Below, piece after piece: positions 1 to 52,868 of a stretch of 52,868 nucleotides of DNA. Below the pieces are notes generated by a model. It worked only from the letters and a program-made list of their open reading frames with translations, had not been told where the DNA came from and did no database searches. Each line of letters opens with the position of its first letter. Position 1 is the first letter of the stretch. The DNA is from Candidatus Latescibacterota bacterium. Its GTDB lineage: Bacteria; Latescibacterota; UBA2968. Both the position numbers and the translations under genes were made by a program. The stretch spans positions 1 through 52,868 of the forward strand of contig JAJEAX010000047.1 in assembly GCA_022822565.1 (NCBI GenBank), read 5' to 3'.

Positions 1-1
1 A

Positions 2-124
2 TTGTTTTTATCACTGGCACTGGACAAAACCATGCCGGGCCCCAAAGCACTGCGCGTGGTGGTCGAAGATTTGCAAACTTTGGAACGCGCGATTTCAACG
101 ACGCAGTTTCGCGTGATGTGGTAG
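2..124 (+). CDS. 3' end of an upstream gene (partial, product unknown)
   Basis: Frame 2 is open from the window edge and ends at TAG 122-124 (..LDKTMPGPKALRVVVEDLQTLERAISTTQFRVMW*). No motif was recognised. Frame 1 is also open here, so the assignment is uncertain. Confidence 0.25.
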   Translation: MFLSLALDKTMPGPKALRVVVEDLQTLERAISTTQFRVMW

Positions 125-159
125 CCTCACCGCTAAAAGCTAAAACAAGGAGACGCAAT

Positions 160-1122
160 ATGGGCAAAGTTGCTGGTATTTGGTTCGCGTTAGTCGTTTC
201 TGTTGGCGCGGCGGAAAAGCCGCAGGCGTTGCGCGTCTGGGCAGAGGACCGTTGGGCTGTGGTGACAGTGGGCGAAGTGACCGGAACTGTTGTGATTGTC
301 AGCCCAGCCGTCGGGCGAGAAATTGATTTTGATGAGGGCAATCAATTGGGCGTTTTTCAGGGTGTGACAGAATACACAAAGCACCACAACATGCCCACGC
401 TGACACAGCCGATAGCGGGATTTCAGTCTGCTGTATTTCTCAAATTGGCAGATGATCAATACGGCATCTGTGTTGCTTTTCGCGACGAGGTCGGCACGCG
501 CTATCGGTTGCTACACATCCGAGATGCGGAGGAATTGAGTCGCATTCGAGATTATATCCACCGGATGGCCGTTGTGCATGACGCGCCAAATTATCCATTG
601 GTGACAGATGAAAAAGTGACTTATGAAGTAATATCGCCTGTTTACCGCGCCCATGAGCGGTTACAAGTGAAAATGGCACTGGCAGATGGCGAGCAAATAA
701 AAGGTGAACTCTTGCCAATGATGGAATATGGGCAAATGCTCATCAACACGCCCCTGGGATTTCGACGGATCAAAATAGATGCAATTGACCAGATTCGCAT
801 TGCATCGCGCGGAGGCAAAAGGGTCGTAACCAGGACAGTCAGGAACGGTCTGAAGTACGGCATTTTGGGGGGGCTTACGGGATTACTCGCGGGTTGGTCT
901 TTTGAAGGCTTATCGGCCAAAGATGACATGATTTTTGGCGCTCTATTGGGCGGAACGGTTGGCGCTTCAGTCGGATTTTTAGATGGATTGCTGTCAATTG
1001 AACATGCACGAACATTTCGATTTGAACGCGGTGTAGCGAATAAAAAACCGAAGATCCGACTTTTGCTGCAGCAATTAAAGACACCCAAACCGATCTTTTT
1101 TTTATTTTCTTTCTCCATCTGA
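160..1122 (+). CDS. hypothetical exported/membrane protein with a C-terminal glycine-zipper segment
   Basis: ATG at 160 lies 7 nt after AAGGAG. The N-terminus has a hydrophobic stretch, GIWFALVVSVGAA. The C-terminus has GILGGLTGLLAGW..GALLGGTVGASVGF. No family was recognised. Confidence 0.6.
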   Translation: MGKVAGIWFALVVSVGAAEKPQALRVWAEDRWAVVTVGEVTGTVVIVSPAVGREIDFDEGNQLGVFQGVTEYTKHHNMPTLTQPIAGFQSAVFLKLADDQYGICVAFRDEVGTRYRLLHIRDAEELSRIRDYIHRMAVVHDAPNYPLVTDEKVTYEVISPVYRAHERLQVKMALADGEQIKGELLPMMEYGQMLINTPLGFRRIKIDAIDQIRIASRGGKRVVTRTVRNGLKYGILGGLTGLLAGWSFEGLSAKDDMIFGALLGGTVGASVGFLDGLLSIEHARTFRFERGVANKKPKIRLLLQQLKTPKPIFFLFSFSI

Positions 1123-1221
1123 TCGTAACCCAATCTTCACTCGCGCTTAATACGGAAGAAACAATGATACGTTATTTTTGTGTGTCATTATTCTGTGTCT
1201 CGTTCAGCAAGGAGTTGGATT

Positions 1222-2070
1222 ATGGTCAACGCTTCACCCAAACAATCAGATACCAGCCTCGAATACTATCTCAAAGAACTCTCCCACTCTCACCCTATCT
1301 CAGCAGAAGAAGAATTTGACCTCGTCGTCAAAATGAAGCGCGGTGACCTCAAAGCGCGCAATCGCCTGATCAAAGCCAATCTGCGTTTTGTGGTCAACGT
1401 GGCTCTGAAATACCGCAATCAAGGCGTGGCTCTGGCCGATTTGATCAGTGCTGGCAATGTGGGACTCATCACAGCTACCGAACGCTTTGACGAAACGCGC
1501 GGTTTCAAATTTATCTCTTATGCCGTCTGGTGGATTCGCCAGTCTATTTTACAAACACTCGCCGAACAGGGGCGTATGATTCGTTTGCCCATCAACCGAC
1601 TGGATCTGCTGCGTCGAATCAAAAACTTTAGCGATCAGTATCAACACAATAAAGGCCACATGCCCACAGAAAAAGAAATCGCCAATGAATTTCACATCAC
1701 CGAAGACCAGGTCAGTGATACACTGTCTCACAGTCCAATCGTATTTTCTCTGGACAAACCGATTCAGGACGAAGATATAACCCTCATCGATTTGATGCAC
1801 GACGAAGACCAGGAACTACCAGATGCTGCAATGTTTCACAATGCCCTGCGAGATGAAGTCAACGACCTGCTCCATACCCTGGATAATCGCGAAGCCGATG
1901 TCATTCGTCTATATTTCGGTCTCGAAGGCTCCAGTTGGACACTTCAGGCCATAGCCAACAAATATAGCCTCACGCGCGAGCGCGTACGCCAAATTAAAGA
2001 AAAAGCCCTGCGCAAATTGCGTCACCCCTCTCGAGGCCGCAAACTTATCGCGTATGCCGAAGCCGGCTAA
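1222..2070 (+). CDS. RNA polymerase sigma-70 family factor, short Bacteroidota sigma-A-like type (no region 1.1)
   Basis: ATG at 1222 follows AAGGAG. Region 2 reads ANLRFVVNVALKYRNQG..GNVGLITATERFDETRGFKFISYAVWWIRQSILQ, and region 4 reads LTRERVRQIKEKALRKLR. The FKFISYAVWWIRQSI block is as I remember it from Bacteroidota RpoD. Confidence 0.85.
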   Translation: MVNASPKQSDTSLEYYLKELSHSHPISAEEEFDLVVKMKRGDLKARNRLIKANLRFVVNVALKYRNQGVALADLISAGNVGLITATERFDETRGFKFISYAVWWIRQSILQTLAEQGRMIRLPINRLDLLRRIKNFSDQYQHNKGHMPTEKEIANEFHITEDQVSDTLSHSPIVFSLDKPIQDEDITLIDLMHDEDQELPDAAMFHNALRDEVNDLLHTLDNREADVIRLYFGLEGSSWTLQAIANKYSLTRERVRQIKEKALRKLRHPSRGRKLIAYAEAG

Positions 2071-2091
2071 CGCATTATCTGATAAAAAATG

Positions 2092-2130
2092 AAAAGCCTC
2101 TGAAGACACGCGCTTCAGAGGCTTTTTTTA
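2092..2130 (+). terminator. rho-independent terminator after the sigma factor gene
   Basis: AAAAGCCTCTGAAG-acacgcg-CTTCAGAGGCTTTT followed by a T-run. Confidence 0.85.
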
Positions 2131-2162
2131 TTTATCACCAAAACTTGATTTGTCTGAGGTTA

Positions 2163-2184
2163 TTATGTACATTGCTGTACATAA
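2163..2184. promoter_or_regulatory. perfect 9-bp inverted repeat, probable autoregulatory operator of the toxin-antitoxin operon
   Basis: TTATGTACA-ttgc-TGTACATAA sits directly upstream of the AAGGAGG RBS of the antitoxin gene. Confidence 0.6.
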
Positions 2185-2200
2185 TTGTAAAGGAGGACAA

Positions 2201-2434
2201 ATGAAAACTGTGACTTTCACTGAATTTCGTCAGCATGCGGCGGCGTGTTTAAATGCCGTTGAACAGGGCGAGACGTTTCGTATCTTGCGGCACGGCAAGC
2301 CCGTCGCTGATCTAACGCCAATAAAAACAAGCAACTCCGTGCCTTCCTGGAAACGGTGTATTGAACCAATCACGCTAAAAGGTATTTCTGTTTCGGATAT
2401 GATAATGAAAGAAAGAGATGAGTACGGACGATGA
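2201..2434 (+). CDS. Phd/YefM-type antitoxin
   Basis: MKTVTFTEFRQHAAACLNAVEQGETFRILRHGKPVADLTP is a typical Phd/YefM N-terminus. The ATG follows AAGGAGG. Its stop overlaps the next start (ATGA). Confidence 0.8.
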   Translation: MKTVTFTEFRQHAAACLNAVEQGETFRILRHGKPVADLTPIKTSNSVPSWKRCIEPITLKGISVSDMIMKERDEYGR

Positions 2435-2853
2435 ATGCTTTTTTTGATTCTTCTGCCCTTGTCAAAAGATATGTTGAAGAAGATGGACGAGAAAGAGTCA
2501 TCAATATCTTTGAAGAGGCAAGTGCTATAGGGGTAAGTGTTATCTGTTTTCCCGAGGTTATTTCGGCATTTTGCAGATTACAGCGAGAAGGGAATTTGGA
2601 CAAACCTCAGTATGAGCGAATTAAAGGCGATATGATTGCCGATTTTGAAGACTTCTTTATTTCTTCGATTACCCCACAAGTAAGAGGGTGTGTTACACGT
2701 CTTTTAGAGACATATTCTTTGCGTGCTATGGATGCACTGCACCTCGGAAGTGCTATTGAATGGCAAGCTGATACCTTTGTTTCGGGAGATAAACGTCAGA
2801 TTATTGCAGCTCAAAATGAAGGATTAGATGTACTGGATGTCCAAGATGAATGA
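2431..2853 (+). CDS. vapC: PIN-domain ribonuclease toxin (VapC family)
   Basis: MNAFFDSSALVKRYVEE.. carries the first acidic PIN residue. ..SLRAMDALHLGSAI.. and ..FVSGDKRQ.. are conserved PIN blocks. The gene is translationally coupled to the antitoxin. Confidence 0.85.
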   Translation: MNAFFDSSALVKRYVEEDGRERVINIFEEASAIGVSVICFPEVISAFCRLQREGNLDKPQYERIKGDMIADFEDFFISSITPQVRGCVTRLLETYSLRAMDALHLGSAIEWQADTFVSGDKRQIIAAQNEGLDVLDVQDE

Positions 2854-2934
2854 GGTTTTTTCCCTACTCTTTTGACTTTGCTTTATTTTTCTTTTTTCAC
2901 GTCACTTTTACCGAAACCCAACAGGAGGCAAGCG

Positions 2935-3504
2935 ATGGACGTTTTGGAAGCCATTCACACGCGGCGCACAATTTTTAAGTTCAAACCGGGCGGTGTGCCC
3001 AAAGATGTGATTGAAAAAATTTATGAAGCCGGTCTATGGGCACCCAATCACCATTTGACAGAACCGTGGCGATTTGTCGTCTTAGGAGAAGATACCAAAG
3101 AAATACTGGCGCAACGCTACAGCGAAATTCAGGAGGAAAAAGCCGCTGAAGGTGCCAGCGACGAGGCCAGGCGAATATTAAAAGAAGCCGGTTATGCCAA
3201 GTTCATGTCAAAGCCCACAATTATTGCGGTGGCGTGTTTGCAAGATGGCGATGAAATCAAGAACAGAGAAGATTATGCAGCCGCGTGTTGCGCCATGCAA
3301 AATGTACAGTTAGCAGCCTGGGCAGAAGGGGTTGGCATGCAGTGGAGCACAGGGCCGATTACACTGGAAGAAAACACCTACAAATTGTTGGGTGTAGATA
3401 CCGGCAGCGAATACATCATCGGATTTTTCTATACCGGGTATCCCGATGAAATTCCAGAACCGAGGCGGAAACCCCTCGAAGAAGTGCTGAGCTGGACGGA
3501 TTGA
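2935..3504 (+). CDS. nitroreductase family protein
   Basis: MDVLEAIHTRRTIFKFKP..GLWAPNHHLTEPWRFVV is the nitroreductase signature. ATG at 2935 follows AGGAGG. Confidence 0.85.
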   Translation: MDVLEAIHTRRTIFKFKPGGVPKDVIEKIYEAGLWAPNHHLTEPWRFVVLGEDTKEILAQRYSEIQEEKAAEGASDEARRILKEAGYAKFMSKPTIIAVACLQDGDEIKNREDYAAACCAMQNVQLAAWAEGVGMQWSTGPITLEENTYKLLGVDTGSEYIIGFFYTGYPDEIPEPRRKPLEEVLSWTD

Positions 3505-3515
3505 CTCCGCTAACC

Positions 3516-4301
3516 ATGAATGGTTTTGAATTTTTCGTCCTCTATCGCCTGCCCTATCTCGCAGTCCCTTTCTATCTCATCATGTTGAGCGTGCGGATAT
3601 GGGTATGGATGCGGTTTTACAACCCCGCGCTCAAGCTATTGCCACGAGCCAGAGGATCTGTGTATGGCGTATGGAAGCGGCAATACCGGCCAACCATTCA
3701 CATTTTTCCCGGATCGCGCTCACAAAGGACAGAATGGAAGCGCGCGATAAAGGGCTTTGTTTTTTTTACTGGTCTCTACAAGCGTGACAAAGTGCTGTGG
3801 ATGGGTTCCTGGTCGCTTCATTTGGGACTGTTGCTGGTAATTGTTGCCCATGCCCGCGTGATTTTGCCGCTTAATCTGGATCTGATCTGTTTGCGCATCG
3901 CATTGATCGGCAGTGGACTGATGACCGTGTCGGGCACTTATTTGTTGCTGCGTCGCATAATCATTCAGCGCGTGCGGGAAATTACGGACTTTCGGGACTA
4001 TCTGGCGGAATTCATCCTCCTGTCTTTTTCTTTAACAGCATTTCTCGTGATGTTAGACGGTGGCGTGTCATCCGAAGCCCTGCGCCACTATGTATCTGGG
4101 CTGTTGATGAACACAGTGGAAGTTATTGAAGTGCCAGACATGTTTGTCTGGCACATGCTCGCCGCCCAGCTATTGTTGATTGTGATCCCATTTTCTCATC
4201 TGTTGCATCTGGGCGGAATTTTTTTCAGTCGCGAATTTCTGGGCACGTCCGATACATTTGCTGGAGAGTTTGGATCGGGATTAAAAGATAGACGGAATTA
4301 A
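3516..4301 (+). CDS. NarI/DsrM/HdrE-like di-haem b membrane subunit (nitrate reductase gamma-like family)
   Basis: About 5-6 hydrophobic helices with conserved His positions (WSLHLGLLLVIVAHARV; FSHLLHLGGIFF). It lies immediately upstream of a CCG-domain Fe-S protein. The start could instead be TTG 3501, which overlaps the nitroreductase stop. Confidence 0.7.
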   Translation: MNGFEFFVLYRLPYLAVPFYLIMLSVRIWVWMRFYNPALKLLPRARGSVYGVWKRQYRPTIHIFPGSRSQRTEWKRAIKGFVFFTGLYKRDKVLWMGSWSLHLGLLLVIVAHARVILPLNLDLICLRIALIGSGLMTVSGTYLLLRRIIIQRVREITDFRDYLAEFILLSFSLTAFLVMLDGGVSSEALRHYVSGLLMNTVEVIEVPDMFVWHMLAAQLLLIVIPFSHLLHLGGIFFSREFLGTSDTFAGEFGSGLKDRRN

Positions 4302-4305
4302 ACGA

Positions 4306-5640
4306 ATGGAACGAGAAAAAAAATATATTCCACCAGGTCTGGCGGGCACGTATATGCGGCGCATTGCCGAATCGGATCCGTTTGTCCGCGAGATTCAGGA
4401 TGAACCATCTGCATTGCGCCTGTACATGGATACGTGTACCAAATGCGGGGTGTGCGCGCAGGAATGCCCGGTGTATTACGGGCAGCCCGATAAGCGTATG
4501 CATCCGGTGGAACGCTCCCGGCAAGTGATTCGTTTATACAAAAAGTACACGACATTTTGGGGGCGATTTTGGAATGCCATTTTTCCAAAGCCCGATTTTG
4601 AAAATAACGATGCCGAGTTATTTGCCGAGCGCATGTATGAGTGTTTGACATGCCGGCGATGTGCGGCATTTTGTCCTGTGGGAATCGATCATTCGGTGAT
4701 CTCGCGCGTTGGACGTTCGCTTGTCGATTTAATGGGTTTGACGCCGCCATCCCTGGCGCAGGGTACGCACAATTCATTTGAAACAGGCAATTTGGAAGGC
4801 GCGTCAGTTGAGGCATTTTTGGATGCGATTCAATTTATCGAAGAAGAACTCAAAGAAGAAACGGGACGAGATATTGCCATTCCCTTAGACCGCGAAGGCG
4901 CGGAAATTTTCTTTTTGCCACCTTCGGGCGATGTGCTGGTTTATGCTGAAAACTTAATGGGTATGGCAAAAATTTTTCACGCCATCGGTGCCGATTGGAC
5001 GATGAGCTCGCGGGCTTATGACGGATCGAATTTCGGATTTACGACCGGCAATAACTTTTCGATGAAGTACGAGAACAAGCACTACATTGACGCATGCGAA
5101 AAATTGGGATGTAAACTCATGGTGATGGGCGAATGCGGACATGCGTATCGGGTAATGAAGTTCATGGCCAGCGAAGGGCAGTGGTGGGGCACATTGCCTT
5201 TTGAGATTACCAGTGGGTTTGAATATACGGCACAACTTATTCGCACGGGCAAACTAAAATTGGACCCGGGCAAAAATCCAGATGTCGTGACCTATCACGA
5301 CGCTTGCCAATTTGCTGCCGGCTGTGGGATTGTTGAGGAACCCAGAGAGATTTTGAAAGCAACCTGCGCCGATTATCGCGAAATGCCCGATGGCGGGTAC
5401 ACACAGTGGTGTTGTGGTGGCGGCGGCGGATTATCGGCACTGCGCTCGGTGCGCGCGTTTCGGATGGAAATCTCGGGTAAAAAGAAAGCAGAGCAAATGC
5501 GCGAGACCGATGCGAAGATCGTATCAACTTCGTGTTTGCAGTGCCGCACACAATTAAAAGAAATCGCGCGCCATCACAAAATGCCCTTGCAAATTACAGG
5601 TGTACACGAGTTGGTAAACAATGCGATTGTACTGGAATAG
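4306..5640 (+). CDS. HdrD/DsrK-like Fe-S oxidoreductase with CCG domains
   Basis: Two ferredoxin-type motifs are present (CTKCGVCAQECP; CLTCRRCAAFCP), plus Cys-rich CCG-type segments (ECGHAYR, YHDACQFAAGCG, WCCGGGGG, STSCLQC). Confidence 0.8.
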   Translation: MEREKKYIPPGLAGTYMRRIAESDPFVREIQDEPSALRLYMDTCTKCGVCAQECPVYYGQPDKRMHPVERSRQVIRLYKKYTTFWGRFWNAIFPKPDFENNDAELFAERMYECLTCRRCAAFCPVGIDHSVISRVGRSLVDLMGLTPPSLAQGTHNSFETGNLEGASVEAFLDAIQFIEEELKEETGRDIAIPLDREGAEIFFLPPSGDVLVYAENLMGMAKIFHAIGADWTMSSRAYDGSNFGFTTGNNFSMKYENKHYIDACEKLGCKLMVMGECGHAYRVMKFMASEGQWWGTLPFEITSGFEYTAQLIRTGKLKLDPGKNPDVVTYHDACQFAAGCGIVEEPREILKATCADYREMPDGGYTQWCCGGGGGLSALRSVRAFRMEISGKKKAEQMRETDAKIVSTSCLQCRTQLKEIARHHKMPLQITGVHELVNNAIVLE

Positions 5641-5650
5641 CCAATAGCTC

Positions 5651-6844
5651 ATGTCTGATTTAATTTACATGGACAACGCGGCGACGACGTTTCCAAAACC
5701 TCCCAATGTGCTGGAAGACGCGCTGGCATTTTATCGAAAATACGGGGTAAATCCCGGACGTAGTGGCACGGACCTCGCGCGAGAGGCCGAGGCGATGGTT
5801 GCCGAAGCGCGTGCATCGCTCGCGGCGTTTTTTGGAGCTACGGACAATCCCGACCGGCTTGTGTTTACACACAATGCCTCGGATGCGTTGAATATTGCGA
5901 TTCAGGGTACATTAAAATCCGGCGATCACGTCATTACAACGCTTCTGGATCACAATTCGGTTTTGCGCCCGATTTATCACCTCTCAAAATACGAGGGAAT
6001 TGAAGCTACTTATGTAGGCTTTGGGGCAGATGGTTTTATAGACCCCGAGGATATTGATAGGGCGATCCGACCAAATACAAAACTCGTGGTGATGACCCAT
6101 GCATCCAATGTACTCGGCACAGTGCAGCCCGTAGCAGCAGTTGGCTCAGTCTGCCGCGCACGCGGTATCATTTTCTGCGTTGATGTGGCGCAAACAGCGG
6201 GCATGTTGCCCATCGATATGGAGGCGATGCAGGCCGATATTCTGTGTTTTACCGGACACAAGTCACTCATGGGACCAACGGGTACTGGTGGGATGTACGT
6301 GCGCGAAGGGGTGACAATTGCACCGTTGCGATACGGTGGGACGGGCGTGCGGTCGGAGTATCCCGATCACCTGAGCGAGTATCCCTGGCGATTGGAGTGT
6401 GGCACGGGCAATCTGATGGGCATTGCAGGCCTGCTGTACGCGCAGAAATGGATGCAACGCGAAGGCGTGGAAAATATTCATGCACGCGAGATGGCTTTAT
6501 TCAAACAACTGGTCAATGGCCTGCGCGAAGTCGATGGCACCATTTTGTATTGCGCTGAAAATCACGATCAACACGTACCTGTACTATCGGTCAATATCGA
6601 AGGGATGACGGCGAATAACGTGGGTACATTGCTGGATGTAAAGTTCAATGTAGCAACACGCACGGGACTGCAATGCGCGCCAAAGGTACATGAAACCCTG
6701 GGTACGAAAGCCATAAAGGGTACGGTACGTATTTCACTGGGACCCTTCAATACCGAAGCGCAAATTGAGACTGTGATCGAGGGATTGAGCGATATTTCCA
6801 AACGGCACGGGCGAATAAAAGGTCAGGTGCGGAATGGCGTATGA
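5651..6844 (+). CDS. class V aminotransferase-fold cysteine desulfurase
   Basis: MDNAATTFPKP; PLP-lysine motif FTGHKSLMGPTGTGG; catalytic Cys loop ATRTGLQCAP. Confidence 0.85.
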   Translation: MSDLIYMDNAATTFPKPPNVLEDALAFYRKYGVNPGRSGTDLAREAEAMVAEARASLAAFFGATDNPDRLVFTHNASDALNIAIQGTLKSGDHVITTLLDHNSVLRPIYHLSKYEGIEATYVGFGADGFIDPEDIDRAIRPNTKLVVMTHASNVLGTVQPVAAVGSVCRARGIIFCVDVAQTAGMLPIDMEAMQADILCFTGHKSLMGPTGTGGMYVREGVTIAPLRYGGTGVRSEYPDHLSEYPWRLECGTGNLMGIAGLLYAQKWMQREGVENIHAREMALFKQLVNGLREVDGTILYCAENHDQHVPVLSVNIEGMTANNVGTLLDVKFNVATRTGLQCAPKVHETLGTKAIKGTVRISLGPFNTEAQIETVIEGLSDISKRHGRIKGQVRNGV

Positions 6845-7157
6845 AATTGTGACGCTGGGTGGCAAAGAAATTGAGGTGGATGAAGATGGATTTATCCAGC
6901 AACCCGCGCTCTGGGACGAAGACGTGGCACGCGATCTGGCCCAACAAGATGGCATTGAAGAGATGACCGCAGATCACTGGCAGGTGGTATATTACATCCG
7001 CAATTACTGGTTGAAATTTGAAATTGCCCCTTTGATCCGCCGCTTGTGCAAAGAGACAGAGAAAGATATCGATACAATTTACGATCTGTTTTCTGCAGGT
7101 CCCGCAGATGGCGCGTGTAAAATCGCGGGATTGCCAACGCCTACGGGGTGTACGTGA
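6834..7157 (+). CDS. dsrC: DsrC-type sulfur relay protein (DsrC/TusE family, both C-terminal Cys present)
   Basis: HWQVVYYIRNYW..IAPLIRRLCK.. is followed by the C-terminal arm GPADGACKIAGLPTPTGCT. This has Cys at both the -2 and the -12 positions, whereas TusE lacks the inner Cys. The gene overlaps the desulfurase gene by 11 nt. Confidence 0.9.
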   Translation: MAYEIVTLGGKEIEVDEDGFIQQPALWDEDVARDLAQQDGIEEMTADHWQVVYYIRNYWLKFEIAPLIRRLCKETEKDIDTIYDLFSAGPADGACKIAGLPTPTGCT

Positions 7158-7158
7158 C

Positions 7159-8058
7159 CTATTGTCCCGTACGCGCCTGGATATTCGACATATCTTCAAC
7201 AACCGTGAGCAAACCCGAGTGGTCAAGCTCTCCGCGGTCTTTGACCATTGCGGTCTTGAAAAGCTCAAAAACCTCGCTGGTAACGGGCAAAGGCACGCCG
7301 AAATCATTGCTCGTTTTCTGGATGATATTGAGGTCTTTGTAGTGCAGGCGAATGCGAAAACCGGGATCAAAATCGCCGTTGACCATGCGCTCGCCCCTGT
7401 TTTCAAGCACGCCACAACGCGCGAGGCCCCCGCTGAGCACCTGAACGATTTTGATTGGATCAACGCCTGCTTTGGTGCCCATTGTGAGGGCTTCGGATAC
7501 GCCAGCAATAGTGACGGCAACGAGAATTTGGTTGCACGCTTTCACGGTTTGTCCCGCACCGAGAGGTCCACACAAAATCGCACTTTGGCCCATAATGTCA
7601 AAGAGCGGTTTGACCGCGTTGAACGTATCTTCATCGCCGCCAACCATAATGGAAAGGGTGGCGTTTTGAGCGCCGATATCGCCGCCGCTGACGGGAGCAT
7701 CGAGACTTTGAACGCCTTTTTCCGCGAGCACCTCCCCCACCTGTGTGGTGACACTGGGCGCAATCGTACTCATATCGACAAAAATCAGGCCATCGTGCGC
7801 GCCTTCAATAATGCCGCCCTCGCCCAAAGCGACCTCCTCAACATCGGGTGAATCGGGCAACATGGTGATAACAATATCGCTTTGTTCAGCCACCTCTTTG
7901 CCAGAATGCGCTTCTGCCGCTCCTCTTCCGACGAGTTCATCAACTGCATCTCGATTGCGGTTGTGTACTGCAAGTTCATATCCAGCATCTATTAAATGAC
8001 CGGCCATCGGTTTGCCCATGATTCCGAGACCGATAAATCCAATTTTTGGTTTCGACAT
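7159..8058 (-). CDS. NAD(P)-dependent 3-hydroxyisobutyrate / 2-hydroxy-3-oxopropionate reductase family dehydrogenase
   Basis: MSKPKIGFIGLGIMGKPMAGHL is a Rossmann motif. DAPVSGG and KACNQ are family blocks. ATG at 8058 follows AAGGAG. Confidence 0.85.
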   Translation of the reverse strand: MSKPKIGFIGLGIMGKPMAGHLIDAGYELAVHNRNRDAVDELVGRGAAEAHSGKEVAEQSDIVITMLPDSPDVEEVALGEGGIIEGAHDGLIFVDMSTIAPSVTTQVGEVLAEKGVQSLDAPVSGGDIGAQNATLSIMVGGDEDTFNAVKPLFDIMGQSAILCGPLGAGQTVKACNQILVAVTIAGVSEALTMGTKAGVDPIKIVQVLSGGLARCGVLENRGERMVNGDFDPGFRIRLHYKDLNIIQKTSNDFGVPLPVTSEVFELFKTAMVKDRGELDHSGLLTVVEDMSNIQARTGQ

Positions 8059-8107
8059 GTAGTGAACTCCTTTCAACGAAAAATATAATTTGTCAAAACG
8101 ATAATTT

Positions 8108-9031
8108 CTACAACTTCCTTAACTCTGCAAGCGAGGGAAAGGCATGGCGATCCCACACCCGCACGATCACCCCATCCACGATATAAGCCAGTCGCGGATA
8201 GCCATGCCCCCGGGTCAACCGCTTGAAATCGGCAATAGAAATGGTGGCGATGGCAAAGCGCGGTTGGAACTGAATTTTGAACTGCATGGTATCGGGATGG
8301 TCTTTGGGGAACTGGCTCAAAGCAATCAATTTGGGCACCTCTGGATCGGCAGCCCATGCATTGAGCTTGGGCACGGCGACCTGGCAATAGTGGCAACCTG
8401 GACTGAACAACTCGATTAGATAAGCTCCCCGCGTCAAATCGACATCCGCATCCAGCAGAGAGACACCTTTCAGATAATCACCCACCTGCAGGTCTGACTC
8501 GACGATGCGATCGCGCTCGGGCAAATATCGAAACCCCAGCACCGTTAGGGAAACCAATCCACCGACCAGAACCACCCATCTTCCCCATGCCCACAGTGAC
8601 ACAGACCGCCGGCGCAGACCCCACCAGGAAAAGACCAGCAACCCCAGCATAAGAAAATTTTCCACCATCGCCTCAACCGGCGAGCGTTCGATCAGCGTGC
8701 CAAAACACCCGCAACTCTCCCCCATCCCCCGTTTCCATGCCTGAGCGGTAATCACAAGAAAAAAAACCATCATTACCGCACCGATGGGCAAAAAGAGACG
8801 CGGCTTCCAATCGACCAAAAGCGCGATACCCACCAAACATTCCAGCGGGCCGAGCAACAGTGCGAACCTGGCGACCGTTTCCACTGTCTCGCGTTCAACA
8901 AAAATCTGGACGGGCACCACAGCCTCCCAAAAAAAGAGCACGGGATCCCATATCTTAGTCAGACCAGCCACCAGAAAAACCACCCCCATAATCCGCTGGC
9001 TTACCCACAGGCTCTTTTCTAATCCACTCAT
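8108..9031 (-). CDS. DoxX/MauE-type membrane domain fused to a thioredoxin-like CxxC domain
   Basis: The N-terminal half has 4-5 TM helices with FLVAGLTKIWDP and a CGCFG motif. The C-terminal domain carries LFSPGCHYCQ (CxxC). Confidence 0.7.
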   Translation of the reverse strand: MSGLEKSLWVSQRIMGVVFLVAGLTKIWDPVLFFWEAVVPVQIFVERETVETVARFALLLGPLECLVGIALLVDWKPRLFLPIGAVMMVFFLVITAQAWKRGMGESCGCFGTLIERSPVEAMVENFLMLGLLVFSWWGLRRRSVSLWAWGRWVVLVGGLVSLTVLGFRYLPERDRIVESDLQVGDYLKGVSLLDADVDLTRGAYLIELFSPGCHYCQVAVPKLNAWAADPEVPKLIALSQFPKDHPDTMQFKIQFQPRFAIATISIADFKRLTRGHGYPRLAYIVDGVIVRVWDRHAFPSLAELRKL

Positions 9032-9045
9032 AGATGTTTCCTCTT

Positions 9046-9876
9046 TCAGTTAATAAATAACGGCTGATTGGATCGCGGTACAATACCCGCTTCTTCTGCC
9101 CGCGCAAAAAGATCGACCAGTGCAGCCTCGCCATCTGCACCGTAATCCAACGTGTACTCATTGACGTAGAGATCGATGTGCTGCTGCATCACGGCTTCGT
9201 CCATCTCCTGTGCGTGCTGGCGAATATAATTTTTAACTGCATCGGGATTCGAATGTGCATATTCCACACTGGCACAAAGAGATACATCAATCTTTTGAGT
9301 TTTTTCTACGCCCAGATCGCGTCGCGCAAGAATACCGCCGAGCGGAATGGGATGTCCCGTAGATCCCTCCCACCACTCGCCCAGATCAATGACTTTGTGC
9401 AAACCGTAATCGGGATAGGTAAAACGCGATTCGTGGATGATCACACCCGCATCGACATCGCCTTTTTGCGTAGCCTCCATTATCTCGTGAAAAGGCATCG
9501 CGACGAGGTTGTCAAGCTCAGGATTAAAGAGACGCAGCAAGAGCGCAGCCGTGGTGAGCTCGCCTGGAATAGCGATGCGTTTTCCCAAAAGATTGCGCGG
9601 ATCAAGGGAGTCGGACGCGATAACGAGCGGGCCACACCCGCGCCCCAATGCTCCCCCTGAATGCAACAGGCAATAGTGGTCGCGCATAAGTGCAAACGCA
9701 TGGAATGATATCTTGGTCATATCCAATTTACCAGCCATAGCCATGCGATTCAAGGTCTCGATATCTTCGAGAACCTCGCGGCATCTGGGCGCGCCATCTA
9801 TCTTCCCGTGAACCAGACCGTAAAAAATATACGTATCATTGGGACAAGGAGAATAACCAAGAGAAATGCGGGACAT
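9046..9876 (-). CDS. mqnD: 1,4-dihydroxy-6-naphthoate synthase (futalosine pathway)
   Basis: MSRISLGYSPCPNDTYIFYGLVHGKID.. is the characteristic MqnD N-terminus. The length is about 276 aa and the gene is adjacent to mqnB. Confidence 0.8.
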   Translation of the reverse strand: MSRISLGYSPCPNDTYIFYGLVHGKIDGAPRCREVLEDIETLNRMAMAGKLDMTKISFHAFALMRDHYCLLHSGGALGRGCGPLVIASDSLDPRNLLGKRIAIPGELTTAALLLRLFNPELDNLVAMPFHEIMEATQKGDVDAGVIIHESRFTYPDYGLHKVIDLGEWWEGSTGHPIPLGGILARRDLGVEKTQKIDVSLCASVEYAHSNPDAVKNYIRQHAQEMDEAVMQQHIDLYVNEYTLDYGADGEAALVDLFARAEEAGIVPRSNQPLFIN

Positions 9877-9889
9877 GGTGAACCTCGTG

Positions 9890-10609
9890 TCATAGAGCCT
9901 CAATGAATTTTCGCGCTGCAATTTGCACCCTCTGGACAGCGCGTGGAATATCCCAGACATCTTTGTTGCGGTCTTCCACATGGTTGCTTATAGCGCGTAA
10001 TTCAAGAAATGGAACCGCATAAAGGGTGCTAATATGCGCCGCAGCCGCGCCCTCCATGTTTTCGCATATCGCATTGAAACGCGCTGCCAGTTCATTGCCA
10101 ATATCCTCGCGCCCCGTACATTGTTGCACCGTAATAAAAGGCCCTTGCACAACGCATTCACCCGATTGTTCGAGTATGTGTTGCGCTCTGGCGACAAGCG
10201 CGGGATCAACAGGATACGTATTGTAATAATCGCGGCCTGCTGACAGGACGGGAATACCGATCTCATCGGCAGGAGACCATCCAGCAGGTGTGATAACGCC
10301 TAAATCGCCATAATTTTCCTCGGTCGCCAGTGCGAGATCGCCCTTGTCCAGGCCACTGCCGAGATAAGCACCACCAATGCCGATTTGCAGGACGAGTTCG
10401 GGATCAATTTCTTGCAGTGCAACAGTCAGAGCCTGCGCCGTATTGACCGCGCCAATACCCGTTTCAACCAGAACAACGGACCTGGTACCAATCATACCGC
10501 GAACCCAGGTGCGATGTCCCCTGTATTGCGTTGTCACCTGTTGAAGGCTGTCGCGCAAACACTGTTGCTCATAAGCCGTAGCTGTCAGAATGAGCAGAGG
10601 ATCGGGCAT
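9890..10609 (-). CDS. mqnB: futalosine hydrolase (nucleoside phosphorylase-I fold)
   Basis: It has PNP_UDP-type blocks (VLVETGIGAVNTA; QIGIGGA; ENMEGAAAA). It is adjacent to and co-oriented with mqnD. The start could be 10630. Confidence 0.7.
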   Translation of the reverse strand: MPDPLLILTATAYEQQCLRDSLQQVTTQYRGHRTWVRGMIGTRSVVLVETGIGAVNTAQALTVALQEIDPELVLQIGIGGAYLGSGLDKGDLALATEENYGDLGVITPAGWSPADEIGIPVLSAGRDYYNTYPVDPALVARAQHILEQSGECVVQGPFITVQQCTGREDIGNELAARFNAICENMEGAAAAHISTLYAVPFLELRAISNHVEDRNKDVWDIPRAVQRVQIAARKFIEAL

Positions 10610-10619
10610 GGTCGGGCAC

Positions 10620-11639
10620 CTAAAAAGCAAAGGGCATCTTCAGAGACACGGTTCGCCGTGCGGATTCGTACCATCCCTGAGGCGCGAAATGATCGGAATG
10701 CAAATAGCATTTTACATCTACCTGATCGCACCCTTCCGTAAAGGTCAAAACACGACTCATTGGCACGTTCTTTTGCCCGTGAAATTTTGAAATTGCAGCG
10801 ACATTGATAAATGTCGTGCCCCACTTCTGTTCCACATGCGAACGCCCGCCGGTCGTATCTTCGGGATTTGTATGTGTATGCCCGCCCAGCCAAATATCAC
10901 AAACACCGGGATTATCTGTCAGAATACCTTCAAATTGTCCGCTATCTGGCTTGCCACCCACCCAGTAGAGATACGAAGCCCCAATAGGCGCGCCATCGTC
11001 AAAACGACCGTGATAGCCTTCATCCACCCCCACCCAATCGAGCGAAGCAACCGTCGTCTCTTTTAACATATGGTGATGTGCAGAAATGATAATTCTATCC
11101 CGATTGGAAAGCACCATATCGCGCCACCATTCATAAGTCTCCTGCGTGACTGCTCCTGCGGGATAACCGCCCCTTTTACCTCGCCCCACAGGCGGTCCAC
11201 CGTCATTGCGATCTCCCATACACAAAAACAGAATATTGCCCACCTCAAAAGAATACCGATCCCACTGTCCGGTTACGGGATACGGTCGTTGGTCGGCATA
11301 AACACCCGAATATTCGGAACTCGCACCCATCGGATCCACCCACTTTTGAAACCACCACTGCGTCTCTTCATCGGGACCACTCGCATCGTGATTGCCCACG
11401 ATATTATAAAAATGCGACCGCGGATGTCTGGTCGATACACTGTATTGCCGAACCACCTCCTCGCCTTCTTCATCATCCGGCGGTTCCTGTGCCCCGGATA
11501 GATCGCCAATATCGAGCATCACATCCCATTCAAAATCTCGCTCTGCCTGCAAAATGGCTGTTTCCAAACTCTTTCGCCCATGCCGCAGATCCGTTCCCAC
11601 ATGTGCATCTCCACCAGCCCAGAGTGTGAATGCGCTCAT
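10620..11639 (-). CDS. calcineurin-like metallophosphoesterase
   Basis: GGDAHVG, IGDLSG, VGNHDA and SAHHH..GGHTH are metallophosphoesterase motifs. The ATGA overlap with the upstream PhyH gene suggests translational coupling. Confidence 0.8.
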   Translation of the reverse strand: MSAFTLWAGGDAHVGTDLRHGRKSLETAILQAERDFEWDVMLDIGDLSGAQEPPDDEEGEEVVRQYSVSTRHPRSHFYNIVGNHDASGPDEETQWWFQKWVDPMGASSEYSGVYADQRPYPVTGQWDRYSFEVGNILFLCMGDRNDGGPPVGRGKRGGYPAGAVTQETYEWWRDMVLSNRDRIIISAHHHMLKETTVASLDWVGVDEGYHGRFDDGAPIGASYLYWVGGKPDSGQFEGILTDNPGVCDIWLGGHTHTNPEDTTGGRSHVEQKWGTTFINVAAISKFHGQKNVPMSRVLTFTEGCDQVDVKCYLHSDHFAPQGWYESARRTVSLKMPFAF

Positions 11640-12520
11640 TGCGACCCCCGCCAACCGATGTCAATACTCGTGTATCCATCCGTATATCGCTTCAAATGGT
11701 CCGGTATATTTTTCAAAAACCACTGGCCCGATTCCGGTATCTCCCAAGGAATATCGATCCTGTGATTGCGATCTCTAAACCCAATCGCGCACGAAAGGCG
11801 CGTATCCTCCAACCGATTGGGAAATGCGCCGTGGTACGTGCGGTGGGCAAACACAATCATATCTCCCCCATTTGTGAACAGAGGCACCAACCCCGGAATA
11901 TCAAATCCCGCGTAGCGATGTTCTTCCTCACCTTCGGGATAAAACGAGCGTCGATCTGTCGTCATCTTAAATCCTTCGGGACCTTCCCATCCCTTCACAT
12001 GGGAATCTTCAATCACACACAGACCGCCGTGAACCGGACGCGATCCCGTCAGGTAAAACCACTTGCCCGACGGCCAGAGTCCGCGATTCAACACATCGCC
12101 CGAGTTCAAAATTTTATCGGAATATCCACACCAATCCGTATGCCACCCCACGGGCTGAGACTCCGACATGCGGATAATCGCAGCAGAGCGATGGACGGTC
12201 AGATCATCTGAACCAATTAAATGCCGGTGAATATCCATAAATGGCTCGTATTCCAAAAGCTCCCATGCACCCGGTCCAGATTCGATCCACGCATGTCGCG
12301 TGCGACTCTGCCCGCCCTCTAACGTACCGTCTGGATCTGTACCGTCATACACTGCCTGTTTGAGCTTCTCCACAATCTCATCCGGCAACACATCTTTAAT
12401 AATCGCAAACCCGTGCGCTTCCAGGCATTCGGACATTGCATCGAGTTCATCTGTCTCAAACTCATAACAATAGCCCAAATCGGGCTTTTTAATATGTGAG
12501 TAGTCTGCTTTTAATGCCAT
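11636..12520 (-). CDS. phytanoyl-CoA dioxygenase (PhyH) family Fe(II)/2-oxoglutarate oxygenase
   Basis: PhyH-like layout with GWHTDW (the HxD facial-triad region) and a distal FAHRTYHGAF His. AAGGAG precedes the ATG. Confidence 0.7.
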   Translation of the reverse strand: MALKADYSHIKKPDLGYCYEFETDELDAMSECLEAHGFAIIKDVLPDEIVEKLKQAVYDGTDPDGTLEGGQSRTRHAWIESGPGAWELLEYEPFMDIHRHLIGSDDLTVHRSAAIIRMSESQPVGWHTDWCGYSDKILNSGDVLNRGLWPSGKWFYLTGSRPVHGGLCVIEDSHVKGWEGPEGFKMTTDRRSFYPEGEEEHRYAGFDIPGLVPLFTNGGDMIVFAHRTYHGAFPNRLEDTRLSCAIGFRDRNHRIDIPWEIPESGQWFLKNIPDHLKRYTDGYTSIDIGWRGSQ

Positions 12521-12534
12521 TAAAAACTCCTTTT

Positions 12535-15228
12535 CTATTTCAACTCAAAATCACTTGTGCCAACCGCGTGTCGTTCTACATCCCCATCTCGAATGGTCAC
12601 AAACGCCGATGTCCGAATCTGCAATTGCACTGTGCCCTCAATCTCCCGAAGCGGAAAAAAGCAATGCACCGCCCCCGTATTTGTAATGCGAAAACCGGGA
12701 TCGTCTTCGAGAATGACATGCTCACCCTCCATGCGTTGAACGCGCAATCCGCGCGTTGTGCCATCGCCAAATGTCACTACGGCAACAGCACCATCTATAT
12801 TACCCATTTCAGGCGTACCATTCACGACCAGTGCATGATACGGCGCACCATCCTGTATTCGCAACACATCTGTAACCTGCCCCGTATAAATACCTCCGCC
12901 TGTTAATTGAGCGGTCTGCCATTGCACCTTCTCTCCACCCCATAAACCCATAATTCGCGCCTCACCATCCTGTTCGCGCACAAAACCGACTTCACCTTGA
13001 AAAGTGAGATCGCCCCTGTGCAAGACTTCTGTCCCAGGTTGTAGAACAATATGGTCTGTAACCCCCCGGTGGCGCACTTTCATATACACACCGCGCTCGC
13101 CAATATCCTCTACCTCAACAGAATCGACAAATGCCTGGCCTTGAAACGGTTCGTGAATAGCGAGAAACCGACTCGGCGCTCTACCTTTTTGCCGAACCAT
13201 CAACATGGGCATGCGAAAGTGATCGAGCAGCGGTTCATCTTCGTCTGCGCGTCGCACAGAAGGCGCGTCACCCACAAAAAGTTCGCTATCCATTAACCCC
13301 ATAAGATGAATACGCACGGCAACAGCATCATTTCCCTGAAAGGTGACACGCGCATCCTCTGCACGATCGCTATGCAACACATTCTGGAAAAATGCAAGCG
13401 CGACATTCCGTCCCTCTGCATCCCCCCGGTCGCGTTCGTGTTCTGGAAACCGCACCTTCACACCCGGCAAAAGGTTTTCGCCATAGTCCTGCAAAGGCAC
13501 ACTGACCTCTGCCCGCATATCACCATCCGCGCTTCCGTGCATCACCCAATCACGCTGATCGCCGCCCCGCACGCGAAATACGTCAACCACATAGTGATCT
13601 TCTCCCCCCGCATTTACAAGCATAACGAATCGTCGATATTCTTCGGCAAGTCCGGGATATACACCCTCCCCACTCGCTTCCACCCATTGCACCGCGTCAT
13701 AAGCGGCTTCAAAAGCCAGTAGAGAACCGTCTGTTATGTCCCTCCTATCGATGTGCTGCTCTTTTTCATTGATCAATACGGTATTGTGACACAAGGTGCT
13801 CGCTGCCCAGCTTCGGTATCGGGTATGGGTATAGCCCACATCGGAGAGCAATTCCTGCCCTTTGGCAAAAAGCATCAGATTCAAATTGTCCGCATGGGCA
13901 TGCCCATAAGCCCCCGAAAAATGCAGATGTACCTGTATTTGATGTTCGCCCTTTCCCTTCCCTAACCATGCATGCCCAACACCCGGCAGCAATGTCGGAT
14001 ACGACTGTTCAAGCGGTTTGACATTGGGATCGACCCGTCGGCTATCCAACCGCGCCCAAGCATCGTGCATGGGAATCCATCGCCCATCTGGATATCTGCA
14101 AATATCCAGAAGCCGATTTGCCTTTTTCACAATATCAATATCTCGTTCCAAATCGAGATTGTCGTATCGCACGCCATCGTCCGACACATAGCCCAACGGA
14201 TCGGAATACCCTTTCAGCGCGTCAAATACGCCCTGCATACCGGCCATTGTCATCCGGTGGTACCCCAAACTGCCTTCATGCCAGAATCCATCCGCATAAA
14301 ATTGACGCTCAAACAGCCCCATACTACGTCGAACCGCTTCATGCACAAGTTCTGGATCGCCCAAAACGCGACCAATCACCGCATATCCGACGTAAATTCG
14401 GGGGCTTGCATTGCCATAAGTAATCTCTTGAAAACCTTCCTGGCGAATGGTCCCACGAAAAAAATCGTCCTCAATCCGCTGCTTGACATCGGTCCCACTC
14501 GCATCGGACAACCGCTCCAATTCACCACTCGTATAAATCGCATCATAAGCCATAGCCAGATTGGTCGGCATTTCATCAGCACGCCACCGACCCCACTTTC
14601 CCCCAAAATTTGGATAGGGCGGTTCAAACACAAAACCCTTTTGTTCGTGTGCCCGATCATAACTCACCAGAAAACCCGGATAATACTGCGCGAATGCGTC
14701 CAGAATCAATACCGCACGCCGCGCATACGTCGCATCGCCAGTTGCCTGGTATAATTGCCCCAAATCTTCCGCAATCGCCGCAAAATACACGCGCGCTTCC
14801 CGCCACGCCTTTGCTCGAAAATAATATCTAAAGCCCGTCTCATCTTCCCAAAATGGATATGTCACCGTCTCCCCCACCGGGTTGACGACCGTCAGCACCT
14901 GGTCATCGGGATACGTCTCATTGGGAAATACCATCTCGCAATACCGACACTGCACGCGATGAGGATCTTTAATCGACCAGCGCAACTGCCCTTCCTGAGC
15001 ACCCGCATCACAATCGGGACATCCCACAAAACGAAATCCCGTCTTATTGGGGATCAACGCCACCATTTCCGCTTCGGAAAGCGCCATCACCGCTCGCACG
15101 CGCCGTTTCAAACGCGCGATTTCCTTCTCCGTTAAATTCACCTGATAAACCGGGCGTTTACTGGCTTGCATAGCCAACACTCCTGTGAAAATTTGTATTA
15201 TAATTAAAAAAAGAATACGTATTGACAT
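12535..15228 (-). CDS. heparinase II/III-like polysaccharide lyase family protein with an N-terminal Cys4 zinc-ribbon-like segment
   Basis: The signal/anchor is MSIRILFLIIIQIFTGVLA. GCPDCD..(18 aa)..CRYCE is a Cys4 segment. The central alpha/alpha toroid-like region contains DAFAQYYPGF, and the Hepar_II_III-like block is GYGHAHADNLNLMLF..HNTVLINEKEQ. Confidence 0.75.
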   Translation of the reverse strand: MSIRILFLIIIQIFTGVLAMQASKRPVYQVNLTEKEIARLKRRVRAVMALSEAEMVALIPNKTGFRFVGCPDCDAGAQEGQLRWSIKDPHRVQCRYCEMVFPNETYPDDQVLTVVNPVGETVTYPFWEDETGFRYYFRAKAWREARVYFAAIAEDLGQLYQATGDATYARRAVLILDAFAQYYPGFLVSYDRAHEQKGFVFEPPYPNFGGKWGRWRADEMPTNLAMAYDAIYTSGELERLSDASGTDVKQRIEDDFFRGTIRQEGFQEITYGNASPRIYVGYAVIGRVLGDPELVHEAVRRSMGLFERQFYADGFWHEGSLGYHRMTMAGMQGVFDALKGYSDPLGYVSDDGVRYDNLDLERDIDIVKKANRLLDICRYPDGRWIPMHDAWARLDSRRVDPNVKPLEQSYPTLLPGVGHAWLGKGKGEHQIQVHLHFSGAYGHAHADNLNLMLFAKGQELLSDVGYTHTRYRSWAASTLCHNTVLINEKEQHIDRRDITDGSLLAFEAAYDAVQWVEASGEGVYPGLAEEYRRFVMLVNAGGEDHYVVDVFRVRGGDQRDWVMHGSADGDMRAEVSVPLQDYGENLLPGVKVRFPEHERDRGDAEGRNVALAFFQNVLHSDRAEDARVTFQGNDAVAVRIHLMGLMDSELFVGDAPSVRRADEDEPLLDHFRMPMLMVRQKGRAPSRFLAIHEPFQGQAFVDSVEVEDIGERGVYMKVRHRGVTDHIVLQPGTEVLHRGDLTFQGEVGFVREQDGEARIMGLWGGEKVQWQTAQLTGGGIYTGQVTDVLRIQDGAPYHALVVNGTPEMGNIDGAVAVVTFGDGTTRGLRVQRMEGEHVILEDDPGFRITNTGAVHCFFPLREIEGTVQLQIRTSAFVTIRDGDVERHAVGTSDFELK

Positions 15229-15229
15229 T

Positions 15230-16522
15230 TTAATTTTCACTCTCATCCAAACGCGCGCGAAACCCGGGCAAAAGAGCTGTTACCAGAGCCGTTGCAACCA
15301 TGGCGATACTGGTGTGTAAACCGAGGGCAAAAGGCGCGCCATAGACTTCGGTGAGTTTGCCAATTTGCAGGCTACCAAGCGGTCCTGCGCCAATGGCGAG
15401 GACAAGTGTACCCATTGCGCGATCTCTCATATCATCTCGGGCAGCGATAAGCATAATTGAGCTTTGCATCACAGTAAAAAATGCATGCCCCAGGCCAGCA
15501 AGTATGAGGAGAAAGATGGCGAGTGGAAAGGCAACCGACGTGCCGAACAGGGTGAGTGCACCAACCCAGGACGTGCTAAAGGCAAAGACAAACAGCGCAA
15601 GAGACTGGAAAAGCGATCCAGCGGAAAATATCCAGCCGCGACTGAGGCGCGAGCGCAATATATTAACCGCGTAAAGGCCAAAAAACGCCCCAATACCATT
15701 GCACGCGCCCAGCACACCGTATTCAAGTGGCCCCTTGTGAAGAATATCGTGTGTAAAAATGGGCAGGATGGTCTGGTAGGGAAACGCCAGAAAATTCATG
15801 ATCACAGTAATGAGTAGCGTACCCATAATCGGCTGGCTGGTACGTATGTATTGCAAGCCTTCGCGCATCAGCGTCCACGGAGAGGTTTTGAGAATCGCGG
15901 GATGACGCGGCACTTTGACGCGCAGCATGATCAGGAATGAAATAAGGGAAATAAAAAAAATAGTGATATAACAGTCCAGTACGCCAAATAAAGCGTAAAT
16001 ATATCCGCTTAAAAAAGGCCCAATCATGCGAGCGATATTTTGGGTAACGCTTTCGAGCATCATCGCTTCAACCGTGCGCTGCTTGCCGACCAGATCGGGT
16101 ACCAGGGCGCGACGAGCAGTCCAGTTGAGAGACCACGAGATGCCAAATAACACTGCGCCAACCGCAAGATGCCAGAATGCCAGCCGGTTGGTCCAAATCA
16201 GTAGGCCAATCATTGCGAGGACCAGTACGCTGAGCCACTGCGAGAAAATCACGATACGAATGCGCCCAACGCTATTGATCAATGGGCCAGCGATAAAACC
16301 GATGAGCAACAGGGGAATAGATCGGTAAAAGCCAATCAGTGCGACGTCAAACGCAGAGTGGGTAATCTCAAAAACGAGCCATCCCACGACAATCATTTCC
16401 ATCCACATGGCCTGCCACCAGAGCATATTGCTCAGGATCAGGTAGCGAAAGCCGCGATTGCCCAGGGGAGCAAGGGACCCTCGAAAGGAGATGACAAATT
16501 TTCCCGTTCTTCTAATGCGCAT
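15230..16522 (-). CDS. MFS transporter
   Basis: About 12 hydrophobic helices and a typical MFS loop between TM2 and TM3. The substrate is unknown. Confidence 0.75.
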   Translation of the reverse strand: MRIRRTGKFVISFRGSLAPLGNRGFRYLILSNMLWWQAMWMEMIVVGWLVFEITHSAFDVALIGFYRSIPLLLIGFIAGPLINSVGRIRIVIFSQWLSVLVLAMIGLLIWTNRLAFWHLAVGAVLFGISWSLNWTARRALVPDLVGKQRTVEAMMLESVTQNIARMIGPFLSGYIYALFGVLDCYITIFFISLISFLIMLRVKVPRHPAILKTSPWTLMREGLQYIRTSQPIMGTLLITVIMNFLAFPYQTILPIFTHDILHKGPLEYGVLGACNGIGAFFGLYAVNILRSRLSRGWIFSAGSLFQSLALFVFAFSTSWVGALTLFGTSVAFPLAIFLLILAGLGHAFFTVMQSSIMLIAARDDMRDRAMGTLVLAIGAGPLGSLQIGKLTEVYGAPFALGLHTSIAMVATALVTALLPGFRARLDESEN

Positions 16523-16588
16523 GGCCGAGTTTCAAATCCACCCTTCAGAACATGGAGAATATAACCCGTTGCGATGACCTCTGCTCTT

Positions 16589-17161
16589 TTACCGCCCAAT
16601 CTCAAAATTACGCGCCACGGCCCGTGCCATGGTCACGAGAACATCGCTGTCGATGCGCTCGCGATAATTGGGATTAATATATTGAAATTGGATCTTGCGA
16701 TTGGGTGCTATCACAAAGACCGATGGCACGGGCAAAGCACGTCTTCTGTTATTCATAAACGCAACACCATAAGCCTTTGCCGCTTCAAATTCCACATCCG
16801 ATAATAGCGTAAACTCGAGGCCCACTCGATCGCGCACCTCAGCCAATTTTTCAGGTGGGTCGGGCGCAATAGCAATAATTTCAAAACCCACCTCCTCCAA
16901 CTGTGACTTCAGTTCTTGCAGTTGTCCCAACTGCCGTCGGCAGTGCGGTCACCAGTATCCGCGATAAAAAACCAAAACCGTCGGCTTTTTGTGCGCACCC
17001 AGGTCAAAATCCCGCCCATTCGCATCGACGAGCGTCAGCGCGGGAACTTCATCGCCAACCATCAGGGGATGCACTTTATTGGGCGCATCGGGCAATTGCG
17101 CGTGCCCCCATCCAAAAGTACCAAACACCACCAGCAATGCGATCCAGATTGTTTTCTTCAT
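16589..17161 (-). CDS. secreted AhpC/TSA-redoxin (Prx-like) protein with in-frame UGA, a candidate selenoprotein (U-x-x-C)
   Basis: The two track ORFs (16949..17188 and 16589..16930) are in one frame, separated only by TGA at 16949-16951. Read-through gives VLVFYRGYW-U-PHCRRQL.., matching the FxRGxWCPxC redoxin motif. GAGGAG precedes ATG 17161, and the signal peptide is MKKTIWIALLVVFGTFGWGHA. Confidence 0.75.
16918..16951 (-). promoter_or_regulatory. UGA codon plus candidate bacterial SECIS hairpin
   Basis: On the mRNA: UGA-CCGCACUGCCGACG-GCAGUUG-GGA-CAACUGC. This is a perfect 7-bp stem starting 15 nt after the UGA, with a G-rich apical loop 22-24 nt downstream. Confidence 0.55.
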
Positions 17162-17191
17162 AAAAATCTCCTCTGTATTAAATGACAAACA

Positions 17192-18661
17192 TTACAATGA
17201 GAGAATCTTCTTGATCTTTCCCGGCTGCGCCCAGTTGCATTTCCCCTCTCCGTTGAGTTGTCTCAACAAAGTGGGAATACCAGGATGTTGAAGTGCAGAG
17301 CAAATCCGTTCTGCATCGGCTCTGTTCCAACAAGGGATAAACGCCTGCATCGCTTGATTCGCCTGCCACACCTGTCCTTCCACACTGTTTAAGATCACCG
17401 GATGAAAGTTACTCTTACCATACGCCTCCCAAATAACCTTATAAGGTGCAAAAGAATACGGACCAACGCCGAGCAGTGACCACCAGACGCCTTTGGCAAT
17501 GGCAGATCGGATCAAGGTACCTCTCCGATCTTCAAGTTTGTCTCTAACCGCAATGAGATATTGTCTCAGTTCAGCATATTGCTCAATACTGGCCCACGAA
17601 AGCGGTCGTCCTGTATTTCTATTGTATGGAAGCAAAATCCATTTATGCGGGACCAGATCCCCATTCTTCCATATCTCCTTTGTCGCAAGCGGAAAGAGAA
17701 ATTCCTCAGGCAGATGAGTTGGTTTATCCTCGAACATAAAAATCGCATTCGCGCCACAAGTATTTACGCCCTGACGCGGTTTCTGGTCAGGATATAATTC
17801 AACATTTATGGTGCTATCGAGATCAGCAGTATCTCCACGTTGAAGAACGCGCCATTGATCGTCAGATGCCTTGAGAGGAACCGCACGGTGTTCGATCCAC
17901 TCATCACTGCGCTCTTTGAAATATCTGACGGGGAATTTATGCGGCACATCCATGCGAAACCTGGCGCAGCAATAAGATGTACCTACCCCCCCGAACACCT
18001 CTGTCGCGGTAAACTCACAGACCTCATCCACCGCAAATCTCCGATGGTTCGCAATATAGTCTCTGAATCCCCTGTGAGCATCACCTGAGAAGAGAGAAAG
18101 TGGTACATAGAAACACCCTATCCCATTCTTCCGCAGTAAATTACCCAGTACGACCTTCAAAACCAGAGCCGCTATATCGGTGCGCGAAGTGCCGAGAAGA
18201 ACCTGTTTTTTATCGGGAACCAGGCCTTCTGCCACAAAATAAGGTTTGAGTCTCTCCTTATATGAATCGGACAAATCCGTAAAATTTGCCCATGGTGGGT
18301 TGCCAAACAAGATGTCGTACTCGGCATTTGGAGGATCTGTAATCACATCTAATGCGAGAAGTTGCGATGAGGGAAAATCAATCGCGAATTTCCGATACGC
18401 TTTAAGTTGAAATGCCTGAAGATGTGACGCACGGACCTCGATCAAAGTCAGCCGAGAAAGAAGCTCTGGCGACACCCGAACACCTCTCGACCTGGCGAGA
18501 CGGAATAGCGCGAGCGCGAAAGCACCCTGTCCTGCAGTCGGGTCACAAACAGACGCCCCATCAATCCACGCATCGAAAATACCCCACCGCTTGATAAGCC
18601 ATTCTGCCCATTTAATCGGAGTAAAGACCTGCCAGACCTCAACATTCTGGAAATCATCCAT
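17192..18661 (-). CDS. gamma-class N6-adenine DNA methyltransferase (TaqI/Eco57I-like), no adjacent endonuclease
   Basis: AdoMet motif I is VCDPTAGQGAFALA. Catalytic motif IV is FGNPPWANF. The motif order I then IV places it in the gamma class. Confidence 0.8.
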   Translation of the reverse strand: MDDFQNVEVWQVFTPIKWAEWLIKRWGIFDAWIDGASVCDPTAGQGAFALALFRLARSRGVRVSPELLSRLTLIEVRASHLQAFQLKAYRKFAIDFPSSQLLALDVITDPPNAEYDILFGNPPWANFTDLSDSYKERLKPYFVAEGLVPDKKQVLLGTSRTDIAALVLKVVLGNLLRKNGIGCFYVPLSLFSGDAHRGFRDYIANHRRFAVDEVCEFTATEVFGGVGTSYCCARFRMDVPHKFPVRYFKERSDEWIEHRAVPLKASDDQWRVLQRGDTADLDSTINVELYPDQKPRQGVNTCGANAIFMFEDKPTHLPEEFLFPLATKEIWKNGDLVPHKWILLPYNRNTGRPLSWASIEQYAELRQYLIAVRDKLEDRRGTLIRSAIAKGVWWSLLGVGPYSFAPYKVIWEAYGKSNFHPVILNSVEGQVWQANQAMQAFIPCWNRADAERICSALQHPGIPTLLRQLNGEGKCNWAQPGKIKKILSL

Positions 18662-18900
18662 AAAATTCTTCTCAATTCATTCCAGTGCAATTAGTTATGC
18701 CAATCATCTGACGATTTTTCTTCAACGCAACCAGATACTGATTTCGGATCCATTTCTCCTTTGATATTACATATCGCATTTATACACATATGTTTGTCAA
18801 AATTCAATCCGATTATACCCGCCTGACAATCACCTGTCAACCGATTTGTGTCAATGAGGCGCGGGAATATCCCATTCCATTGGTTATTTTTAATCCGTTC

Positions 18901-18945
18901 AATTAAAAAAGACAGCACTGGGAAAATTGCCAGTGCTGTCTTTTT
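18901..18945 (-). terminator. bidirectional rho-independent terminator ending the sulfatase operon
   Basis: GACAGCACTGG-gaaaattg-CCAGTGCTGTC is flanked by an A-run and a T-run. It lies about 130 nt downstream of the sulfatase stop at 19079. Confidence 0.8.
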
Positions 18946-19078
18946 CATTTTTTATTTTAGATTATATTTCGTCTTTTAGTTTAACAATGGTTCGGACAGA
19001 ATTAAGCGGCAATATTGCCATAGGACGTCCAGCACCACACCTGCCATCTACCGCCTGCCTGTTCGAAACATCCGATCC

Positions 19079-20485
19079 CTAGGAAGTTCTAAGCCTCTGT
19101 ACTTCTCGTAATGCATGAATTCGATCCGTATCGCCGGGATCGCTGGCTTCTTCCATCAGTTCGCGCATCTTCGCCTCCAGGCTCTCCCGCAGGGCAGCAT
19201 GTTCGGGATCATCAACTAGGTTTTTCATCTGATAGGGATCCACTTGGTTGTCATACAGCAGCCAAGGGCCGTGGTCGAAGAGATAGGCGTAGGTGTGACG
19301 CATCGTGCGGACGCCTCGCCACGGGGTGATGGCATTCTCGTGAACTCCACCGTGCACCAGCTTCATGAGGAGCAACGCATCCCGGTTATCGGAAGATTCA
19401 CCCCGCATCGCGTTGGACATATCCTCTCCATCCGTCTCTGGACACTCGATGCCCGCAAGCGCCAGAAGCGACGGCATCAGGTCAATGGGGGCGATCAGAG
19501 CGTCACTGCGTCCTCCGGCTGGCACCTTTCCCGGGTATTCGACCAGGAACGGAACCCGAATCGATTCCTCGAAGGGGCTGTTCTTCTGAATCATCCAATG
19601 GCTTCCGATCATATCCCCATGGTCTGAGGTGAACACCAGGATCGTATCATCAGCAAGGTTTGCCTTCCTGAGTGACTCACGTATCCTGCCGACATAATCA
19701 TCCAACGCTGCCGTGTGTGCGTAGTATCCCTGAAGAGCTTCCTTCAGCCGATCATTATTGTCGAGGATGGCACGGCGCATCTCTCGTTTGACCGCCGTTT
19801 CCTCGTCCGGTTCATCCCGCTCCATTAGATGATCAATCACCTCTCTCTCAGCCACATTCTCTCGCAGCTCGATGCGGTCCAGCGAGATCCTTTCCCTGTA
19901 CTCCTCGGGAACCTGGTCATACGGGTCGTGAGGCGGTCCCCAGGAAACAAACAAGCAGAACGGCCGATTCTGGTTCTCTTCGATGAAGTCGATTGCCAGA
20001 TTGGTCTGGATCGCTGCATCATAGCCTTCGAAGTGGATTTCCTCGGGCGTCTCCGTGCAGTAGAAGTGATCCATGTATTGGTGGGTACAGTTGTTTACAG
20101 CCCAGTATTCGAACCCCTGGCGCCGTTCCCTCGGAACGAATGGGTCCCGATTCGATTCCAGGTGCCACTTGCCAATGTACCCAGTGTAGTAACCTTGGGA
20201 TTTGAACGCTGTCGCAATGGTCGGGAGATCATCCCGCATGCCCGTGTCGTTGCTCACCGTTCCATTCGCCATTGGATACCTTCCGGTGAGCAGCATGGCA
20301 CGATACGGCGAACAGAGGGGATAGATACTGATCATGTTGTCCAGCACCACTCCCGAAGCTGCCATTTCGTCCAGATGTGGCGTATGTACGAATGTATTGC
20401 CGTAGCAACCCAGGACGTGCGCACGCATCTGGTCCGCAAAGATAAAAACGATGTTGGGAAGTCTTCCCTCATTCTGGCTGTTCAT
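19079..20485 (-). CDS. Cys-type sulfatase (S1 family), no signal peptide
   Basis: RLPNIVFIFADQMR and the formylglycine motif CSPYRAMLLTGR are present, followed by GKWH and SDHGD. The N-terminus MNSQNEG lacks a hydrophobic leader. Confidence 0.9.
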   Translation of the reverse strand: MNSQNEGRLPNIVFIFADQMRAHVLGCYGNTFVHTPHLDEMAASGVVLDNMISIYPLCSPYRAMLLTGRYPMANGTVSNDTGMRDDLPTIATAFKSQGYYTGYIGKWHLESNRDPFVPRERRQGFEYWAVNNCTHQYMDHFYCTETPEEIHFEGYDAAIQTNLAIDFIEENQNRPFCLFVSWGPPHDPYDQVPEEYRERISLDRIELRENVAEREVIDHLMERDEPDEETAVKREMRRAILDNNDRLKEALQGYYAHTAALDDYVGRIRESLRKANLADDTILVFTSDHGDMIGSHWMIQKNSPFEESIRVPFLVEYPGKVPAGGRSDALIAPIDLMPSLLALAGIECPETDGEDMSNAMRGESSDNRDALLLMKLVHGGVHENAITPWRGVRTMRHTYAYLFDHGPWLLYDNQVDPYQMKNLVDDPEHAALRESLEAKMRELMEEASDPGDTDRIHALREVQRLRTS

Positions 20486-20567
20486 GCGATCCCCCTGTTG
20501 TATTGACTCATAGAAATCCCGATTATGAAACAGTACATATGCTGTCTAGCCGGGAATTCGAGTGCAG

Positions 20568-21299
20568 CTAAATGGGGCGGCGGGCAATGCTGAAAGATTG
20601 CGCAATAGGCCCATGCGAAGGCTGGGTAGCGAGGAAGAGGGCGACGGGGACGACGTCCTCGGTGGCCTTGACCCGCTCGCTGGGATTCGTAACATGGGTA
20701 GAGCCGACCCGGCTGGAATCCCGGGAAGCCACAGGGCCGGGGACGAGTTCGTTGACGTTTATGCCGTGTTCCCAGACTTCTTCGGCCAGGCAGCGGGTGA
20801 ACATCCACTGGCCAGCTTTGCCCACATGATAGGCGGAGTTTTTGGGCCCGGAAGTGTGGCCCATGCCCGAGCCCATATTGATGATATGGCCGCCGCCAGC
20901 CTGGATCATCAAGGGCAAGAGGGCGTGCGTGACGAGGTAGGCACTGATGAGGTTGGTGGTAACGTCTTTGATCCAGCGTTCAGGATCGCTGTTGAGGAAC
21001 GGATTACTTTCAATGACGCCACCGGCGTTATTAACGAGGAGATCGATTTTGCCGTAGATCTCTTTGATCCGATCGGCCATGCCCTGAACCTGAGCGTTGA
21101 CAGTGACGTCGGTGGGGATGACCAGGGCATTGGGTCCGATGCTCTGGATCTCACTTGCGACTTCTTCTAATCGCTCTCTGGTACGAGCGACGAGGCAGAT
21201 GTCAGCACCTTCACGGGCAAATGCGATGGCGATGGCTTTGCCGATGCCCTGTCCGCCACCGGTGACGACGGCGATTTTTCCTTCGAGCTGCCTCAACAT
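20568..21299 (-). CDS. short-chain dehydrogenase/reductase (SDR)
   Basis: TGGGQGIGKAIA, NNAG and catalytic YHVGK motifs are present. It is a paralog of 43789..44529. Confidence 0.85.
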   Translation of the reverse strand: MLRQLEGKIAVVTGGGQGIGKAIAIAFAREGADICLVARTRERLEEVASEIQSIGPNALVIPTDVTVNAQVQGMADRIKEIYGKIDLLVNNAGGVIESNPFLNSDPERWIKDVTTNLISAYLVTHALLPLMIQAGGGHIINMGSGMGHTSGPKNSAYHVGKAGQWMFTRCLAEEVWEHGINVNELVPGPVASRDSSRVGSTHVTNPSERVKATEDVVPVALFLATQPSHGPIAQSFSIARRPI

Positions 21300-21347
21300 C
21301 GGGGACTCCTTGTCTATCAGGGAGAGTATCTGGACCCGGGTCAGGAT

Positions 21348-22187
21348 CTACCCGCGTCGCTGTAGGGGATCGTGTGCACGGACCTCCAGGTGTGGCCCGA
21401 ATCCCTCGATACCCAGACGAACGGTGAAGCCGTCATAGATGTTTGACAGGGCTTCGTGATGAGTTCCGGTACCAATTACATCCCCCGGTTCCAGTGTGAC
21501 GACGTTTGTGAATTCCGCCACCAGTTCCGGAATGTGGCGGGCCATTTGGGAAGTCGAAAAATCATGCTTGAGAGTGTCGTTGACCCACAGCTTCATCAAA
21601 AGCTCATTCGGTGTGGATATCTCATCGGCCGTCACCAGGGCTGGCCCCAGGGGGGAGAATGTGTCCCAGCTTTTCACCAAGAAGCCGCCGCCGTACAACC
21701 CGCGAGCCGAAACATCCATGAACTGGGTGTACCCGAAAACGTGATCAAGCACTTCTGCTTCCGAGAGGCGAGAGGCGCGCTTGCCAATGACCACAGCCAA
21801 CTCAGGCTCAAACTCGAATCTGCTGGCCTCGACGGTTGGGAGCTCAACGGTACTGCCGGTTGGAACCACGCTGGAGCTAGCCTTGAAATAAGCGTCGAAC
21901 GGTTCACGCTCCGGCTGTCTCGGCTCCAAGTAATTGCCAGCAGCGCAATACAGGCTCCGAGGACGGGGGAGCGGCGGCCGCAAGGTGACCGAATCAAGCG
22001 GTGTACGCGTTCCACTGCTTACGGTGCGCGCGATTCTGGATTGCATCGCATCCCAGTCGCAGATGATCATTTCCATCATCTCTTGTGGACTGTGATGGCC
22101 CAGGTCGGCTACAGCATCGCCAGCATCAACAACCGTATCACCCTGCAGAACACCCAGTTGAAAGTCATCATAAAGCACAAGTTTCAT
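21348..22187 (-). CDS. fumarylacetoacetate hydrolase (FAH) family hydrolase/hydratase
   Basis: FEPELAVVIG (metal-binding E-x-E), a FMDVSAR Asp and a PGDVIGTGT tail are present. It is a paralog of 27175..28068. Confidence 0.85.
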   Translation of the reverse strand: MKLVLYDDFQLGVLQGDTVVDAGDAVADLGHHSPQEMMEMIICDWDAMQSRIARTVSSGTRTPLDSVTLRPPLPRPRSLYCAAGNYLEPRQPEREPFDAYFKASSSVVPTGSTVELPTVEASRFEFEPELAVVIGKRASRLSEAEVLDHVFGYTQFMDVSARGLYGGGFLVKSWDTFSPLGPALVTADEISTPNELLMKLWVNDTLKHDFSTSQMARHIPELVAEFTNVVTLEPGDVIGTGTHHEALSNIYDGFTVRLGIEGFGPHLEVRAHDPLQRRG

Positions 22188-22326
22188 GGCCTTCTCCTCA
22201 ATAGAACTGCTTCGTGGTCTCGTCGAATGGCCTTCAGGCCCTCCACAACTTCGGGATGGTCTCCGGCCAGATCATTCAATTGTGTAGAAATTTCGTCTGC
22301 CGTTCGAAGAGCAGCAAACGAAGATA

Positions 22327-22512
22327 TCAGGCTGGAAAGAGCTGGGCCCCGCCATCAACGCGCAGCACCTGTCCTGATACGTACGAGGAATCACTTGTAA
22401 CGAAAAATTCTACGACCCTGGCACCGAGGCTTGCGAGATGCGCAGCAACGACTCGACCAATGCCACGCGAAGAACCCGTCACCCAGGCCATTTTGTCCTC
22501 CAAACGCTTCAC
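22327..22512 (-). pseudogene. internally deleted SDR remnant (61 aa)
   Basis: The N-terminal cofactor motif WVTGSSRGIGRVVA is joined directly to an SDR C-terminus, SSYVSGQVLRVDGG. The catalytic core is missing. An intact AGGAG RBS and a GTG start are retained. Confidence 0.7.
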
Positions 22513-22787
22513 GTATATCTCCTAACTACGAGGTGAACAAAAACGGGATAGCCATACGGGATAGCCATAGTAGACTTGATCCGGTTGTGTTGCCCAGCAA
22601 AGGGCACATGGATGAAACTGCACCATCTCAATGGGGAGTATGACTTGTGAAACCATTGGCATTGTAGTGTACGCCAGGTCTGCATTGAATTCACAGTCCT
22701 GATTTCTCCACACGATGATATGCTGAAGCAGATAGGTGAGCACATCGTGAAGCCGTTTCTCAATTGTGTCTACGTCCCCTTTCGCCC

Positions 22788-23768
22788 CTACTCGACCCAG
22801 ATATCAGGCTGTGTATCCACCCCGTGGGCGGCGAACACGCCGTCCAGTTCTTCACGGTCCGTTTCATTCAGCGTAATCTTGAGTGCGCCCATATTCGCTT
22901 CGACTTCTTCGGGCGTTCGTGCACCGACAAGCGCCACGCTTATGGCCGGGTTGGAGAGGACCCACGCAAGGGCCAGGTGATACAGCTCGACGCCGAGACC
23001 AGTCGCAATCTTTTTAAGGTCTGCAACGACCTTCAGGTTTCGAGGGAAATTCTCTTTGGTGAACAGAGGCATGTTGAATGCACCGCCCTGCGCGCGCCAG
23101 TCCTTGCCTTCTTCGAACGTCGTCGTTTCGTCAAACGTGCCCGTGAGAAGCCCATGTGCGAGGGATCCGTATCCCATCATGCCGATGCCCTGTTCCCAGC
23201 AGTAGGGAAACACGTCTTTCTCCATTCGTCGGTCGAACATGTGATACCCGTATTGACCGACGTCGACACGTCTCGTCTTCATGCACTGAGCGATTTCTTC
23301 CGCCTTAAAGTTGGAAAGGCCGACGAATCTCGCCTTTCCCTGCTGCACGATGTCTTCCAGAGCCCGCATCGTCTCATCAAAGGGAACCTCACGGTCCGGC
23401 CAGTGGTTCAGGTAGACGTCCACGTAGTCCGTGTCAAGGAACTTCAAGGACGCCTCGATCGAGGCCATGGCTCGCTCTCGACTGCCATCTCTCCGATTTT
23501 CTTTTTCCATGTATCCGACCCCGAACTTCGTCACCAAGATAATATCCTTCCGCCTCGATCCCAGGCTCTTTGCCAAGATCTCTTCGGACCGTCCCATGCC
23601 ATATCCCTGAGCCGTGTCGAAACAGTTGATCCCCAAGTCCAGTGCCTTGTGAATCGCTTTCACGACCTGGTTCTCATCGAAGTGCCCGTACTGGCCTCCT
23701 ATCTCCCAGCACCCGAATCCGATGGCGGAAACTTCCATCCCTGTTTTGCCAAATGGCCGATAGTCCAT
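22788..23768 (-). CDS. aldo/keto reductase
   Basis: MDYRPFGKTGMEVSAIGFGCWEIGG, FDTAQGYG and LVTKFG are AKR signatures. GGAGG precedes ATG 23768. Confidence 0.9.
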   Translation of the reverse strand: MDYRPFGKTGMEVSAIGFGCWEIGGQYGHFDENQVVKAIHKALDLGINCFDTAQGYGMGRSEEILAKSLGSRRKDIILVTKFGVGYMEKENRRDGSRERAMASIEASLKFLDTDYVDVYLNHWPDREVPFDETMRALEDIVQQGKARFVGLSNFKAEEIAQCMKTRRVDVGQYGYHMFDRRMEKDVFPYCWEQGIGMMGYGSLAHGLLTGTFDETTTFEEGKDWRAQGGAFNMPLFTKENFPRNLKVVADLKKIATGLGVELYHLALAWVLSNPAISVALVGARTPEEVEANMGALKITLNETDREELDGVFAAHGVDTQPDIWVE

Positions 23769-23906
23769 CGTCGCTCCTCCTCTCAATTGTAATGAATGTA
23801 GACTTACCTATGGGTATGCCAACGCAGGCTTCTTGACGAGCCCAAGTCAGCCACACTTGTCTTTAAGGAGTCGGCGGTCCCACCCAGGTATTCGCGCAAA
23901 GACACG

Positions 23907-25346
23907 TCAAGCGCGTTGTTCTTCCAGATCCCTGGAGATCTCGGCTGCCTTCTCTTCATCGATCGGATAGGTCTTCAGTAGAAAAATGCCACCGACCGCA
24001 AGAATGCTCGGCAAACCGGCGAACAAAATTCGCATCCATTCGACGACCCCCGGATCCTGCACGGCTCCTTTCGTTGCATCGAATCCGATAATGGACAATA
24101 CATACCCGGACCCAAACGCGAACGTAAGCGATTGAGTAAGTTTCTGAACCCATCCTGCGGCTGCCCCGTACATTCCTTCTCTGCGGTATCCCGTCTTCCA
24201 CTCATCCCAGTCACAGACGTCGGCCTTCATCGATCCAATCAGCAGCCAGAAACCCGTTTCTCCAATTCGGAGAAAGGGTTGCACAACCAACTGTAGATAG
24301 GGCATGGATGGCGTATACGTAAACCACTTCAGAATCGATCCGATCAGGATGAACCAGAGGCAGATGTTCACCGTTCTGATTTTTCCAAATCGCATAGAAA
24401 ACCAGGTGAGGAGTGGGATGGACGCAAATGCTGTGGCGGTTCCTACGACTCCGCCAATTCCCTGTAATTCCGCCCCAAACTTCGTGTCACCAGCTGCGAC
24501 GTGGTAGATGTTCACATAAGGTCCCAAAGCCAGGTGAAAGTTCGAGCCAAAAATGGCGACGATAACCAGCCCCGCAAGCACGAGGAACGGCTGGGTCTTC
24601 ATGGTTGTCTTTATCGCCCATCCGATCGGTATCTTTTCCTGCTTTGCAGCTTTCTCGGCGTGCCCCTCGCGAACAAATAATACGCTTGGCATCGCTAAGA
24701 GGAAAATGAGAATCCCCAATCCAAGTCCGACCCATCTGACTCCGGTCATTGTGTCTACAAAAACATCCAACTGGCAGAAAAAGTACAAATATAACAACAG
24801 GACCTTCGATAGCTGAGCAAACGCAGCGCGGTACGCGAAGATAACTGTGCGCTCGTGGTAGTCAGGGCTCATCTCAAATCCCAGGGCGTTGTAGGAAACT
24901 GACAGAACCGTGACACACGTATACAGACCCACACTTCCGAGAACGAAATAGGTGAACAAACTGCCATTCGGGCTCAGGCCATTGGGAACGTGAAAGATAA
25001 GAGCATAGGCAACGGCACACAGGGCCGAGCCCAAGAAAACATAAGGCCGGCGACGTCCCCATCGCGATTTTGTATTGTCGCTCAGCCACCCCATTAATGG
25101 ATCGGTAAACGCATCCCACATGCGCATGATTACGAGTGCATGTCCCACAAGCGTCGTGCTCATGCCAAGCGTAATATTGAAGATGGGGCCTGCGAGCGTC
25201 TTCATGCCATTGATCGCCATATCAAATGCCGCTACCCCGCTTCCGTACGCCAGCAATTCGGACCTTGGAATAGGTTCGTGACTGGCCTCTATTCTCTCGC
25301 CTCGCGGCCCGGTCTCGTTCGATTCAACATTTTCTGGTTTATCCAA
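23907..25346 (-). CDS. glycoside-pentoside-hexuronide (GPH):cation symporter family transporter
   Basis: LLAYGSG..DAFTDPLMGWLSDNTKSRWGRRRPY is the GPH hallmark. I place the start at TTG 25346, which lies 5 nt after GGGAGG. The longer track ORF N-terminus (to 25511) is non-membrane and probably untranslated. Confidence 0.8.
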   Translation of the reverse strand: MDKPENVESNETGPRGERIEASHEPIPRSELLAYGSGVAAFDMAINGMKTLAGPIFNITLGMSTTLVGHALVIMRMWDAFTDPLMGWLSDNTKSRWGRRRPYVFLGSALCAVAYALIFHVPNGLSPNGSLFTYFVLGSVGLYTCVTVLSVSYNALGFEMSPDYHERTVIFAYRAAFAQLSKVLLLYLYFFCQLDVFVDTMTGVRWVGLGLGILIFLLAMPSVLFVREGHAEKAAKQEKIPIGWAIKTTMKTQPFLVLAGLVIVAIFGSNFHLALGPYVNIYHVAAGDTKFGAELQGIGGVVGTATAFASIPLLTWFSMRFGKIRTVNICLWFILIGSILKWFTYTPSMPYLQLVVQPFLRIGETGFWLLIGSMKADVCDWDEWKTGYRREGMYGAAAGWVQKLTQSLTFAFGSGYVLSIIGFDATKGAVQDPGVVEWMRILFAGLPSILAVGGIFLLKTYPIDEEKAAEISRDLEEQRA

Positions 25347-25604
25347 ATGAACCTCCCGAATATTCCTTTCTACGTCTTTGACAATGGGCAACCGAACGCG
25401 AACCAACGCAGACCCAGATTCTCCTGCAAAATGTCTGATCACCCGTTTCAAAACCCATTCACCAACGATAGTATCTCGCAGAGCGCGGCATGTGTTTTGC
25501 GGGCAACGCACTCAAATCGGGTTCATTAGCACTCAGGAGATTACGAATGAGCGTATCCAATTGGGGAAAGATTCACAGAAACGCCACTCCCCGACCAGGG
25601 CCGC

Positions 25605-27059
25605 TTATTTATTCACCCACCAACCGCTATAACGGCTGGTACTGGATACGAGCCAATCATCCAGAGCTCGCTCTAGACGGCGGCGTGTTTCCCCATGGCC
25701 GGGGTCATCCCACAGATCCACCTGTTCATTCGGATCCGATTCGAGATCGAACAGCTGTCCCTCGCCCTTCCCCCGATAATCAACCAGCTTGTAGCGTTCT
25801 CCTCGCACCATATAGAGGTAGCCGATATCCTGAAGCATTGGGTCCGGTGCGTGTTCCGAGAAGACATACTGACGTTGATCCGTTTCTCCATCACCTTCCA
25901 TGAAGGGTAGCAGGCTCTTTGCCTCCATAGGGTAAGCCTGCTTCGCACCAGCCAACTCCAAGACCGTCGGACCGATATCAAACCATTGTGTCAGGGCCTC
26001 GACAACCCGGTTTCCCTGATATCGTTCAGGTGCCCACACCACCAGCGGCACACGCACGGAGGAATCGTACATATTCCACTTCTCTACCAGGCCGTGGTCG
26101 CCCAGGCAGTCTCCATGGTCGGAAGTGAAGATCACCACAGAATTGTCCAACATGCCGCGCTGTTCCAGCGCAGCCAGAATCCGACCGACCTGCTCATCAA
26201 TCATCGTCACATTGGCCAGATAGTAAGCCCGCTGCCGCTGCCGCTGTTCGTCCGAGGCCAGCGGATCAAAGTCGATCGAGTCGGCTTTGCGTTCCTCAAT
26301 GCGAGCCCGGAGGGATTTTAGCGTTTCCGGTTGTCCGTCCATCTCTGCTTCAGTTACTGGCATGATGTTCAGATCGCGCTCCAGATAGGAATCGGCATAG
26401 TGCTCAATTGGATCGAAAGGAGGGTGAGGCCCCGGGAATCCGATCTGCAGGAAAAGCGGATCTTCCATCTCATCGGGAGCCTTCTTGATCCAGCGGAGTG
26501 CCAAATCGCCGACATAGACATCGGGGTGTAAGTCTTCGGGCAGTTTCCATTCAAAGCAACCCTGCCGCTCTCGAGAATCAGGCCAAGCGATGTAGTCCGG
26601 TTTCTCCGGACGTTCAAACCCCCGTGCGGCTAGGGCCTTGTCCCATTCGTCGTCGAAAACGTGCGGGTTGCCGGTCCAGAACGGCTCGGCTAAACGGCGT
26701 TGTTTGTTCTCCACCACAAACCGTTCGTGGAACCCGTGCATGTGACTGTAGGGATCGGCATGCATTTTGCCGACGTTGACGCAATAGTAGCCCGCCTCTC
26801 GGAGGTCCTGGACCCAGAGCCGCGGCCAAGGGTCATTGTTGCGCTGAACTCCGCTGTTGTGCGGGAAGTGGCCCGTGAACAAACTGGCTCGCGATGGTCC
26901 ACAAGACGGTGCGGTCACATGACACTGGGAGAAGGCGACGCCTTCGGTGACCAGGCGATCGAGATGAGGTGTATCCACATGCGGGTACCCAAGCGCCCCG
27001 ATCGTTTCGTAGCGCTGCTGGTCGGTGATGATCAGAACTATGTTGGGTTGATCATTCAT
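25605..27059 (-). CDS. Cys-type sulfatase (S1 family), no signal peptide
   Basis: PNIVLIITDQQR, CGPSRASLFTG, GKMH and SDHGD motifs are present. Confidence 0.9.
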   Translation of the reverse strand: MNDQPNIVLIITDQQRYETIGALGYPHVDTPHLDRLVTEGVAFSQCHVTAPSCGPSRASLFTGHFPHNSGVQRNNDPWPRLWVQDLREAGYYCVNVGKMHADPYSHMHGFHERFVVENKQRRLAEPFWTGNPHVFDDEWDKALAARGFERPEKPDYIAWPDSRERQGCFEWKLPEDLHPDVYVGDLALRWIKKAPDEMEDPLFLQIGFPGPHPPFDPIEHYADSYLERDLNIMPVTEAEMDGQPETLKSLRARIEERKADSIDFDPLASDEQRQRQRAYYLANVTMIDEQVGRILAALEQRGMLDNSVVIFTSDHGDCLGDHGLVEKWNMYDSSVRVPLVVWAPERYQGNRVVEALTQWFDIGPTVLELAGAKQAYPMEAKSLLPFMEGDGETDQRQYVFSEHAPDPMLQDIGYLYMVRGERYKLVDYRGKGEGQLFDLESDPNEQVDLWDDPGHGETRRRLERALDDWLVSSTSRYSGWWVNK

Positions 27060-27174
27060 AATAAGAGATCAATTCCTCAATTTATTGGGTTGAAGTGCTA
27101 CCTTAACGTAGCTGGAGCACTAAATCTTCAATCGTGATTTTCGAGGCGAAGCAGGTCTTCTATATCAACCTATT

Positions 27175-28068
27175 TTACCAGTGTCGCTTCAGGGAATCGT
27201 GGACGCTGACCTCGAGATGTGGCCCGAATCCCTCGATACCCAGTCGAACCTTGAAGCCGTCTTGAATGGGTGGCAGGGCTTCGTGAAGGGTGCCGGTGCC
27301 AACCACGTCCCCCGGTTCCAGAGTCATTACATTTGTGATTTCCTCCAGTAATTCCGCAATGTGGCGGGCCAATTCGCCTGTCGAATAATCATACTTGAGG
27401 GTGCCGTTGACCCACAGCTTCACCGGTAGGTCATCCGGAGCTGATACCTCATCGGCCGTCACCAGGGCCGGACCCAAGGGCGCGAATGTGCGCCAGCTCT
27501 TTACCATGATCGAAAATGTGAGCACTTCCCCGTCGTAGCCACCAGGTACTTCGAGAGCCGAAACATCAATGAACTGGGTATACCCGAAGACGTAGTCGAG
27601 TGCCTCTGCCTGCGAGAGGCGGGAGGCTCGCCTGCCGATGACCACAGCCAGCTCAGGCTCAAAGTCGAACTTTCTGGCTTCAACAGGAGGGAGTTCAACG
27701 GTACTGCCGGTTGGAACGATGCTGGAGCTGGCCTTGAAATAGCCATCGAACGGCGCATTTTCGGGCGTCCTCGGCTCCAAGTCGGGGTTGCGGCCAGGTC
27801 GAAAGCCATACGTGAAAGAATCTGTGCAGAAGAACTTACCGGGGCGGGGCAGCGGTGGCTGCAAGGTGACCGAATCGAGCGGTGTACCCGTTCCACTGCT
27901 TATGACACCTTCAATTTTGGGCTGCATCGCATCCCAGGCGCAGATGATCATTTCCATCATCTCTTGTGGACTGTGATGACCCAAGTCGGCTACGGCATCG
28001 CCAGCATCAACAACCGTATCGCCCCGCAAAACACCCAGTTGATAGTCATCATAGAGCACGAGTTTCAT
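27175..28068 (-). CDS. FAH family hydrolase/hydratase (paralog of 21348..22187)
   Basis: The first ~45 aa are nearly identical to the paralog (MKLVLYDDYQLGVL.GDTVVDAGDAVADLGHHSPQEMMEMIIC). FEPELAVVIG and PGDVVGTGT are present. Confidence 0.85.
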   Translation of the reverse strand: MKLVLYDDYQLGVLRGDTVVDAGDAVADLGHHSPQEMMEMIICAWDAMQPKIEGVISSGTGTPLDSVTLQPPLPRPGKFFCTDSFTYGFRPGRNPDLEPRTPENAPFDGYFKASSSIVPTGSTVELPPVEARKFDFEPELAVVIGRRASRLSQAEALDYVFGYTQFIDVSALEVPGGYDGEVLTFSIMVKSWRTFAPLGPALVTADEVSAPDDLPVKLWVNGTLKYDYSTGELARHIAELLEEITNVMTLEPGDVVGTGTLHEALPPIQDGFKVRLGIEGFGPHLEVSVHDSLKRHW

Positions 28069-28123
28069 GACAATCTCCTTGGAGAATACTGCTTTTAGTG
28101 TGTCGATTACGCCAGTTCAATAA

Positions 28124-28169
28124 GGGTTCGAACAGAATCGATGCCTGCATAGGCTCCCTCCCTTTGCTT
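28124..28169 (-). pseudogene. 46-bp scar: RBS plus first codons of the Zn-ADH gene (copy of 33814..33859)
   Basis: GGGTTCGAACAGAATCGATGCCTGCATAGG[C/T]TCCCTCCCTT[T/C]GCTT is shared with the true ADH start region. Here it sits between the membrane-protein stop and the FAH start. Confidence 0.7.
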
Positions 28170-28175
28170 GAAGTC

Positions 28176-30146
28176 CTAGTAATCGTGTACCGTGTGTCCC
28201 TGACCAAAGAAAAAGAAGTGGTCAATCACAGTCGAAATAAAAACGGCAATCGCATTGCCAATCAGCATGCCGATGAAGAACGGCTGACCGCTCCGGTACA
28301 TCTGTACACCACCGATCTTCAGAATGACCGTCTTGTAGAGCCACACGGCAAATACGGGAAGCGGCAAGTGTCTGGACATCGTCATGCCTTGAATGGCAAG
28401 TCCCACGGCCGGTAAAGGCCACCAAATGAAGTGATACCGCAGCGTTGTCAGAACGGCAACGACTGCCATCCCGACACCTACAAACGTCAGGCGATCCCAG
28501 TCCGTGGGATACGGATTTCGGATCCATGTCACAGCGCGTTGAAAGTTTTGCTGCGTAAACTGAAAGGTTGTGATATAGTTGTAGCCGCCGAGACGGTATC
28601 CTTTGTAAATCGTATCCGCACAGGCGAAGGTCATCCCCACCAGCATCGCCAGAATGATTGCCTTCACCAGGCGGCTTCTGTGGAAGGACACTCCGCTGGT
28701 CAGTTTCAGCGTTTGTGCAAGAGGAGGGCCGAGAAAGCCTCTCGTGGTCGCGAAGAGCGCATTGAGGTAACCCTGTGTGACCATGGAAGGAGCGGTTAAA
28801 TCTCGAGATCCCAAAACGTAGAAGGGTGCCCAGTTTAGGGCTGTGTCCGAAATGTTCGCGTAGGGCAATCCCACTTCCGCAACAATACGAGTCAGTCCTA
28901 TGTACGCGATCAGTGCGAAGGTAACGTAAAGTGCAAGTACTGATAACTGCATTCCGGCCATATGGAACCATCCGCTCATGTAGAGCAAACCGATGAAGAA
29001 TCCGATAACGGCGGTCCGGTAGGACAGGACTTCCCCGGAATCATCTAACGAGGGATCACCTTTGATGGCTTTTCGAAATACATCTTTCAGATGACTTCGG
29101 GACATCCACAGACTGAGCAGAACGATCATGATCAGCGCACCAAAGCTTTGGGACCGAACCGCTTCCAGCCCTCCTTCACCAATCGAAGAGCCCACACCCA
29201 ACCGGTCGAATACGGCCACTTCGATCCCGGTGATGACAAAAAACAGCCAAACGCTGAACAGCGCTTCCACCCTCGCGAAGTAGGCGAATCCCACAATGTA
29301 CACGCTGAATCGCACCCAGAAGGTCGGGGCTCCGTCCAGCCAGTTGAACCAACCCGTAGCCGTAGGGGTAGTGGGTAGCTGCGGCACAAGTGGGAAGAAG
29401 AAGGATACCACGTTCCAGAGAACGGCGATCGCACCAATACCAAATCCGATCCGAAAACCACGGTTCCGCATCATCTGCGAGATTCCGTAAGGATCGTCTG
29501 CTTCAGAAGCCATCTGGATCCCTACGTTCATGAGTGGGTATTCGAGTCGTTCGTTCTCCACCCACTGCTTTCGCAAGATGACCATCATGCACAAAGTCAT
29601 CCATCCGATGGCGAAGATGAGGGTTGACCACCAGAACATGGGGATAGCCCATGCACCCCAGGGAATCGATTCACCCGGTAAAAGCCCTTCAAAGAACAGA
29701 GTCGCCGCGCGATCTTCGTTGTGCAGCGCAATCCACGAGGGAATGTGTTCGTGCAGGAGGTCACGCCACGCATTCTCCGCCGTATCCATATAGAATGGTG
29801 TGGCAATGACCGCTACCAAGAAGGAAGCAAGACCGAAGAAGGGAAAAAACGCGCCGATCAGTCCCATTGCGAGGACAACCTGCAACTCTTCTTTTCTGAG
29901 CACCCAATTCGACTTCGAGCGAGCGAGAAATGCATTGAGCATCACCAACAGGGCGTAGACGAAAAACAGCCCCATGGGCCAATAGGACTTGTTGAGCTTG
30001 GAAGCTTGAAGGCTCAAAGCCCAAGTGATGTAGGCCACCGACAGGACAACAACGATCAGGCCAATGGCAATCGACCGAATGGTTACGGCTTCACTGACGA
30101 TTCCACCCTGTTGGGTAGGATCCGTTTGAATACGGGATTCGGTCAC
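28176..30146 (-). CDS. large polytopic membrane protein of unknown family (putative transporter)
   Basis: 656 aa with at least 14 hydrophobic segments by eye. GTG start follows AGAGGA. It is the first gene of the sulfatase operon. No transporter signature was recognised. Confidence 0.65.
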   Translation of the reverse strand: MTESRIQTDPTQQGGIVSEAVTIRSIAIGLIVVVLSVAYITWALSLQASKLNKSYWPMGLFFVYALLVMLNAFLARSKSNWVLRKEELQVVLAMGLIGAFFPFFGLASFLVAVIATPFYMDTAENAWRDLLHEHIPSWIALHNEDRAATLFFEGLLPGESIPWGAWAIPMFWWSTLIFAIGWMTLCMMVILRKQWVENERLEYPLMNVGIQMASEADDPYGISQMMRNRGFRIGFGIGAIAVLWNVVSFFFPLVPQLPTTPTATGWFNWLDGAPTFWVRFSVYIVGFAYFARVEALFSVWLFFVITGIEVAVFDRLGVGSSIGEGGLEAVRSQSFGALIMIVLLSLWMSRSHLKDVFRKAIKGDPSLDDSGEVLSYRTAVIGFFIGLLYMSGWFHMAGMQLSVLALYVTFALIAYIGLTRIVAEVGLPYANISDTALNWAPFYVLGSRDLTAPSMVTQGYLNALFATTRGFLGPPLAQTLKLTSGVSFHRSRLVKAIILAMLVGMTFACADTIYKGYRLGGYNYITTFQFTQQNFQRAVTWIRNPYPTDWDRLTFVGVGMAVVAVLTTLRYHFIWWPLPAVGLAIQGMTMSRHLPLPVFAVWLYKTVILKIGGVQMYRSGQPFFIGMLIGNAIAVFISTVIDHFFFFGQGHTVHDY

Positions 30147-30417
30147 GTTAGTCCTCTGGCTTTTGCTTCAGTTTGATGAATCTTCATTCAGTGTTGGTAG
30201 GGAACCTGCCATTGCCTGACGAATTCGGGTTAGATTCCCAGGCCTCAACTGATGCAAATAGCAGGATGAAACAGGAAGCTTCCAACCCATAAAGCACGAG
30301 TCATATGGAAACTTCGAGTAATGAATGATGTCGAGATCCCACGGCCCTGGAGCAGGGCAAAAAACCATTGAGTGAACACGATACGAATTTCTTCTTGATT
30401 TTTTTGTTATCTATGAG

Positions 30418-30429
30418 TTATCATGATAA
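30418..30429. promoter_or_regulatory. perfect 12-bp palindrome TTATCATGATAA, candidate LTTR operator half of cassette A
   Basis: The palindrome was read directly. The related sequence TTATCATAATAA occurs at the equivalent place in cassette C (41258-41269). Confidence 0.45.
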
Positions 30430-30484
30430 AAGCAAAATAAATATGAACTAGTGATAAACAAAATTGATAATTTAAATAGAATAA

Positions 30485-30676
30485 ATGCGCCAATCGAATA
30501 GGTCAAAATTCAAGCTGGAAACCGACTTGATCTGTCTCCGCTCCCTGGTCGCAGTAGTGGAAGAAGGTGGTTTCTCGGCAGCGGCGAAACGGATCCATCG
30601 CACACAATCCGCAATCAGCCTTCACGCCAAGCTGGAGGAGCGGTTGAACACAAAGCTCCTGGAGCGGACCAGTTGA
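30485..30676 (+). pseudogene. lysR 5' fragment (HTH domain only, 63 codons, premature TGA)
   Basis: It matches the intact lysR N-terminus except for a 3-nt in-frame deletion (SLQIAKLEE becomes SLHAKLEE) and a CGA-to-TGA change after ..LLERTS. Homology continues out of frame to 30771. Confidence 0.8.
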
Positions 30677-30814
30677 TCCATAGCTGTTACCCTATCTGGT
30701 GAAACTTTTTTGAGCTATGCTCGCCGGATTCTCGAACTGGCCGACGAGGCGGTCCTATCCGTTACTGCACCGACAGTGGGGCGAAGTATAAGCCGTATAG
30801 AGGAAAAGCGGAAC

Positions 30815-32455
30815 TCAGAACTTGGAAACCTTGAGTTCCTTTCCGGTTATGAATTCCAGTAGTGCCGGAACGCCTTCTTTCGTCTGCGCGATTCCTCTCC
30901 TGATGGCTGGAATAATATCCTCCGGTTTCTCCACCCGTTCACCATATCCTCCAAATGCTTTTGCCATATCCGCGTAGTTGCCGGAGATATCCGTGCATCC
31001 GAATTTCTCCTGAGAGACCTGCATAATGGGGATCTCACAGGCCATTGAAAAGTTATTAAACAGAATCGAGAGGATGGGTATCTCCTCTCTCACCGCCGTC
31101 TCGAAGTCCATTCCCGTGAAGCCGATCGCGGCATCTCCCCACACGTTGATACAAAGCTTATCCGGTTTGACCAGCTTCGCGCCCATCGCAAGTCCCAGAC
31201 CGTAGCCCAGTTGCGTGGTTTTGCCCCATCCAATGTAAGAGAGCGGCTCTGTTGCCTGCCAGAAAGGAGACAGTTGGTCGCGGGGGCTACCGGCATCATG
31301 GGTAATAATCGTGTTCGCGACGTCCACGGTGTGCAAGAGATCCCAAATGACTCGGTAGGGTGTGAGAGGGACTTCGTTTGAGGTCAACTTTGAGGTCCAT
31401 TCCGCCATCCACCCCTCCCGGATCTCTCTGATCTGTCCGGAGACCTTGTCAGCAAGTCCTCGAGGTTTTCCATTCAGACGATCCGAGACAGCTTCAAGCA
31501 GCGCTTCAAGCGTTAGCCGGGCATCACCAATCAGCGGGACCTCCGTTTCCACATCCTTGTTGATATCGGCGGGATCAACTGTTGCATGTACGAAGGTTTT
31601 CCCTGCTGGCATGGCAAGGCCGTATTGGGTCCGCGTAAAGCTACAGCCAATTCCGAATATCACATCCGCGTTCTGAAGAAAATCGTGAACGGCTTTGGGC
31701 ACCGTGCGGCCACCGGACCCGAGCGAGAGCGGATGGTTCTCCGGGAAAGAACTCTTGCCCCCCAAACTGGTTGTAACCGGCACCTCCAGCAGTTCTGCAA
31801 GCTCTTTCAGCGCATCCCAGGCCTTAGCGTAATGCACTCCTTGGCCCACGTAGAGCAAGGGTCGCTCAGCGTTGATCAAAATCTCTGCCGCCTTGTCCAC
31901 AGCTTTCGGGTCTGGACCGTACTTCGCCGATGTAGCAGGTCGATAGTCTATCGGTTCGGGGACCTCATCCGGTCCTGTGAGCAGATCTTCCGGGGTTTCC
32001 ACAAGCGCAGGTTGGGGACGTCCGTTTTTGACGGCGGAAAACGCCCTCCGCAGAACTTCGGGCACCGTTTCGGCCTGGTTGATCTGTTCGCACATTTTCG
32101 TTACGTGCTGAAAGTTGAGAAGAGCGCTAAAATTGGGCTTGGTGTTGGTCAACTGGCGAGTGTATCCCCTCGGTAGAACGATAATGGGAGAGGACTCCCC
32201 GTACGCCTGCGCGACGCCGCCAAAGGCGTTTTCCACCCCTGGACCGCTTTGCATACAAAAAACGCCGATTTTCTCGCCGGATGTAATGCGACTGACCGCA
32301 TCGGCCATGTGCAGCCCGATCCGTTCCTGGCGGCAAATGATGGGGCGAATTCCAACCTTCGCGGCCGCGTCAATAAGCGGATTTACAGGGTAGGCGAATA
32401 GAATCTCGGAGCCCTCTTCTTTCAGAATGTGTGCAATTGCATCAACTACTAACAT
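30815..32455 (-). CDS. thiamine-pyrophosphate-dependent enzyme (acetolactate synthase-like fold)
   Basis: The N-terminal Pyr domain reads FAYPVNPLIDAA..RQERIGLHMADAVSR..SGPGVENAFGG. The C-terminal PP domain has a GDAAIGF..N TPP motif. AAGGAG precedes ATG 32455. Confidence 0.8.
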   Translation of the reverse strand: MLVVDAIAHILKEEGSEILFAYPVNPLIDAAAKVGIRPIICRQERIGLHMADAVSRITSGEKIGVFCMQSGPGVENAFGGVAQAYGESSPIIVLPRGYTRQLTNTKPNFSALLNFQHVTKMCEQINQAETVPEVLRRAFSAVKNGRPQPALVETPEDLLTGPDEVPEPIDYRPATSAKYGPDPKAVDKAAEILINAERPLLYVGQGVHYAKAWDALKELAELLEVPVTTSLGGKSSFPENHPLSLGSGGRTVPKAVHDFLQNADVIFGIGCSFTRTQYGLAMPAGKTFVHATVDPADINKDVETEVPLIGDARLTLEALLEAVSDRLNGKPRGLADKVSGQIREIREGWMAEWTSKLTSNEVPLTPYRVIWDLLHTVDVANTIITHDAGSPRDQLSPFWQATEPLSYIGWGKTTQLGYGLGLAMGAKLVKPDKLCINVWGDAAIGFTGMDFETAVREEIPILSILFNNFSMACEIPIMQVSQEKFGCTDISGNYADMAKAFGGYGERVEKPEDIIPAIRRGIAQTKEGVPALLEFITGKELKVSKF

Positions 32456-32495
32456 TGGGTGCTCCTTCTGTTTGCTGGGGTGAATCCAAGAGTTA

Positions 32496-32720
32496 TGCAG
32501 ATCCATTGCGTCCATTTTTCTGCCACAACCCCTTCAGCGCCTGTACGGGTGACATTGGCAGATCGCGCAACTACACCCCGACCGCCTTGTAAATGGCATT
32601 GGCAACCGCAGCAGCAGGCGGCACAATGGGCACTTCACCAACGCCGCTAAACCCGATGCACAAATGCCGCACTGCAATGCCGCATGCTCTAAGAATTACA
32701 CCTTCTTCTGGTTTCGCCAC
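32496..32720 (-). pseudogene. C-terminal fragment of a molybdopterin oxidoreductase (xanthine dehydrogenase / IorB / CoxL family) with an internal TAG
   Basis: ..GFSGVGEVPIVPPAAAVANAIYKAVGV-TAG-LRDLPMSPVQALKGL.. matches the conserved GVGE..PP.APA.ANAI..A.G.R.R.LP tail of this family. No upstream part of such a gene is present. Confidence 0.55.
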
Positions 32721-32748
32721 AGGACGACCTCTCCGCTCAGATCGACCA

Positions 32749-33840
32749 TCAAAACACGATGAGTCCACGAGCGACCTCTCCCGCAGCCAGAGATCGGAAA
32801 GCCTCGTTCGCCTCTTCCAGAGAATAGCGATTGGTAATCAGCTCATTGATCTTCAGCCGACCTGCCAGGTACAGTTCCACCATTCTGGGAAAATCGTCCC
32901 GCACCTTTGCACTTCCGTACTTACATCCCCTGAGGACCCGTTCGTTGGCTTGCAGTTCTCCTGTGTCAAACGTAACGGTTGAACCTGTCGGGGGAAGACC
33001 GATCATCACGGCGACGCCTCCAGGGGCGAGGCATTTCCACGCCTGATTGATCACGCTCGCCTCACCGACTGCAATAAAGGCGTAATCCGCGCCTCTACCC
33101 GTAATATCCCAGATCGCTTCGACCGGGTCGTCCTGTGACGCATCGATACCGTGCGAAGCCCCTAACGACTGCGCGTACTCCAGCTTCTTCTCATTTATAT
33201 CCACCGCAATTATCGGGTGTGCAGCGACAAGTGACCCTCCTTGAACGACATTGAGCCCAATCCCGCCTACGCCGAAAACCGCCATACTGGCACCCGGAGG
33301 AACGGAGGCCGTATTCATCACGGCACCTACGCCTGTCATCACCGAACAACCGATGAGCGCCGCTTCTTCCAGTGGCATATCATTGCGAATTGGAATGGCA
33401 CAACCTGACGGAACGACGGAATAGGACGCATAAGACGCCACATGACCGTAGTGATAAACAGGCTTTCCTTTGAGCGTCATTCGGGTCGTCCCGTCCAGAA
33501 GCGTGCCGCGTTCGGGTGCCACGCGCTCACAAAGCTGCGATCTGCCCGTTACGCAGTAGTGACACTCGCCGCAGGTAGGGGCCCAGGAGAGAACCACGTG
33601 ATCACCCGGTTTCAGATTTCGAACTCCGGATCCGACTTCCTCCACGACGCCCGCCCCCTCATCCCCTAACACGATTGGCATGGGAAATCCCCTCCAACTC
33701 CCGTCAGCCGTGTGGAGACAGCTGTGGCACACGCCGCTCGCGGCCATTCTCACAACCACCTCGTCTTCCTTTGGAGGAGCAAGTTCCACATCCTCGACCT
33801 CAAGAGGATGTCCGGGTTCGAACAGAATCGATGCCTGCAT
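32749..33840 (-). CDS. zinc-dependent alcohol dehydrogenase (MDR family)
   Basis: ASGVCHSCLH, GDEGAGVVEEVG and CGECHYCVTGRSQLC are the catalytic and structural Zn motifs, and GVGGIGL is the cofactor motif. GGGAGG precedes ATG 33840. Confidence 0.9.
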   Translation of the reverse strand: MQASILFEPGHPLEVEDVELAPPKEDEVVVRMAASGVCHSCLHTADGSWRGFPMPIVLGDEGAGVVEEVGSGVRNLKPGDHVVLSWAPTCGECHYCVTGRSQLCERVAPERGTLLDGTTRMTLKGKPVYHYGHVASYASYSVVPSGCAIPIRNDMPLEEAALIGCSVMTGVGAVMNTASVPPGASMAVFGVGGIGLNVVQGGSLVAAHPIIAVDINEKKLEYAQSLGASHGIDASQDDPVEAIWDITGRGADYAFIAVGEASVINQAWKCLAPGGVAVMIGLPPTGSTVTFDTGELQANERVLRGCKYGSAKVRDDFPRMVELYLAGRLKINELITNRYSLEEANEAFRSLAAGEVARGLIVF

Positions 33841-34151
33841 AGGTTCCCTCCCTTCGCTTAATGAGTGGTATGGGATGCGACCCGTCATAAAGCCCAGCGT
33901 AAGCGCGAAAAGATGCGCCGACAGGGCTTTGCCGGTCCGGCGATGTTGCCTATTCAAGAGTTGGAATACAGCGATTTCCGCGAATCGTTGGCAGCATTGG
34001 AAGAAGAATTCAAAGTACACGGAGAGGAATAGATGCTCGTCCAGTCGGACAACGGATCATAGCAAGGCTCAAGCATGTCTGGGCCCTCTCGACACCAAAC
34101 AGAAAACAGGCGTCGACCGGTTGTGGGAGATCACACGTCCGTCGCCCGTTT

Positions 34152-35222
34152 TCACATTTTTCCGATCCCAAATCCAACCGTCACCATATGAACATCACCC
34201 AATCGGTTGAAGTCAATATACGAGTAATCGACTGAAATCGACATCTTGTCCCGAGCGAGTCGAAGGCCGCCACCCGCCGTCAGGCCTTCTTCGTCATAGT
34301 TGAAGCGGTAGCCGCCCCGGATGTAGGCGAGTTTCTGGAATGCATACTCGGCACCGAAATTGAGCTTCTGATCCCCATCGTTCGGATGAGTGAACTCGGC
34401 GGCGAGCGTAAACAGATGCGGATTGCCACCAACCTGCTCCAGAATATCCATGGCCACGCCCAGCTTGAACACCATGGGCATACGAACCGAGGACGGTGTG
34501 ATCTGGATTTGCTCGTCGTACTTGGTAAACTCGGTATCCGGACCGAAGTTCTGTCCCAGCATCGCGATTCGCAGGCTCTTGATACCTGTGTGATAGTAGG
34601 TACCGATATCAATCGCCCAATTGCTGGTGCTGGCTCCGTCGAGCGTTTCCTGGAAATACTTCACGGTCCCACCAACCTGCAGGCGATCCGTGATCCTTTT
34701 TGCGTAGTTCACACCAATGCCGAAATCGCTGGCACTGAATGTGCCGAGGCCCGAAATCACGGGAGCGGTTCTTCCAAGAGTCTCTCCGCCTGGACCAAAC
34801 TGCTCTACGTTTTCCGTCCTCTCCATGTCACCATAGTCGAGCGTGATCAGAGAGATGGCAAAGGTACCCCAACCTTCAACGTTCAGGGCCGCAGCACCGG
34901 AGTAGTAGTTAATGTCAGCGATCCAACTCATGTGGCTTCCGGAAACGCTGATGTTCTCGATGTCTGAAATCACGGCGGGATTGGAGAGTGCACCATTTGC
35001 ATCGGCACCGCCGATCACTGTTGAGATGCCTCCCATTGACGCCACTCGTGCGGATGTTGGTAGCTTGAAAAACTGCCACCCCGATCGTCCCACGCGGCTG
35101 TAGGGCAGGGCTTTGATTCCACGGCCCACTTCCGCTTCATAGATCCGATCCTGCGCAAGAATTTCACTTGTAGACCCGGTCACAAGCAATAGGATCAGTA
35201 CAGGCGACCATTTGAATCTCAT
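34152..35222 (-). CDS. PorV/PorQ-like outer-membrane beta-barrel protein
   Basis: It has a signal peptide, then TSARVASMGGISTVIGGADANGALSNPAV (a PorV-family N-terminal motif as I recall it). Alternating beta-strand sequence follows and ends in an aromatic-rich C-terminus. Confidence 0.65.
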   Translation of the reverse strand: MRFKWSPVLILLLVTGSTSEILAQDRIYEAEVGRGIKALPYSRVGRSGWQFFKLPTSARVASMGGISTVIGGADANGALSNPAVISDIENISVSGSHMSWIADINYYSGAAALNVEGWGTFAISLITLDYGDMERTENVEQFGPGGETLGRTAPVISGLGTFSASDFGIGVNYAKRITDRLQVGGTVKYFQETLDGASTSNWAIDIGTYYHTGIKSLRIAMLGQNFGPDTEFTKYDEQIQITPSSVRMPMVFKLGVAMDILEQVGGNPHLFTLAAEFTHPNDGDQKLNFGAEYAFQKLAYIRGGYRFNYDEEGLTAGGGLRLARDKMSISVDYSYIDFNRLGDVHMVTVGFGIGKM

Positions 35223-35249
35223 TGTACGCCTCCTTGTGTATCTGGATGC

Positions 35250-37328
35250 TTATCGAAGAATCACGAATTTCCCTATGTGGGACTCACCTTCGTGACCCGC
35301 CACATGGGAGGTAAGGTGATAGATATAGACCCCAGCAGCGGGAATCGCCGAAAAGTCAGTCCGCAGATAAGTGCCTGTTGATTGGCTGCCCCAGGTCGCT
35401 TCCCCAAAGGCATCGTGATGGATGGTCTTCACGAGATCCCCCGCCATCGTGTAGATACGAATGGTACACTGTGCGGGGATATTTACAAACGCCAGCCGAT
35501 TGTTCTGCGAAGCATCCAGGAAGCCGCTCCGCTGTCGAAATGGATTTGGAACAACTCGGATCGCTGCAAAATCATTGCTTGGTGCTCGTGGCGCCTCGAT
35601 AGCAAAAAAACTGTAAGCTGTCAGTCCACTTTCGAGTCCGTGTGTATCGTAAGAAGTCACTCCGTACCGGTAGGGGATTCCAGCTTCTGCCGTAAACCGA
35701 TAGGCAATCTTGTCCCCACTCCGGAACGCTTCAGCCTCGGCCTTGGTGAGGTCCTCCACGAGGACCCATGGCCCCGTGATGTGAATCTGGGATTGGTAGA
35801 CTCTGTATCCGGCGAAATCATCTTCTCCGGTGCCAGGATCCCGATAACTGTCCGGTACGGCCTGCCAAGTGAGATCGACCCCCTGAGACCTCGATGCGGC
35901 ATCGGCGAACGGTTCAACCTCCAGCTTGGGTTCACCGTCGATAACAAATGGGGGTGTGCCCACAGTCGGCGGCGGATACGCATCCTTCGGCAGCTTGAAG
36001 TCGTTTGCAATCAGCTCCAATGCAGCATCATAGTTGGCTTTGAAGGCAGCGATGCCCTGCTCCTGGAACACCTGGGTGGCATTAAGACCACCCAACTGGC
36101 TGATATTCCTGTCCATTTCCCCGAAGCAATAGATGGCGATCCACTCAATCTCATCGCCAGGCTGCAGGTCGAATGGGCCAATGTAGGAATAGAGCATTGG
36201 AGAGCGCTCAAAAAGACTCCCATCCACGGACCCATCCTTGGGACGGCTCGGATCATTCCACAGATCGCGCCAATTCGCCCGTTCCTGATCGTGGGAAAGA
36301 GCCCTTTGCCGTTGTTCAAGGCTGCCGCCGCCTCTCAGTAGACCAAATTCGTGGGGAGGGATGGTAATATCGCTGTTGCGCCCTCGATTGGAATTGTTCA
36401 AGACTTCAACAGCAGACAAGATGTTGTAATGCACCTTATCCGGAACCGGCATCCCATTGTAGGTCAGGTTTTCAACCCCCCACCCTCTGACCTCGGGGTC
36501 ATAGAGCCTGCGATCAAGCGAACCGGCCTCGGTGATGTTCCCCGGATCGCCCGCATCGCCCGTCGTATTCCCCGGGGGCTGGTAGATGTCAAACGCAGTT
36601 GGTGCTGCCTCGCCTCTCAGCCACTGGACATCGTCATAGAACATGAAGACTTCGCGATCCGGATCCCACTGATACTCCATATCGTTCAAAAACTTAAAAA
36701 TATTGTTTTCCAGCTCTCCATATTGGACCTGGGCAGGCATGTTGTAGTAGAAATCGGTAAAAGGGACGTCATCCACATTCTTCAACTTTATCTTGTGAAT
36801 GACGAAATCGTCATACTTTGGGACGCTCCAAGCCATGGACTTGGTGGTAATCAGAACCGCGCCTTGTGGCAGATCCGGTGCTGTACTCTGCTGCTTGAAC
36901 GTCTGGAAGACACCTTCTCCCCATTGCTCAGCTTCGTTAATCCCGCCGTCACCAGCGAAATTGTAGTTATTATGCAGGGTAAAAGGAATCTGCGCTCCAC
37001 CATACGACCCGATATTTCTCTCCTCGAGGTTGATATAGGCGTTCTCCCCCTGGTTTACAAACATGATGAAAGGGGCGATCATATCAATTTGATCGGGTGC
37101 CTCGTAGTAGCCCGGATAGGACATCACGTTGGGTATGTAGGTTTCCGCATAGTTGGCGCCGCAGCTCGTGCCGTACCACAGCCGACCAACTGTGATCGGA
37201 AAGGAAGAATTCGGGACTAGCTGGCCTTCCGGTACTGCGTTCGTGGGCAATTGAGCACTTCCCTTTCCAGGCAGGAGGAGAATCATGCACAGCGTCCAGA
37301 GAAGGATATGTGCGCGAATTGGTATCAT
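35250..37328 (-). CDS. secreted protein with an FN3-like module and a T9SS C-terminal sorting domain
   Basis: The signal peptide is MIPIRAHILLWTLCMILLLPGKGSA. The FN3-like segment reads DLTWQAVPDS..FAGYRVYQS. The C-terminal ~90 aa, VVPNPFRQ..CTIRIYTMAGDLVKT..GVYIYHL..GKFVILR, resemble a Por secretion tail. Confidence 0.7.
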   Translation of the reverse strand: MIPIRAHILLWTLCMILLLPGKGSAQLPTNAVPEGQLVPNSSFPITVGRLWYGTSCGANYAETYIPNVMSYPGYYEAPDQIDMIAPFIMFVNQGENAYINLEERNIGSYGGAQIPFTLHNNYNFAGDGGINEAEQWGEGVFQTFKQQSTAPDLPQGAVLITTKSMAWSVPKYDDFVIHKIKLKNVDDVPFTDFYYNMPAQVQYGELENNIFKFLNDMEYQWDPDREVFMFYDDVQWLRGEAAPTAFDIYQPPGNTTGDAGDPGNITEAGSLDRRLYDPEVRGWGVENLTYNGMPVPDKVHYNILSAVEVLNNSNRGRNSDITIPPHEFGLLRGGGSLEQRQRALSHDQERANWRDLWNDPSRPKDGSVDGSLFERSPMLYSYIGPFDLQPGDEIEWIAIYCFGEMDRNISQLGGLNATQVFQEQGIAAFKANYDAALELIANDFKLPKDAYPPPTVGTPPFVIDGEPKLEVEPFADAASRSQGVDLTWQAVPDSYRDPGTGEDDFAGYRVYQSQIHITGPWVLVEDLTKAEAEAFRSGDKIAYRFTAEAGIPYRYGVTSYDTHGLESGLTAYSFFAIEAPRAPSNDFAAIRVVPNPFRQRSGFLDASQNNRLAFVNIPAQCTIRIYTMAGDLVKTIHHDAFGEATWGSQSTGTYLRTDFSAIPAAGVYIYHLTSHVAGHEGESHIGKFVILR

Positions 37329-37450
37329 CTTTCACTCCTTTGTCGAATTTTTCAAAGTCATCGATCCAGGTCAGAGGATGGAGCAAGGTGCCGATTCAGC
37401 ATTGCGCCTGACTTTCCATCCGCATCTTCCCTGACCCCTGATCCCTGTCT

Positions 37451-40400
37451 CTAATACTCGAACGACAGCGAGAAGAAGATCTCCCGCGGCTGCAGATCCG
37501 GCCTCCAGGACAACCACTTATCTTCTTCCGAGAACTCAGCTGAATTGCCGTTCGCATCGAAATACGTCGCTTTGGCCACAGGGAGCTGACCGTCTTTCTC
37601 CATGTAGTTGACCAAGTCCTGCCCGGTGAACAGTCTCAACTGCCTGTTGTTGAACAGATTGTGGATATCCATCGCGAACTCGCTTCTTATTCCATTAGGA
37701 AGACCAAAGCGTTTTAAGAGCCTCATGTTCGTACGATGGTAAGGCTTCCACGTTCGGTTTAATGGCTCCGTGCTGGTGTCTTCTGGAGGATGGTAGGTGA
37801 AGCGTTCCCCAGACGCAAAGGTGTAGTGAATATTCGCATACCAGTCACCAAACGGCCTAAAATTGCCCACCGGGGGACCAAAATCCGGAGGTGTACTAAG
37901 CAGCAAGTTGAGCTTGAGCGTGTTATGCGGGTTCCATGTCTCCAGGTTGCTTTCACTCGCGCCAACTCTAAAATTCGACGGCTCCGGATCTGGCACATCG
38001 GTATTATAGTATGTGTCTCTTCCAAGCTGCGTGGCATTGGCGGGTACGGGCAACCGGGTGATTGTTCCTCCGGTCGTTGGATCGATCGGGATATACAGTC
38101 TTGTTGGCCCATACGCTCCAGTGTTAGAGTAGGAAAGGTCATACTTGATCTGAGCCTGGATATTTCTCCACGCTTTGGTGCTCAGCGTCAACTCGAGCCC
38201 CCGGGCATCGAGAAACCCGCCCGCGAGAGACCATGTGCCCCGATTGGTGAAGTCCTTCTGAGGCGACTGCTTCTGGGGATTCACAGGATCCATAAACAGC
38301 ATGACCTGAGTGGTCTCGTTTGCACCATAGGCATTTTCACGTCCCAACTGGAAGCCGCGCTTTGTCAGGTCCTTTGCGTCCTTGTAAAACATCGTGACGT
38401 CCAGACCAAACATGCCCTTGATGTCCTGGTCGAATCCGACCTCATACTGGATCATCTTCTCGTAGCCGATTTCGATGTTGCCACCTTTTCCGATCCAGTG
38501 GACGTAATTGTAGTCCTCCTCCGGGTGGTAGTCGTAATTCCGGGGCGGCAAATCGCTGCCCGGAAACGAGGTCCCCCGGTTCCAGATCGTCTTGTTTCCA
38601 GCGATCTGCGACCAGCCCGGTCGTTGGTTGAAGTGACCATACATAAAGTGCAGGACGGTGCTCGCCGTGATTGGGTGAGCAATGCCAACTCGTGGCGAAA
38701 GAGCCACCTGAATAGGCGAATCAACCAAGTCGGCCCCTAGATCGGTGATGGAAATGATCCCTCCCACGGTGTTTCCATCTGTCCACTTGGACAACGCATA
38801 GGGATCCCAAATCGTGTAGTTCACTTTCTTGTTCGCACTGAATGCGTCCAGGCGAAGGCCAAGATTCACGACCATACCCTCGGCTTCGATCTGGTCCTGC
38901 AGATACGCATTGAAGTCCCAGGGATTGTGGTCTCGCATCGGCACTTTATTGAAAATCTCCCAATCAGGCCTGAATTGTCCTCCGTGCCATTGGTCGACGT
39001 ATTGCGGCTCGAATGAGAAGCCCGCCTTTAACAGGTTTTTCTCGTTCACCTGGCTGGTTACGTCCAGCTTGAACGTCGTCTTCCAGTTGAAGGCGTGCAT
39101 ACGCGCTCTGTCCACGGGATGCTGTCGCCTGCTGATCACCGTGGACACCGGGCTCGTAGAGAACCACAAAGGTTCCAGCGGTACTGTGTTTCGGTTCAAA
39201 AAGTCTTCATACGTATAGTCAAAGAGTCCTAAATAATGCATGTCATATCGGACCTGGTGGTACTGAACCCGAAACTCCAGGAAGGTCCTCGCACTGAAAG
39301 TGTGTGTCAGCTTCGACATCGCCGTGTGTGTGCGAATGTACTGTGGGGGACGCGACCAGCGATTTCCTCCGTGCAGCACATTCGCCGAATTCATATGCCA
39401 CTTTTCGCGATCGTACGGCGTTTTGACTTCACCGAGCTTGTGATTTCCGGTAACGTGACCGATGTCGTCTGACGACCAGTAAGACATCTTCGGGTAACCG
39501 CTGTTGTCGGTTCCCTGATGGGTATACGATGCCGTGATCTTGGTATTGTCCGTCAGATGGAAGTTGACTTTCCCCAGTAAGCTCCACTCTGGACTGTAGT
39601 TCAATATAGACGGCCACCGGGTGACCCCACGCAGGTACTTGCCGCTGACCAGAAAGTCAGTATTGTTCGTGAGGGGACCAAAGACAGCCGATTCGCCTTC
39701 CCACTGATCCAGGTCGGCGTAATTCCCCATCGTTGGTATGGGGGTTGTCCATTCCTGGTACTTTTGCCAGTTGAATTCGGCGTCAGGCGTGATTCCCTGG
39801 TCTGCCCAGTACTCGAGAGCCGCCGCATTCCATAGATCGGTTCTGTTTTCGAAGAGCTCTCTTGTAACCAGTCGGTGCTCGACGTTTTCCTCGCTAAAGA
39901 TATGCCTGCCCCAATGGTATTTGCCACGCGGGCGCACACGCGCCTTAGCGCTCATATGCCAGCGATCGCGAGCCGAACGCGTCACGATGTTGATAATCGC
40001 GTCGTTCGCCTGACCGTATTCCGCGTTGTATCCACCGGAAAGGACTTCCATTTCCTGGATCGCAGAGGCGTTTGTTACGACAAAGCTGGATTGGGTGAAA
40101 CTGTCGCGCATGTCCACGCCGTCGACCATATAAGCGGCGTTGATGCCAAATCCACCGCGAATCGAGTTTCGGATTCCAACGCCGGATTTCAGCTCTAACG
40201 CTTCTTCCACGGTGTTCGCCCAGCTCAGCTTCATCTCTTCCGTCGTCAAGGTCTGCTTACTGGCGGTCAGGTCACGCTCAACCGGCGGACGCTCGGCTAC
40301 AACCACAATTTCCGACGCCTGCAGAGCCTCTTCGCGGAGATCGAAATTTACTGTCGACGTCTGGTCGATCTTGACGCGTACTTCAGTCTTGGTGATCGTG

Positions 40401-40645
40401 CCGTACCCAACCATCGAAGCCTCGACTTCAAACACACCGGGAGGGACGTTGAGGATGAAGTACCTTCCATCCGGATCCGTTGTAGCACCCAGTCTGAGAT
40501 TGCCCTGAAGCACGACATTCGCACCGGGGAGAGGCTGACCAGAGTCGGCATCCATCACTGTTCCGCTCAGCTTGCCTGTCGTACCTGCGAAAGCCTGGAT
40601 CGGTAGAAAAACCCAGAGACTAAGCAAGACTAAATATCTCTTCAT
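37451..40645 (-). CDS. TonB-dependent receptor with an N-terminal carboxypeptidase-regulatory-like domain
   Basis: The signal peptide is MKRYLVLLSLWVFLPIQAFA. The CarboxypepD_reg segment reads GKLSGTVMDADSGQPLPGANVVL..DPDGRYFILNVPPGVFEVEASMVGY. The plug region reads VEEALELKSGV..IRGG..MVDGVDM. A long barrel ends in ..FFSLSFEY. Confidence 0.85.
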   Translation of the reverse strand: MKRYLVLLSLWVFLPIQAFAGTTGKLSGTVMDADSGQPLPGANVVLQGNLRLGATTDPDGRYFILNVPPGVFEVEASMVGYGTITKTEVRVKIDQTSTVNFDLREEALQASEIVVVAERPPVERDLTASKQTLTTEEMKLSWANTVEEALELKSGVGIRNSIRGGFGINAAYMVDGVDMRDSFTQSSFVVTNASAIQEMEVLSGGYNAEYGQANDAIINIVTRSARDRWHMSAKARVRPRGKYHWGRHIFSEENVEHRLVTRELFENRTDLWNAAALEYWADQGITPDAEFNWQKYQEWTTPIPTMGNYADLDQWEGESAVFGPLTNNTDFLVSGKYLRGVTRWPSILNYSPEWSLLGKVNFHLTDNTKITASYTHQGTDNSGYPKMSYWSSDDIGHVTGNHKLGEVKTPYDREKWHMNSANVLHGGNRWSRPPQYIRTHTAMSKLTHTFSARTFLEFRVQYHQVRYDMHYLGLFDYTYEDFLNRNTVPLEPLWFSTSPVSTVISRRQHPVDRARMHAFNWKTTFKLDVTSQVNEKNLLKAGFSFEPQYVDQWHGGQFRPDWEIFNKVPMRDHNPWDFNAYLQDQIEAEGMVVNLGLRLDAFSANKKVNYTIWDPYALSKWTDGNTVGGIISITDLGADLVDSPIQVALSPRVGIAHPITASTVLHFMYGHFNQRPGWSQIAGNKTIWNRGTSFPGSDLPPRNYDYHPEEDYNYVHWIGKGGNIEIGYEKMIQYEVGFDQDIKGMFGLDVTMFYKDAKDLTKRGFQLGRENAYGANETTQVMLFMDPVNPQKQSPQKDFTNRGTWSLAGGFLDARGLELTLSTKAWRNIQAQIKYDLSYSNTGAYGPTRLYIPIDPTTGGTITRLPVPANATQLGRDTYYNTDVPDPEPSNFRVGASESNLETWNPHNTLKLNLLLSTPPDFGPPVGNFRPFGDWYANIHYTFASGERFTYHPPEDTSTEPLNRTWKPYHRTNMRLLKRFGLPNGIRSEFAMDIHNLFNNRQLRLFTGQDLVNYMEKDGQLPVAKATYFDANGNSAEFSEEDKWLSWRPDLQPREIFFSLSFEY

Positions 40646-40865
40646 TGTGGTTCTCCTCCATCTTGAACTCTGTTGCGAGACCCGATTATCCAGGGTCCCA
40701 GTGGAAACGGCTGACTCTTTAGTTCTGCAGTCTTCTCTCAGTCCGAACAAAGGCAGCCTCCTTTCTTCCCTCTTGATCTGCAGTTAGCGAATCATAGTGA
40801 AATGCAGATGAATTTGTCAAAAGATGGTTTCTCGACGGTGGCGATCGAATCCTTACTTGATCTTT

Positions 40866-40892
40866 AATTATCAATAAGTTTTTATGATAATT
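40866..40892. promoter_or_regulatory. inverted repeat AATTATCA-N11-TGATAATT, candidate LTTR box of cassette B
   Basis: The perfect 8-bp arms were read directly. They contain an ATCA-N11-TGAT dyad, in the T-N11-A style typical of LysR-type regulators. Confidence 0.45.
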
Positions 40893-40945
40893 AAATTATA
40901 CCGCTAAATCTTCGATATAAAAAATTGATAATTAAAATAGATTAG

Positions 40946-41140
40946 ATGAGAAAAAATAATAGATCAAAATTCAAGCTGGAGACCGGCTTGATCTGCCTCC
41001 GCTCGCTGATCGCAGTAGTGGAAGAAGGTGGTTTCTCGGCAGCGGCGAAACGGATCCATCGCACACAATCCGCAATCAGCCTTCATAATCGCCAAGCTGG
41101 AGGAACGACTGAACAAAAGCTCCTGGTGCGGACCAGTTGA
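40946..41140 (+). pseudogene. lysR 5' fragment (frameshifted, premature TGA)
   Basis: A +1 insertion (TTCATAATCGCC versus TTCAAATCGCC) and a later -1 deletion garble codons ~47-58. It carries the same CGA-to-TGA nonsense as copy A. Confidence 0.8.
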
Positions 41141-41225
41141 TCCATAGCTGTTACCCCTTCTGGTGAAACATTTTTGAGCTATGCTCGCCGGATTCTCGAA
41201 CTGGCCGACGAGATTGAGAGGATAT

Positions 41226-41620
41226 GATTTTCTACTTGATTTTTTACTATCTATGAGTTATCATAATAAAAGAAGACAATTTTGGAGTATTGATGACATA
41301 ATTAATATTAATAATTTAAATAAAATAGATGAATAAATTAAATAAATCAAAGTTCAAGTTGGAGACCGACTTGATCTGTCTCCGCTCCCTGGTCGCAGTA
41401 GTGGAAGAAGGTGGTTTCTCGGCAGCGGCGAAACGGATCCATCGCACACAATCCGCAATCAGCCTTCAAATCGCCAAGCTGGAGGAGCGGTTGAACACAA
41501 AGCTCCTGGAGCGGACCAGTCGATCCATAGCTGTTACCCCTTCTGGTGAAACATTTTTGAGCTATGCTCGCCGGATTCTCGAACTGGCCGACGAGGCGGT
41601 CCTATCCGTTACTGCACCAA
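41226..41620 (+). repeat. promoter/lysR cassette, copy C (belongs to the intact lysR)
   Basis: This is the reference copy against which copies A, B and D align. Confidence 0.8.
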
Positions 41621-42300
41621 AGGAAGCAACTCGGCTTCGGATAGGGTTCATGCAATACCTTGCCTCGCAGCATCTACACATCCTGCTTGCCCGTTTTCGG
41701 CGGGCGCATCCAAATTGTGACTTGAGCTTGGCATTCGGTGGGGCGGAGGGGGCGGCGTTGCTCGAGAGAATGGATCGCGGTGAACTGGATGTCGTTTTTG
41801 CTGGTCCAATTACCGAGCGTGGTGGGGCGGCTACCGCTCTGGCGGGCCCCAGAGCAGACAGGAGCAGGGTGCTTTGGGAGGAACCATTGGTTTGGGCGGG
41901 AAATATGAATCGCTCGAATGATCCAGCCGCTCCGATTGATCTGATCCTGTTGTCCCCACCCTGTAGTTTCAGGCAGATCGCTTTTGAAGCACTCACAAAG
42001 ATCGGAACGCCGTGGAGGCTCTCGATTGACGCCAACTCTGTACTGGGGATACAATCCGCGATTCGCGCCGGATTGGGCATCAGCGTGTTGCCACTCTCAG
42101 CTATTGTGGAGGGAATGCCGATTAATGAAGGTGACTTGCCTGAACTCCCGAGAACGTCAGTGATAAGCTACACCAGCGCAGATCAGTCACACCCCTATGT
42201 GCACCGGTTCATTGACTTCCTCCTCGAACGTATGAAGGACAGCTTTAAGGTGAACAAGGATGTTTCATTTGGCGAAAGAAATGCAGTGCCGGAATTGTAA
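41329..42300 (+). CDS. LysR-type transcriptional regulator (only intact copy)
   Basis: The wHTH reads LICLRSLVAVVEEGGFSAAAKRIHRTQSAISLQIAKLEERL. A ~220-aa substrate-binding-like effector domain follows. Confidence 0.9.
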   Translation: MNKLNKSKFKLETDLICLRSLVAVVEEGGFSAAAKRIHRTQSAISLQIAKLEERLNTKLLERTSRSIAVTPSGETFLSYARRILELADEAVLSVTAPKEATRLRIGFMQYLASQHLHILLARFRRAHPNCDLSLAFGGAEGAALLERMDRGELDVVFAGPITERGGAATALAGPRADRSRVLWEEPLVWAGNMNRSNDPAAPIDLILLSPPCSFRQIAFEALTKIGTPWRLSIDANSVLGIQSAIRAGLGISVLPLSAIVEGMPINEGDLPELPRTSVISYTSADQSHPYVHRFIDFLLERMKDSFKVNKDVSFGERNAVPEL

Positions 42301-42305
42301 ATCGG

Positions 42306-42506
42306 CTACTCAAATAGGGGGTAGGTACTGATTGTCGAGTACCGTTCCTGATGACGCCATTTCATCCAAGTTTGGAGTGGACACGCACATGTTGCCGTAG
42401 CAACCCAACACATGTGCATCTGGTCCGCAAAGATGAAGACAATATTGGGAAGTCTTCCCGCATCTGGCTGTTCATGCTGGTCTATCCCCCTGTATAATTC
42501 GCCCAT
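42306..42506 (-). pseudogene. 5' fragment of a sulfatase gene (frameshifted, truncated before the CxPxR motif)
   Basis: GRLPNIVFIFADQM.. is the same as the N-terminus of sulfatase 19079..20485. It then shifts frame (..GCYGN..TPNLDEMASSG readable in another frame) and ends against the lysR stop. Confidence 0.75.
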
Positions 42507-42519
42507 ATAAACAACGTAC

Positions 42520-43512
42520 TCACCGCTTCAACACCTCTGGATTCACAGGAGCGGGAGGCATCTTCCCTTCGAGAGCCGTTAGAACATTCTCCACCGTCAA
42601 TTCACGCATCGTCCTCCGGGTCTCTTCGGTCGCGCTACCGATATGAGGAAAGCAAAGGGCGTTCGGCAGGTCGATAATGGGGTCATTCGGATCCGGGGGC
42701 TCCTTTTCGAACACATCGAGCGCTGCGCCAGCGATTTCTTCAGTTTGCAGTGCACGAACCAGAGCGGCCTGATCCACCAGACCCCCGCGGGCTGTATTGA
42801 TGAGAAAAGCCGACGGTTTCATCCGTTTTAATTCCGGTTCTCCGATCAGGTACCGGGAGGATTCACTCAGATTGGAGTGGAGCGTGACGAAGTCCGATTC
42901 CTCAAGGAGATCGTCCATCTTCCTGTACTCGCTGTCCGGCCCCCCCTCCGGGACAGTGTCGAAAATGTCATACCAGATTGTGCGCATTCGCAGTGCCTGC
43001 ATTCTCCGGGTCACTTCCTGTCCGATCCTCCCGAACCCGACTACACCAAGGGTTTTCCCGTGAATATCCATCCCAAGATCCGGCGCATTCTTTCCGGCGG
43101 ACCAGTTTCCGCTTCGCACATGGATCGCGTTTGGGAAAAGTCGCAAAGCGAGTGCAAAAATCATCGACATCGTGAGATTGGCGACGGCATCTGTAAGCAC
43201 GCCGGGGGTGTGGCAAACCAGAACACCTCGGCGGGAGGCTTCCTCGATGTCAATCGAATCATAACCGACGCTGCACGTGCAGAGAACACGAAGATTTTGA
43301 GCGGCGTCGAAGAATTCACTATCCGCCTTGATTCGTGTGTTACCTATAACGGCATCGACATCACGTACGATTTCCAGAAGTTCATCCCTGCCCGGGAACA
43401 GCTCCAGGACCTGCAATTCGCATGCCTCTCTCAACTGGTCAGTAAGATCGTCTTCCATCACCTTCGGTAATATGAGAACTACCTTTGGACGATTGTTCAT
43501 TCTCATTTCCAT
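42520..43512 (-). CDS. D-isomer-specific 2-hydroxyacid dehydrogenase (glyoxylate/hydroxypyruvate reductase-like)
   Basis: NAD motif GVVGFGRIGQEV, NTARGGLVD, and a catalytic FPHIGSAT His are present. The start is one of three ATGs at 43512, 43506 or 43500. Confidence 0.85.
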   Translation of the reverse strand: MEMRMNNRPKVVLILPKVMEDDLTDQLREACELQVLELFPGRDELLEIVRDVDAVIGNTRIKADSEFFDAAQNLRVLCTCSVGYDSIDIEEASRRGVLVCHTPGVLTDAVANLTMSMIFALALRLFPNAIHVRSGNWSAGKNAPDLGMDIHGKTLGVVGFGRIGQEVTRRMQALRMRTIWYDIFDTVPEGGPDSEYRKMDDLLEESDFVTLHSNLSESSRYLIGEPELKRMKPSAFLINTARGGLVDQAALVRALQTEEIAGAALDVFEKEPPDPNDPIIDLPNALCFPHIGSATEETRRTMRELTVENVLTALEGKMPPAPVNPEVLKR

Positions 43513-43788
43513 CCTATCAGGTGCAGGGATTTGATGTCTAATCCCTGAGGCAGGACACAGCGACCGGCAAATGACTACCTTTGCCTGATCTTGAAGCCTT
43601 TGAAGGTCTTGACTGCATTCATAACTGCCTTTTCGATGTGGATATTCAGTCGCCGGTTGGCCTCGATAGTGACTTTGCCAGGTCCAACAATTTCCCGTAA
43701 TTACGCTCATCCAGCAGTGGTGGATCTGCCGTGTGATAGCCCTCTTGAACCCTCGAACTGTTTGGCCTCCTAGAGATCGGGTTTGAGA

Positions 43789-44529
43789 TTATAAAGGGCG
43801 ACGGGCAATACTGAAGGTTTGCCCGGTGGGCCCGTGGGACGGCTGGGTGGCCAGGAAGAGGGCGAGGGGAACGATGTCGTCGGGGCCTTTGACGTATTCG
43901 CTGGGAGCGAAGGGGGGCGGGCCTCCGACCGTCATCTGGTTCCGGGTGAGGTAGGTGGCCACGGGGCCGGGGATGAGTTCGTTGACGTTTATGCCGTGTT
44001 CCCAGACTTCTTCGGCCAGGCATCGGGTGAACATCCACAGGCCGGCTTTGCCCACGTGGTAGGCGGAGTTGGTAGGGGTGGATTGGTGGCCCATGCCGGA
44101 GCCAGTGTTGATGATGTGCCCGCCGCCGGCCTGGATCATTAAAGGCAGGAGGGCGTGCGTGACCAGATAGACGCTAATGAGATTGGTAGCGACGTCTTTG
44201 ATCCATACTTCAGGATCGCTGTCGAGGATCTGATTTCTTTCGATGCCGCCGCCTGCGTTGTTGACAAGGATATTAATTTTTCCATGCGCTTCCTTGATTT
44301 GTCCCGCCATGGCCTGGACTTGAGCTCTGTCGGTAACGTCGGTGGGAATGGTCAGCACGTTGCGGCTGAGGTCTTGGATTTCACCGGCGACTTCATCCAG
44401 TTGTTCTTTGGTGCGTGCGACGAGGCAGAGGTCGGCGCCTTCACGGGCATAGGCGATGGCGATGGATTTGCCGATCCCGCGGCCACCGCCGGTAACGACG
44501 GCGATTTTTCCTGCGAGTTGATTCGTCAT
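43789..44529 (-). CDS. SDR (paralog of 20568..21299)
   Basis: TGGGRGIGKSIA, NNAG and YHVGK motifs are present. Similarity to the paralog is visible at nucleotide level, and even the antisense shadow ORFs are alike. Confidence 0.85.
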   Translation of the reverse strand: MTNQLAGKIAVVTGGGRGIGKSIAIAYAREGADLCLVARTKEQLDEVAGEIQDLSRNVLTIPTDVTDRAQVQAMAGQIKEAHGKINILVNNAGGGIERNQILDSDPEVWIKDVATNLISVYLVTHALLPLMIQAGGGHIINTGSGMGHQSTPTNSAYHVGKAGLWMFTRCLAEEVWEHGINVNELIPGPVATYLTRNQMTVGGPPPFAPSEYVKGPDDIVPLALFLATQPSHGPTGQTFSIARRPL

Positions 44530-44640
44530 CGGGGACTCCTTTTGCTAGAATACTGAAATGAGGCGCAATTTCTGGTTCCAAGTTTCCGCCACTGGGTCAA
44601 CCCTATTTTTAGTTGAAATAGCTAAGAGTTGTCAGTCAGT

Positions 44641-46242
44641 CTATTCGGATCTTTCAATTTTGTCAGGGGGGATCTCGACCGGATGCCGATAGCCCCTACG
44701 TGCAATGATATTATCCCAGGGCTGGACCTCGCACCGTTTCTCCCAGGCCTGAAAAATGGCCTCCAATTCCTCGACCACTTCAGGATGGACTGCGGCCAGG
44801 TCGCTCAATTCAGTGCGGTCGGCTTCAATATCATACAGTTCCCACTCGTGGAGGTAGTCGCGAACCAGCTTCCACTTTCCTTTCCGCACGGCGCAGTTGC
44901 CTTCGTGTTCCCAAATGAGGTGATCCTTCCCATTGTCCCAGTCATGGAAAATGGGGACCAGACTGGTACCTTCCATCGGAAGAATTTCATTCCCATTGTA
45001 GGTGTCCGGATAGTCGGCGCTTGCGACCTCCACGCACGTGGCCATAATATCGGTCAGTTGGCCGGGCTGGTGGCGCAAAACACCCTTATCGGCAATGTGA
45101 TCGGGCCAGTGTACAATCAAAGGCGTGGAAATGCCTCCTTCATGGACCCAGTGTTTGTACCGGCGAAAAGGCGTGTTGGACACATTGGCCCAGGGCACGC
45201 CGTAGCTCTGAAAGGTATCTTCCGGGCCTGGCATAACCCAAGGATCGTTTACGCTCGCGACAAAACGACCCTCTCTTGTAGTCTGCTGCTTGATTTCTAC
45301 CTTTCCGCCGAGTTCTTCGGCGCATCCCCCGTTGTCGGCCAGAAAAAGAATAAGCGTATTCTCCAACTGACCCGTTTCTTCCAGTGCCTGGACAATACGG
45401 CCAATGCCCTGGTCCATCCGGTCAATCTGAGCCGCGTACACTTCCATCCGCCGTTGTTGCCAGACCTTATGCTCCGCTTCTTCCCAGGGAACCTGTGAAG
45501 GGTCACGTTCGCTCAATGCCCACGCGTCTTTGATAATGCCCATCTTGCGCATGCGCTGCAATCGCTCATCACGCAACTGATCCCACCCGGCCGCAAAACG
45601 CCCTTCGTATTTTTGAATATCCTCACGGTGTGCATGAAGGGGCCAGTGGGGCGCAGTATAAGCCGTATAGATGAAAAAAGGCCTATCGGGTTGTACCCCG
45701 GCATGGGACCGAATATAGTCGGCTGCCTGATCGCTGATGGCGTCCGTCAAAAAGAAATCTTCCGGGAACTGATCCAGTGAAATCTGCGTGTTATCGCGGG
45801 TCAGAGATGGATTCCAGTAATGGGCAAAGCCCCCCAGAATGCCAAAATAGTGATCGAAACCACGCCCGCAGGGCCAGCTGTGTTTGGGACCGTCCGGTTC
45901 AAGATGCCGTGTAACATGCCACTTCCCGCTCATGTAAGTGGAATATCCGGAAGACTTCAAAACTTCTGCAATCGTAACGCTACGCAAGTTGAGATCCCCT
46001 CGATAGCCGTCGTAATCAAAATCGTCCGTCATATGTCCCACACTGGCCTGGTGGGGATGGAGGCCAGTCAGTAGAGAGGCGCGGGTAGGACAGCATCGGG
46101 CGGTATTGTAAAACTGTGTGAACCGAAGGCCGTTTGCAGCCAGCCGGTCCAGATTGGGCGTCTGGACTTCGCCGCCATAGCAGCCCAGGTCAGAATAGCC
46201 CATATCGTCGTCTAAAATGATCAGAATATTAGGTCTGGACAT
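44641..46242 (-). CDS. Cys-type arylsulfatase (S1 family), no signal peptide
   Basis: MSRPNILIILDDDMGYSDLGCYG, CCPTRASLLTG, GKWH and ADNGG motifs are present. GGGAG precedes ATG 46242. The 110-aa upstream extension in the track runs through the repeated promoter region and is rejected. Confidence 0.9.
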   Translation of the reverse strand: MSRPNILIILDDDMGYSDLGCYGGEVQTPNLDRLAANGLRFTQFYNTARCCPTRASLLTGLHPHQASVGHMTDDFDYDGYRGDLNLRSVTIAEVLKSSGYSTYMSGKWHVTRHLEPDGPKHSWPCGRGFDHYFGILGGFAHYWNPSLTRDNTQISLDQFPEDFFLTDAISDQAADYIRSHAGVQPDRPFFIYTAYTAPHWPLHAHREDIQKYEGRFAAGWDQLRDERLQRMRKMGIIKDAWALSERDPSQVPWEEAEHKVWQQRRMEVYAAQIDRMDQGIGRIVQALEETGQLENTLILFLADNGGCAEELGGKVEIKQQTTREGRFVASVNDPWVMPGPEDTFQSYGVPWANVSNTPFRRYKHWVHEGGISTPLIVHWPDHIADKGVLRHQPGQLTDIMATCVEVASADYPDTYNGNEILPMEGTSLVPIFHDWDNGKDHLIWEHEGNCAVRKGKWKLVRDYLHEWELYDIEADRTELSDLAAVHPEVVEELEAIFQAWEKRCEVQPWDNIIARRGYRHPVEIPPDKIERSE

Positions 46243-46514
46243 ACCATCTCCCTTATTCAATCTTCTAATCCCGAAAACCAGGTCCCCCTTCCCGATTCGC
46301 TCAGCACCCGCAGCGTCACCAGGGAAGTCGCCTGACGGCAGGGGCGCCGTTACGAATGACGTCTTTGATCTGGGCACAGAAGGGATCCGGGATCCGCACT
46401 GGCTTCTAGTTTCCGCTGCGAGCCACCCAAAAGGCGTTGCGAAGGTTTCAGATGTACTTGACGTCGGCTCTGGGGATTTGCTAGAGTTATATCGCCGCAA
46501 TCCGTCAGGAAAAG

Positions 46515-46873
46515 CATTGAGTGAACACGATACAGATTTCTTCTTGGTTTCTAACCATCTATAAAATATCATGGTAGAAGAAAGATAATTCTGGACAATT
46601 GATAAAAAAAATAGAAAATTTAAATAGAAAAAATGAGAAAATAAAATAGATCAGATTCAAGCTGGAGACCGATTTGATCTGTCTCCGCTCCCTGGTCGCA
46701 AATGATGGTGACTTGCCTGAACTCCCGAGAACGTCAGTGATGAGCTACACCAGCGCAGATCAGTCACACCCCTATGCGCACCGGTTCATTGACTTCATCC
46801 TCGAACGTATGAAGGACAGCTTTAAGGTGAACAAGGATGTTTCATTTGGTGAAAGAAACGGAGTGCCGGAATC
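46515..46873 (+). pseudogene. promoter/lysR cassette copy D: lysR with a large internal deletion and an early stop
   Basis: 46515-46700 aligns to the cassette 5' part (ATG AGA AAA TAA at 46633, then KLETDLICLRSLVA). It is fused at 46701 to the last ~57 lysR codons (DLPELPRTSVMSYTSADQSHPYAHRFIDF..). Confidence 0.8.
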
Positions 46874-46915
46874 GCTAATACCGCGTGGCGGGATCTCATT
46901 TCAAGCAACAAGCAA

Positions 46916-46954
46916 AAGGTCGTGCGAAATAAAATCGCACGACCTTCTTATTTT
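46916..46954 (+). terminator. rho-independent terminator
   Basis: AAGGTCGTGCGA-aataaaa-TCGCACGACCTT followed by CTTATTTT. Confidence 0.75.
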
Positions 46955-47478
46955 GTTCTTTGTGCTCGGCCGGAAAGGACTAGCATCGGGGCGATGACGA
47001 AAAATTCTGGTGGCTGTGTCTGTCATCATCCTTCCCACAGTTCTCTCTCCCACTTCGGGTAGATATCGAGTACAGGCCCCTGTACTGGTTGAGCAATCGA
47101 GGCATTCCCGCCGTTTCACCCCTGCTGACAGCAAACGGGTCAACGCATGTGAAACACAGACCAAAATCTACGCTCTCCTCCGACTTCGAAGCAGGAGGCC
47201 TTGGATCGCTTCATGCACTGATCTCGACATAGTGCCGCTTGCACTTCTCCAGCACCAGTTTATTCACGGAGACTACACGGAGTCCAATTGCAAATGTTTA
47301 TCCTATTGAGTATCTTTTCTGCCAGTTCCATTGTGCCGTCTCACTTTTTTGGGTTGTCAGTGATTTGGAATATCTTTGACATCCAATTTGCGTGAACGGC
47401 ACTTTTTTGTCTATCTTTTTTTCAAAACTATCCGAAGTATTGGTTTAACAAAATCTCAAGAGAAAAGGAGGTATTGGG

Positions 47479-47946
47479 ATGCAGCAGAAATTCATGGGCA
47501 GAGCCATAGAACTCTCCCGGATTCATATGAGGGCGGGAGCAGGAGGCCCATTCGGTGCGGTCATCGTCAAGGAAGGAAAAATTATTTCGGAGGGATATAA
47601 TGAGGTGATCTCCAGCAAAGACCCCACAGCCCACGCGGAAATCATGGCCATCAGAAAGGCGACATTCAAGCTCGACACCTTCCACCTCGCGGGATGCGAA
47701 ATCTACACCAGTTGCGAACCCTGTCCCATGTGTCTCGCCGCCATCTACTGGGCCAGAATCGAAAAAATTTATTTCGCCAATACCGCTGAAGACGCCAGGG
47801 ATATTGGATTCGACGACAACGCCTTTTACCAGGAATTACAACGGCCATGGGACAAACGCCAAATCCCCTCCCAGCAATTGCTGCGCGATCAGGCATTAGC
47901 GGTCTTCAAGGAGTGGCAAAAAAAGGTGGATCGCATTGAATACTAA
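47479..47946 (+). CDS. guaD: guanine deaminase (CDA-fold, GuaD type)
   Basis: GGPFGAVIVKEGKII..DPTAHAEIMAIRKA..CEPCPMCLAAIYWARI..GFDD closely follows the ~156-aa Bacillus GuaD pattern. AAGGAGG precedes the ATG. Confidence 0.8.
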   Translation: MQQKFMGRAIELSRIHMRAGAGGPFGAVIVKEGKIISEGYNEVISSKDPTAHAEIMAIRKATFKLDTFHLAGCEIYTSCEPCPMCLAAIYWARIEKIYFANTAEDARDIGFDDNAFYQELQRPWDKRQIPSQQLLRDQALAVFKEWQKKVDRIEY

Positions 47947-48024
47947 GGCGACTTGAGGACTTTACACTTTGCACTTCCCTTCAAAAGCGATACTTTAAGC
48001 GAGAAAAGGATGGGATGATAGGAC

Positions 48025-48038
48025 TGACCATTGACAAT
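48025..48038 (+). promoter_or_regulatory. TGACCAT-TGACAAT tandem heptamers in a GGACTGACCATTGACAAT box 8 nt upstream of the first GT2 gene
   Basis: Read directly. The same box occurs upstream of the second GT2 gene (50229-50254). Confidence 0.35.
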
Positions 48039-48045
48039 TCACCTC

Positions 48046-49143
48046 ATGAACGACCTTGCAATCTATTTCACCACAAGCCTTTGCGTTGTGTACATCACGC
48101 TGATCGCCGTTTTTTTATTCGGTCTTTTTCGCAGATCTCGGCGAGTAAATGGACGGCGTCTATCTGTTTCAGTTATTGTGCCCGCTCGCAATGAAGCCAC
48201 CAACATCGATGCGTGTTTGCGGGCACTGTCCGCACAGACCTACCCTGCCAACCATCTGGAAATTATCGTTGTAGATGACCGCTCCACCGATGATACCGCC
48301 GCTCGAATTGATCAATGGACGCGCTGTTTACCCAACCTGAGCCGCATATCTGTCACACAGCAGAACTATATCTGTCCCAAAAAAAATGCCCTGTGGCAGG
48401 GCATCAAACACGCGCGTGGAGATATTATTTTCACAACAGACGCCGATTGTCGGCCAAGTCCCAATTGGATAACCTCAAACCTCGCGCACTTTGTACCCGA
48501 TGTCGGCATGGTCATCGGCCACGCTCCCCTCTTGAAAAGCGAGAAGACCATATCGGGCCTGCTATCTCTCCAGGCACTCATTGTCTCAACTGTCGCAGCC
48601 GGTAGCGCGGGCATTGGATTTCCGCTCACCTGTTCGGGACGCAACATGGCCTATCGCAGAAAAGCCTTTGATGAGGTCAACGGCTTTAGGGGCATCGGAC
48701 ATATCATCGGCGGCGACGATGTATTGCTCATGCGGCAGGTCGCACAAAAAAGCGAGTGGAAAATTCGATTCAACGCAGACGCCGATGCGTTCGTCCCTTC
48801 AGCGTCACACCCTGACAATCTCATCAATCGGCAGGTGCGCTACCAATCCAAAACCATCCACTACGGCATTCCCATCTTGATTCTGGCTCTTGCGGTATAT
48901 ATATTCCATGTCATTCTGGCGACATTGCCCGTTTTGTTCTGGACCAACGCAGAATTATTTTATGCAGTCGGCTCTTGCCTGGCGATAAAAATAATCGCCG
49001 ATGCCGTTTTTTTGCTCTTCGGCAGTATCCGATTCAAAAGCCTGAAATTGCTCCTGTGGTTTCCAGTTCTCGAAATCCTGATCATACCCTATATTGTCAT
49101 CATCTGCGCGCTCGGCACATTTTCACCATTCAAATGGAAATAA
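48046..49143 (+). CDS. membrane-bound family-2 glycosyltransferase (CrtQ/HpnI-like lipid GT2)
   Basis: It has an N-terminal TM helix, then SVIVPARNEATNI..IIVVDDRSTDDT..TDADC..GGDDVLL, followed by C-terminal TM helices. Confidence 0.75.
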   Translation: MNDLAIYFTTSLCVVYITLIAVFLFGLFRRSRRVNGRRLSVSVIVPARNEATNIDACLRALSAQTYPANHLEIIVVDDRSTDDTAARIDQWTRCLPNLSRISVTQQNYICPKKNALWQGIKHARGDIIFTTDADCRPSPNWITSNLAHFVPDVGMVIGHAPLLKSEKTISGLLSLQALIVSTVAAGSAGIGFPLTCSGRNMAYRRKAFDEVNGFRGIGHIIGGDDVLLMRQVAQKSEWKIRFNADADAFVPSASHPDNLINRQVRYQSKTIHYGIPILILALAVYIFHVILATLPVLFWTNAELFYAVGSCLAIKIIADAVFLLFGSIRFKSLKLLLWFPVLEILIIPYIVIICALGTFSPFKWK

Positions 49144-49144
49144 T

Positions 49145-50203
49145 ATGTTGTCAATCAAACTGCTGCCCGAAACCTTCATGCGATACCATCGCGCAATCAC
49201 GCTCCAGCGGATATGGAATGCCTCAAAAGTGGTCGCGTCCTACGCCCTCTCCAATCTGTTTCGGCGAGATATTCGCATGGGAAAACCCTTTGTGCTCATG
49301 GTCGAACCCACCAATTTCTGCAACCTCAAATGTCCGCTCTGCCCCTCTGGCAATGGCGACATGACCCGCGAGCGCGGCATTATGCCGTTTGAACACTTCA
49401 AGCAAGTCTTTGAGCAACAGGCCGATCATCTCCTGCTCCTCATGTTGTGGAATCAGGGCGAACCCTTTATCAACAAGCACCTCACCGACATGATCCGATT
49501 GGCATCCGCGCACAATGTCCCCACACTGACCAGCACCAATGTCCACTACATCAAAAACCGGGAAACCGCTCGAGACATTGTGGATTCCGGCCTTTCCGAA
49601 CTCGTGGTCTCTCTGGACGGCGTCACATCCAAAAGCTATGTCAAATACCGCGTGGGGGGCAATTTTGACCGCGTGCTCGAGGGCATCCGTCTCCTCGTCC
49701 AGGCAAAACGCGATCTACAAAGCAGCCATCCCCTGATCCACCTGCAATTTATCATCATGAAACACAACGAACACGAAATTGCAGCCGCGCGGAAATTCGC
49801 TCGGGAGTTAGGCGTGGATCGCCTCTCGCTCAAAACCGCCCAGGTTTATACCGAATCCGATGCAGAGACCTTCCTGCCTTCTGACGAGAAATTCAGCCGC
49901 TACGATTACACTGCCGACCACCTCTCGACCAAAAGCAAAATCAGCAACACCTGTCGCCACCTGTGGTACAGCACCGTCATCAATTGGGATGGCGCTGTAT
50001 CGCCCTGCTGCTTTGACAAAGACGTTCACTACGGCCTCGGCGACGCCCTCAATGAGTCGGACTTCGACCAGATCTGGACCGGTCAAAAATACACGGACTT
50101 CCGCAACGCCATCCTCAAAGACCGCAAGTCTGTACCGATATGCAACAACTGCTCAGAAGGCGTAAAAGGCATGTTTTACGATATAGAAAAAGTTGAGCAA
50201 TGA
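49145..50203 (+). CDS. radical SAM protein with a SPASM/twitch-like C-terminal Cys cluster
   Basis: CNLKCPLC is the CX3CX2C motif. The C-terminal CRHLWYSTVINWDGAVSPCC fits CX13GX4C, and ICNNC follows. The ATG lies 1 nt after the GT2 stop (TAATATG). Confidence 0.8.
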   Translation: MLSIKLLPETFMRYHRAITLQRIWNASKVVASYALSNLFRRDIRMGKPFVLMVEPTNFCNLKCPLCPSGNGDMTRERGIMPFEHFKQVFEQQADHLLLLMLWNQGEPFINKHLTDMIRLASAHNVPTLTSTNVHYIKNRETARDIVDSGLSELVVSLDGVTSKSYVKYRVGGNFDRVLEGIRLLVQAKRDLQSSHPLIHLQFIIMKHNEHEIAAARKFARELGVDRLSLKTAQVYTESDAETFLPSDEKFSRYDYTADHLSTKSKISNTCRHLWYSTVINWDGAVSPCCFDKDVHYGLGDALNESDFDQIWTGQKYTDFRNAILKDRKSVPICNNCSEGVKGMFYDIEKVEQ

Positions 50204-50233
50204 ATTAAAAATGTAAGAATTGGTGGTTGGGAC

Positions 50234-50254
50234 TGACAATTGACAACTGACAAC
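50234..50254 (+). promoter_or_regulatory. three tandem heptamers TGACAAT-TGACAAC-TGACAAC, 4 nt upstream of the second GT2 start
   Basis: Read directly. Confidence 0.35.
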
Positions 50255-50257
50255 TAA

Positions 50258-51373
50258 ATGGATATCATCCTTCACTTATTGCTGCTCTCTACAGTCCTCT
50301 ACGCCCTCGTTGCACTGTGTTTTTTTTTCGGATTATTCCGCCTGAACAATCAGCCGCGCACTGATGAAAAGCCATTTATATCCATCGTTATTGCCGCGCG
50401 CAATGAAGCGGATTATATCGGCAAATGCCTGAATTCCCTGAAACAACAGACCTATCCATCCGACAGATTTGAAATCCTCATCGTTGACGACGACTCGACA
50501 GATAATACATCCCAAATAGTCGCCTCCACGCGCCTGGACAATCTCCGCCTTTTGTCTGTCAATAACAGCTTTCCAGAAATGGCGGCAAAAAAACGCCCGA
50601 TGTCCGTTGGTATTCAATCCGCCCGGGGCGAATGGATCCTCACCACCGATGCCGACTGCACAGTGCCACCCACCTGGATCGCCAGTATGGCGTCTTATAT
50701 GGCGGCTGATATTGGCGTTGTCATTGGTTTTTCGCAACTTACATCGCGCTCATTTTTCGACCGCTTGCAGGCTTATGATTTTCTCACCCTCATGACTGCT
50801 GCTGCCGGCACTGTCGGGATAGGCATCCCCCTGGCTGCATCGGGACAAAATTTTGCCTATCGCAAATGTCTCTTTGATAAAGTGGGCGGTTTTCGCGACA
50901 TCGCACACCGCCCGTCTGGAGACGACGTGCTATTGCTCCAATTGCTGCGCCAGGCATGGGATGGGCGCATCGCGTTTGCCGCTGATCCCGGCGCATTCGC
51001 AACCACCCATCGCCCAGAAACCCCATCATCGCTGTGGCAGCAACGCAAGCGGTGGGCATCTAACGCCGCGTATCAACTGTGTCTCAACCCCATTTTTTTT
51101 TCCTATATAGCAGTGGTCTTTTTCATCAACGTGCTCATCCCCGCTGCTTTTGTCATCTCAATGATAGATGGCACATATACACTGCCCCTGATCTGCTGGG
51201 GCGCGAAAATACTGGTAGATCTGCTTGTAGCGGGAAAAGGTGTTCATACCTTCAAACGCGCGGATCTACTCATCATGTTTCCTTTCTGGGAGATCGTGCA
51301 AATCCCCTACACCATTCTCATTGGCCTCGCGGGAACCCTGCGTGGATTTACATGGAAAGACCGAGATCATTGA
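50258..51373 (+). CDS. membrane-bound family-2 glycosyltransferase (paralog of 48046..49143)
   Basis: SIVIAARNEADYI..ILIVDDDSTDNT..TDADC..SGDDVLL..QQRKRW are present. The TM architecture is the same as the paralog. Confidence 0.75.
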   Translation: MDIILHLLLLSTVLYALVALCFFFGLFRLNNQPRTDEKPFISIVIAARNEADYIGKCLNSLKQQTYPSDRFEILIVDDDSTDNTSQIVASTRLDNLRLLSVNNSFPEMAAKKRPMSVGIQSARGEWILTTDADCTVPPTWIASMASYMAADIGVVIGFSQLTSRSFFDRLQAYDFLTLMTAAAGTVGIGIPLAASGQNFAYRKCLFDKVGGFRDIAHRPSGDDVLLLQLLRQAWDGRIAFAADPGAFATTHRPETPSSLWQQRKRWASNAAYQLCLNPIFFSYIAVVFFINVLIPAAFVISMIDGTYTLPLICWGAKILVDLLVAGKGVHTFKRADLLIMFPFWEIVQIPYTILIGLAGTLRGFTWKDRDH

Positions 51374-51455
51374 AGTGTGAAGGAAGAAGTGTGAAGCGTG
51401 AAACTGTGTATAACTGGTTGCTGCCCAAAGACTATTTTACCCTATGAGGTACTCC

Positions 51456-52577
51456 ATGACCGCTAAAATCCTTTTCTTTTTCCTCAGTCTGCTGCTCGCC
51501 ATACCGTCCCATGCACAACGCCCGCGTGCCCGTGATCTGGGCATTGAAATTGGCACATTGCCAACGGGTACATACAACGCCATCACCGATGTCAAAGGCG
51601 TTCTCGTCGGTCACGTCACATTAATCGAAGGCAGCGGCGAACTCGTCGTGGGCAAAGGACCCGTGCGAACGGGTGTTACCGCTATTGTCCCGCACAGCGA
51701 GGACATCTATCGAAATAATGTATTCTCTGCAGCCGAAGCCCTCAATGGCAACGGTGAAATGACGGGTATGGAATGGATTAATGAACGTGGACAACTCGAA
51801 GTGCCCGTTGTACTTACGAATACACTCTCTGTGGGTGAAGGCTATAGTGGTGTGGTTGCATACATGCTCAAACAGGGCACGGGACGGGTTCCCCTGCCCG
51901 TAGTCGCCGAATGTTACGACGGTGGCCTCAACGATATTGCCGGGCGACACGTCACAGTCGATCACGTTGTCGAAGCCGTTGAAATCGCCACAGGCGACGC
52001 AGTGCCCGAAGGCTCGGTTGGCGCGGGCACGGGAATGCGCTCGTATGGATTTAAAGCGGGCATCGGCACAGCCTCGCGCGTTGTACCAGATGGACACACT
52101 GTAGGCGTGCTCGTCAATGCCAACTGTGGGCGCAGGCGGGAACTCCTCATTGCCGGCGTTCCCGTCGGACGCGAAATACCCGTTCAGGCTTCGCCAACGC
52201 GCGATGGCTCGATCATAGTGGTCATTGCCACCGACGCGCCCCTCGTGCCACATCAATTGCGCCGCCTGTGCAAACGCGCCGCCATAGGCATTGGTCGCAC
52301 GGGCACTGTTTCCCGCACCAGCAGCGGAGATTTTGCCCTTGCCTTTTCAACCGCCTATCGCCTACCTCGCACCCGCGCAGACCGCGATACAATTACCACA
52401 CTGCGCGATAACCGGCTAAACGCCATTTTTCAGGCCACTATCGAAGCTACTGAAGAAGCCATCATCAATGCCATGTGCGTGGCAGAACCCATGACCGGAC
52501 GAGACAATCGCACAATGCCCGCGTTACCACATGACAAATTGATCGAGGTGATGAAAAAATACGGTCACATAAAATAA
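51456..52577 (+). CDS. DmpA/BapA-type (P1/S58) aminopeptidase
   Basis: It has a signal peptide, then GTLPTGTYNAITDV.GV.VGH, VRTGVTAI and the self-processing region DGSIIVVIATDAPL. Confidence 0.8.
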   Translation: MTAKILFFFLSLLLAIPSHAQRPRARDLGIEIGTLPTGTYNAITDVKGVLVGHVTLIEGSGELVVGKGPVRTGVTAIVPHSEDIYRNNVFSAAEALNGNGEMTGMEWINERGQLEVPVVLTNTLSVGEGYSGVVAYMLKQGTGRVPLPVVAECYDGGLNDIAGRHVTVDHVVEAVEIATGDAVPEGSVGAGTGMRSYGFKAGIGTASRVVPDGHTVGVLVNANCGRRRELLIAGVPVGREIPVQASPTRDGSIIVVIATDAPLVPHQLRRLCKRAAIGIGRTGTVSRTSSGDFALAFSTAYRLPRTRADRDTITTLRDNRLNAIFQATIEATEEAIINAMCVAEPMTGRDNRTMPALPHDKLIEVMKKYGHIK

Positions 52578-52589
52578 ACGAGGTCCTCT

Positions 52590-52868
52590 ATGTCTCAACT
52601 ACCCATCATCACTGCCCTTTGTGCCTATGTTTTTATCACCCTGTTAGTTGGCGTCTATGCTGGTAGGCGCGTCAAAGATTCCGCCGATTTTGTCGTTGCG
52701 GGTCGGCGTCTGGGCATCTTACTGGCAACGGGCACGCTTTCCGCCACCTGGTTTGGCACAGGCACTGTGCTCGGCGCGGCAGGCGCGGCTTATGAAGGTG
52801 GTTTTTTAGCCGTTATAGCCGATCCCTTTGGCGCAGCCCTGTGTTTATTTCTCGCGGGCCTATTTTAC
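52590..52868 (+). CDS. sodium:solute symporter family transporter (5' partial, runs off the window)
   Basis: MSQLPIITALCAYVFITLLVGVYAGRRVKDSADFVVAGRRLG.. is a typical SSS N-terminus. The frame is open to the window end. Confidence 0.75.
   Translation, partial: MSQLPIITALCAYVFITLLVGVYAGRRVKDSADFVVAGRRLGILLATGTLSATWFGTGTVLGAAGAAYEGGFLAVIADPFGAALCLFLAGLFY

Follow-up and report, generated by a model that had tools for sequence, protein, structure and literature searches.

The DsrMK(JOP) that works with DsrC in sulfate and sulfite reducers is a menaquinol:DsrC-trisulfide oxidoreductase, as described for A. fulgidus, and a single CCG motif and a GECGH cysteine are on record as features of DsrK (PMC10861901; bioRxiv 10.64898/2026.08.25.746951). 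In DsrMK-only (DsrM-1) systems, quinol is proposed to be oxidised at DsrM, and for DsrM-2 a loop that occludes the quinol site has been described (bioRxiv 10.64898/2026.08.25.746951). In sulfur oxidisers DsrMK(JOP) is thought to run in reverse, and the non-cubane cluster of DsrK has been proposed to handle oxygenated sulfur species (bioRxiv 10.64898/2026.08.25.746951; PMC10504309).

The locus analysed here has just the M and K subunits, as in the DsrMK-only systems, together with a DsrC. It differs from the DsrMK(JOP) systems in that DsrAB, the DsrC-trisulfide maker, is missing, that DsrJOP, DsrD, DsrN and DsrT are not encoded in the locus, and that the operon contains a cysteine desulfurase (CSD). 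We found no published description of a DsrC-DsrM-DsrK-CSD module in the literature.

Layout of the locus

The window, that is the whole stretch of 52,868 nucleotides that was analysed, belongs to a Latescibacterota genome from sponge tissue. At positions 2935-7157 it carries five touching genes in one direction, just as the original prediction described them, and the two futalosine-pathway genes that it had pointed to lie nearby:

2935..3504, + strand: nitroreductase-family FMN protein, YdjA-like (PF00881, E 3e-27)
3501..4301, + strand: DsrM-like NarI-type membrane cytochrome b of the short, DsrMK-only type (PF02665, E 9e-10; NF038037 DsrM, 48 bits, cut-off 300)
4306..5640, + strand: DsrK-like cytoplasmic Fe-S subunit, HdrD/DsrK family (NF045796 DsrK, 316 bits, cut-off 400)
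5651..6844, + strand: cysteine desulfurase (CSD), TIGR01977 (EF2568) family (424 bits, cut-off 377)
6834..7157, + strand: two-Cys DsrC (PF04358, E 6e-33, 114 bits)
9046-9981, - strand: MqnA/MqnD-family gene (PF02621, E 1e-82)
9890-10630, - strand: futalosine hydrolase MqnB (TIGR03664, 219 bits, cut-off 125)

The nitroreductase ATG lies at 2935 (2872 is the start of the longest open reading frame), and the gene meets the DsrM-like gene in a 4-bp overlap or, alternatively, across an 11-bp gap, the likelier DsrM-like start being the ATG at 3516. The later boundaries consist of a 4-bp gap (M/K), a 10-bp gap (K/CSD) and an 11-bp overlap (CSD/DsrC). All five genes had been taken for one module, which held for M-K-CSD-DsrC and failed for the nitroreductase: this gene adjoins DsrM only inside the genus, and in distant loci of the family it either sits 1-3 kb upstream, with unrelated genes in between (for a PhyH dioxygenase, an MCP or an enolase-family protein), or was not found there. 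The core unit is therefore the four genes M-K-CSD-DsrC, with the nitroreductase as a neighbour outside it. The futalosine-pathway genes are context only; their model matches show an organism predicted to make menaquinone. O2-dependent PhyH dioxygenases also occur near the locus.

The DsrM-like and DsrK-like proteins

Both proteins, at 266 aa (DsrM-like) and 444 aa (DsrK-like), fall under the NCBIfam equivalog cut-offs for DsrM and DsrK, and judged from their sequences they are of the short, DsrMK-only type. The DsrK-like protein, the single one encoded in the genome, contains two CX2CX2CX3CP motifs, GECGH and one CCG motif. Across 20 homologues, Cys44/47/50/54 and Cys113/116/119/123 are invariant, as are Cys277 (GECGH) and Cys334...Cys369-Cys370-Gly...Cys410-X2-Cys413. 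It thus has the two cubane-cluster motifs of canonical DsrK and carries both reported DsrK catalytic features, and we presume it to be the catalytic reductase acting on DsrC-bound sulfur.

The conserved histidines of the NarI-type dihaem DsrM are likewise matched. His107, His117 and His236 of the DsrM-like protein align in columns common to canonical DsrM, and His218 (FVWH) corresponds to FVLH/FFIH of short and canonical DsrMs in an alignment judged by eye. A stretch of about 15 residues that is inserted in the two DsrMKJOP-type DsrMs aligned is missing here, and may be the quinol-site-occluding loop of DsrM-2. The DsrM-like protein is presumably the quinol-interacting anchor.

The nearest relatives of this DsrK are encoded in HTH(MerR-like)-DsrC-DsrM-DsrK operons of Gemmatimonadota, Zixibacteria, Planctomycetota, Myxococcota and others. 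These DsrKs are equal in length, 48-53% identical and form a sister clade to the window's DsrK (96 SH-aLRT), and the accompanying DsrM is equally short. Their DsrC, by contrast, has a tyrosine (GAYRLAGLPRPxGC) where the window's DsrC keeps the inner cysteine. A 215-residue tandem-DsrC protein is often added and dsrAB-dsrN often lies alongside, whereas no CSD was found within 9 kb in about 55 of these loci.

The cysteine desulfurase and its predicted contact with DsrC

Other NCBIfam models match the CSD below their cut-offs (SclA, 334 bits against 525; SufS, 259 bits against 475), and its best solved relatives are SufS-type. The catalytic loop RTGLQCAP with Cys342 is intact, the PLP lysine is Lys204, and both residues are invariant in 30 module CSDs. 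Because housekeeping SufS-, IscS- and NifS-like desulfurases are encoded elsewhere in the genome, this CSD is an extra, dedicated copy, presumably the sulfane-sulfur donor.

DsrC, the sole DsrC-family gene product of the genome, ends in GACKIAGLPTPTGCT, that is Cys95-X10-Cys106 plus one residue, an arm common to the DsrCs of DsrMK(JOP) systems. Both cysteines are invariant in 30 module DsrCs, and 76/76 CSD-linked DsrCs have the pair. The original prediction of a bona fide DsrC was borne out: the protein is 64-66% identical to the DsrCs of dsrAB-dsrN-dsrC-dsrT-dsrMKJOP loci and nests among them in the tree rather than grouping with TusE. Its best solved relatives come from DsrAB-bearing organisms, a TusE-like chain matching at E 6e-8 only, and the TusE equivalog model, whose cut-off is 191, gives 76 bits. 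In E. coli the Tus relay uses a protein of this family (PF04358, TIGR03342), TusE, to carry persulfide downstream of a cysteine desulfurase, but TusE has no inner cysteine (...AKQATKIAGLPKPVKCI). We propose DsrC as the sulfur carrier and redox partner of the module.

Complex prediction for a CSD dimer with DsrC gave a score of 0.66, against 0.02 for the best of three controls; 58 of 80 solved complexes reach this mark, as do 2 of 110 mismatched pairs, a calibration that is only rough because the prediction used its own alignments. The runs had at least 70% of contacts in common, with partner pLDDT of at least 86. In the predicted complex, DsrC residues 67-92 contact the CSD on either side of the Cys342 loop (residues 320-331 and 385-386) and, on the second protomer, residues 41 and 44. 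Docking of a small partner at the dimer interface, next to the catalytic loop, is also seen in type II desulfurases with their acceptors (SufS-SufE/SufU, CsdA-CsdE), which are PLP enzymes as is the CSD. The module departs from them in its acceptor, DsrC being unrelated to SufE, SufU and CsdE, and in having a membrane reductase and no Fe-S scaffold genes in the operon, with SufS separate in the genome. We know of no solved CSD-DsrC complex; the prediction supports binding of the two proteins and lends weight to the proposed hand-over from desulfurase to DsrC.

Absence of dsrAB

Model searches covered this MAG, 40 relatives and 10 other module-bearing genomes, and no dsrA or dsrB reached the cut-off in any of them; the original prediction likewise had no dsrAB in view. 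The top matches in this genome scored about 33 bits (dsrA; cut-off 393) and 37 bits (dsrB; cut-off 341.5), both on a fused NIR_SIR protein of about 760 residues. The MAG is 91.5% complete and in 433 contigs, so the statement leans on the closed genomes of the genus: the 40 relatives without a dsrB over cut-off include 13 single-contig genomes of the same genus. Eight of the 10 module-bearing genomes, all lacking dsrB, carry the Bacteroidales/Ignavibacteria type of module described below. The genome search did not find aprA, nor DsrEFH or TusBCD sets, and it returned a single DsrE-family gene. The genome does encode haem-copper oxidase subunit I and four Oxidored_molyb (sulfite-oxidase family) proteins.

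Conservation within Latescibacterota and a separate origin elsewhere

The order M-K-CSD-DsrC is kept in all of the roughly 25 related loci that reach that far, with touching frames down to identities of 75% (DsrK), 42% (DsrM), 65% (CSD) and 76% (DsrC). This arrangement is not chance. The 151 Latescibacterota genomes sampled, which being related are not independent, include 29 of family f1. The same 26 of these carry both DsrC and the TIGR01977 CSD, and three carry neither; the two are also missing from f2 (0/19) and f3 (0/64). The predicted linkage to the desulfurase is thus conserved, and co-occurrence in f1 is exact. In deeper-branching module loci thioredoxin-/peroxiredoxin-like genes follow DsrC, and in L150, a locus of the Bacteroidales/Ignavibacteria type described below, they precede it.

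The module is not peculiar to the source genome: with its genes in another order it is widespread among other phyla. Of 80 related CSD genes, 48 stand in a C-M-K-CSD arrangement. The carriers are Bacteroidales, among them Butyricimonas muris and Bacteroidales bacterium CF with its closed genome, as well as Ignavibacteria, one Phycisphaerae MAG and a further Latescibacteria MAG. The Bacteroidales/Ignavibacteria operon (loci L150-L230) has the same four components, a two-Cys DsrC and a TIGR01977-type CSD that is 52-57% identical to the window's with the same catalytic loop. By contrast, its DsrK is only 31% identical and falls in a separate clade, its DsrC (44-53% identical) forms a clade of its own, and in its membrane subunit of about 208 aa, 4/4 aligned sequences have no counterpart of His218 and 3/4 none of His117.

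In the trees, canonical DsrK and the short HTH-DsrC-DsrMK type form a group with the window's DsrK, from which the Bacteroidota-module DsrK stands apart, and the window's DsrC lies inside the dsrAB-linked DsrCs. AU tests, on groups named after the first trees were seen, rejected a single clade of module DsrKs (delta lnL 282, p 5e-99) and of CSD-linked DsrCs (p 0.003). Since the window's DsrK and DsrC come from other lineages than the Bacteroidota-type proteins, the four parts were brought together on at least two occasions, and this speaks for their functional coupling.

A proposed function and its alternatives

We propose that M-K-CSD-DsrC is one functional unit that works without DsrAB, in which the CSD loads sulfane sulfur on DsrC and DsrMK reduces it with menaquinol, a reading whose chances we judge to be even. 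The CSD would convert cysteine to alanine and hold the sulfur as a Cys342 persulfide. DsrC would dock near the catalytic loop and receive the sulfane sulfur on its penultimate Cys106, after which Cys95 would either resolve the persulfide, so that H2S leaves and a Cys95-Cys106 disulfide forms, or hold a bridged form. DsrC's C-terminal arm would then enter DsrK, with electrons passing from menaquinol through the two DsrM haems to DsrK, so that reduced DsrC is regenerated and sulfide released. The net reaction would be cysteine + menaquinol to alanine + H2S + menaquinone, with DsrC presenting cysteine-derived S(0) for a two-electron reduction, compared with four electrons for the sulfite-derived trisulfide of DsrMK(JOP) systems.

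The two-Cys arm of all 76 CSD-linked DsrCs, set against the tyrosine in the nearest CSD-less short-MK DsrCs, speaks for this proposal. The proposal does not fully account for the strictly conserved Cys95, as two-electron reduction of a Cys106 persulfide needs only one cysteine. A rough estimate from standard free energies puts the cysteine/alanine + H2S couple near -0.1 V; menaquinone lies close to this value, which would leave little energy. The quinone-linked loading of DsrC from cysteine persulfide that was originally predicted gains from the linkage, the absence of dsrAB and the predicted binding; what we infer is the sulfur transfer, the chemical form that sulfur takes on DsrC, which way the electrons flow, the reductive physiology and any energy conservation.

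Sequence sets no constraint on the direction of electron flow, and the haem-copper oxidase and the four sulfite-oxidase-family genes make an oxidative use of the same parts conceivable. The DsrMK-like pair would then oxidise CSD-loaded DsrC sulfur to a trisulfide or oxygenated species, passing electrons to menaquinone and an aerobic chain, while sulfite-oxidase-type enzymes finish the sulfur and cysteine sulfur serves as electron donor. The sponge-tissue habitat, the nearby PhyH dioxygenases, the proposed role of the DsrK cluster and the reversed DsrMK(JOP) of sulfur oxidisers fit such a scheme. However, known oxidative Dsr needs rDsrAB to take the sulfur from DsrC, and none was found in the genome, nor was DsrEFH. 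The window's DsrC groups with those of the dsrAB-dsrN-dsrC-dsrT-dsrMKJOP layout, which is taken to be reductive, and the module is often met with in Bacteroidales of gut and rumen, strict anaerobes that have no high-potential acceptor at hand. We consider oxidation unlikely.

Desulfurase-to-small-carrier relays are usual in thiolation pathways, as in IscS-TusA-TusBCD-TusE-MnmA of E. coli, and DsrC and TusE are one family. DsrC could accordingly hand the CSD persulfide to a thiolation enzyme for tRNA, a cofactor or Fe-S assembly, with DsrMK only re-reducing a DsrC disulfide; the thioredoxin-/peroxiredoxin-like genes beside DsrC in deeper-branching loci and L150 would suit this. Yet TusE needs the penultimate cysteine only while every CSD-linked DsrC keeps both, TusBCD is missing, the operon has no conserved thiolation enzyme, and a membrane quinol-linked reductase would be an unusual partner. 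The patchy distribution in the phylum is also a poor fit to a housekeeping modification, and such a relay, too, seems to us improbable.

A role in selenium handling is a long shot. In it, the TIGR01977 protein would be an SclA-like selenocysteine lyase, and DsrMK would reduce a DsrC selenotrisulfide to selenide for SelD. Two cysteines close in space are the classical selenotrisulfide ligand, which a two-Cys DsrC could provide; SclA is the second-best NCBIfam model of the CSD, and the genome has a SelD with an in-frame TGA. The SclA score is nevertheless well under its cut-off, no selenium genes are conserved beside the module, and SelD is near-universal in the class (f1 28/29, f2 19/19, f3 59/64) while the module is confined to f1, so that the two distributions are unrelated. 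It is hardly credible that the organism has a full dsrAB(D)...MKJOP set elsewhere, with this locus as its spare DsrC-DsrMK and the desulfurase beside it by accident: spare short dsrMK do stand beside full dsr clusters in other phyla (for example HTH-DsrC-DsrMK next to dsrAB-dsrN in Gemmatimonadota) and the MAG is incomplete, but the absence of dsrAB and aprA, the single copies of DsrC and DsrK-like genes and the conserved, co-distributed CSD linkage contradict it.

If the proposed reduction of CSD-loaded DsrC by menaquinol is true, it would enable desulfurase turnover and make cysteine sulfur an electron sink at the membrane. The combination of parts points to an unpublished, putative route that joins cysteine sulfur to the respiratory quinone pool in a sponge-associated Latescibacterota bacterium.

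Results

Setting of the operon

All five genes that the original prediction joined into one unit are present, head to tail, on the forward strand at 2935-7157 of the window, which comes from a 4.6-Mb metagenome-assembled genome in 433 contigs (91.5% complete). The futalosine-pathway genes said to lie close by are likewise there, on the opposite strand.

Features of the window (coordinates, strand where noted, description)
2935-3504, +, nitroreductase-family protein, head to tail with the next four genes
3501-4301, +, NarI/DsrM-like membrane protein (Pfam NarI-gamma, E 9e-10)
4306-5640, +, DsrK/HdrD-like Fe-S protein
5651-6844, +, class-V aminotransferase of the TIGR01977 'EF2568' cysteine desulfurase family (424 bits, cut-off 377), hereafter CSD
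6834-7157, +, DsrC-family protein (PF04358, 114 bits, cut-off 24.9)
9046-10630, -, futalosine hydrolase and MqnA/MqnD-family gene
12535-15246, heparinase II/III-like protein
19079-20485, 25605-27059 and 44641-46572, three sulfatases
37451-40750, TonB-dependent receptor with a CarboxypepD_reg domain

The five genes are preceded by a sigma-70 gene, which has a strong terminator of its own, and then by a Phd/PIN toxin-antitoxin pair, and downstream of DsrC a tartronate-semialdehyde-reductase-like gene points toward the operon. The pair, a Phd/YefM antitoxin and a PIN-domain toxin at 2150-2853 between the sigma-factor gene and the nitroreductase, is a variable insertion, because it is found in some near-identical genomes of the genus and missing from others. 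A promoter and terminator scan, whose coverage leaves out FCB-group promoters, returned promoter-like sites no more often than in shuffled sequences, and the sole strong terminator (2091-2127) follows the sigma-factor gene; these scans yield nothing for the operon, and we dropped them as evidence. Contigs from two sponge metatranscriptome libraries span all five genes, one of them (13 kb) also crossing the convergent neighbor. Such contigs are blind to strand, ends and transcription, and DNA carry-over is possible, so we do not count them as evidence of expression. The region 1100-8300 is present almost only in metagenomes of sponges, with a few of corals or marine samples, from about ten studies (runs X1-X20), and several strain variants of 90-99% identity occur inside single samples.

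The remaining window codes for the sulfatases, the heparinase II/III-like protein, the TonB-dependent receptor and sugar transporters; the cluster at 12535-46572 also holds a DUF6785/DUF6784 protein, and its transporters are of the MFS type. This content is typical of sulfated-glycan use and fits a sponge-associated degrader of sulfated glycans. We saw no direct link between these genes and the operon. A gene for a PhyH-type Fe(II)/2-oxoglutarate dioxygenase lies 4 kb downstream of the operon (11636-12520, -), and in more distant family members (loci L034-L036 and L042) a PhyH-type gene sits directly upstream of DsrM on the opposite strand.

The conserved unit comprises four genes

Using tblastn with the window's proteins, we compared about 25 related Latescibacterota loci and found the order DsrM-DsrK-CSD-DsrC in every locus of sufficient length, at identities down to 75% for DsrK, 42% for DsrM, 65% for CSD and 76% for DsrC. 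The nitroreductase touches DsrM in the genus only. Further out in the family it sits 1-3 kb upstream, with a PhyH dioxygenase gene on the other strand, an MCP gene or an enolase-family gene in between, or it is not found in the locus. The conserved unit therefore consists of four genes, and we rejected the nitroreductase as a fifth subunit on synteny. In the deepest-branching loci of the Latescibacterota type, a thioredoxin-fold gene of the AhpC/TSA-Redoxin type follows DsrC (L061:3498-4016, L037:9219-9743, L087, L088 and L090); at another locus (L150:2910-3404) a secreted or lipoprotein-like thioredoxin and a MarR gene lie divergently upstream of the module.

The linkage of CSD to DsrC also appears in gene content. 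Sampling 151 Latescibacterota genomes, we found DsrC in 26 of 29 members of one family (f1) and in five genomes from two distant families, but in none of 19 members of f2 and none of 64 members of f3. A TIGR01977 desulfurase scores over its cut-off in exactly the same 26 f1 genomes, always adjoining DsrC, and is missing from the same three; outside f1 there is one near-cut-off match, on a different contig. These genomes are kin rather than a statistical sample, and the pattern is essentially one gain kept together.

The DsrC carries both arm cysteines

The window's DsrC matches TIGR03342 (109 bits, cut-off 53.5) as well as PF04358, and its C-terminus reads GACKIAGLPTPTGCT, as originally quoted. 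The arm, GAC95KIAGLPTPTGC106T, has the spacing CysB-X10-CysA, in which CysB is the inner cysteine and CysA the penultimate residue. Across 30 module DsrCs, drawn from both types described below, neither Cys95 nor Cys106 varies, and two arm cysteines occur in all 76 CSD-linked DsrCs. E. coli TusE, by contrast, has a threonine at the CysB position. Outside the clade, the DsrCs closest to the window's (64-68% identity, 105 residues) belong to dsrA-dsrB-dsrN-dsrC-dsrT-dsrMKJOP loci, and the window's clade nests among these dsrAB-linked proteins in the tree. The top PDB matches are DsrCs from the DsrAB-bearing organisms P. aerophilum, A. fulgidus and Desulfovibrio, whereas a TusE-like chain reaches only E 6e-8. 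In line with the original assignment, fold, arm and grouping all point to a DsrC proper rather than a TusE or RspA protein. The co-occurrence with DsrAB that is expected of a DsrC was not found in the window's genome, 40 relatives or 10 other module-bearing genomes.

The DsrK-like and DsrM-like proteins resemble a short two-subunit reductase

DsrK is characterized by two [4Fe-4S] ferredoxin motifs, one CXnCCGXnCX2C motif and a T/GECGH cysteine (PMC10861901), features assigned to its non-cubane cluster and its non-ligating catalytic cysteine (PMC10861901; bioRxiv 10.64898/2026.08.25.746951). The window's DsrK-like protein has all of these: two CX2CX2CX3CP motifs (Cys44/47/50/54 and Cys113/116/119/123), the GECGH cysteine (Cys277), and a CXnCCGXnCX2C motif (Cys334, Cys369-Cys370-Gly, Cys410/413), each invariant in 20 homologues. 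Its score against the DsrK model NF045796, 316 bits, stays below the equivalog cut-off of 400, yet DsrK remains the highest-scoring model, above TmcB (220) and HmcF (201). We found no close DsrK in the PDB, where the only hit, 9ojn, aligned with the CCG domain (E 3e-11).

In the DsrM-like protein, His107 and His117 (HX9H) and His236 fall in conserved histidine columns, and His218 (FVWH) aligns by eye with the FVLH/FFIH of short and canonical DsrMs. These residues would supply the four histidine haem ligands in two transmembrane helices. The protein scores 48 bits against the DsrM model NF038037 (cut-off 300), below equivalog level, and lacks an insertion of ~15 residues found in two aligned DsrMs of the DsrMKJOP type. 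A recent preprint (bioRxiv 10.64898/2026.08.25.746951) describes a DsrM-2 type, in which a TMH3 loop insertion and arginines occlude the quinol site, and a DsrM-1 type, for which quinol oxidation at DsrM itself is proposed. If the missing insertion corresponds to the loop of the preprint, its absence would fit the DsrM-1 type.

No DsrAB was found in the genome or its relatives

The original prediction noted no dsrAB in view, and this extends well beyond the window: neither dsrA nor dsrB reached its cut-off in the window's genome, in 40 relatives (13 of them single-contig assemblies of the same genus, 95-99% complete) or in 10 other module-bearing genomes. The best dsrA score in the window's genome, ~33 bits against a cut-off of 393, fell on a fused NIR_SIR protein on contig C257. 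In the 40 relatives the top dsrB score was at most 42 bits (cut-off 341.5), and dsrB was not found in the 10 module-bearing genomes outside the window's genus, eight of which have the second gene order described below. The fused protein (C257, ~15300-16960; ~760 residues) has two NIR_SIR domains, is conserved across the order, and is the only protein of the sulfite/nitrite-reductase type in these genomes.

No aprA was found in the genome, and no DsrJ, DsrO or DsrP at the locus. The genome holds one DsrC, one DsrK-like protein and three CCG-domain proteins, namely the module's DsrK and two others of 714 and 811 residues. Judged by these CCG-domain proteins, no sHdr-like set is apparent. SufS-, IscS- and NifS-like desulfurases are encoded elsewhere, and the operon's CSD is therefore an extra copy. 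On contig C217 (L051: 238-2364, -) we observed the genome's only clear TusA gene (80 aa) and its single DsrE-family gene (120 aa), clustered with a 500-residue protein in which a weak TusA-like N-terminus is joined to a MetE-type (Meth_synt_2) catalytic domain; the cluster may form a sulfur-relay-fed homocysteine or methionine step. SelD is encoded on contig C369 (3296-4219, -) with one in-frame TGA, likely selenocysteine, ~1 kb from a sulfite-oxidase-family gene. It occurs in 116 of the 151 sampled Latescibacterota genomes, mostly with the same TGA.

The desulfurase is predicted to dock onto DsrC

The CSD carries the invariant Lys204 (TGHK) and Cys342, the latter in the RTGLQCAP loop exactly as first reported, and its TIGR01977 score places it within that family. 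Against the selenocysteine lyase model SclA (NF040779) it reaches 334 bits, below the cut-off of 525. Among its homologues, module orthologues at 64% identity or more are followed by a broad family at 54-59%.

We modeled a CSD dimer with DsrC, giving each input its own alignment of ~30 module sequences. The predicted complex scored 0.66, and none of three controls exceeded 0.02. In the calibration, from which the present use differs by its own alignments and its three-chain job, 58 of 80 solved complexes reached the mark of the predicted complex, as did 2 of 110 mismatched pairs. At least 70% of contacts were common to the runs, and the partner's pLDDT was at least 86. In the model, DsrC residues 67-92 (the body and the root of the C-terminal arm) contact CSD residues 320-331 and 385-386, which flank the Cys342 loop, and further DsrC contacts fall on residues 41 and 44 of the second CSD protomer. 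The prediction supports the two proteins binding each other. We know of no solved desulfurase-DsrC complex that the prediction model could have remembered.

The same parts appear to have been assembled at least twice

Outside the clade, the nearest DsrK relatives (48-53% identity) form a large family of ~445-residue proteins encoded in operons of a MerR-like HTH gene, DsrC, a short DsrM and DsrK. These operons occur in Gemmatimonadota, Zixibacteria, Planctomycetota, Myxococcota, Elusimicrobia and others, often beside dsrAB-dsrN. Their DsrC has a tyrosine in place of the inner cysteine (GAYRLAGLPRPxGC), whereas the window's DsrC keeps Cys95, and none of ~55 such loci has a desulfurase within 9 kb. 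In L066, L093, L095, L099, L101, L106, L112, L114, L115, L117, L118 and other loci, a single-domain DsrC has the outer cysteine only, and an adjacent tandem-DsrC protein of ~215 residues has the inner without the outer (GACRIAGLPFFG). Each of these two proteins thus bears one member of DsrC's pair of arm cysteines, and dsrAB-dsrN often lies alongside.

On a metagenomic contig of 1.9 Mb, a CSD 57% identical to the window's follows genes for a two-Cys DsrC, a membrane protein of 208 residues and a DsrK-like protein of 430 residues. Scanning species-representative genomes with a CSD-family profile returned 80 loci, 48 of which carry DsrC and a DsrK-like gene alongside, nearly always in the order DsrC-DsrM-DsrK-CSD; several of the loci without the module end at contig edges. 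Carriers include Bacteroidales (among them Butyricimonas muris and the closed genome of Bacteroidales bacterium CF), Prolixibacteraceae, Lentimicrobiaceae, Rikenellaceae, Muribaculaceae, Ignavibacteria, a Phycisphaerae MAG and another Latescibacteria MAG.

In a DsrK tree of 90 rows, the HTH-type short DsrKs form the sister group of the window's CSD-linked clade (support 96). That clade groups with canonical DsrK, and a fully supported branch separates it from the CSD-linked DsrKs of the Bacteroidota type. Forcing all CSD-linked DsrKs into a single clade costs 282 log-likelihood units (AU p 5e-99; 37 rows, LG+G4), and a single clade of CSD-linked DsrCs is rejected at AU p 0.003 and appears in 0 of 200 bootstrap trees, the tested groups having been named after the first trees were seen and DsrC being short. 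The phylogenies thus argue strongly for separate origins of the CSD-linked DsrKs and moderately for separate origins of the DsrCs. Within our sample, the desulfurases of one module type form the sister group to those of the other. We read this as one CSD family having been permanently linked, on at least two occasions, to a DsrC and a DsrMK-type reductase of different ancestry, the window's lineage having joined to CSD a DsrC of the kind that normally serves DsrAB.

Discussion

The reading best supported by these sequences is that sulfur would pass from CSD to DsrC and be reduced there by the DsrMK-like pair with menaquinol. CSD would turn cysteine sulfur into a persulfide, DsrC would accept this sulfur at Cys106, and the DsrMK-like pair would use menaquinol to reduce either the DsrC-bound sulfur or, after sulfide release, a Cys95-Cys106 disulfide. 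The proposed reaction corresponds to the second half of that described for DsrMK(JOP), with sulfur from cysteine instead of sulfite. The quinone-linked relay of the original prediction is supported as far as sequence reaches, with three amendments: its core is four genes and not five, the module is widespread and not unique, and its DsrMK is of the short two-subunit type.

Among the alternatives, the same parts might run in the oxidative direction, for which the haem-copper oxidase and four sulfite-oxidase-family genes of the genome speak. A biosynthetic relay of the TusE kind would be expected to include TusBCD, that is, three DsrE/DsrH-family subunits beside the TusE-like protein, and the genome-wide search gave one PF02635 match. 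A role in selenium handling could draw on the SelD of this genome, but nearly all genomes of the class have SelD, so its occurrence bears no relation to that of the module and tells nothing about it. That the operon is a satellite of a hidden dsr system is contradicted by the dsrAB searches.

A more far-reaching reading, which we consider less likely than not, would make the module a respiratory branch independent of DsrAB. In it, a dedicated CSD would feed a menaquinol:DsrC-persulfide (or disulfide) oxidoreductase, with cysteine sulfur as terminal electron acceptor and charge separation across the membrane. Such a branch would have been assembled at least twice from different DsrMK/DsrC lineages, and would operate in groups that have never been listed among the sulfur respirers: Latescibacterota associated with sponges, Bacteroidales of guts and sediments, and Ignavibacteria.

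No paper came to light that ties a cysteine desulfurase to DsrC or DsrMK, or that ties either of these to Latescibacterota, Bacteroidales or Ignavibacteria in such a sense; the module is a variant of the Dsr-type DsrC/DsrMK system for which we found no published description. DsrC and DsrMK are taken to mark dissimilatory sulfur metabolism based on DsrAB. In the present lineage, whose closed genomes show no DsrAB, they share a fixed operon with CSD. Matches to dsrC and dsrMK in metagenomes are not readable as sulfite or sulfate reduction.

What the window contributes is an independent origin, in which the same CSD family acquired a DsrC of canonical type and another DsrMK lineage as partners, together with closed-genome evidence against DsrAB, exact phyletic co-occurrence and a predicted CSD-DsrC interface. 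Independent assembly in this lineage is the strongest available comparative argument for the parts working together. The question is testable with four soluble or membrane proteins and menadiol, and assays exist for A. fulgidus DsrMKJOP. Through the module, cysteine may have an unrecognized route to sulfide or to the quinone pool, which would matter for how sulfide is produced in guts, sediments and animal symbioses.

Follow-up and report, generated by a model that had tools for sequence, protein, structure and literature searches.

What does a gene encode that appears as two open reading frames, set in one frame and parted by a single stop codon? We addressed this question for a locus on the minus strand of a stretch of Candidatus Latescibacterota DNA, 52,868 nucleotides in length and referred to here as the window. 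The ORF listing reports two fragments at this locus, 16949..17188 (79 aa) and 16589..16930 (113 aa), and translation confirmed a preliminary description in which they share a common frame and are separated by TGA alone. Read from 17161 to 16589, the minus strand holds one frame of 190 codons followed by a TAA stop, and its sole internal stop is the TGA at 16951..16949. The read-through product starts MKKTIW, runs VFYRGYW*PHCRRQLGQLQ across the TGA, and ends EIGR*. We argue below that this apparently broken gene is intact and codes for a thioredoxin-fold redox enzyme, predicted to be exported, in which UGA almost certainly encodes selenocysteine (Sec). More specifically, we hold with high confidence that the locus is one Candidatus Latescibacterota gene for an AhpC/TSA-fold oxidoreductase with a signal peptide, in which the UGA at codon 71 is translated as Sec. 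The features on which the argument turns are as follows.

17168..17174, minus strand: AGAGGAG, a Shine-Dalgarno sequence that precedes the ATG by 6-7 nt and is kept in orthologues.
16589..17161, minus strand: complete gene for a very probable selenoprotein, a predicted exported Prx-like AhpC/TSA-fold oxidoreductase with U71-P-H-C74 (from translation, Pfam, 21 orthologues and dN/dS).
17096..17161, minus strand: predicted Sec-type signal peptide, MKKTIWIALLVVFGTFGWGHA followed by Q.
16949..16951, minus strand: in-frame UGA at codon 71, very probably read as selenocysteine, aligned to the invariant Cys of WCPxC.
16940..16942, minus strand: codon for Cys74, the putative resolving partner in UxxC; an invariant column, aligned with the peroxidatic Cys of BCP-type peroxiredoxins (PDB 2cx3).
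16918..16934, minus strand: predicted bacterial SECIS (bSECIS) core hairpin GCAGUUG-GGA-CAACUGC, with a 7-bp stem and 3-nt loop, -8.8 kcal/mol in context (from conservation, covariation and RNAalifold).

Both the ribosome-binding site and the signal peptide anticipated in the preliminary description were recovered, the latter as a prediction made by eye from a pattern of an n-region with KK, a hydrophobic core, and a small-x-small motif, GHA. A hydrophobic N-terminus is common to the orthologues and the Cys homologues. A scan for promoters and terminators returned nothing informative.

The read-through product matches the Pfam AhpC-TSA family (PF00578) over positions 1-123 of 124, with an E-value of 3.2e-28 and a score of 98.6 bits against a cutoff of 26, and it also matches the Redoxin family (E=1e-21). 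Among solved structures, the nearest are peroxiredoxins of the BCP type (2cx3, Aeropyrum pernix BCP, E=1.4e-13) and oxidoreductases of the ResA/TlpA type, and these PDB sequence matches settle the predicted fold. In an alignment with nine full-length Cys homologues, the column of the UGA is the one in which W-C-P-x-C has its first, invariant Cys. The claim that UGA occupies a redox cysteine therefore stands for this motif and needs amending in terms of peroxiredoxin chemistry: in the alignment to 2cx3, C74 falls on the peroxidatic Cys, U71 on Ser/Thr, and R67 on the Pro of the Pxxx(T/S)xxC motif, which places Sec at the Thr/Ser position of that motif and not at the peroxidatic Cys. C74 is the sole match to this canonical Prx/BCP motif. 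Because Pro is replaced by Arg and Thr/Ser by Sec, the active site appears to be a Trx-type UxxC carried on a Prx scaffold and not a Prx-like one. No NCBIfam model reaches its cutoff for the read-through product, including the BCP equivalog (61.8 bits against a cutoff of 140), the SelL-related redox protein NF040769 (48.9 against 120), ResA (48.3 against 170), TlpA (32.3 against 230), and DsbE (17.2 against 123). The ResA, TlpA and DsbE proteins, which are exported CxxC reductants with a Trx fold, may share a similar way of working with the window protein, although it is not a member of their families. Judged from the Prx-like family to which it belongs, the protein would most likely act in the periplasm as a thiol:disulfide (or hydroperoxide) reductase, with the selenolate attacking and C74 resolving.

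The same codon was followed through the relatives of the gene. Some 38 close relatives in databases, at 69-91% identity, are without exception entered as C-terminal fragments of 107 or 113 aa, which bears out the expectation that standard gene calling breaks the gene, and the DNA of close relatives carries the same in-frame TGA. The window's own 113-aa fragment is absent from the database records. Among GTDB species representatives, TGA was found in 18/18 Latescibacterota species (50-95% aa identity), and it is also present in loci L002-L006; the codon is TGC or TGT in 62/62 matches from other phyla (Bacteroidota, Acidobacteriota, Hydrogenedentota, Planctomycetota, and others). The orthologues in related MAGs, which the preliminary description had proposed to compare, all keep TGA at this position. 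Each of 21 orthologues, at 50-95% aa identity, contains exactly one internal stop, always TGA and always at the same codon, with no frameshift. Independent decay of the two halves had been named in advance as a sign against a functional gene, and we found the opposite: both halves are under purifying selection, with NG86 dN/dS at 0.21-0.33 in the mature N-terminal part, at 0.17-0.21 in the C-terminal part, and with dS saturated for the deepest pairs. Over approximately 16 kb, the window shows 88-92% nucleotide identity to complete chromosomes deposited as Candidatus Latescibacterota. The complete chromosomes of this phylum on which the gene occurs include OZ241986.1, OZ220741.1, OZ242320.1, OX638329.1, OY282377.1, and OZ244028.1. 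In the window, 13/36 long ORFs terminate at TGA, and table 11 leaves long genes intact, so UGA is a normal stop in this organism and the site at codon 71 is a local exception.

Downstream of the UGA, the preliminary description had pointed to a SECIS-like hairpin. By the published consensus, a bacterial SECIS element has an apical loop of 3-9 nt on a stem of 4-16 bp, with a G within the first two positions of the loop, a UGA-to-loop distance of 16-37 nt, and a minimum free energy of -7.5 kcal/mol or below (PMC13188914). With 7 bp, the loop GGA, 21 nt between UGA and loop, and -8.8 kcal/mol when flanks are included, the window hairpin lies within all of these bounds, and the description of it as SECIS-like holds; the bare 17-nt hairpin, at -7.4 kcal/mol, falls just above the energy threshold unless flanking nucleotides are counted. 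The perfect 7-bp stem was likewise present as described, though it begins 14 nt from the UGA and not 15, and it is not thermodynamically favoured in the window alone. There, RNAfold prefers an overlapping hairpin, ACUGCC-GAC-GGCAGU, with pair probabilities of ~0.99 against ~0.01 for the candidate SECIS. We considered this overlapping hairpin as a SECIS in its own right and rejected it, as its loop lies 10 nt from the UGA and its energy weakens from -7.8 to -2.8 kcal/mol in relatives. The folding z-score of the hairpin region is an unremarkable -0.69, and a permissive Rfam scan of the region gave chance matches only (E ~3). Because the folding energy in the window is unremarkable, the significance of the hairpin comes from comparative data.

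Within Latescibacterota, the hairpin is identical, at -8.8 kcal/mol, in 20/21 orthologues, a count to be read with an ascertainment bias toward the same hairpin, since the TGA forms of this phylum were retrievable only via the peptide pattern PHCRRQLGQ; the stem is weakened to -5.7 kcal/mol in one relative, L002. The hairpin is thus kept in relatives that carry TGA, where the preliminary description had counted its loss as grounds for doubt. Moreover, the constraint extends to synonymous sites. Codons 76-81 (CGG CAG TTG GGA CAA CTG) have a summed synonymous entropy of 0.83 bits, when a single codon elsewhere averages 0.84 bits, and a value that low at these codons arose in 0/100,000 degeneracy-matched permutations. 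The four codons directly upstream of the hairpin codons vary freely.

Since the stem is invariant within the phylum, covariation was looked for in distant family members from metagenomes. We scanned JGI metagenomes with a DNA pattern, Y-R-G-x-W-TGA-P-x-C, that is blind to the sequence downstream. Among the matches listed, 117/120 are redoxin-like genes with TGA at the same codon, so that the family includes at least 117 further TGA forms, and what follows the TGA varies widely among them. An unsupervised hairpin search of the matches listed placed the best loop at 16 nt (43 sequences), 20 nt (17), 21 nt (27), or 24 nt (7) from the UGA, and among these the loops of the best hairpins begin AG or GG. 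The mean energy of the best hairpin was -7.9 kcal/mol in the TGA forms listed, as opposed to -3.2 kcal/mol after codon shuffling and -2.4 kcal/mol at the same offset in 59 Cys homologues. With perfect stems only, the full bSECIS consensus was found in 57/125 TGA forms, 5/133 shuffled sequences, and 3/59 Cys homologues. Seventeen of the sequences listed share the register of the window hairpin, and in these the share of paired cells is 98.3%, which drops to 15-51% on sliding the 3' partner. Double compensatory changes occur in 5/7 pairs of this set, it reaches a covariation score of 0.528 where shuffles give 0.160 (0/500), and its RNAalifold consensus is exactly the window hairpin. As these 17 sequences were chosen for compatibility of register, we treat the unsupervised search as the unbiased test and the covariation set as an illustration. 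Distant TGA forms therefore carry different, covarying stems at the same position, and on these comparisons the window hairpin is, by prediction, a bacterial SECIS.

Together, these features suggest how the gene would be expressed. The hairpin, lying 14 nt downstream of the UGA and inside the coding sequence, would act as a bacterial SECIS and recruit SelB.GTP.Sec-tRNA(Sec), which would compete with RF2 to decode the UGA. Export of the complete protein via the Sec translocon would follow, and in the periplasm the selenolate of U71 may serve as the attacking nucleophile, with C74 resolving the selenenylsulfide.

The reading that best survives beside this one also takes the UGA as recoded and differs in the residue inserted. 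A SelB-like factor could deliver Cys on a tRNA(UCA) charged with that residue, or Trp or Cys could be inserted by near-cognate read-through stimulated by the hairpin. What lends this some weight is the search for the machinery of Sec decoding. In the window, no selA, selB, selD or tRNA-Sec was found by ARAGORN, Rfam, or Pfam on ~40 ORFs; across 22 Latescibacterota loci, ARAGORN found no tRNA-Sec and tblastn with E. coli SelA/B/D found no SelA, SelB or SelD. A scan for TGA plus hairpin found no second selenoprotein in 421 kb of Latescibacterota DNA, returning shadow-frame artefacts only. Moreover, a relative with TGG (Trp) at codon 71 exists in two data sets. With the E. coli SelA protein as query, the best 120 of 8,000 candidates were all from Enterobacteriaceae. 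In a wider tblastn search of 206 loci, the only clear match was a selD on L141, a metagenome contig from outside Latescibacterota, and weak matches comprised a SelA-like sequence on L110 and a GTPase domain on L061. L141 carries a TGA-redoxin of the same hairpin class as the window gene, and its selD, 2.5 kb away, has a UGA of its own in the context SHGAG-U-ACK, at the known Sec site of selD. This proximity of a family member to a Sec-containing selD speaks for Sec, as does the match of the codon, the redox-Cys position, the hairpin geometry, and the G-first loop to the canonical SelB-dependent system. Furthermore, the family is established as a Sec family in cultured, Sec-decoding Geobacter and Syntrophus (PMC1794560). 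Reading UGA as Cys would also give no advantage over a plain TGC codon. We therefore regard the insertion of a residue other than Sec as improbable.

Other same-frame TGA joins in the window, such as that at 2422-3504 (PIN plus nitroreductase), were considered as candidates and proved to be adjacent, separate genes.

A split gene is less probable again, and in our view very unlikely. Under this model, a secreted N-terminal peptide of 70 aa and a C-terminal protein of 113 aa, initiated at a TTG at 16930, would act separately or reassemble. The TTG start does exist and the 113-aa product is listed in databases, but this TTG lies inside the hairpin and has no Shine-Dalgarno sequence, and initiation there would remove the whole UxxC/CxxC motif together with the first beta-alpha unit, leaving a C-terminal piece that lacks a signal peptide. 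The model also leaves unexplained the invariance of the hairpin and of the TGA, which is never TAA or TAG.

A further reading of the locus is a pseudogene, in which a Cys codon, TGC or TGT, has mutated to TGA, the redoxin is decaying, and the hairpin is a chance product of the codons for Q-L-G-Q-L. Gene callers do give two fragments, the folding energy of the region is not exceptional, and isolated damaged copies exist in databases, where one entry is frameshifted (P0061) and another truncated (P0049). Against this, the same TGA is present in 21 orthologues that span ~50% aa divergence, with dS saturated and no second lesion, and dN/dS is ~0.2 on both sides of the stop. Retention of TGA in an intact ORF under purifying selection is a pattern that a pseudogene cannot yield. 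The stretch in which synonymous sites are frozen coincides exactly with the hairpin, Cys homologues with similar xxLxxLQ peptides have no hairpins, and the recent spread of a single sequence is contradicted by nucleotide identities of 78-92% and by different gene neighbourhoods. We thus consider a pseudogene to have next to no probability. A sequencing or assembly error, or a code that reads TGA as sense throughout the genome, is no more credible, for although many of the relatives are MAGs from error-prone long reads, the identical TGA recurs in over 20 assemblies that were made independently, by different projects and with different technologies, and the long ORFs of the window, 13/36 of which end in TGA, are intact under table 11.

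The reading of codon 71 as Sec places the gene in known company. Lists of bacterial selenoprotein families have included a 'Prx-like thiol:disulfide oxidoreductase' with PF00578 and UxxC ever since Kryukov & Gladyshev 2004 (PMC13188914), which agrees with the remark in the preliminary description that the family is not new. The Prx-like family has been found in Geobacter, Syntrophus, and Desulfotalea (PMC1794560), and under the name 'Prx-like 1', used for the Sargasso/GOS selenoproteomes, it makes up 225 sequences of the GOS selenoproteome (PMC2398784). Like the window gene, members of this family combine the PF00578 fold with a UxxC that opens with Sec and aligns to the CxxC of abundant Cys homologues, they have an in-ORF bSECIS directly after the UGA, and their function is a predicted one. 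By sequence, the window gene has every feature that defines the family, whose type sequence is WP_010940744.1 from Geobacter; its probable subfamily is judged from the Pfam domain and the motif. It differs from the family at large in forming its own subclade, with an invariant PHCRRQLGQLQ/SECIS sequence, and in its host, Candidatus Latescibacterota.

Its closest counterparts without Sec are the PRX_like2 or 'peroxiredoxin-like family protein' Cys forms (e.g. P0053 and P0076), which we take to be cd02970 and which share its architecture, its length, and FYRG[YH]W-C-P-x-C at 30-48% identity. As in the window gene, an N-terminal signal or hydrophobic segment is usual among them; unlike it, they have Cys (TGC/TGT) in place of Sec, and no hairpin is found at that position (mean best -2.4 kcal/mol). 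'Peroxiredoxin-like family protein', the name that NCBI gives to P0053 and P0076, corresponds to the arrangement of a UxxC on a Prx scaffold. BCP/PrxQ peroxiredoxins (2cx3) have a peroxidatic Cys with which C74 aligns, though their Pxxx(T/S)xxC is absent from the window protein. The Sec peroxiredoxin proper, of the TxxU type from Eubacterium acidaminophilum, is a selenoprotein of the same Pfam family (PMC13188914). In that type, Sec replaces the peroxidatic Cys, while in the window gene Sec lies three residues upstream and the Cys at the peroxidatic position is kept. At the RNA level, the E. coli fdhF/fdnG SECIS and the bSECIS consensus likewise describe an in-ORF stem-loop 3' of the UGA, with a small loop beginning G-G/U at 16-37 nt. 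Beside these, the window hairpin is minimal: neither a lower stem nor a bulged U is obvious in it, and its energy is barely at the consensus threshold.

Family, motif, and mechanism are all established, and the understanding of selenoproteins is therefore unchanged by this gene. What is new is the host lineage only, along with the scale of mis-annotation, which is also newly apparent; a search of the literature on Latescibacteria and selenocysteine found no report of Sec use in Latescibacterota. Beyond the single gene, we tentatively propose, at somewhat less than even confidence, that Latescibacterota are a Sec-decoding lineage that keeps one exported UxxC selenoprotein with a 20-nt SECIS core that is invariant in nucleotide sequence over the diversity sampled. 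As part of the same proposal, the three SECIS registers (16, 20-21, and 24 nt) may reflect several independent conversions from Cys to Sec, together with reversions from Sec to Cys and from Sec to Trp that left relics of the hairpin behind (P0036 and P0075). A natural set of SECIS variants within one family, with three registers and with relics after the loss of Sec, could improve bacterial SECIS predictors.

Gene callers routinely split members of this known and abundant Prx-like selenoprotein family in two. The gene is called as two fragments or as a pseudogene in every Latescibacterota MAG examined and on at least 117 metagenome contigs, and a conserved, putatively periplasmic redox enzyme is consequently absent from metabolic reconstructions of the phylum. 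More generally, the gene points indirectly to a need for selenium, and to genes for the Sec machinery, in these polysaccharide degraders of soils and sediments.

The peptide PHCRRQLGQLQ and the 20-nt core that accompanies it, CGGCAGUUGGGACAACUGCA, are identical between the probable selenocysteine (Sec)-encoding redoxin gene of the window (16589-17161) and its counterparts in four related loci (L006 and L022-L024). The Latescibacterota subclades that share this core encode redoxins that are only ~50% identical and lie in different gene neighbourhoods, and the freeze of the core is unusually strong for a minimal 7-bp SECIS element. Among the metagenomic redoxin genes with TGA at the same codon (JGI stretches L089-L208), the hairpin occurs in three registers, with the loop 16 nt from the UGA (loops AGUUG or AGUUA, peptides N-S-E-L-R-S), 20-21 nt from it (GGN loops) or 24 nt from it (GGUC loops). 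These registers suggest either several independent origins of the element or its sliding.

One such gene, on the non-Latescibacterota JGI contig Ga0181591_10010473 (L141), has a hairpin of the same class as that of the window (GCAGCUC-GGU-GAGCUGC) and is accompanied, at a distance of ~2.5 kb, by a selD homologue:

L141:72-1160, minus strand, selD homologue
L141:3672-3698, minus strand, UxxC redoxin gene with in-frame TGA

The product of this selD homologue is 45% identical to E. coli SelD, and the gene is itself interrupted by a TGA, at the known Sec site (SHGAG-U-ACK).

We also identified homologues that may have lost Sec. The closest Cys-form homologue (P0036, L209:177-785; 48% identity) has TGT in the Sec codon and keeps a 7-bp hairpin, GCAGCUG-AAA-CAGUUGC, at an unchanged offset and with no G in its loop; this hairpin may be a SECIS relic left by Sec-to-Cys conversion. 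A second homologue (P0075; L210:2001-2492 and L211:205-696) has TGG (Trp) at this codon, so that the motif reads FYRGYW-W-PYC; JGI and Logan data show this independently, and the gene still has a hairpin that resembles a SECIS (GCAGCU-GGUCG-AGCUGC). The TGG codon appears to have arisen by a single-base change of UGA to UGG, by which the UxxC motif was lost. Two copies of the Latescibacterota gene in public assemblies are damaged, one lacking its C-terminal third and reading on into downstream sequence (P0049), the other frameshifted in its N-terminal half and fused to the upstream methylase ORF (P0061). Such damage could be real single-strain decay or the product of assembly or indel errors.

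Other genes of the window are the following:

2872-6844, plus strand, redox gene cluster
12535-15246, heparinase II/III-like protein
17192-18661, Eco57I-like methylase
19079-20485, 25605-27059 and 44641-46572, minus strand, three sulfatases
47479-47946, dCMP deaminase
49094-50203, plus strand, radical SAM/SPASM protein

The cluster, a putative membrane redox module, encodes a nitroreductase-family protein, a NarI-like (Nitrate_red_gam) membrane protein, an HdrD-like Fer4/CCG protein and a class-V aminotransferase resembling cysteine desulfurases/selenocysteine lyases. Between the methylase and dCMP deaminase genes, which are only ~0.9 kb apart in the related locus L001, the window carries a ~29-kb block (18700-47400) containing the sulfatases, a TonB-dependent receptor with a CarboxypepD_reg domain, an MFS_2 sugar transporter, DUF6785/DUF6784, FAA hydrolases, dehydrogenases and a LysR regulator. 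The block appears to be a variable island for the utilisation of sulfated polysaccharides. The radical SAM/SPASM protein is plausibly an anaerobic sulfatase-maturing enzyme. That the same window also encodes a heparinase II/III-like protein and the three sulfatases fits with a breakdown of sulfated glycans under anaerobic conditions.

Follow-up and report, generated by a model that had tools for sequence, protein, structure and literature searches.

Mostly defunct copies of a LysR-type regulator gene and its putative operator region head three catabolic gene clusters that one surviving regulator plausibly controls in trans

We analyzed a 52,868-nt stretch of DNA from a Candidatus Latescibacterota bacterium (GCA_022822565.1 JAJEAX010000047.1), hereafter the window, in which a lysR promoter/operator region and the 5' end of lysR are present as four copies ahead of three minus-strand gene clusters (Table 1). 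All four copies lie within 16.5 kb, and the three regulatory units share the same orientation. In the first unit, an operator/promoter region lies between cluster A and the divergent lysR relic A. In the second, cluster B is followed by relics B0 and B and then by the operator/promoter region of the intact gene, lysR C, while in the third the region lies between cluster D and the divergent relic D. Cluster A encodes a DUF6785/6784 membrane protein, a FAH-family hydrolase, a sulfatase, and an MFS_2 sugar transporter, followed by an aldo-keto reductase, a FAH hydrolase, an SDR, and a sulfatase. Cluster B encodes a SusC-like TonB-dependent receptor, a 692-amino-acid protein with a PorU-like C-terminus, a PorV/PorQ-family protein, a class-III-like alcohol dehydrogenase, and a TPP-requiring enzyme. 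The SDR, FAH, and sulfatase paralogs of different clusters are 73-77% identical (the SDR genes of clusters D and A share 77% nucleotide identity), and the first genes of clusters A, B, and D are mutually unrelated. In the first-pass annotation, roughly 27 kb of these genes would be placed under one LysR-type transcriptional regulator (LTTR). This is an overreach, since the clusters have internal gaps of 293-600 nt (the longest, 600 nt, at 22188-22787 in cluster A), so that later cluster genes may have their own promoters.

Table 1. Coordinates of the lysR modules, the gene clusters that they head, and the gene fragments at their junctions
Feature	Position	Strand	Details
Cluster A	19079..30146	-	Defined from Pfam, NCBIfam, and a gap table
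Scar, cluster B alcohol dehydrogenase	28124..28169	-	RBS and first 9 codons (MQASILFEP)
Module A	30253-30771		Left edge reaching ~30245
Relic of divergent DUF5916 gene (module A)	30245..30304	-	19 codons, MTRALWVGSFLFHPAICIS*
Module A intergenic region	30305..30484		Distal box TTGAT-N9-ATCTATGAG at 30395-30417; lysR-proximal T-N11-A dyad box at 30460-30480; promoter-like site TTGATT-18-TATCAT
lysR relic A	30485..30771	+	Codons 1-97; TGA at 30674-30676 (codon 64); one 3-nt deletion
Scar, cluster D sulfatase	30774..30807		34-nt interior piece, 32/34 identical; codons 218-229 = 45644-45677
Cluster B	30815..40645	-	Two gaps inside the cluster, 311 and 293 nt
Possible fifth relic, B0	40821..40844	+	lysR codons ~27-34, 20/24 nt; also in L147
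Module B	40843-41212		Spacer and lysR relic B
Module B boxes	40857-40878, 40921-40941		
lysR relic B	40946-41212	+	Codons 1-89; +1 and -1 indels; TGA at 41138-41140
Module C	from 41213 on		Intergenic region and intact lysR
Module C intergenic region	41213..41328		Head-to-tail with relic B; boxes 41236-41257, 41304-41324
lysR C, intact LysR-type regulator	41329-42300	+	323 aa; HTH_1 and LysR_substrate
Scar, sulfatase 5' fragment	42306..42511	-	~60 codons; paralogous to 19079-20485
Cluster D	42520..46329	-	Sulfatase, SDR, D-2-hydroxyacid dehydrogenase
Module D	46510-46879		Intergenic region and lysR relic D
Module D intergenic region	46510..46632		Boxes 46544-46565, 46608-46628
lysR relic D	46633..46879	+	Codons 1-23 joined to last ~60 codons
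Terminator-like hairpin	46914..46948		Strong, bidirectional; just after relic D

The product of lysR C matches PF00126 (4.4e-20) and PF03466 (4.6e-26) and aligns over its full length with orthologous proteins, as expected of a LysR-type regulator. The gene is divergent to the minus-strand cluster B, with which it has a common intergenic region, the typical LTTR arrangement (LTTR architecture: PMC11495319). Differences between lysR C and its ortholog in another species (contig L148) are distributed over the codon positions as 42/31/103, a bias indicating that lysR C is under purifying selection. Substitutions that distinguish the relics from lysR C fall about equally on all three codon positions, indicating that the relics are decaying. 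Orthologous lysR genes are divergent to genes for a Zn-ADH, an enoyl-CoA hydratase, an MRJP-like protein, or a DUF5916 protein.

A repeat search and self-BLAST of the window recovered all four copies that the first-pass annotation had described. Module A (30380-30771) is 89% identical to module C (41221-41618) over 400 nt, module B (40854-41212) is 86% identical to C, A and B are 84% identical, and A (30361-30553) and D (46510-46700) are 81% identical, with E-values among the copies of 1e-24 to 1e-123, far beyond chance. Also borne out were the block CATTGAGTGAACACGATAC..ATTTCTTCTTG, in which A and D differ at 2 nt, the CTTGAT core of A, B, and C (CTTGGT in D), the AAAATTGATAATTTAAATAGA box, which occurs four times at ≤3 mismatches against 0 expected, and the minus-strand orientation of all genes downstream of each copy. 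Within the contig, one lysR is intact and copies A, B, and D carry lesions, as had been proposed; further intact lysR paralogs may lie elsewhere in the genome, beyond this one contig.

The lesions differ in kind. Relics A and B have a CGA>TGA nonsense codon in common, and relic B has additional indel differences between strains. Relic D is frameshifted, with a TAA as its fourth codon, 1 nt missing, the stop codon lost, and an internal deletion of about 720 nt whose junction is at 46700/46701. Its 3' part (46701-46879) corresponds to the 3' end of lysR C (42124-42302, 94% identity) and is followed by ~5 nt of ancestral 3' flank that is also present in contigs L022 and L148. Because relic D retains the lysR 3' end, it was formerly a whole gene that has been internally deleted. 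The hairpin just after relic D has no counterpart after the intact lysR. A gapped alignment of the B0 region scored no better than shuffled sequence.

The ancestral state of the locus can be read from related contigs. In L148 and L149, a full-length lysR (80% amino acid identity) is divergent from a DUF5916 gene, which is full (818 aa) in L022 and L149 and called as 763 aa in L148. L148 matches window positions 30253-30771 at 77%, and module A keeps, in addition to the DUF5916 gene stub, the divergent promoter region of the ancestor in full, start codon included. Other gene fragments are stranded at the junctions. The alcohol dehydrogenase scar lies between the DUF6785 and FAH genes of cluster A and is 96% identical to 33814-33859, and the 34-nt sulfatase piece is flanked by relic A on one side and by the TPP-enzyme gene's stop codon on the other. 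The third fragment is 73% identical to 20316-20516 and breaks just beyond the lysR C stop, with 2 nt separating the end of lysR C from the broken sulfatase gene.

These relics bear directly on how the copies arose. In the first-pass annotation's model, copies of a small cassette of ~400 bp, made up of the promoter/operator with the 5' stub of lysR hitch-hiking along, were placed ahead of unrelated operons and built a regulon by promoter propagation. Several features fit such copying: B, C, and D have nearly the same starting point, with about 103-123 nt ahead of the lysR start; the B-C head-to-tail junction resembles a 383-bp tandem duplication; the TGA is found in both A and B, as though one stub were the template of the other; and the clusters begin with unrelated genes. 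However, D has the lysR 3' end and its flank, A holds the stub of the ancestral divergent gene, other genes have left fragments at the junctions, and searches turned up no transposase and neither inverted repeats nor target duplications. In addition, the spacers are only 63-82% alike among paralogs while the coding stubs are 96-98% alike, and the 64% identity of the B and C spacers beside 97% identity of their coding parts excludes a simple recent copy. We therefore regard small-cassette copying as unlikely, and the original interpretation is supported in part, including its points that one LTTR promoter/operator region heads the three clusters and that the contig has one intact lysR. The copies likewise do not qualify as a transposable element or MITE, as they have no flanking inverted repeats, no transposase, and differing ends.

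The retention of both lysR ends in relic D, of the DUF5916 stub in A, and of sulfatase and alcohol dehydrogenase fragments at the junctions fits whole-unit duplication followed by erosion. We judge it rather probable that operon-promoter-lysR units were duplicated and later eroded, with one LTTR most likely co-regulating the clusters in trans. The ancestor of all units is a simple pair in which a DUF5916 gene and lysR diverge from one intergenic region. Units would have multiplied through segmental or tandem duplication and illegitimate recombination, and every lysR but one would then have been lost via deletions, nonsense codons, and frameshifts. The structure, the lesions, and the ancestral pair are observed; how far the operons reach and in which sequence these events took place are inferences.

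Under this duplication and erosion, gene conversion, both among the relics and with the intact gene, would keep the coding remnants closely similar, while the AT-rich spacers drifted. The paralog spacers are no closer to each other than to the spacer of L148 (64-75%), the lysR coding sequences are 80-83% identical to L148, and four sites are incompatible with any single tree of the copies, which points to gene conversion. Other-sample contigs have B-type patches in copy C: a 2-SNP patch in L150 and a 53-bp patch in L154 that disables copy C. Taken together, these signs point to conversion between the relics and the live gene. No single simple history fits both the TGA common to A and B and the unlike spacers of the adjoining B and C.

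These patches would take on another meaning if the operator and lysR 5' module were a recombination-active regulatory cassette whose stubs are kept as a population-level switch of the master regulator. Module homology would then let catabolic clusters be captured or looped out beside a ready-made operator, and conversion from dead copies would toggle the regulator, with the L154 and L150 patches as examples. We consider this speculative and improbable.

Two observations would suit an assembly artifact: the repeats share 96-98% identity across ~200 nt, and the B-type patch of L154 inside copy C could be a repeat-induced error. Three other assemblies, however, show the same junctions (99.97%, 99.97%, and 98.5% identity), so the contig is not a chimera. 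L150 matches window positions 27433-42455 gaplessly at 99.97% and spans the A, B, and C junctions; L154 matches 31650-52300 except for its one patch and spans B, C, and D. L147, a 3x-coverage contig that may contain errors, is collinear with 31300-47951 at 96.5-98.7%, spans B0, B, C, and D, and has the same B0, B, and D lesions. Mis-assembly over the near-identical repeats, a concern raised in the first-pass annotation, is thus extremely improbable.

We next consider whether the copies retain operator function. A distal operator-like box has the pattern TTGAT-N8-ATCTATGAG (N9 in module A), and a proximal T-N11-A dyad lies just upstream of the lysR start. In strain L147, the distal box of D reads CTTGAT in place of the CTTGGT found here, and that of B reads CTTTAT. 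An ATT-N9-AAT / ATTG-N7-CAAT box at -25 to -11 is present in all four copies and conserved across phyla, although its pattern is degenerate in AT-rich DNA. Orthologs from Verrucomicrobiota, Kiritimatiellales, Calditrichia, and Alphaproteobacteria also have the boxes upstream, with constant spacing to the start codon. They coincide with those described in the first-pass annotation and are preferentially kept in the four copies. When a weight matrix built from 19 orthologs was scanned over the whole window, the four modules were the top four hits, with scores of 12.9-23.9 against a background of -38.6 ± 10.7. Each copy retains 14-15 of the 17 high-information box columns, and divergence among the paralogs falls in columns that are unconstrained among orthologs (rho = -0.54, p = 1e-4).

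It is conceivable, but fairly unlikely, that the copies are inert debris, that each cluster uses its own promoter in unique DNA beside its first gene, and that the LTTR controls only itself and perhaps the adjacent receptor cluster. Clusters A, B, and D have their first start codons 210-250 nt from the boxes, compared with roughly 70 nt in the ancestral pair, and so long leaders or other promoters are needed. The unique leaders next to the first genes are indeed long, about 100-270 nt. Between module B and the receptor gene, a near-consensus sigma-70-like site, TTGACA-18-TATGAT (11/12), lies on the minus strand at 40820-40791 facing the receptor gene, and this promoter-like site could by itself drive cluster B. 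Strongly diverged spacers, and orthologous LTTRs that are mostly paired with a single gene, fit this reading as well. On the other hand, box columns conserved among orthologs are retained in all four copies while neighboring columns have diverged, and the divergent promoter region and start codon of module A are complete. 

Because operator-like boxes survive in all four copies, a single LTTR plausibly controls all three clusters in trans. The intact LTTR would most likely bind all four intergenic copies and co-regulate the clusters, in each case at a minimum the first transcription unit. The modules do not correspond to a known structured RNA such as a riboswitch or leader, as Rfam covariance models had no match at the gathering threshold anywhere in the window.

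The stubs might also have functions of their own, as HTH-only mini-proteins, as decoy operators that titrate the regulator, or as antisense transcripts into the neighboring cluster. Relics A and B contain ORFs of 63-64 aa behind conserved promoter-like and ribosome-binding sequences, and relic A is not separated by a terminator from the TPP-enzyme gene that converges on it. LTTR dimerization requires the wing and the linker helix, however, and the stub products would be without either. Relic B has more indels between strains, the substitutions are without codon-position bias, and relic D stops at codon 4. Functional stubs are therefore very improbable.

The closest precedent for the proposed regulation is plasmid pJP4 of Cupriavidus/Ralstonia JMP134. 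There, the inactive LTTR gene tfdT lies beside tfdCDEF, and TfdR/TfdS take over this orphaned operon in trans (Leveau & van der Meer 1996, cited in PMC6449761). By analogy, the locus is a further example of the pattern known from this herbicide-degrading plasmid, and the suggestion that such a regulator-stub signature had not been described was too strong. Both systems have several co-localized homologous LTTR/divergent-operon pairs with one catabolic theme, and in both at least one regulator copy has been inactivated but its operator persists, as seen here in the lesions of A, B, and D and in the boxes that are kept. Takeover by an intact paralog is proven in pJP4 and predicted here. An insertion element inactivated tfdT, whereas here deletions, nonsense codons, and frameshifts are responsible, and neither a transposase nor an IS turned up in the window. 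The present locus differs further in having three or four dead copies and one survivor, in its evidence for conversion between relics and the live gene, and in its uncultured Latescibacterota-like host, whose genes are for sulfated-glycan or deoxy-sugar catabolism and whose regulation is predicted. Related LTTRs such as CatR/ClcR and BenM/CatM recognize related operators at several catabolic promoters (PMC6449761), but there both regulators are intact, while here redundancy is down to one.

Promoter reuse has also been surveyed genome-wide, which again tempers the novelty of the locus. Putative mobile promoters (Matus-Garcia, Nijveen & van Passel 2012) were screened at ≥80% identity over at least 50 nt within -150 to -50 of non-paralogous genes, and cases with similar adjacent coding sequence were dropped (PMC3575422), so that promoter-plus-stub copies were excluded by design. 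Like mobile promoters, for which a route to regulatory rewiring has been proposed, the modules are homologous upstream regions before non-homologous genes in one genome. They differ in lying farther upstream, with ~180-250 nt between them and the start codon of each cluster's first gene, and in having gene relics that indicate unit duplication then decay; flanked as they are by paralogous lysR sequence, they are not mobile promoters as so defined. The locus would thus be an assembly-verified case of catabolic regulon consolidation, in which units are duplicated, all regulators but one are lost, and operators are kept. One sensor may govern several sulfated-glycan or deoxy-sugar clusters in an uncultured lineage. 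Regulator stubs and gene-fragment scars allow such histories to be reconstructed, and they form a class that was filtered from earlier genome-wide screens for promoter reuse. The conserved boxes are a candidate operator for an uncharacterized LTTR subfamily found in several phyla.

An IS-associated duplication of the same module occurs in Pseudovibrio sp. Alg231-02 (L016/L024), in which a 632-bp piece is duplicated at 99.2% identity. This copy differs from the present modules in that it adjoins an IS6-like transposase ORF, recognized by eye from sequence motifs, and no new operon follows it in the short stretch of sequence at hand. Like the present modules, it joins the 5' end of a divergent gene and the intergenic region to a lysR stub, in this case of 132 codons.

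Repeat finding and self-BLAST of the window recovered four copies (modules A to D) of the lysR promoter region with the 5' end of lysR, where the first-pass annotation had placed them. A four-way alignment also bore out the anatomy described there: modules A and D share an operon-side block with 2 nt of difference, D reads CTTGGT where A, B and C have CTTGAT, the block is followed by an AT-rich spacer, and a AAAATTGATAATTTAAATAGA box lies directly before every ATG (four matches versus 0 expected by chance). A run of minus-strand genes lies downstream of every copy.

Coordinates of the features discussed (window positions)
Feature	Position	Remarks
Module A	30380-30771	89% identity to C over 400 nt (self-BLAST)
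Module B	40854-41212	86% identity to C, 84% to A (self-BLAST)
Module C	41221-41618	5' part of intact lysR, 41329-42300 (+)
Module D	46510-46700	81% identity to A 30361-30553 (self-BLAST)
lysR 3' end in relic D	46701-46879	94% identity to 42124-42302
Shared CGA>TGA codon	30674 (A), 41138 (B)	
B0 match	40821-40844	24 nt, lysR codons ~27-34 (repeat finding)
Sulfatase paralog, 5' fragment	42306-42511	73% to 5' end of 19079-20485
Sulfatase piece	30774-30807	32/34 identical to 45644-45677 (codons 218-229)
Alcohol dehydrogenase stub	28124-28169 (-)	46-nt repeat, 96% identity to 33814-33859 (-)
Promoter-like site	40820-40791 (-)	TTGACA-18-TATGAT
Cluster A	30146-19079 (-)	DUF6785/6784 protein, FAH hydrolase, sulfatase, MFS_2 transporter, aldo-keto reductase, FAH hydrolase, SDR, sulfatase (Pfam, NCBIfam)
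Cluster B	40645-30815 (-)	SusC-like TonB-dependent receptor, PorU-like C-terminus protein, PorV/PorQ-family protein, alcohol dehydrogenase, TPP enzyme (Pfam, NCBIfam)
Cluster D	46329-42520 (-)	Sulfatase, SDR, 2-hydroxyacid dehydrogenase (Pfam, NCBIfam)
Cluster A gap	22188-22787	600 nt
AhpC/TSA ORF	16589-16930	113 aa
Palindromes	18901-18950, 2080-2137	50-60 nt, 83-84% self-complementary (self-BLAST)
Glycosyltransferase paralogs (family 2)	48006-48729, 50215-50938	57% nt identity

Only copy C contains an intact LysR-type regulator (LTTR) gene. Relics A and B have a nonsense codon in common, to which A adds a 3-nt deletion and B one +1 and one -1 indel. In relic D, codon 4 reads TAA, one nucleotide is deleted and the stop codon has been lost; since this copy also carries the lysR 3' end, it represents a whole gene that was internally deleted. 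None of the stub ORFs had an exact match in the protein collection. The B0 match may mark a fifth lysR relic; a more extended relic was not supported (gapped alignment score 47 versus a shuffle mean of 43), which leaves the ungapped match alone. Codon-position differences between intact lysR and its counterpart in the related contig L148 are biased to third positions (42/31/103 at first, second and third), and the divergence of the relics lacks this bias.

Groups with LysR orthologs (56-68% amino acid identity) include Verrucomicrobiota, Kiritimatiellales, Calditrichia and Pseudovibrio, and no extra stubs lie within +/-10 kb of the orthologous lysR genes across 25 genome loci. A metagenome scan found no close relatives, and all hits to the 97-aa N-terminus were either fragments at contig ends or frameshift-split lysR genes in other lineages. 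In the related contigs L148 and L149, a DUF5916 gene (818 aa in L149) is divergent to a full-length lysR with 80% amino acid identity. L148 aligns with window positions 30253-30771 at 77% identity, indicating that the ancestral intergenic region is complete in module A, flanked by 97 lysR codons and by a DUF5916 relic of 19 codons, which reads MTRALWVGSFLFHPAICIS up to its stop, compared with MARALCVGSTCFILLF... in L022. The latter contig, from a Latescibacterota MAG, is the closest DNA match (87%), and at its positions 3284-3860 the module promoter is joined directly to lysR codon ~197 beside an intact 818-aa DUF5916 gene. This 5' deletion is an independent decay of the regulator gene.

Fragments of genes mark other junctions of the locus as well. 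The intact lysR ends 2 nt from the broken sulfatase paralog; a piece from the interior of the cluster D sulfatase separates lysR relic A from the end of the TPP-enzyme gene; and in cluster A the ribosome-binding site and first nine codons (MQASILFEP) of the cluster B alcohol dehydrogenase form an orphan stub, flanked by the DUF6785 and FAH genes. Self-BLAST puts the SDR and FAH paralogs, from the same or different clusters, at 77% identity. The window contains neither a transposase or integrase nor inverted repeats flanking the modules, and a mobile element was rejected on this ground; a simple tandem duplication giving rise to B and C was ruled out by a spacer identity of 64% versus a coding identity of 97%. 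Whole operon-promoter-lysR units would have been multiplied by segmental or tandem duplication together with illegitimate recombination and would afterwards have been eroded through deletion. The first-pass annotation had proposed that the promoter was copied with a hitch-hiking lysR stub. The shared promoter copies are confirmed, and that interpretation is supported in part: the lysR 3' end in D, the DUF5916 relic in A and the other gene scars argue against a small copied cassette. On this reading, the lysR stubs are one class of scar among several and not the hallmark of a special promoter cassette.

The window is the complete NCBI contig of 52,868 nt, and three contigs from the ENA collection reproduce its arrangement. 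L150 matches window positions 27433-42455 with 4 mismatches and 0 gaps and spans the A, B0, B and C junctions. L147, a 3x-coverage contig from a 98.5%-identical strain, is collinear with 31300-47951, a comparison that takes in B0 and modules B to D; the B0, B and D lesions and junctions are the same, indicating that these lesions are older than the strain split. L154, a 97-kb scaffold, equals window positions 31650-52300 except for one 53-bp patch. An assembly chimera, which the first-pass annotation had raised, was ruled out by the junctions common to these three assemblies.

Similarity among the copies is uneven. Spacers are 63-82% identical among the window copies and 64-75% identical to that of L148, from another species, whereas lysR codons 24-89 are 96-98% identical among A, B and C versus 80-83% to L148. 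Spacers of the same copy are 94-97% alike between the window strain and L147. Within the coding stretch, C has no private changes and A and B have three or four each besides the shared TGA, and four sites (alignment columns 186, 299, 351 and 364) are incompatible with any single tree. L154 differs from the window at 7 positions in 20.6 kb, all within 41469-41521 of copy C, and each turns C into the B-type state, including the +1 and -1 indels and the TGA; lysR of L154 is consequently called as only 216 aa. This patch could be a repeat-induced assembly error instead of pseudogene-templated gene conversion in the population. In L150, two of the four differences from the window (41491 and 41510) are likewise B-type states in copy C, one of which gives E61V. 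The uneven spacer and coding identities, the tree-incompatible sites and the B-type patches argue for gene conversion that is still under way and limited to the coding homology, with concerted evolution of the relics.

When the sequences upstream of orthologous lysR genes are aligned at their start codons, two boxes emerge as shared. The proximal box, with the ortholog consensus ...GAT.AGTAAAATTG.T..TT.AAAT.GA-N4-ATG, contains an ATT-N9-AAT / ATTG-N7-CAAT dyad (T-N11-A) that is perfect in the orthologous loci L010 and L006. The distal box, TTGAT-N8-ATCTATGAG, occurs in a subset of orthologs and can also be read as a TTGAT.-16/17-TA..AT promoter-like site for lysR. With a weight matrix from 19 orthologs, the four modules are the four best-scoring matches in the whole window. 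Each module keeps 14-15 of the 17 informative box columns, and divergence among the paralogs is concentrated in columns that are free among orthologs (rho = -0.54, p = 1e-4). Since three copies without a live lysR have kept their boxes, these data suggest that the boxes continue to serve the divergent clusters as putative regulator binding sites. If the general LTTR model of divergent targets, T-N11-A sites and frequent trans-action (PMC11495319) applies, the surviving LTTR would most likely act on all module copies, with the caveat for trans-regulation that 210-250 nt separate the boxes from the first start codons of the clusters. Consolidation of the clusters under one regulator is likely on this sequence evidence; the rest of the genome may contain other intact lysR paralogs. 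Two further caveats are the gaps of 293-600 nt inside the clusters and a promoter-like site of sigma-70 type, near consensus (11/12), which faces the TonB-dependent receptor gene of cluster B and falls inside the possible B0 relic. No known RNA element was found within the window.

On pJP4, the TfdR/TfdS regulon consists of several co-localised divergent pairs (PMC6449761); there tfdT is inactive through an insertion element, and TfdR activates its tfdCDEF operon (PMC6449761, citing Leveau & van der Meer 1996). The window locus follows the same logic of an orphaned operon; it differs in that several copies are dead and that inactivation came about via deletion and point lesions. Promoter reuse has been surveyed as 'putative mobile promoters', and because cases with similar adjacent coding sequence were discarded (PMC3575422), stub-bearing copies would have gone uncatalogued. 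Our literature search found no paper on regulator stubs as a signature. In Pseudovibrio sp. Alg231-02 (L016/L024 9765-10396), the orthologous module is duplicated over 632 bp at 99.2% identity; the repeated stretch runs from 48 codons of the divergent gene across the intergenic region into lysR, of which it includes 132 codons. The second copy, 95 nt from the contig end, adjoins an IS6-like transposase ORF (L024 8993-9712), and for that reason we set it aside as a second case of the window pattern. We regard the window locus as a new, well-documented example of regulator loss after duplication of an LTTR-operon unit.

Internal gaps within the clusters range from 293 to 600 nt. The largest, in cluster A, lacks a convincing gene and separates the aldo-keto reductase from the second FAH hydrolase; those in cluster B are 293 and 311 nt. 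Such gaps in clusters A and B may hold internal promoters or decayed genes. Two palindromes are probably terminators: one follows closely on cluster A, and the other comes after a gene of the sigma-70 family. The AhpC/TSA ORF is probably truncated, as it matches profile positions 45-123 only; L147 has a full 192-aa AhpC-TSA gene (16900-17478) between its deaminase and glycosyltransferase genes, a position at which no such gene stands in the window. Downstream of the lysR-module region, the two glycosyltransferase paralogs lie on either side of a radical-SAM/SPASM gene.
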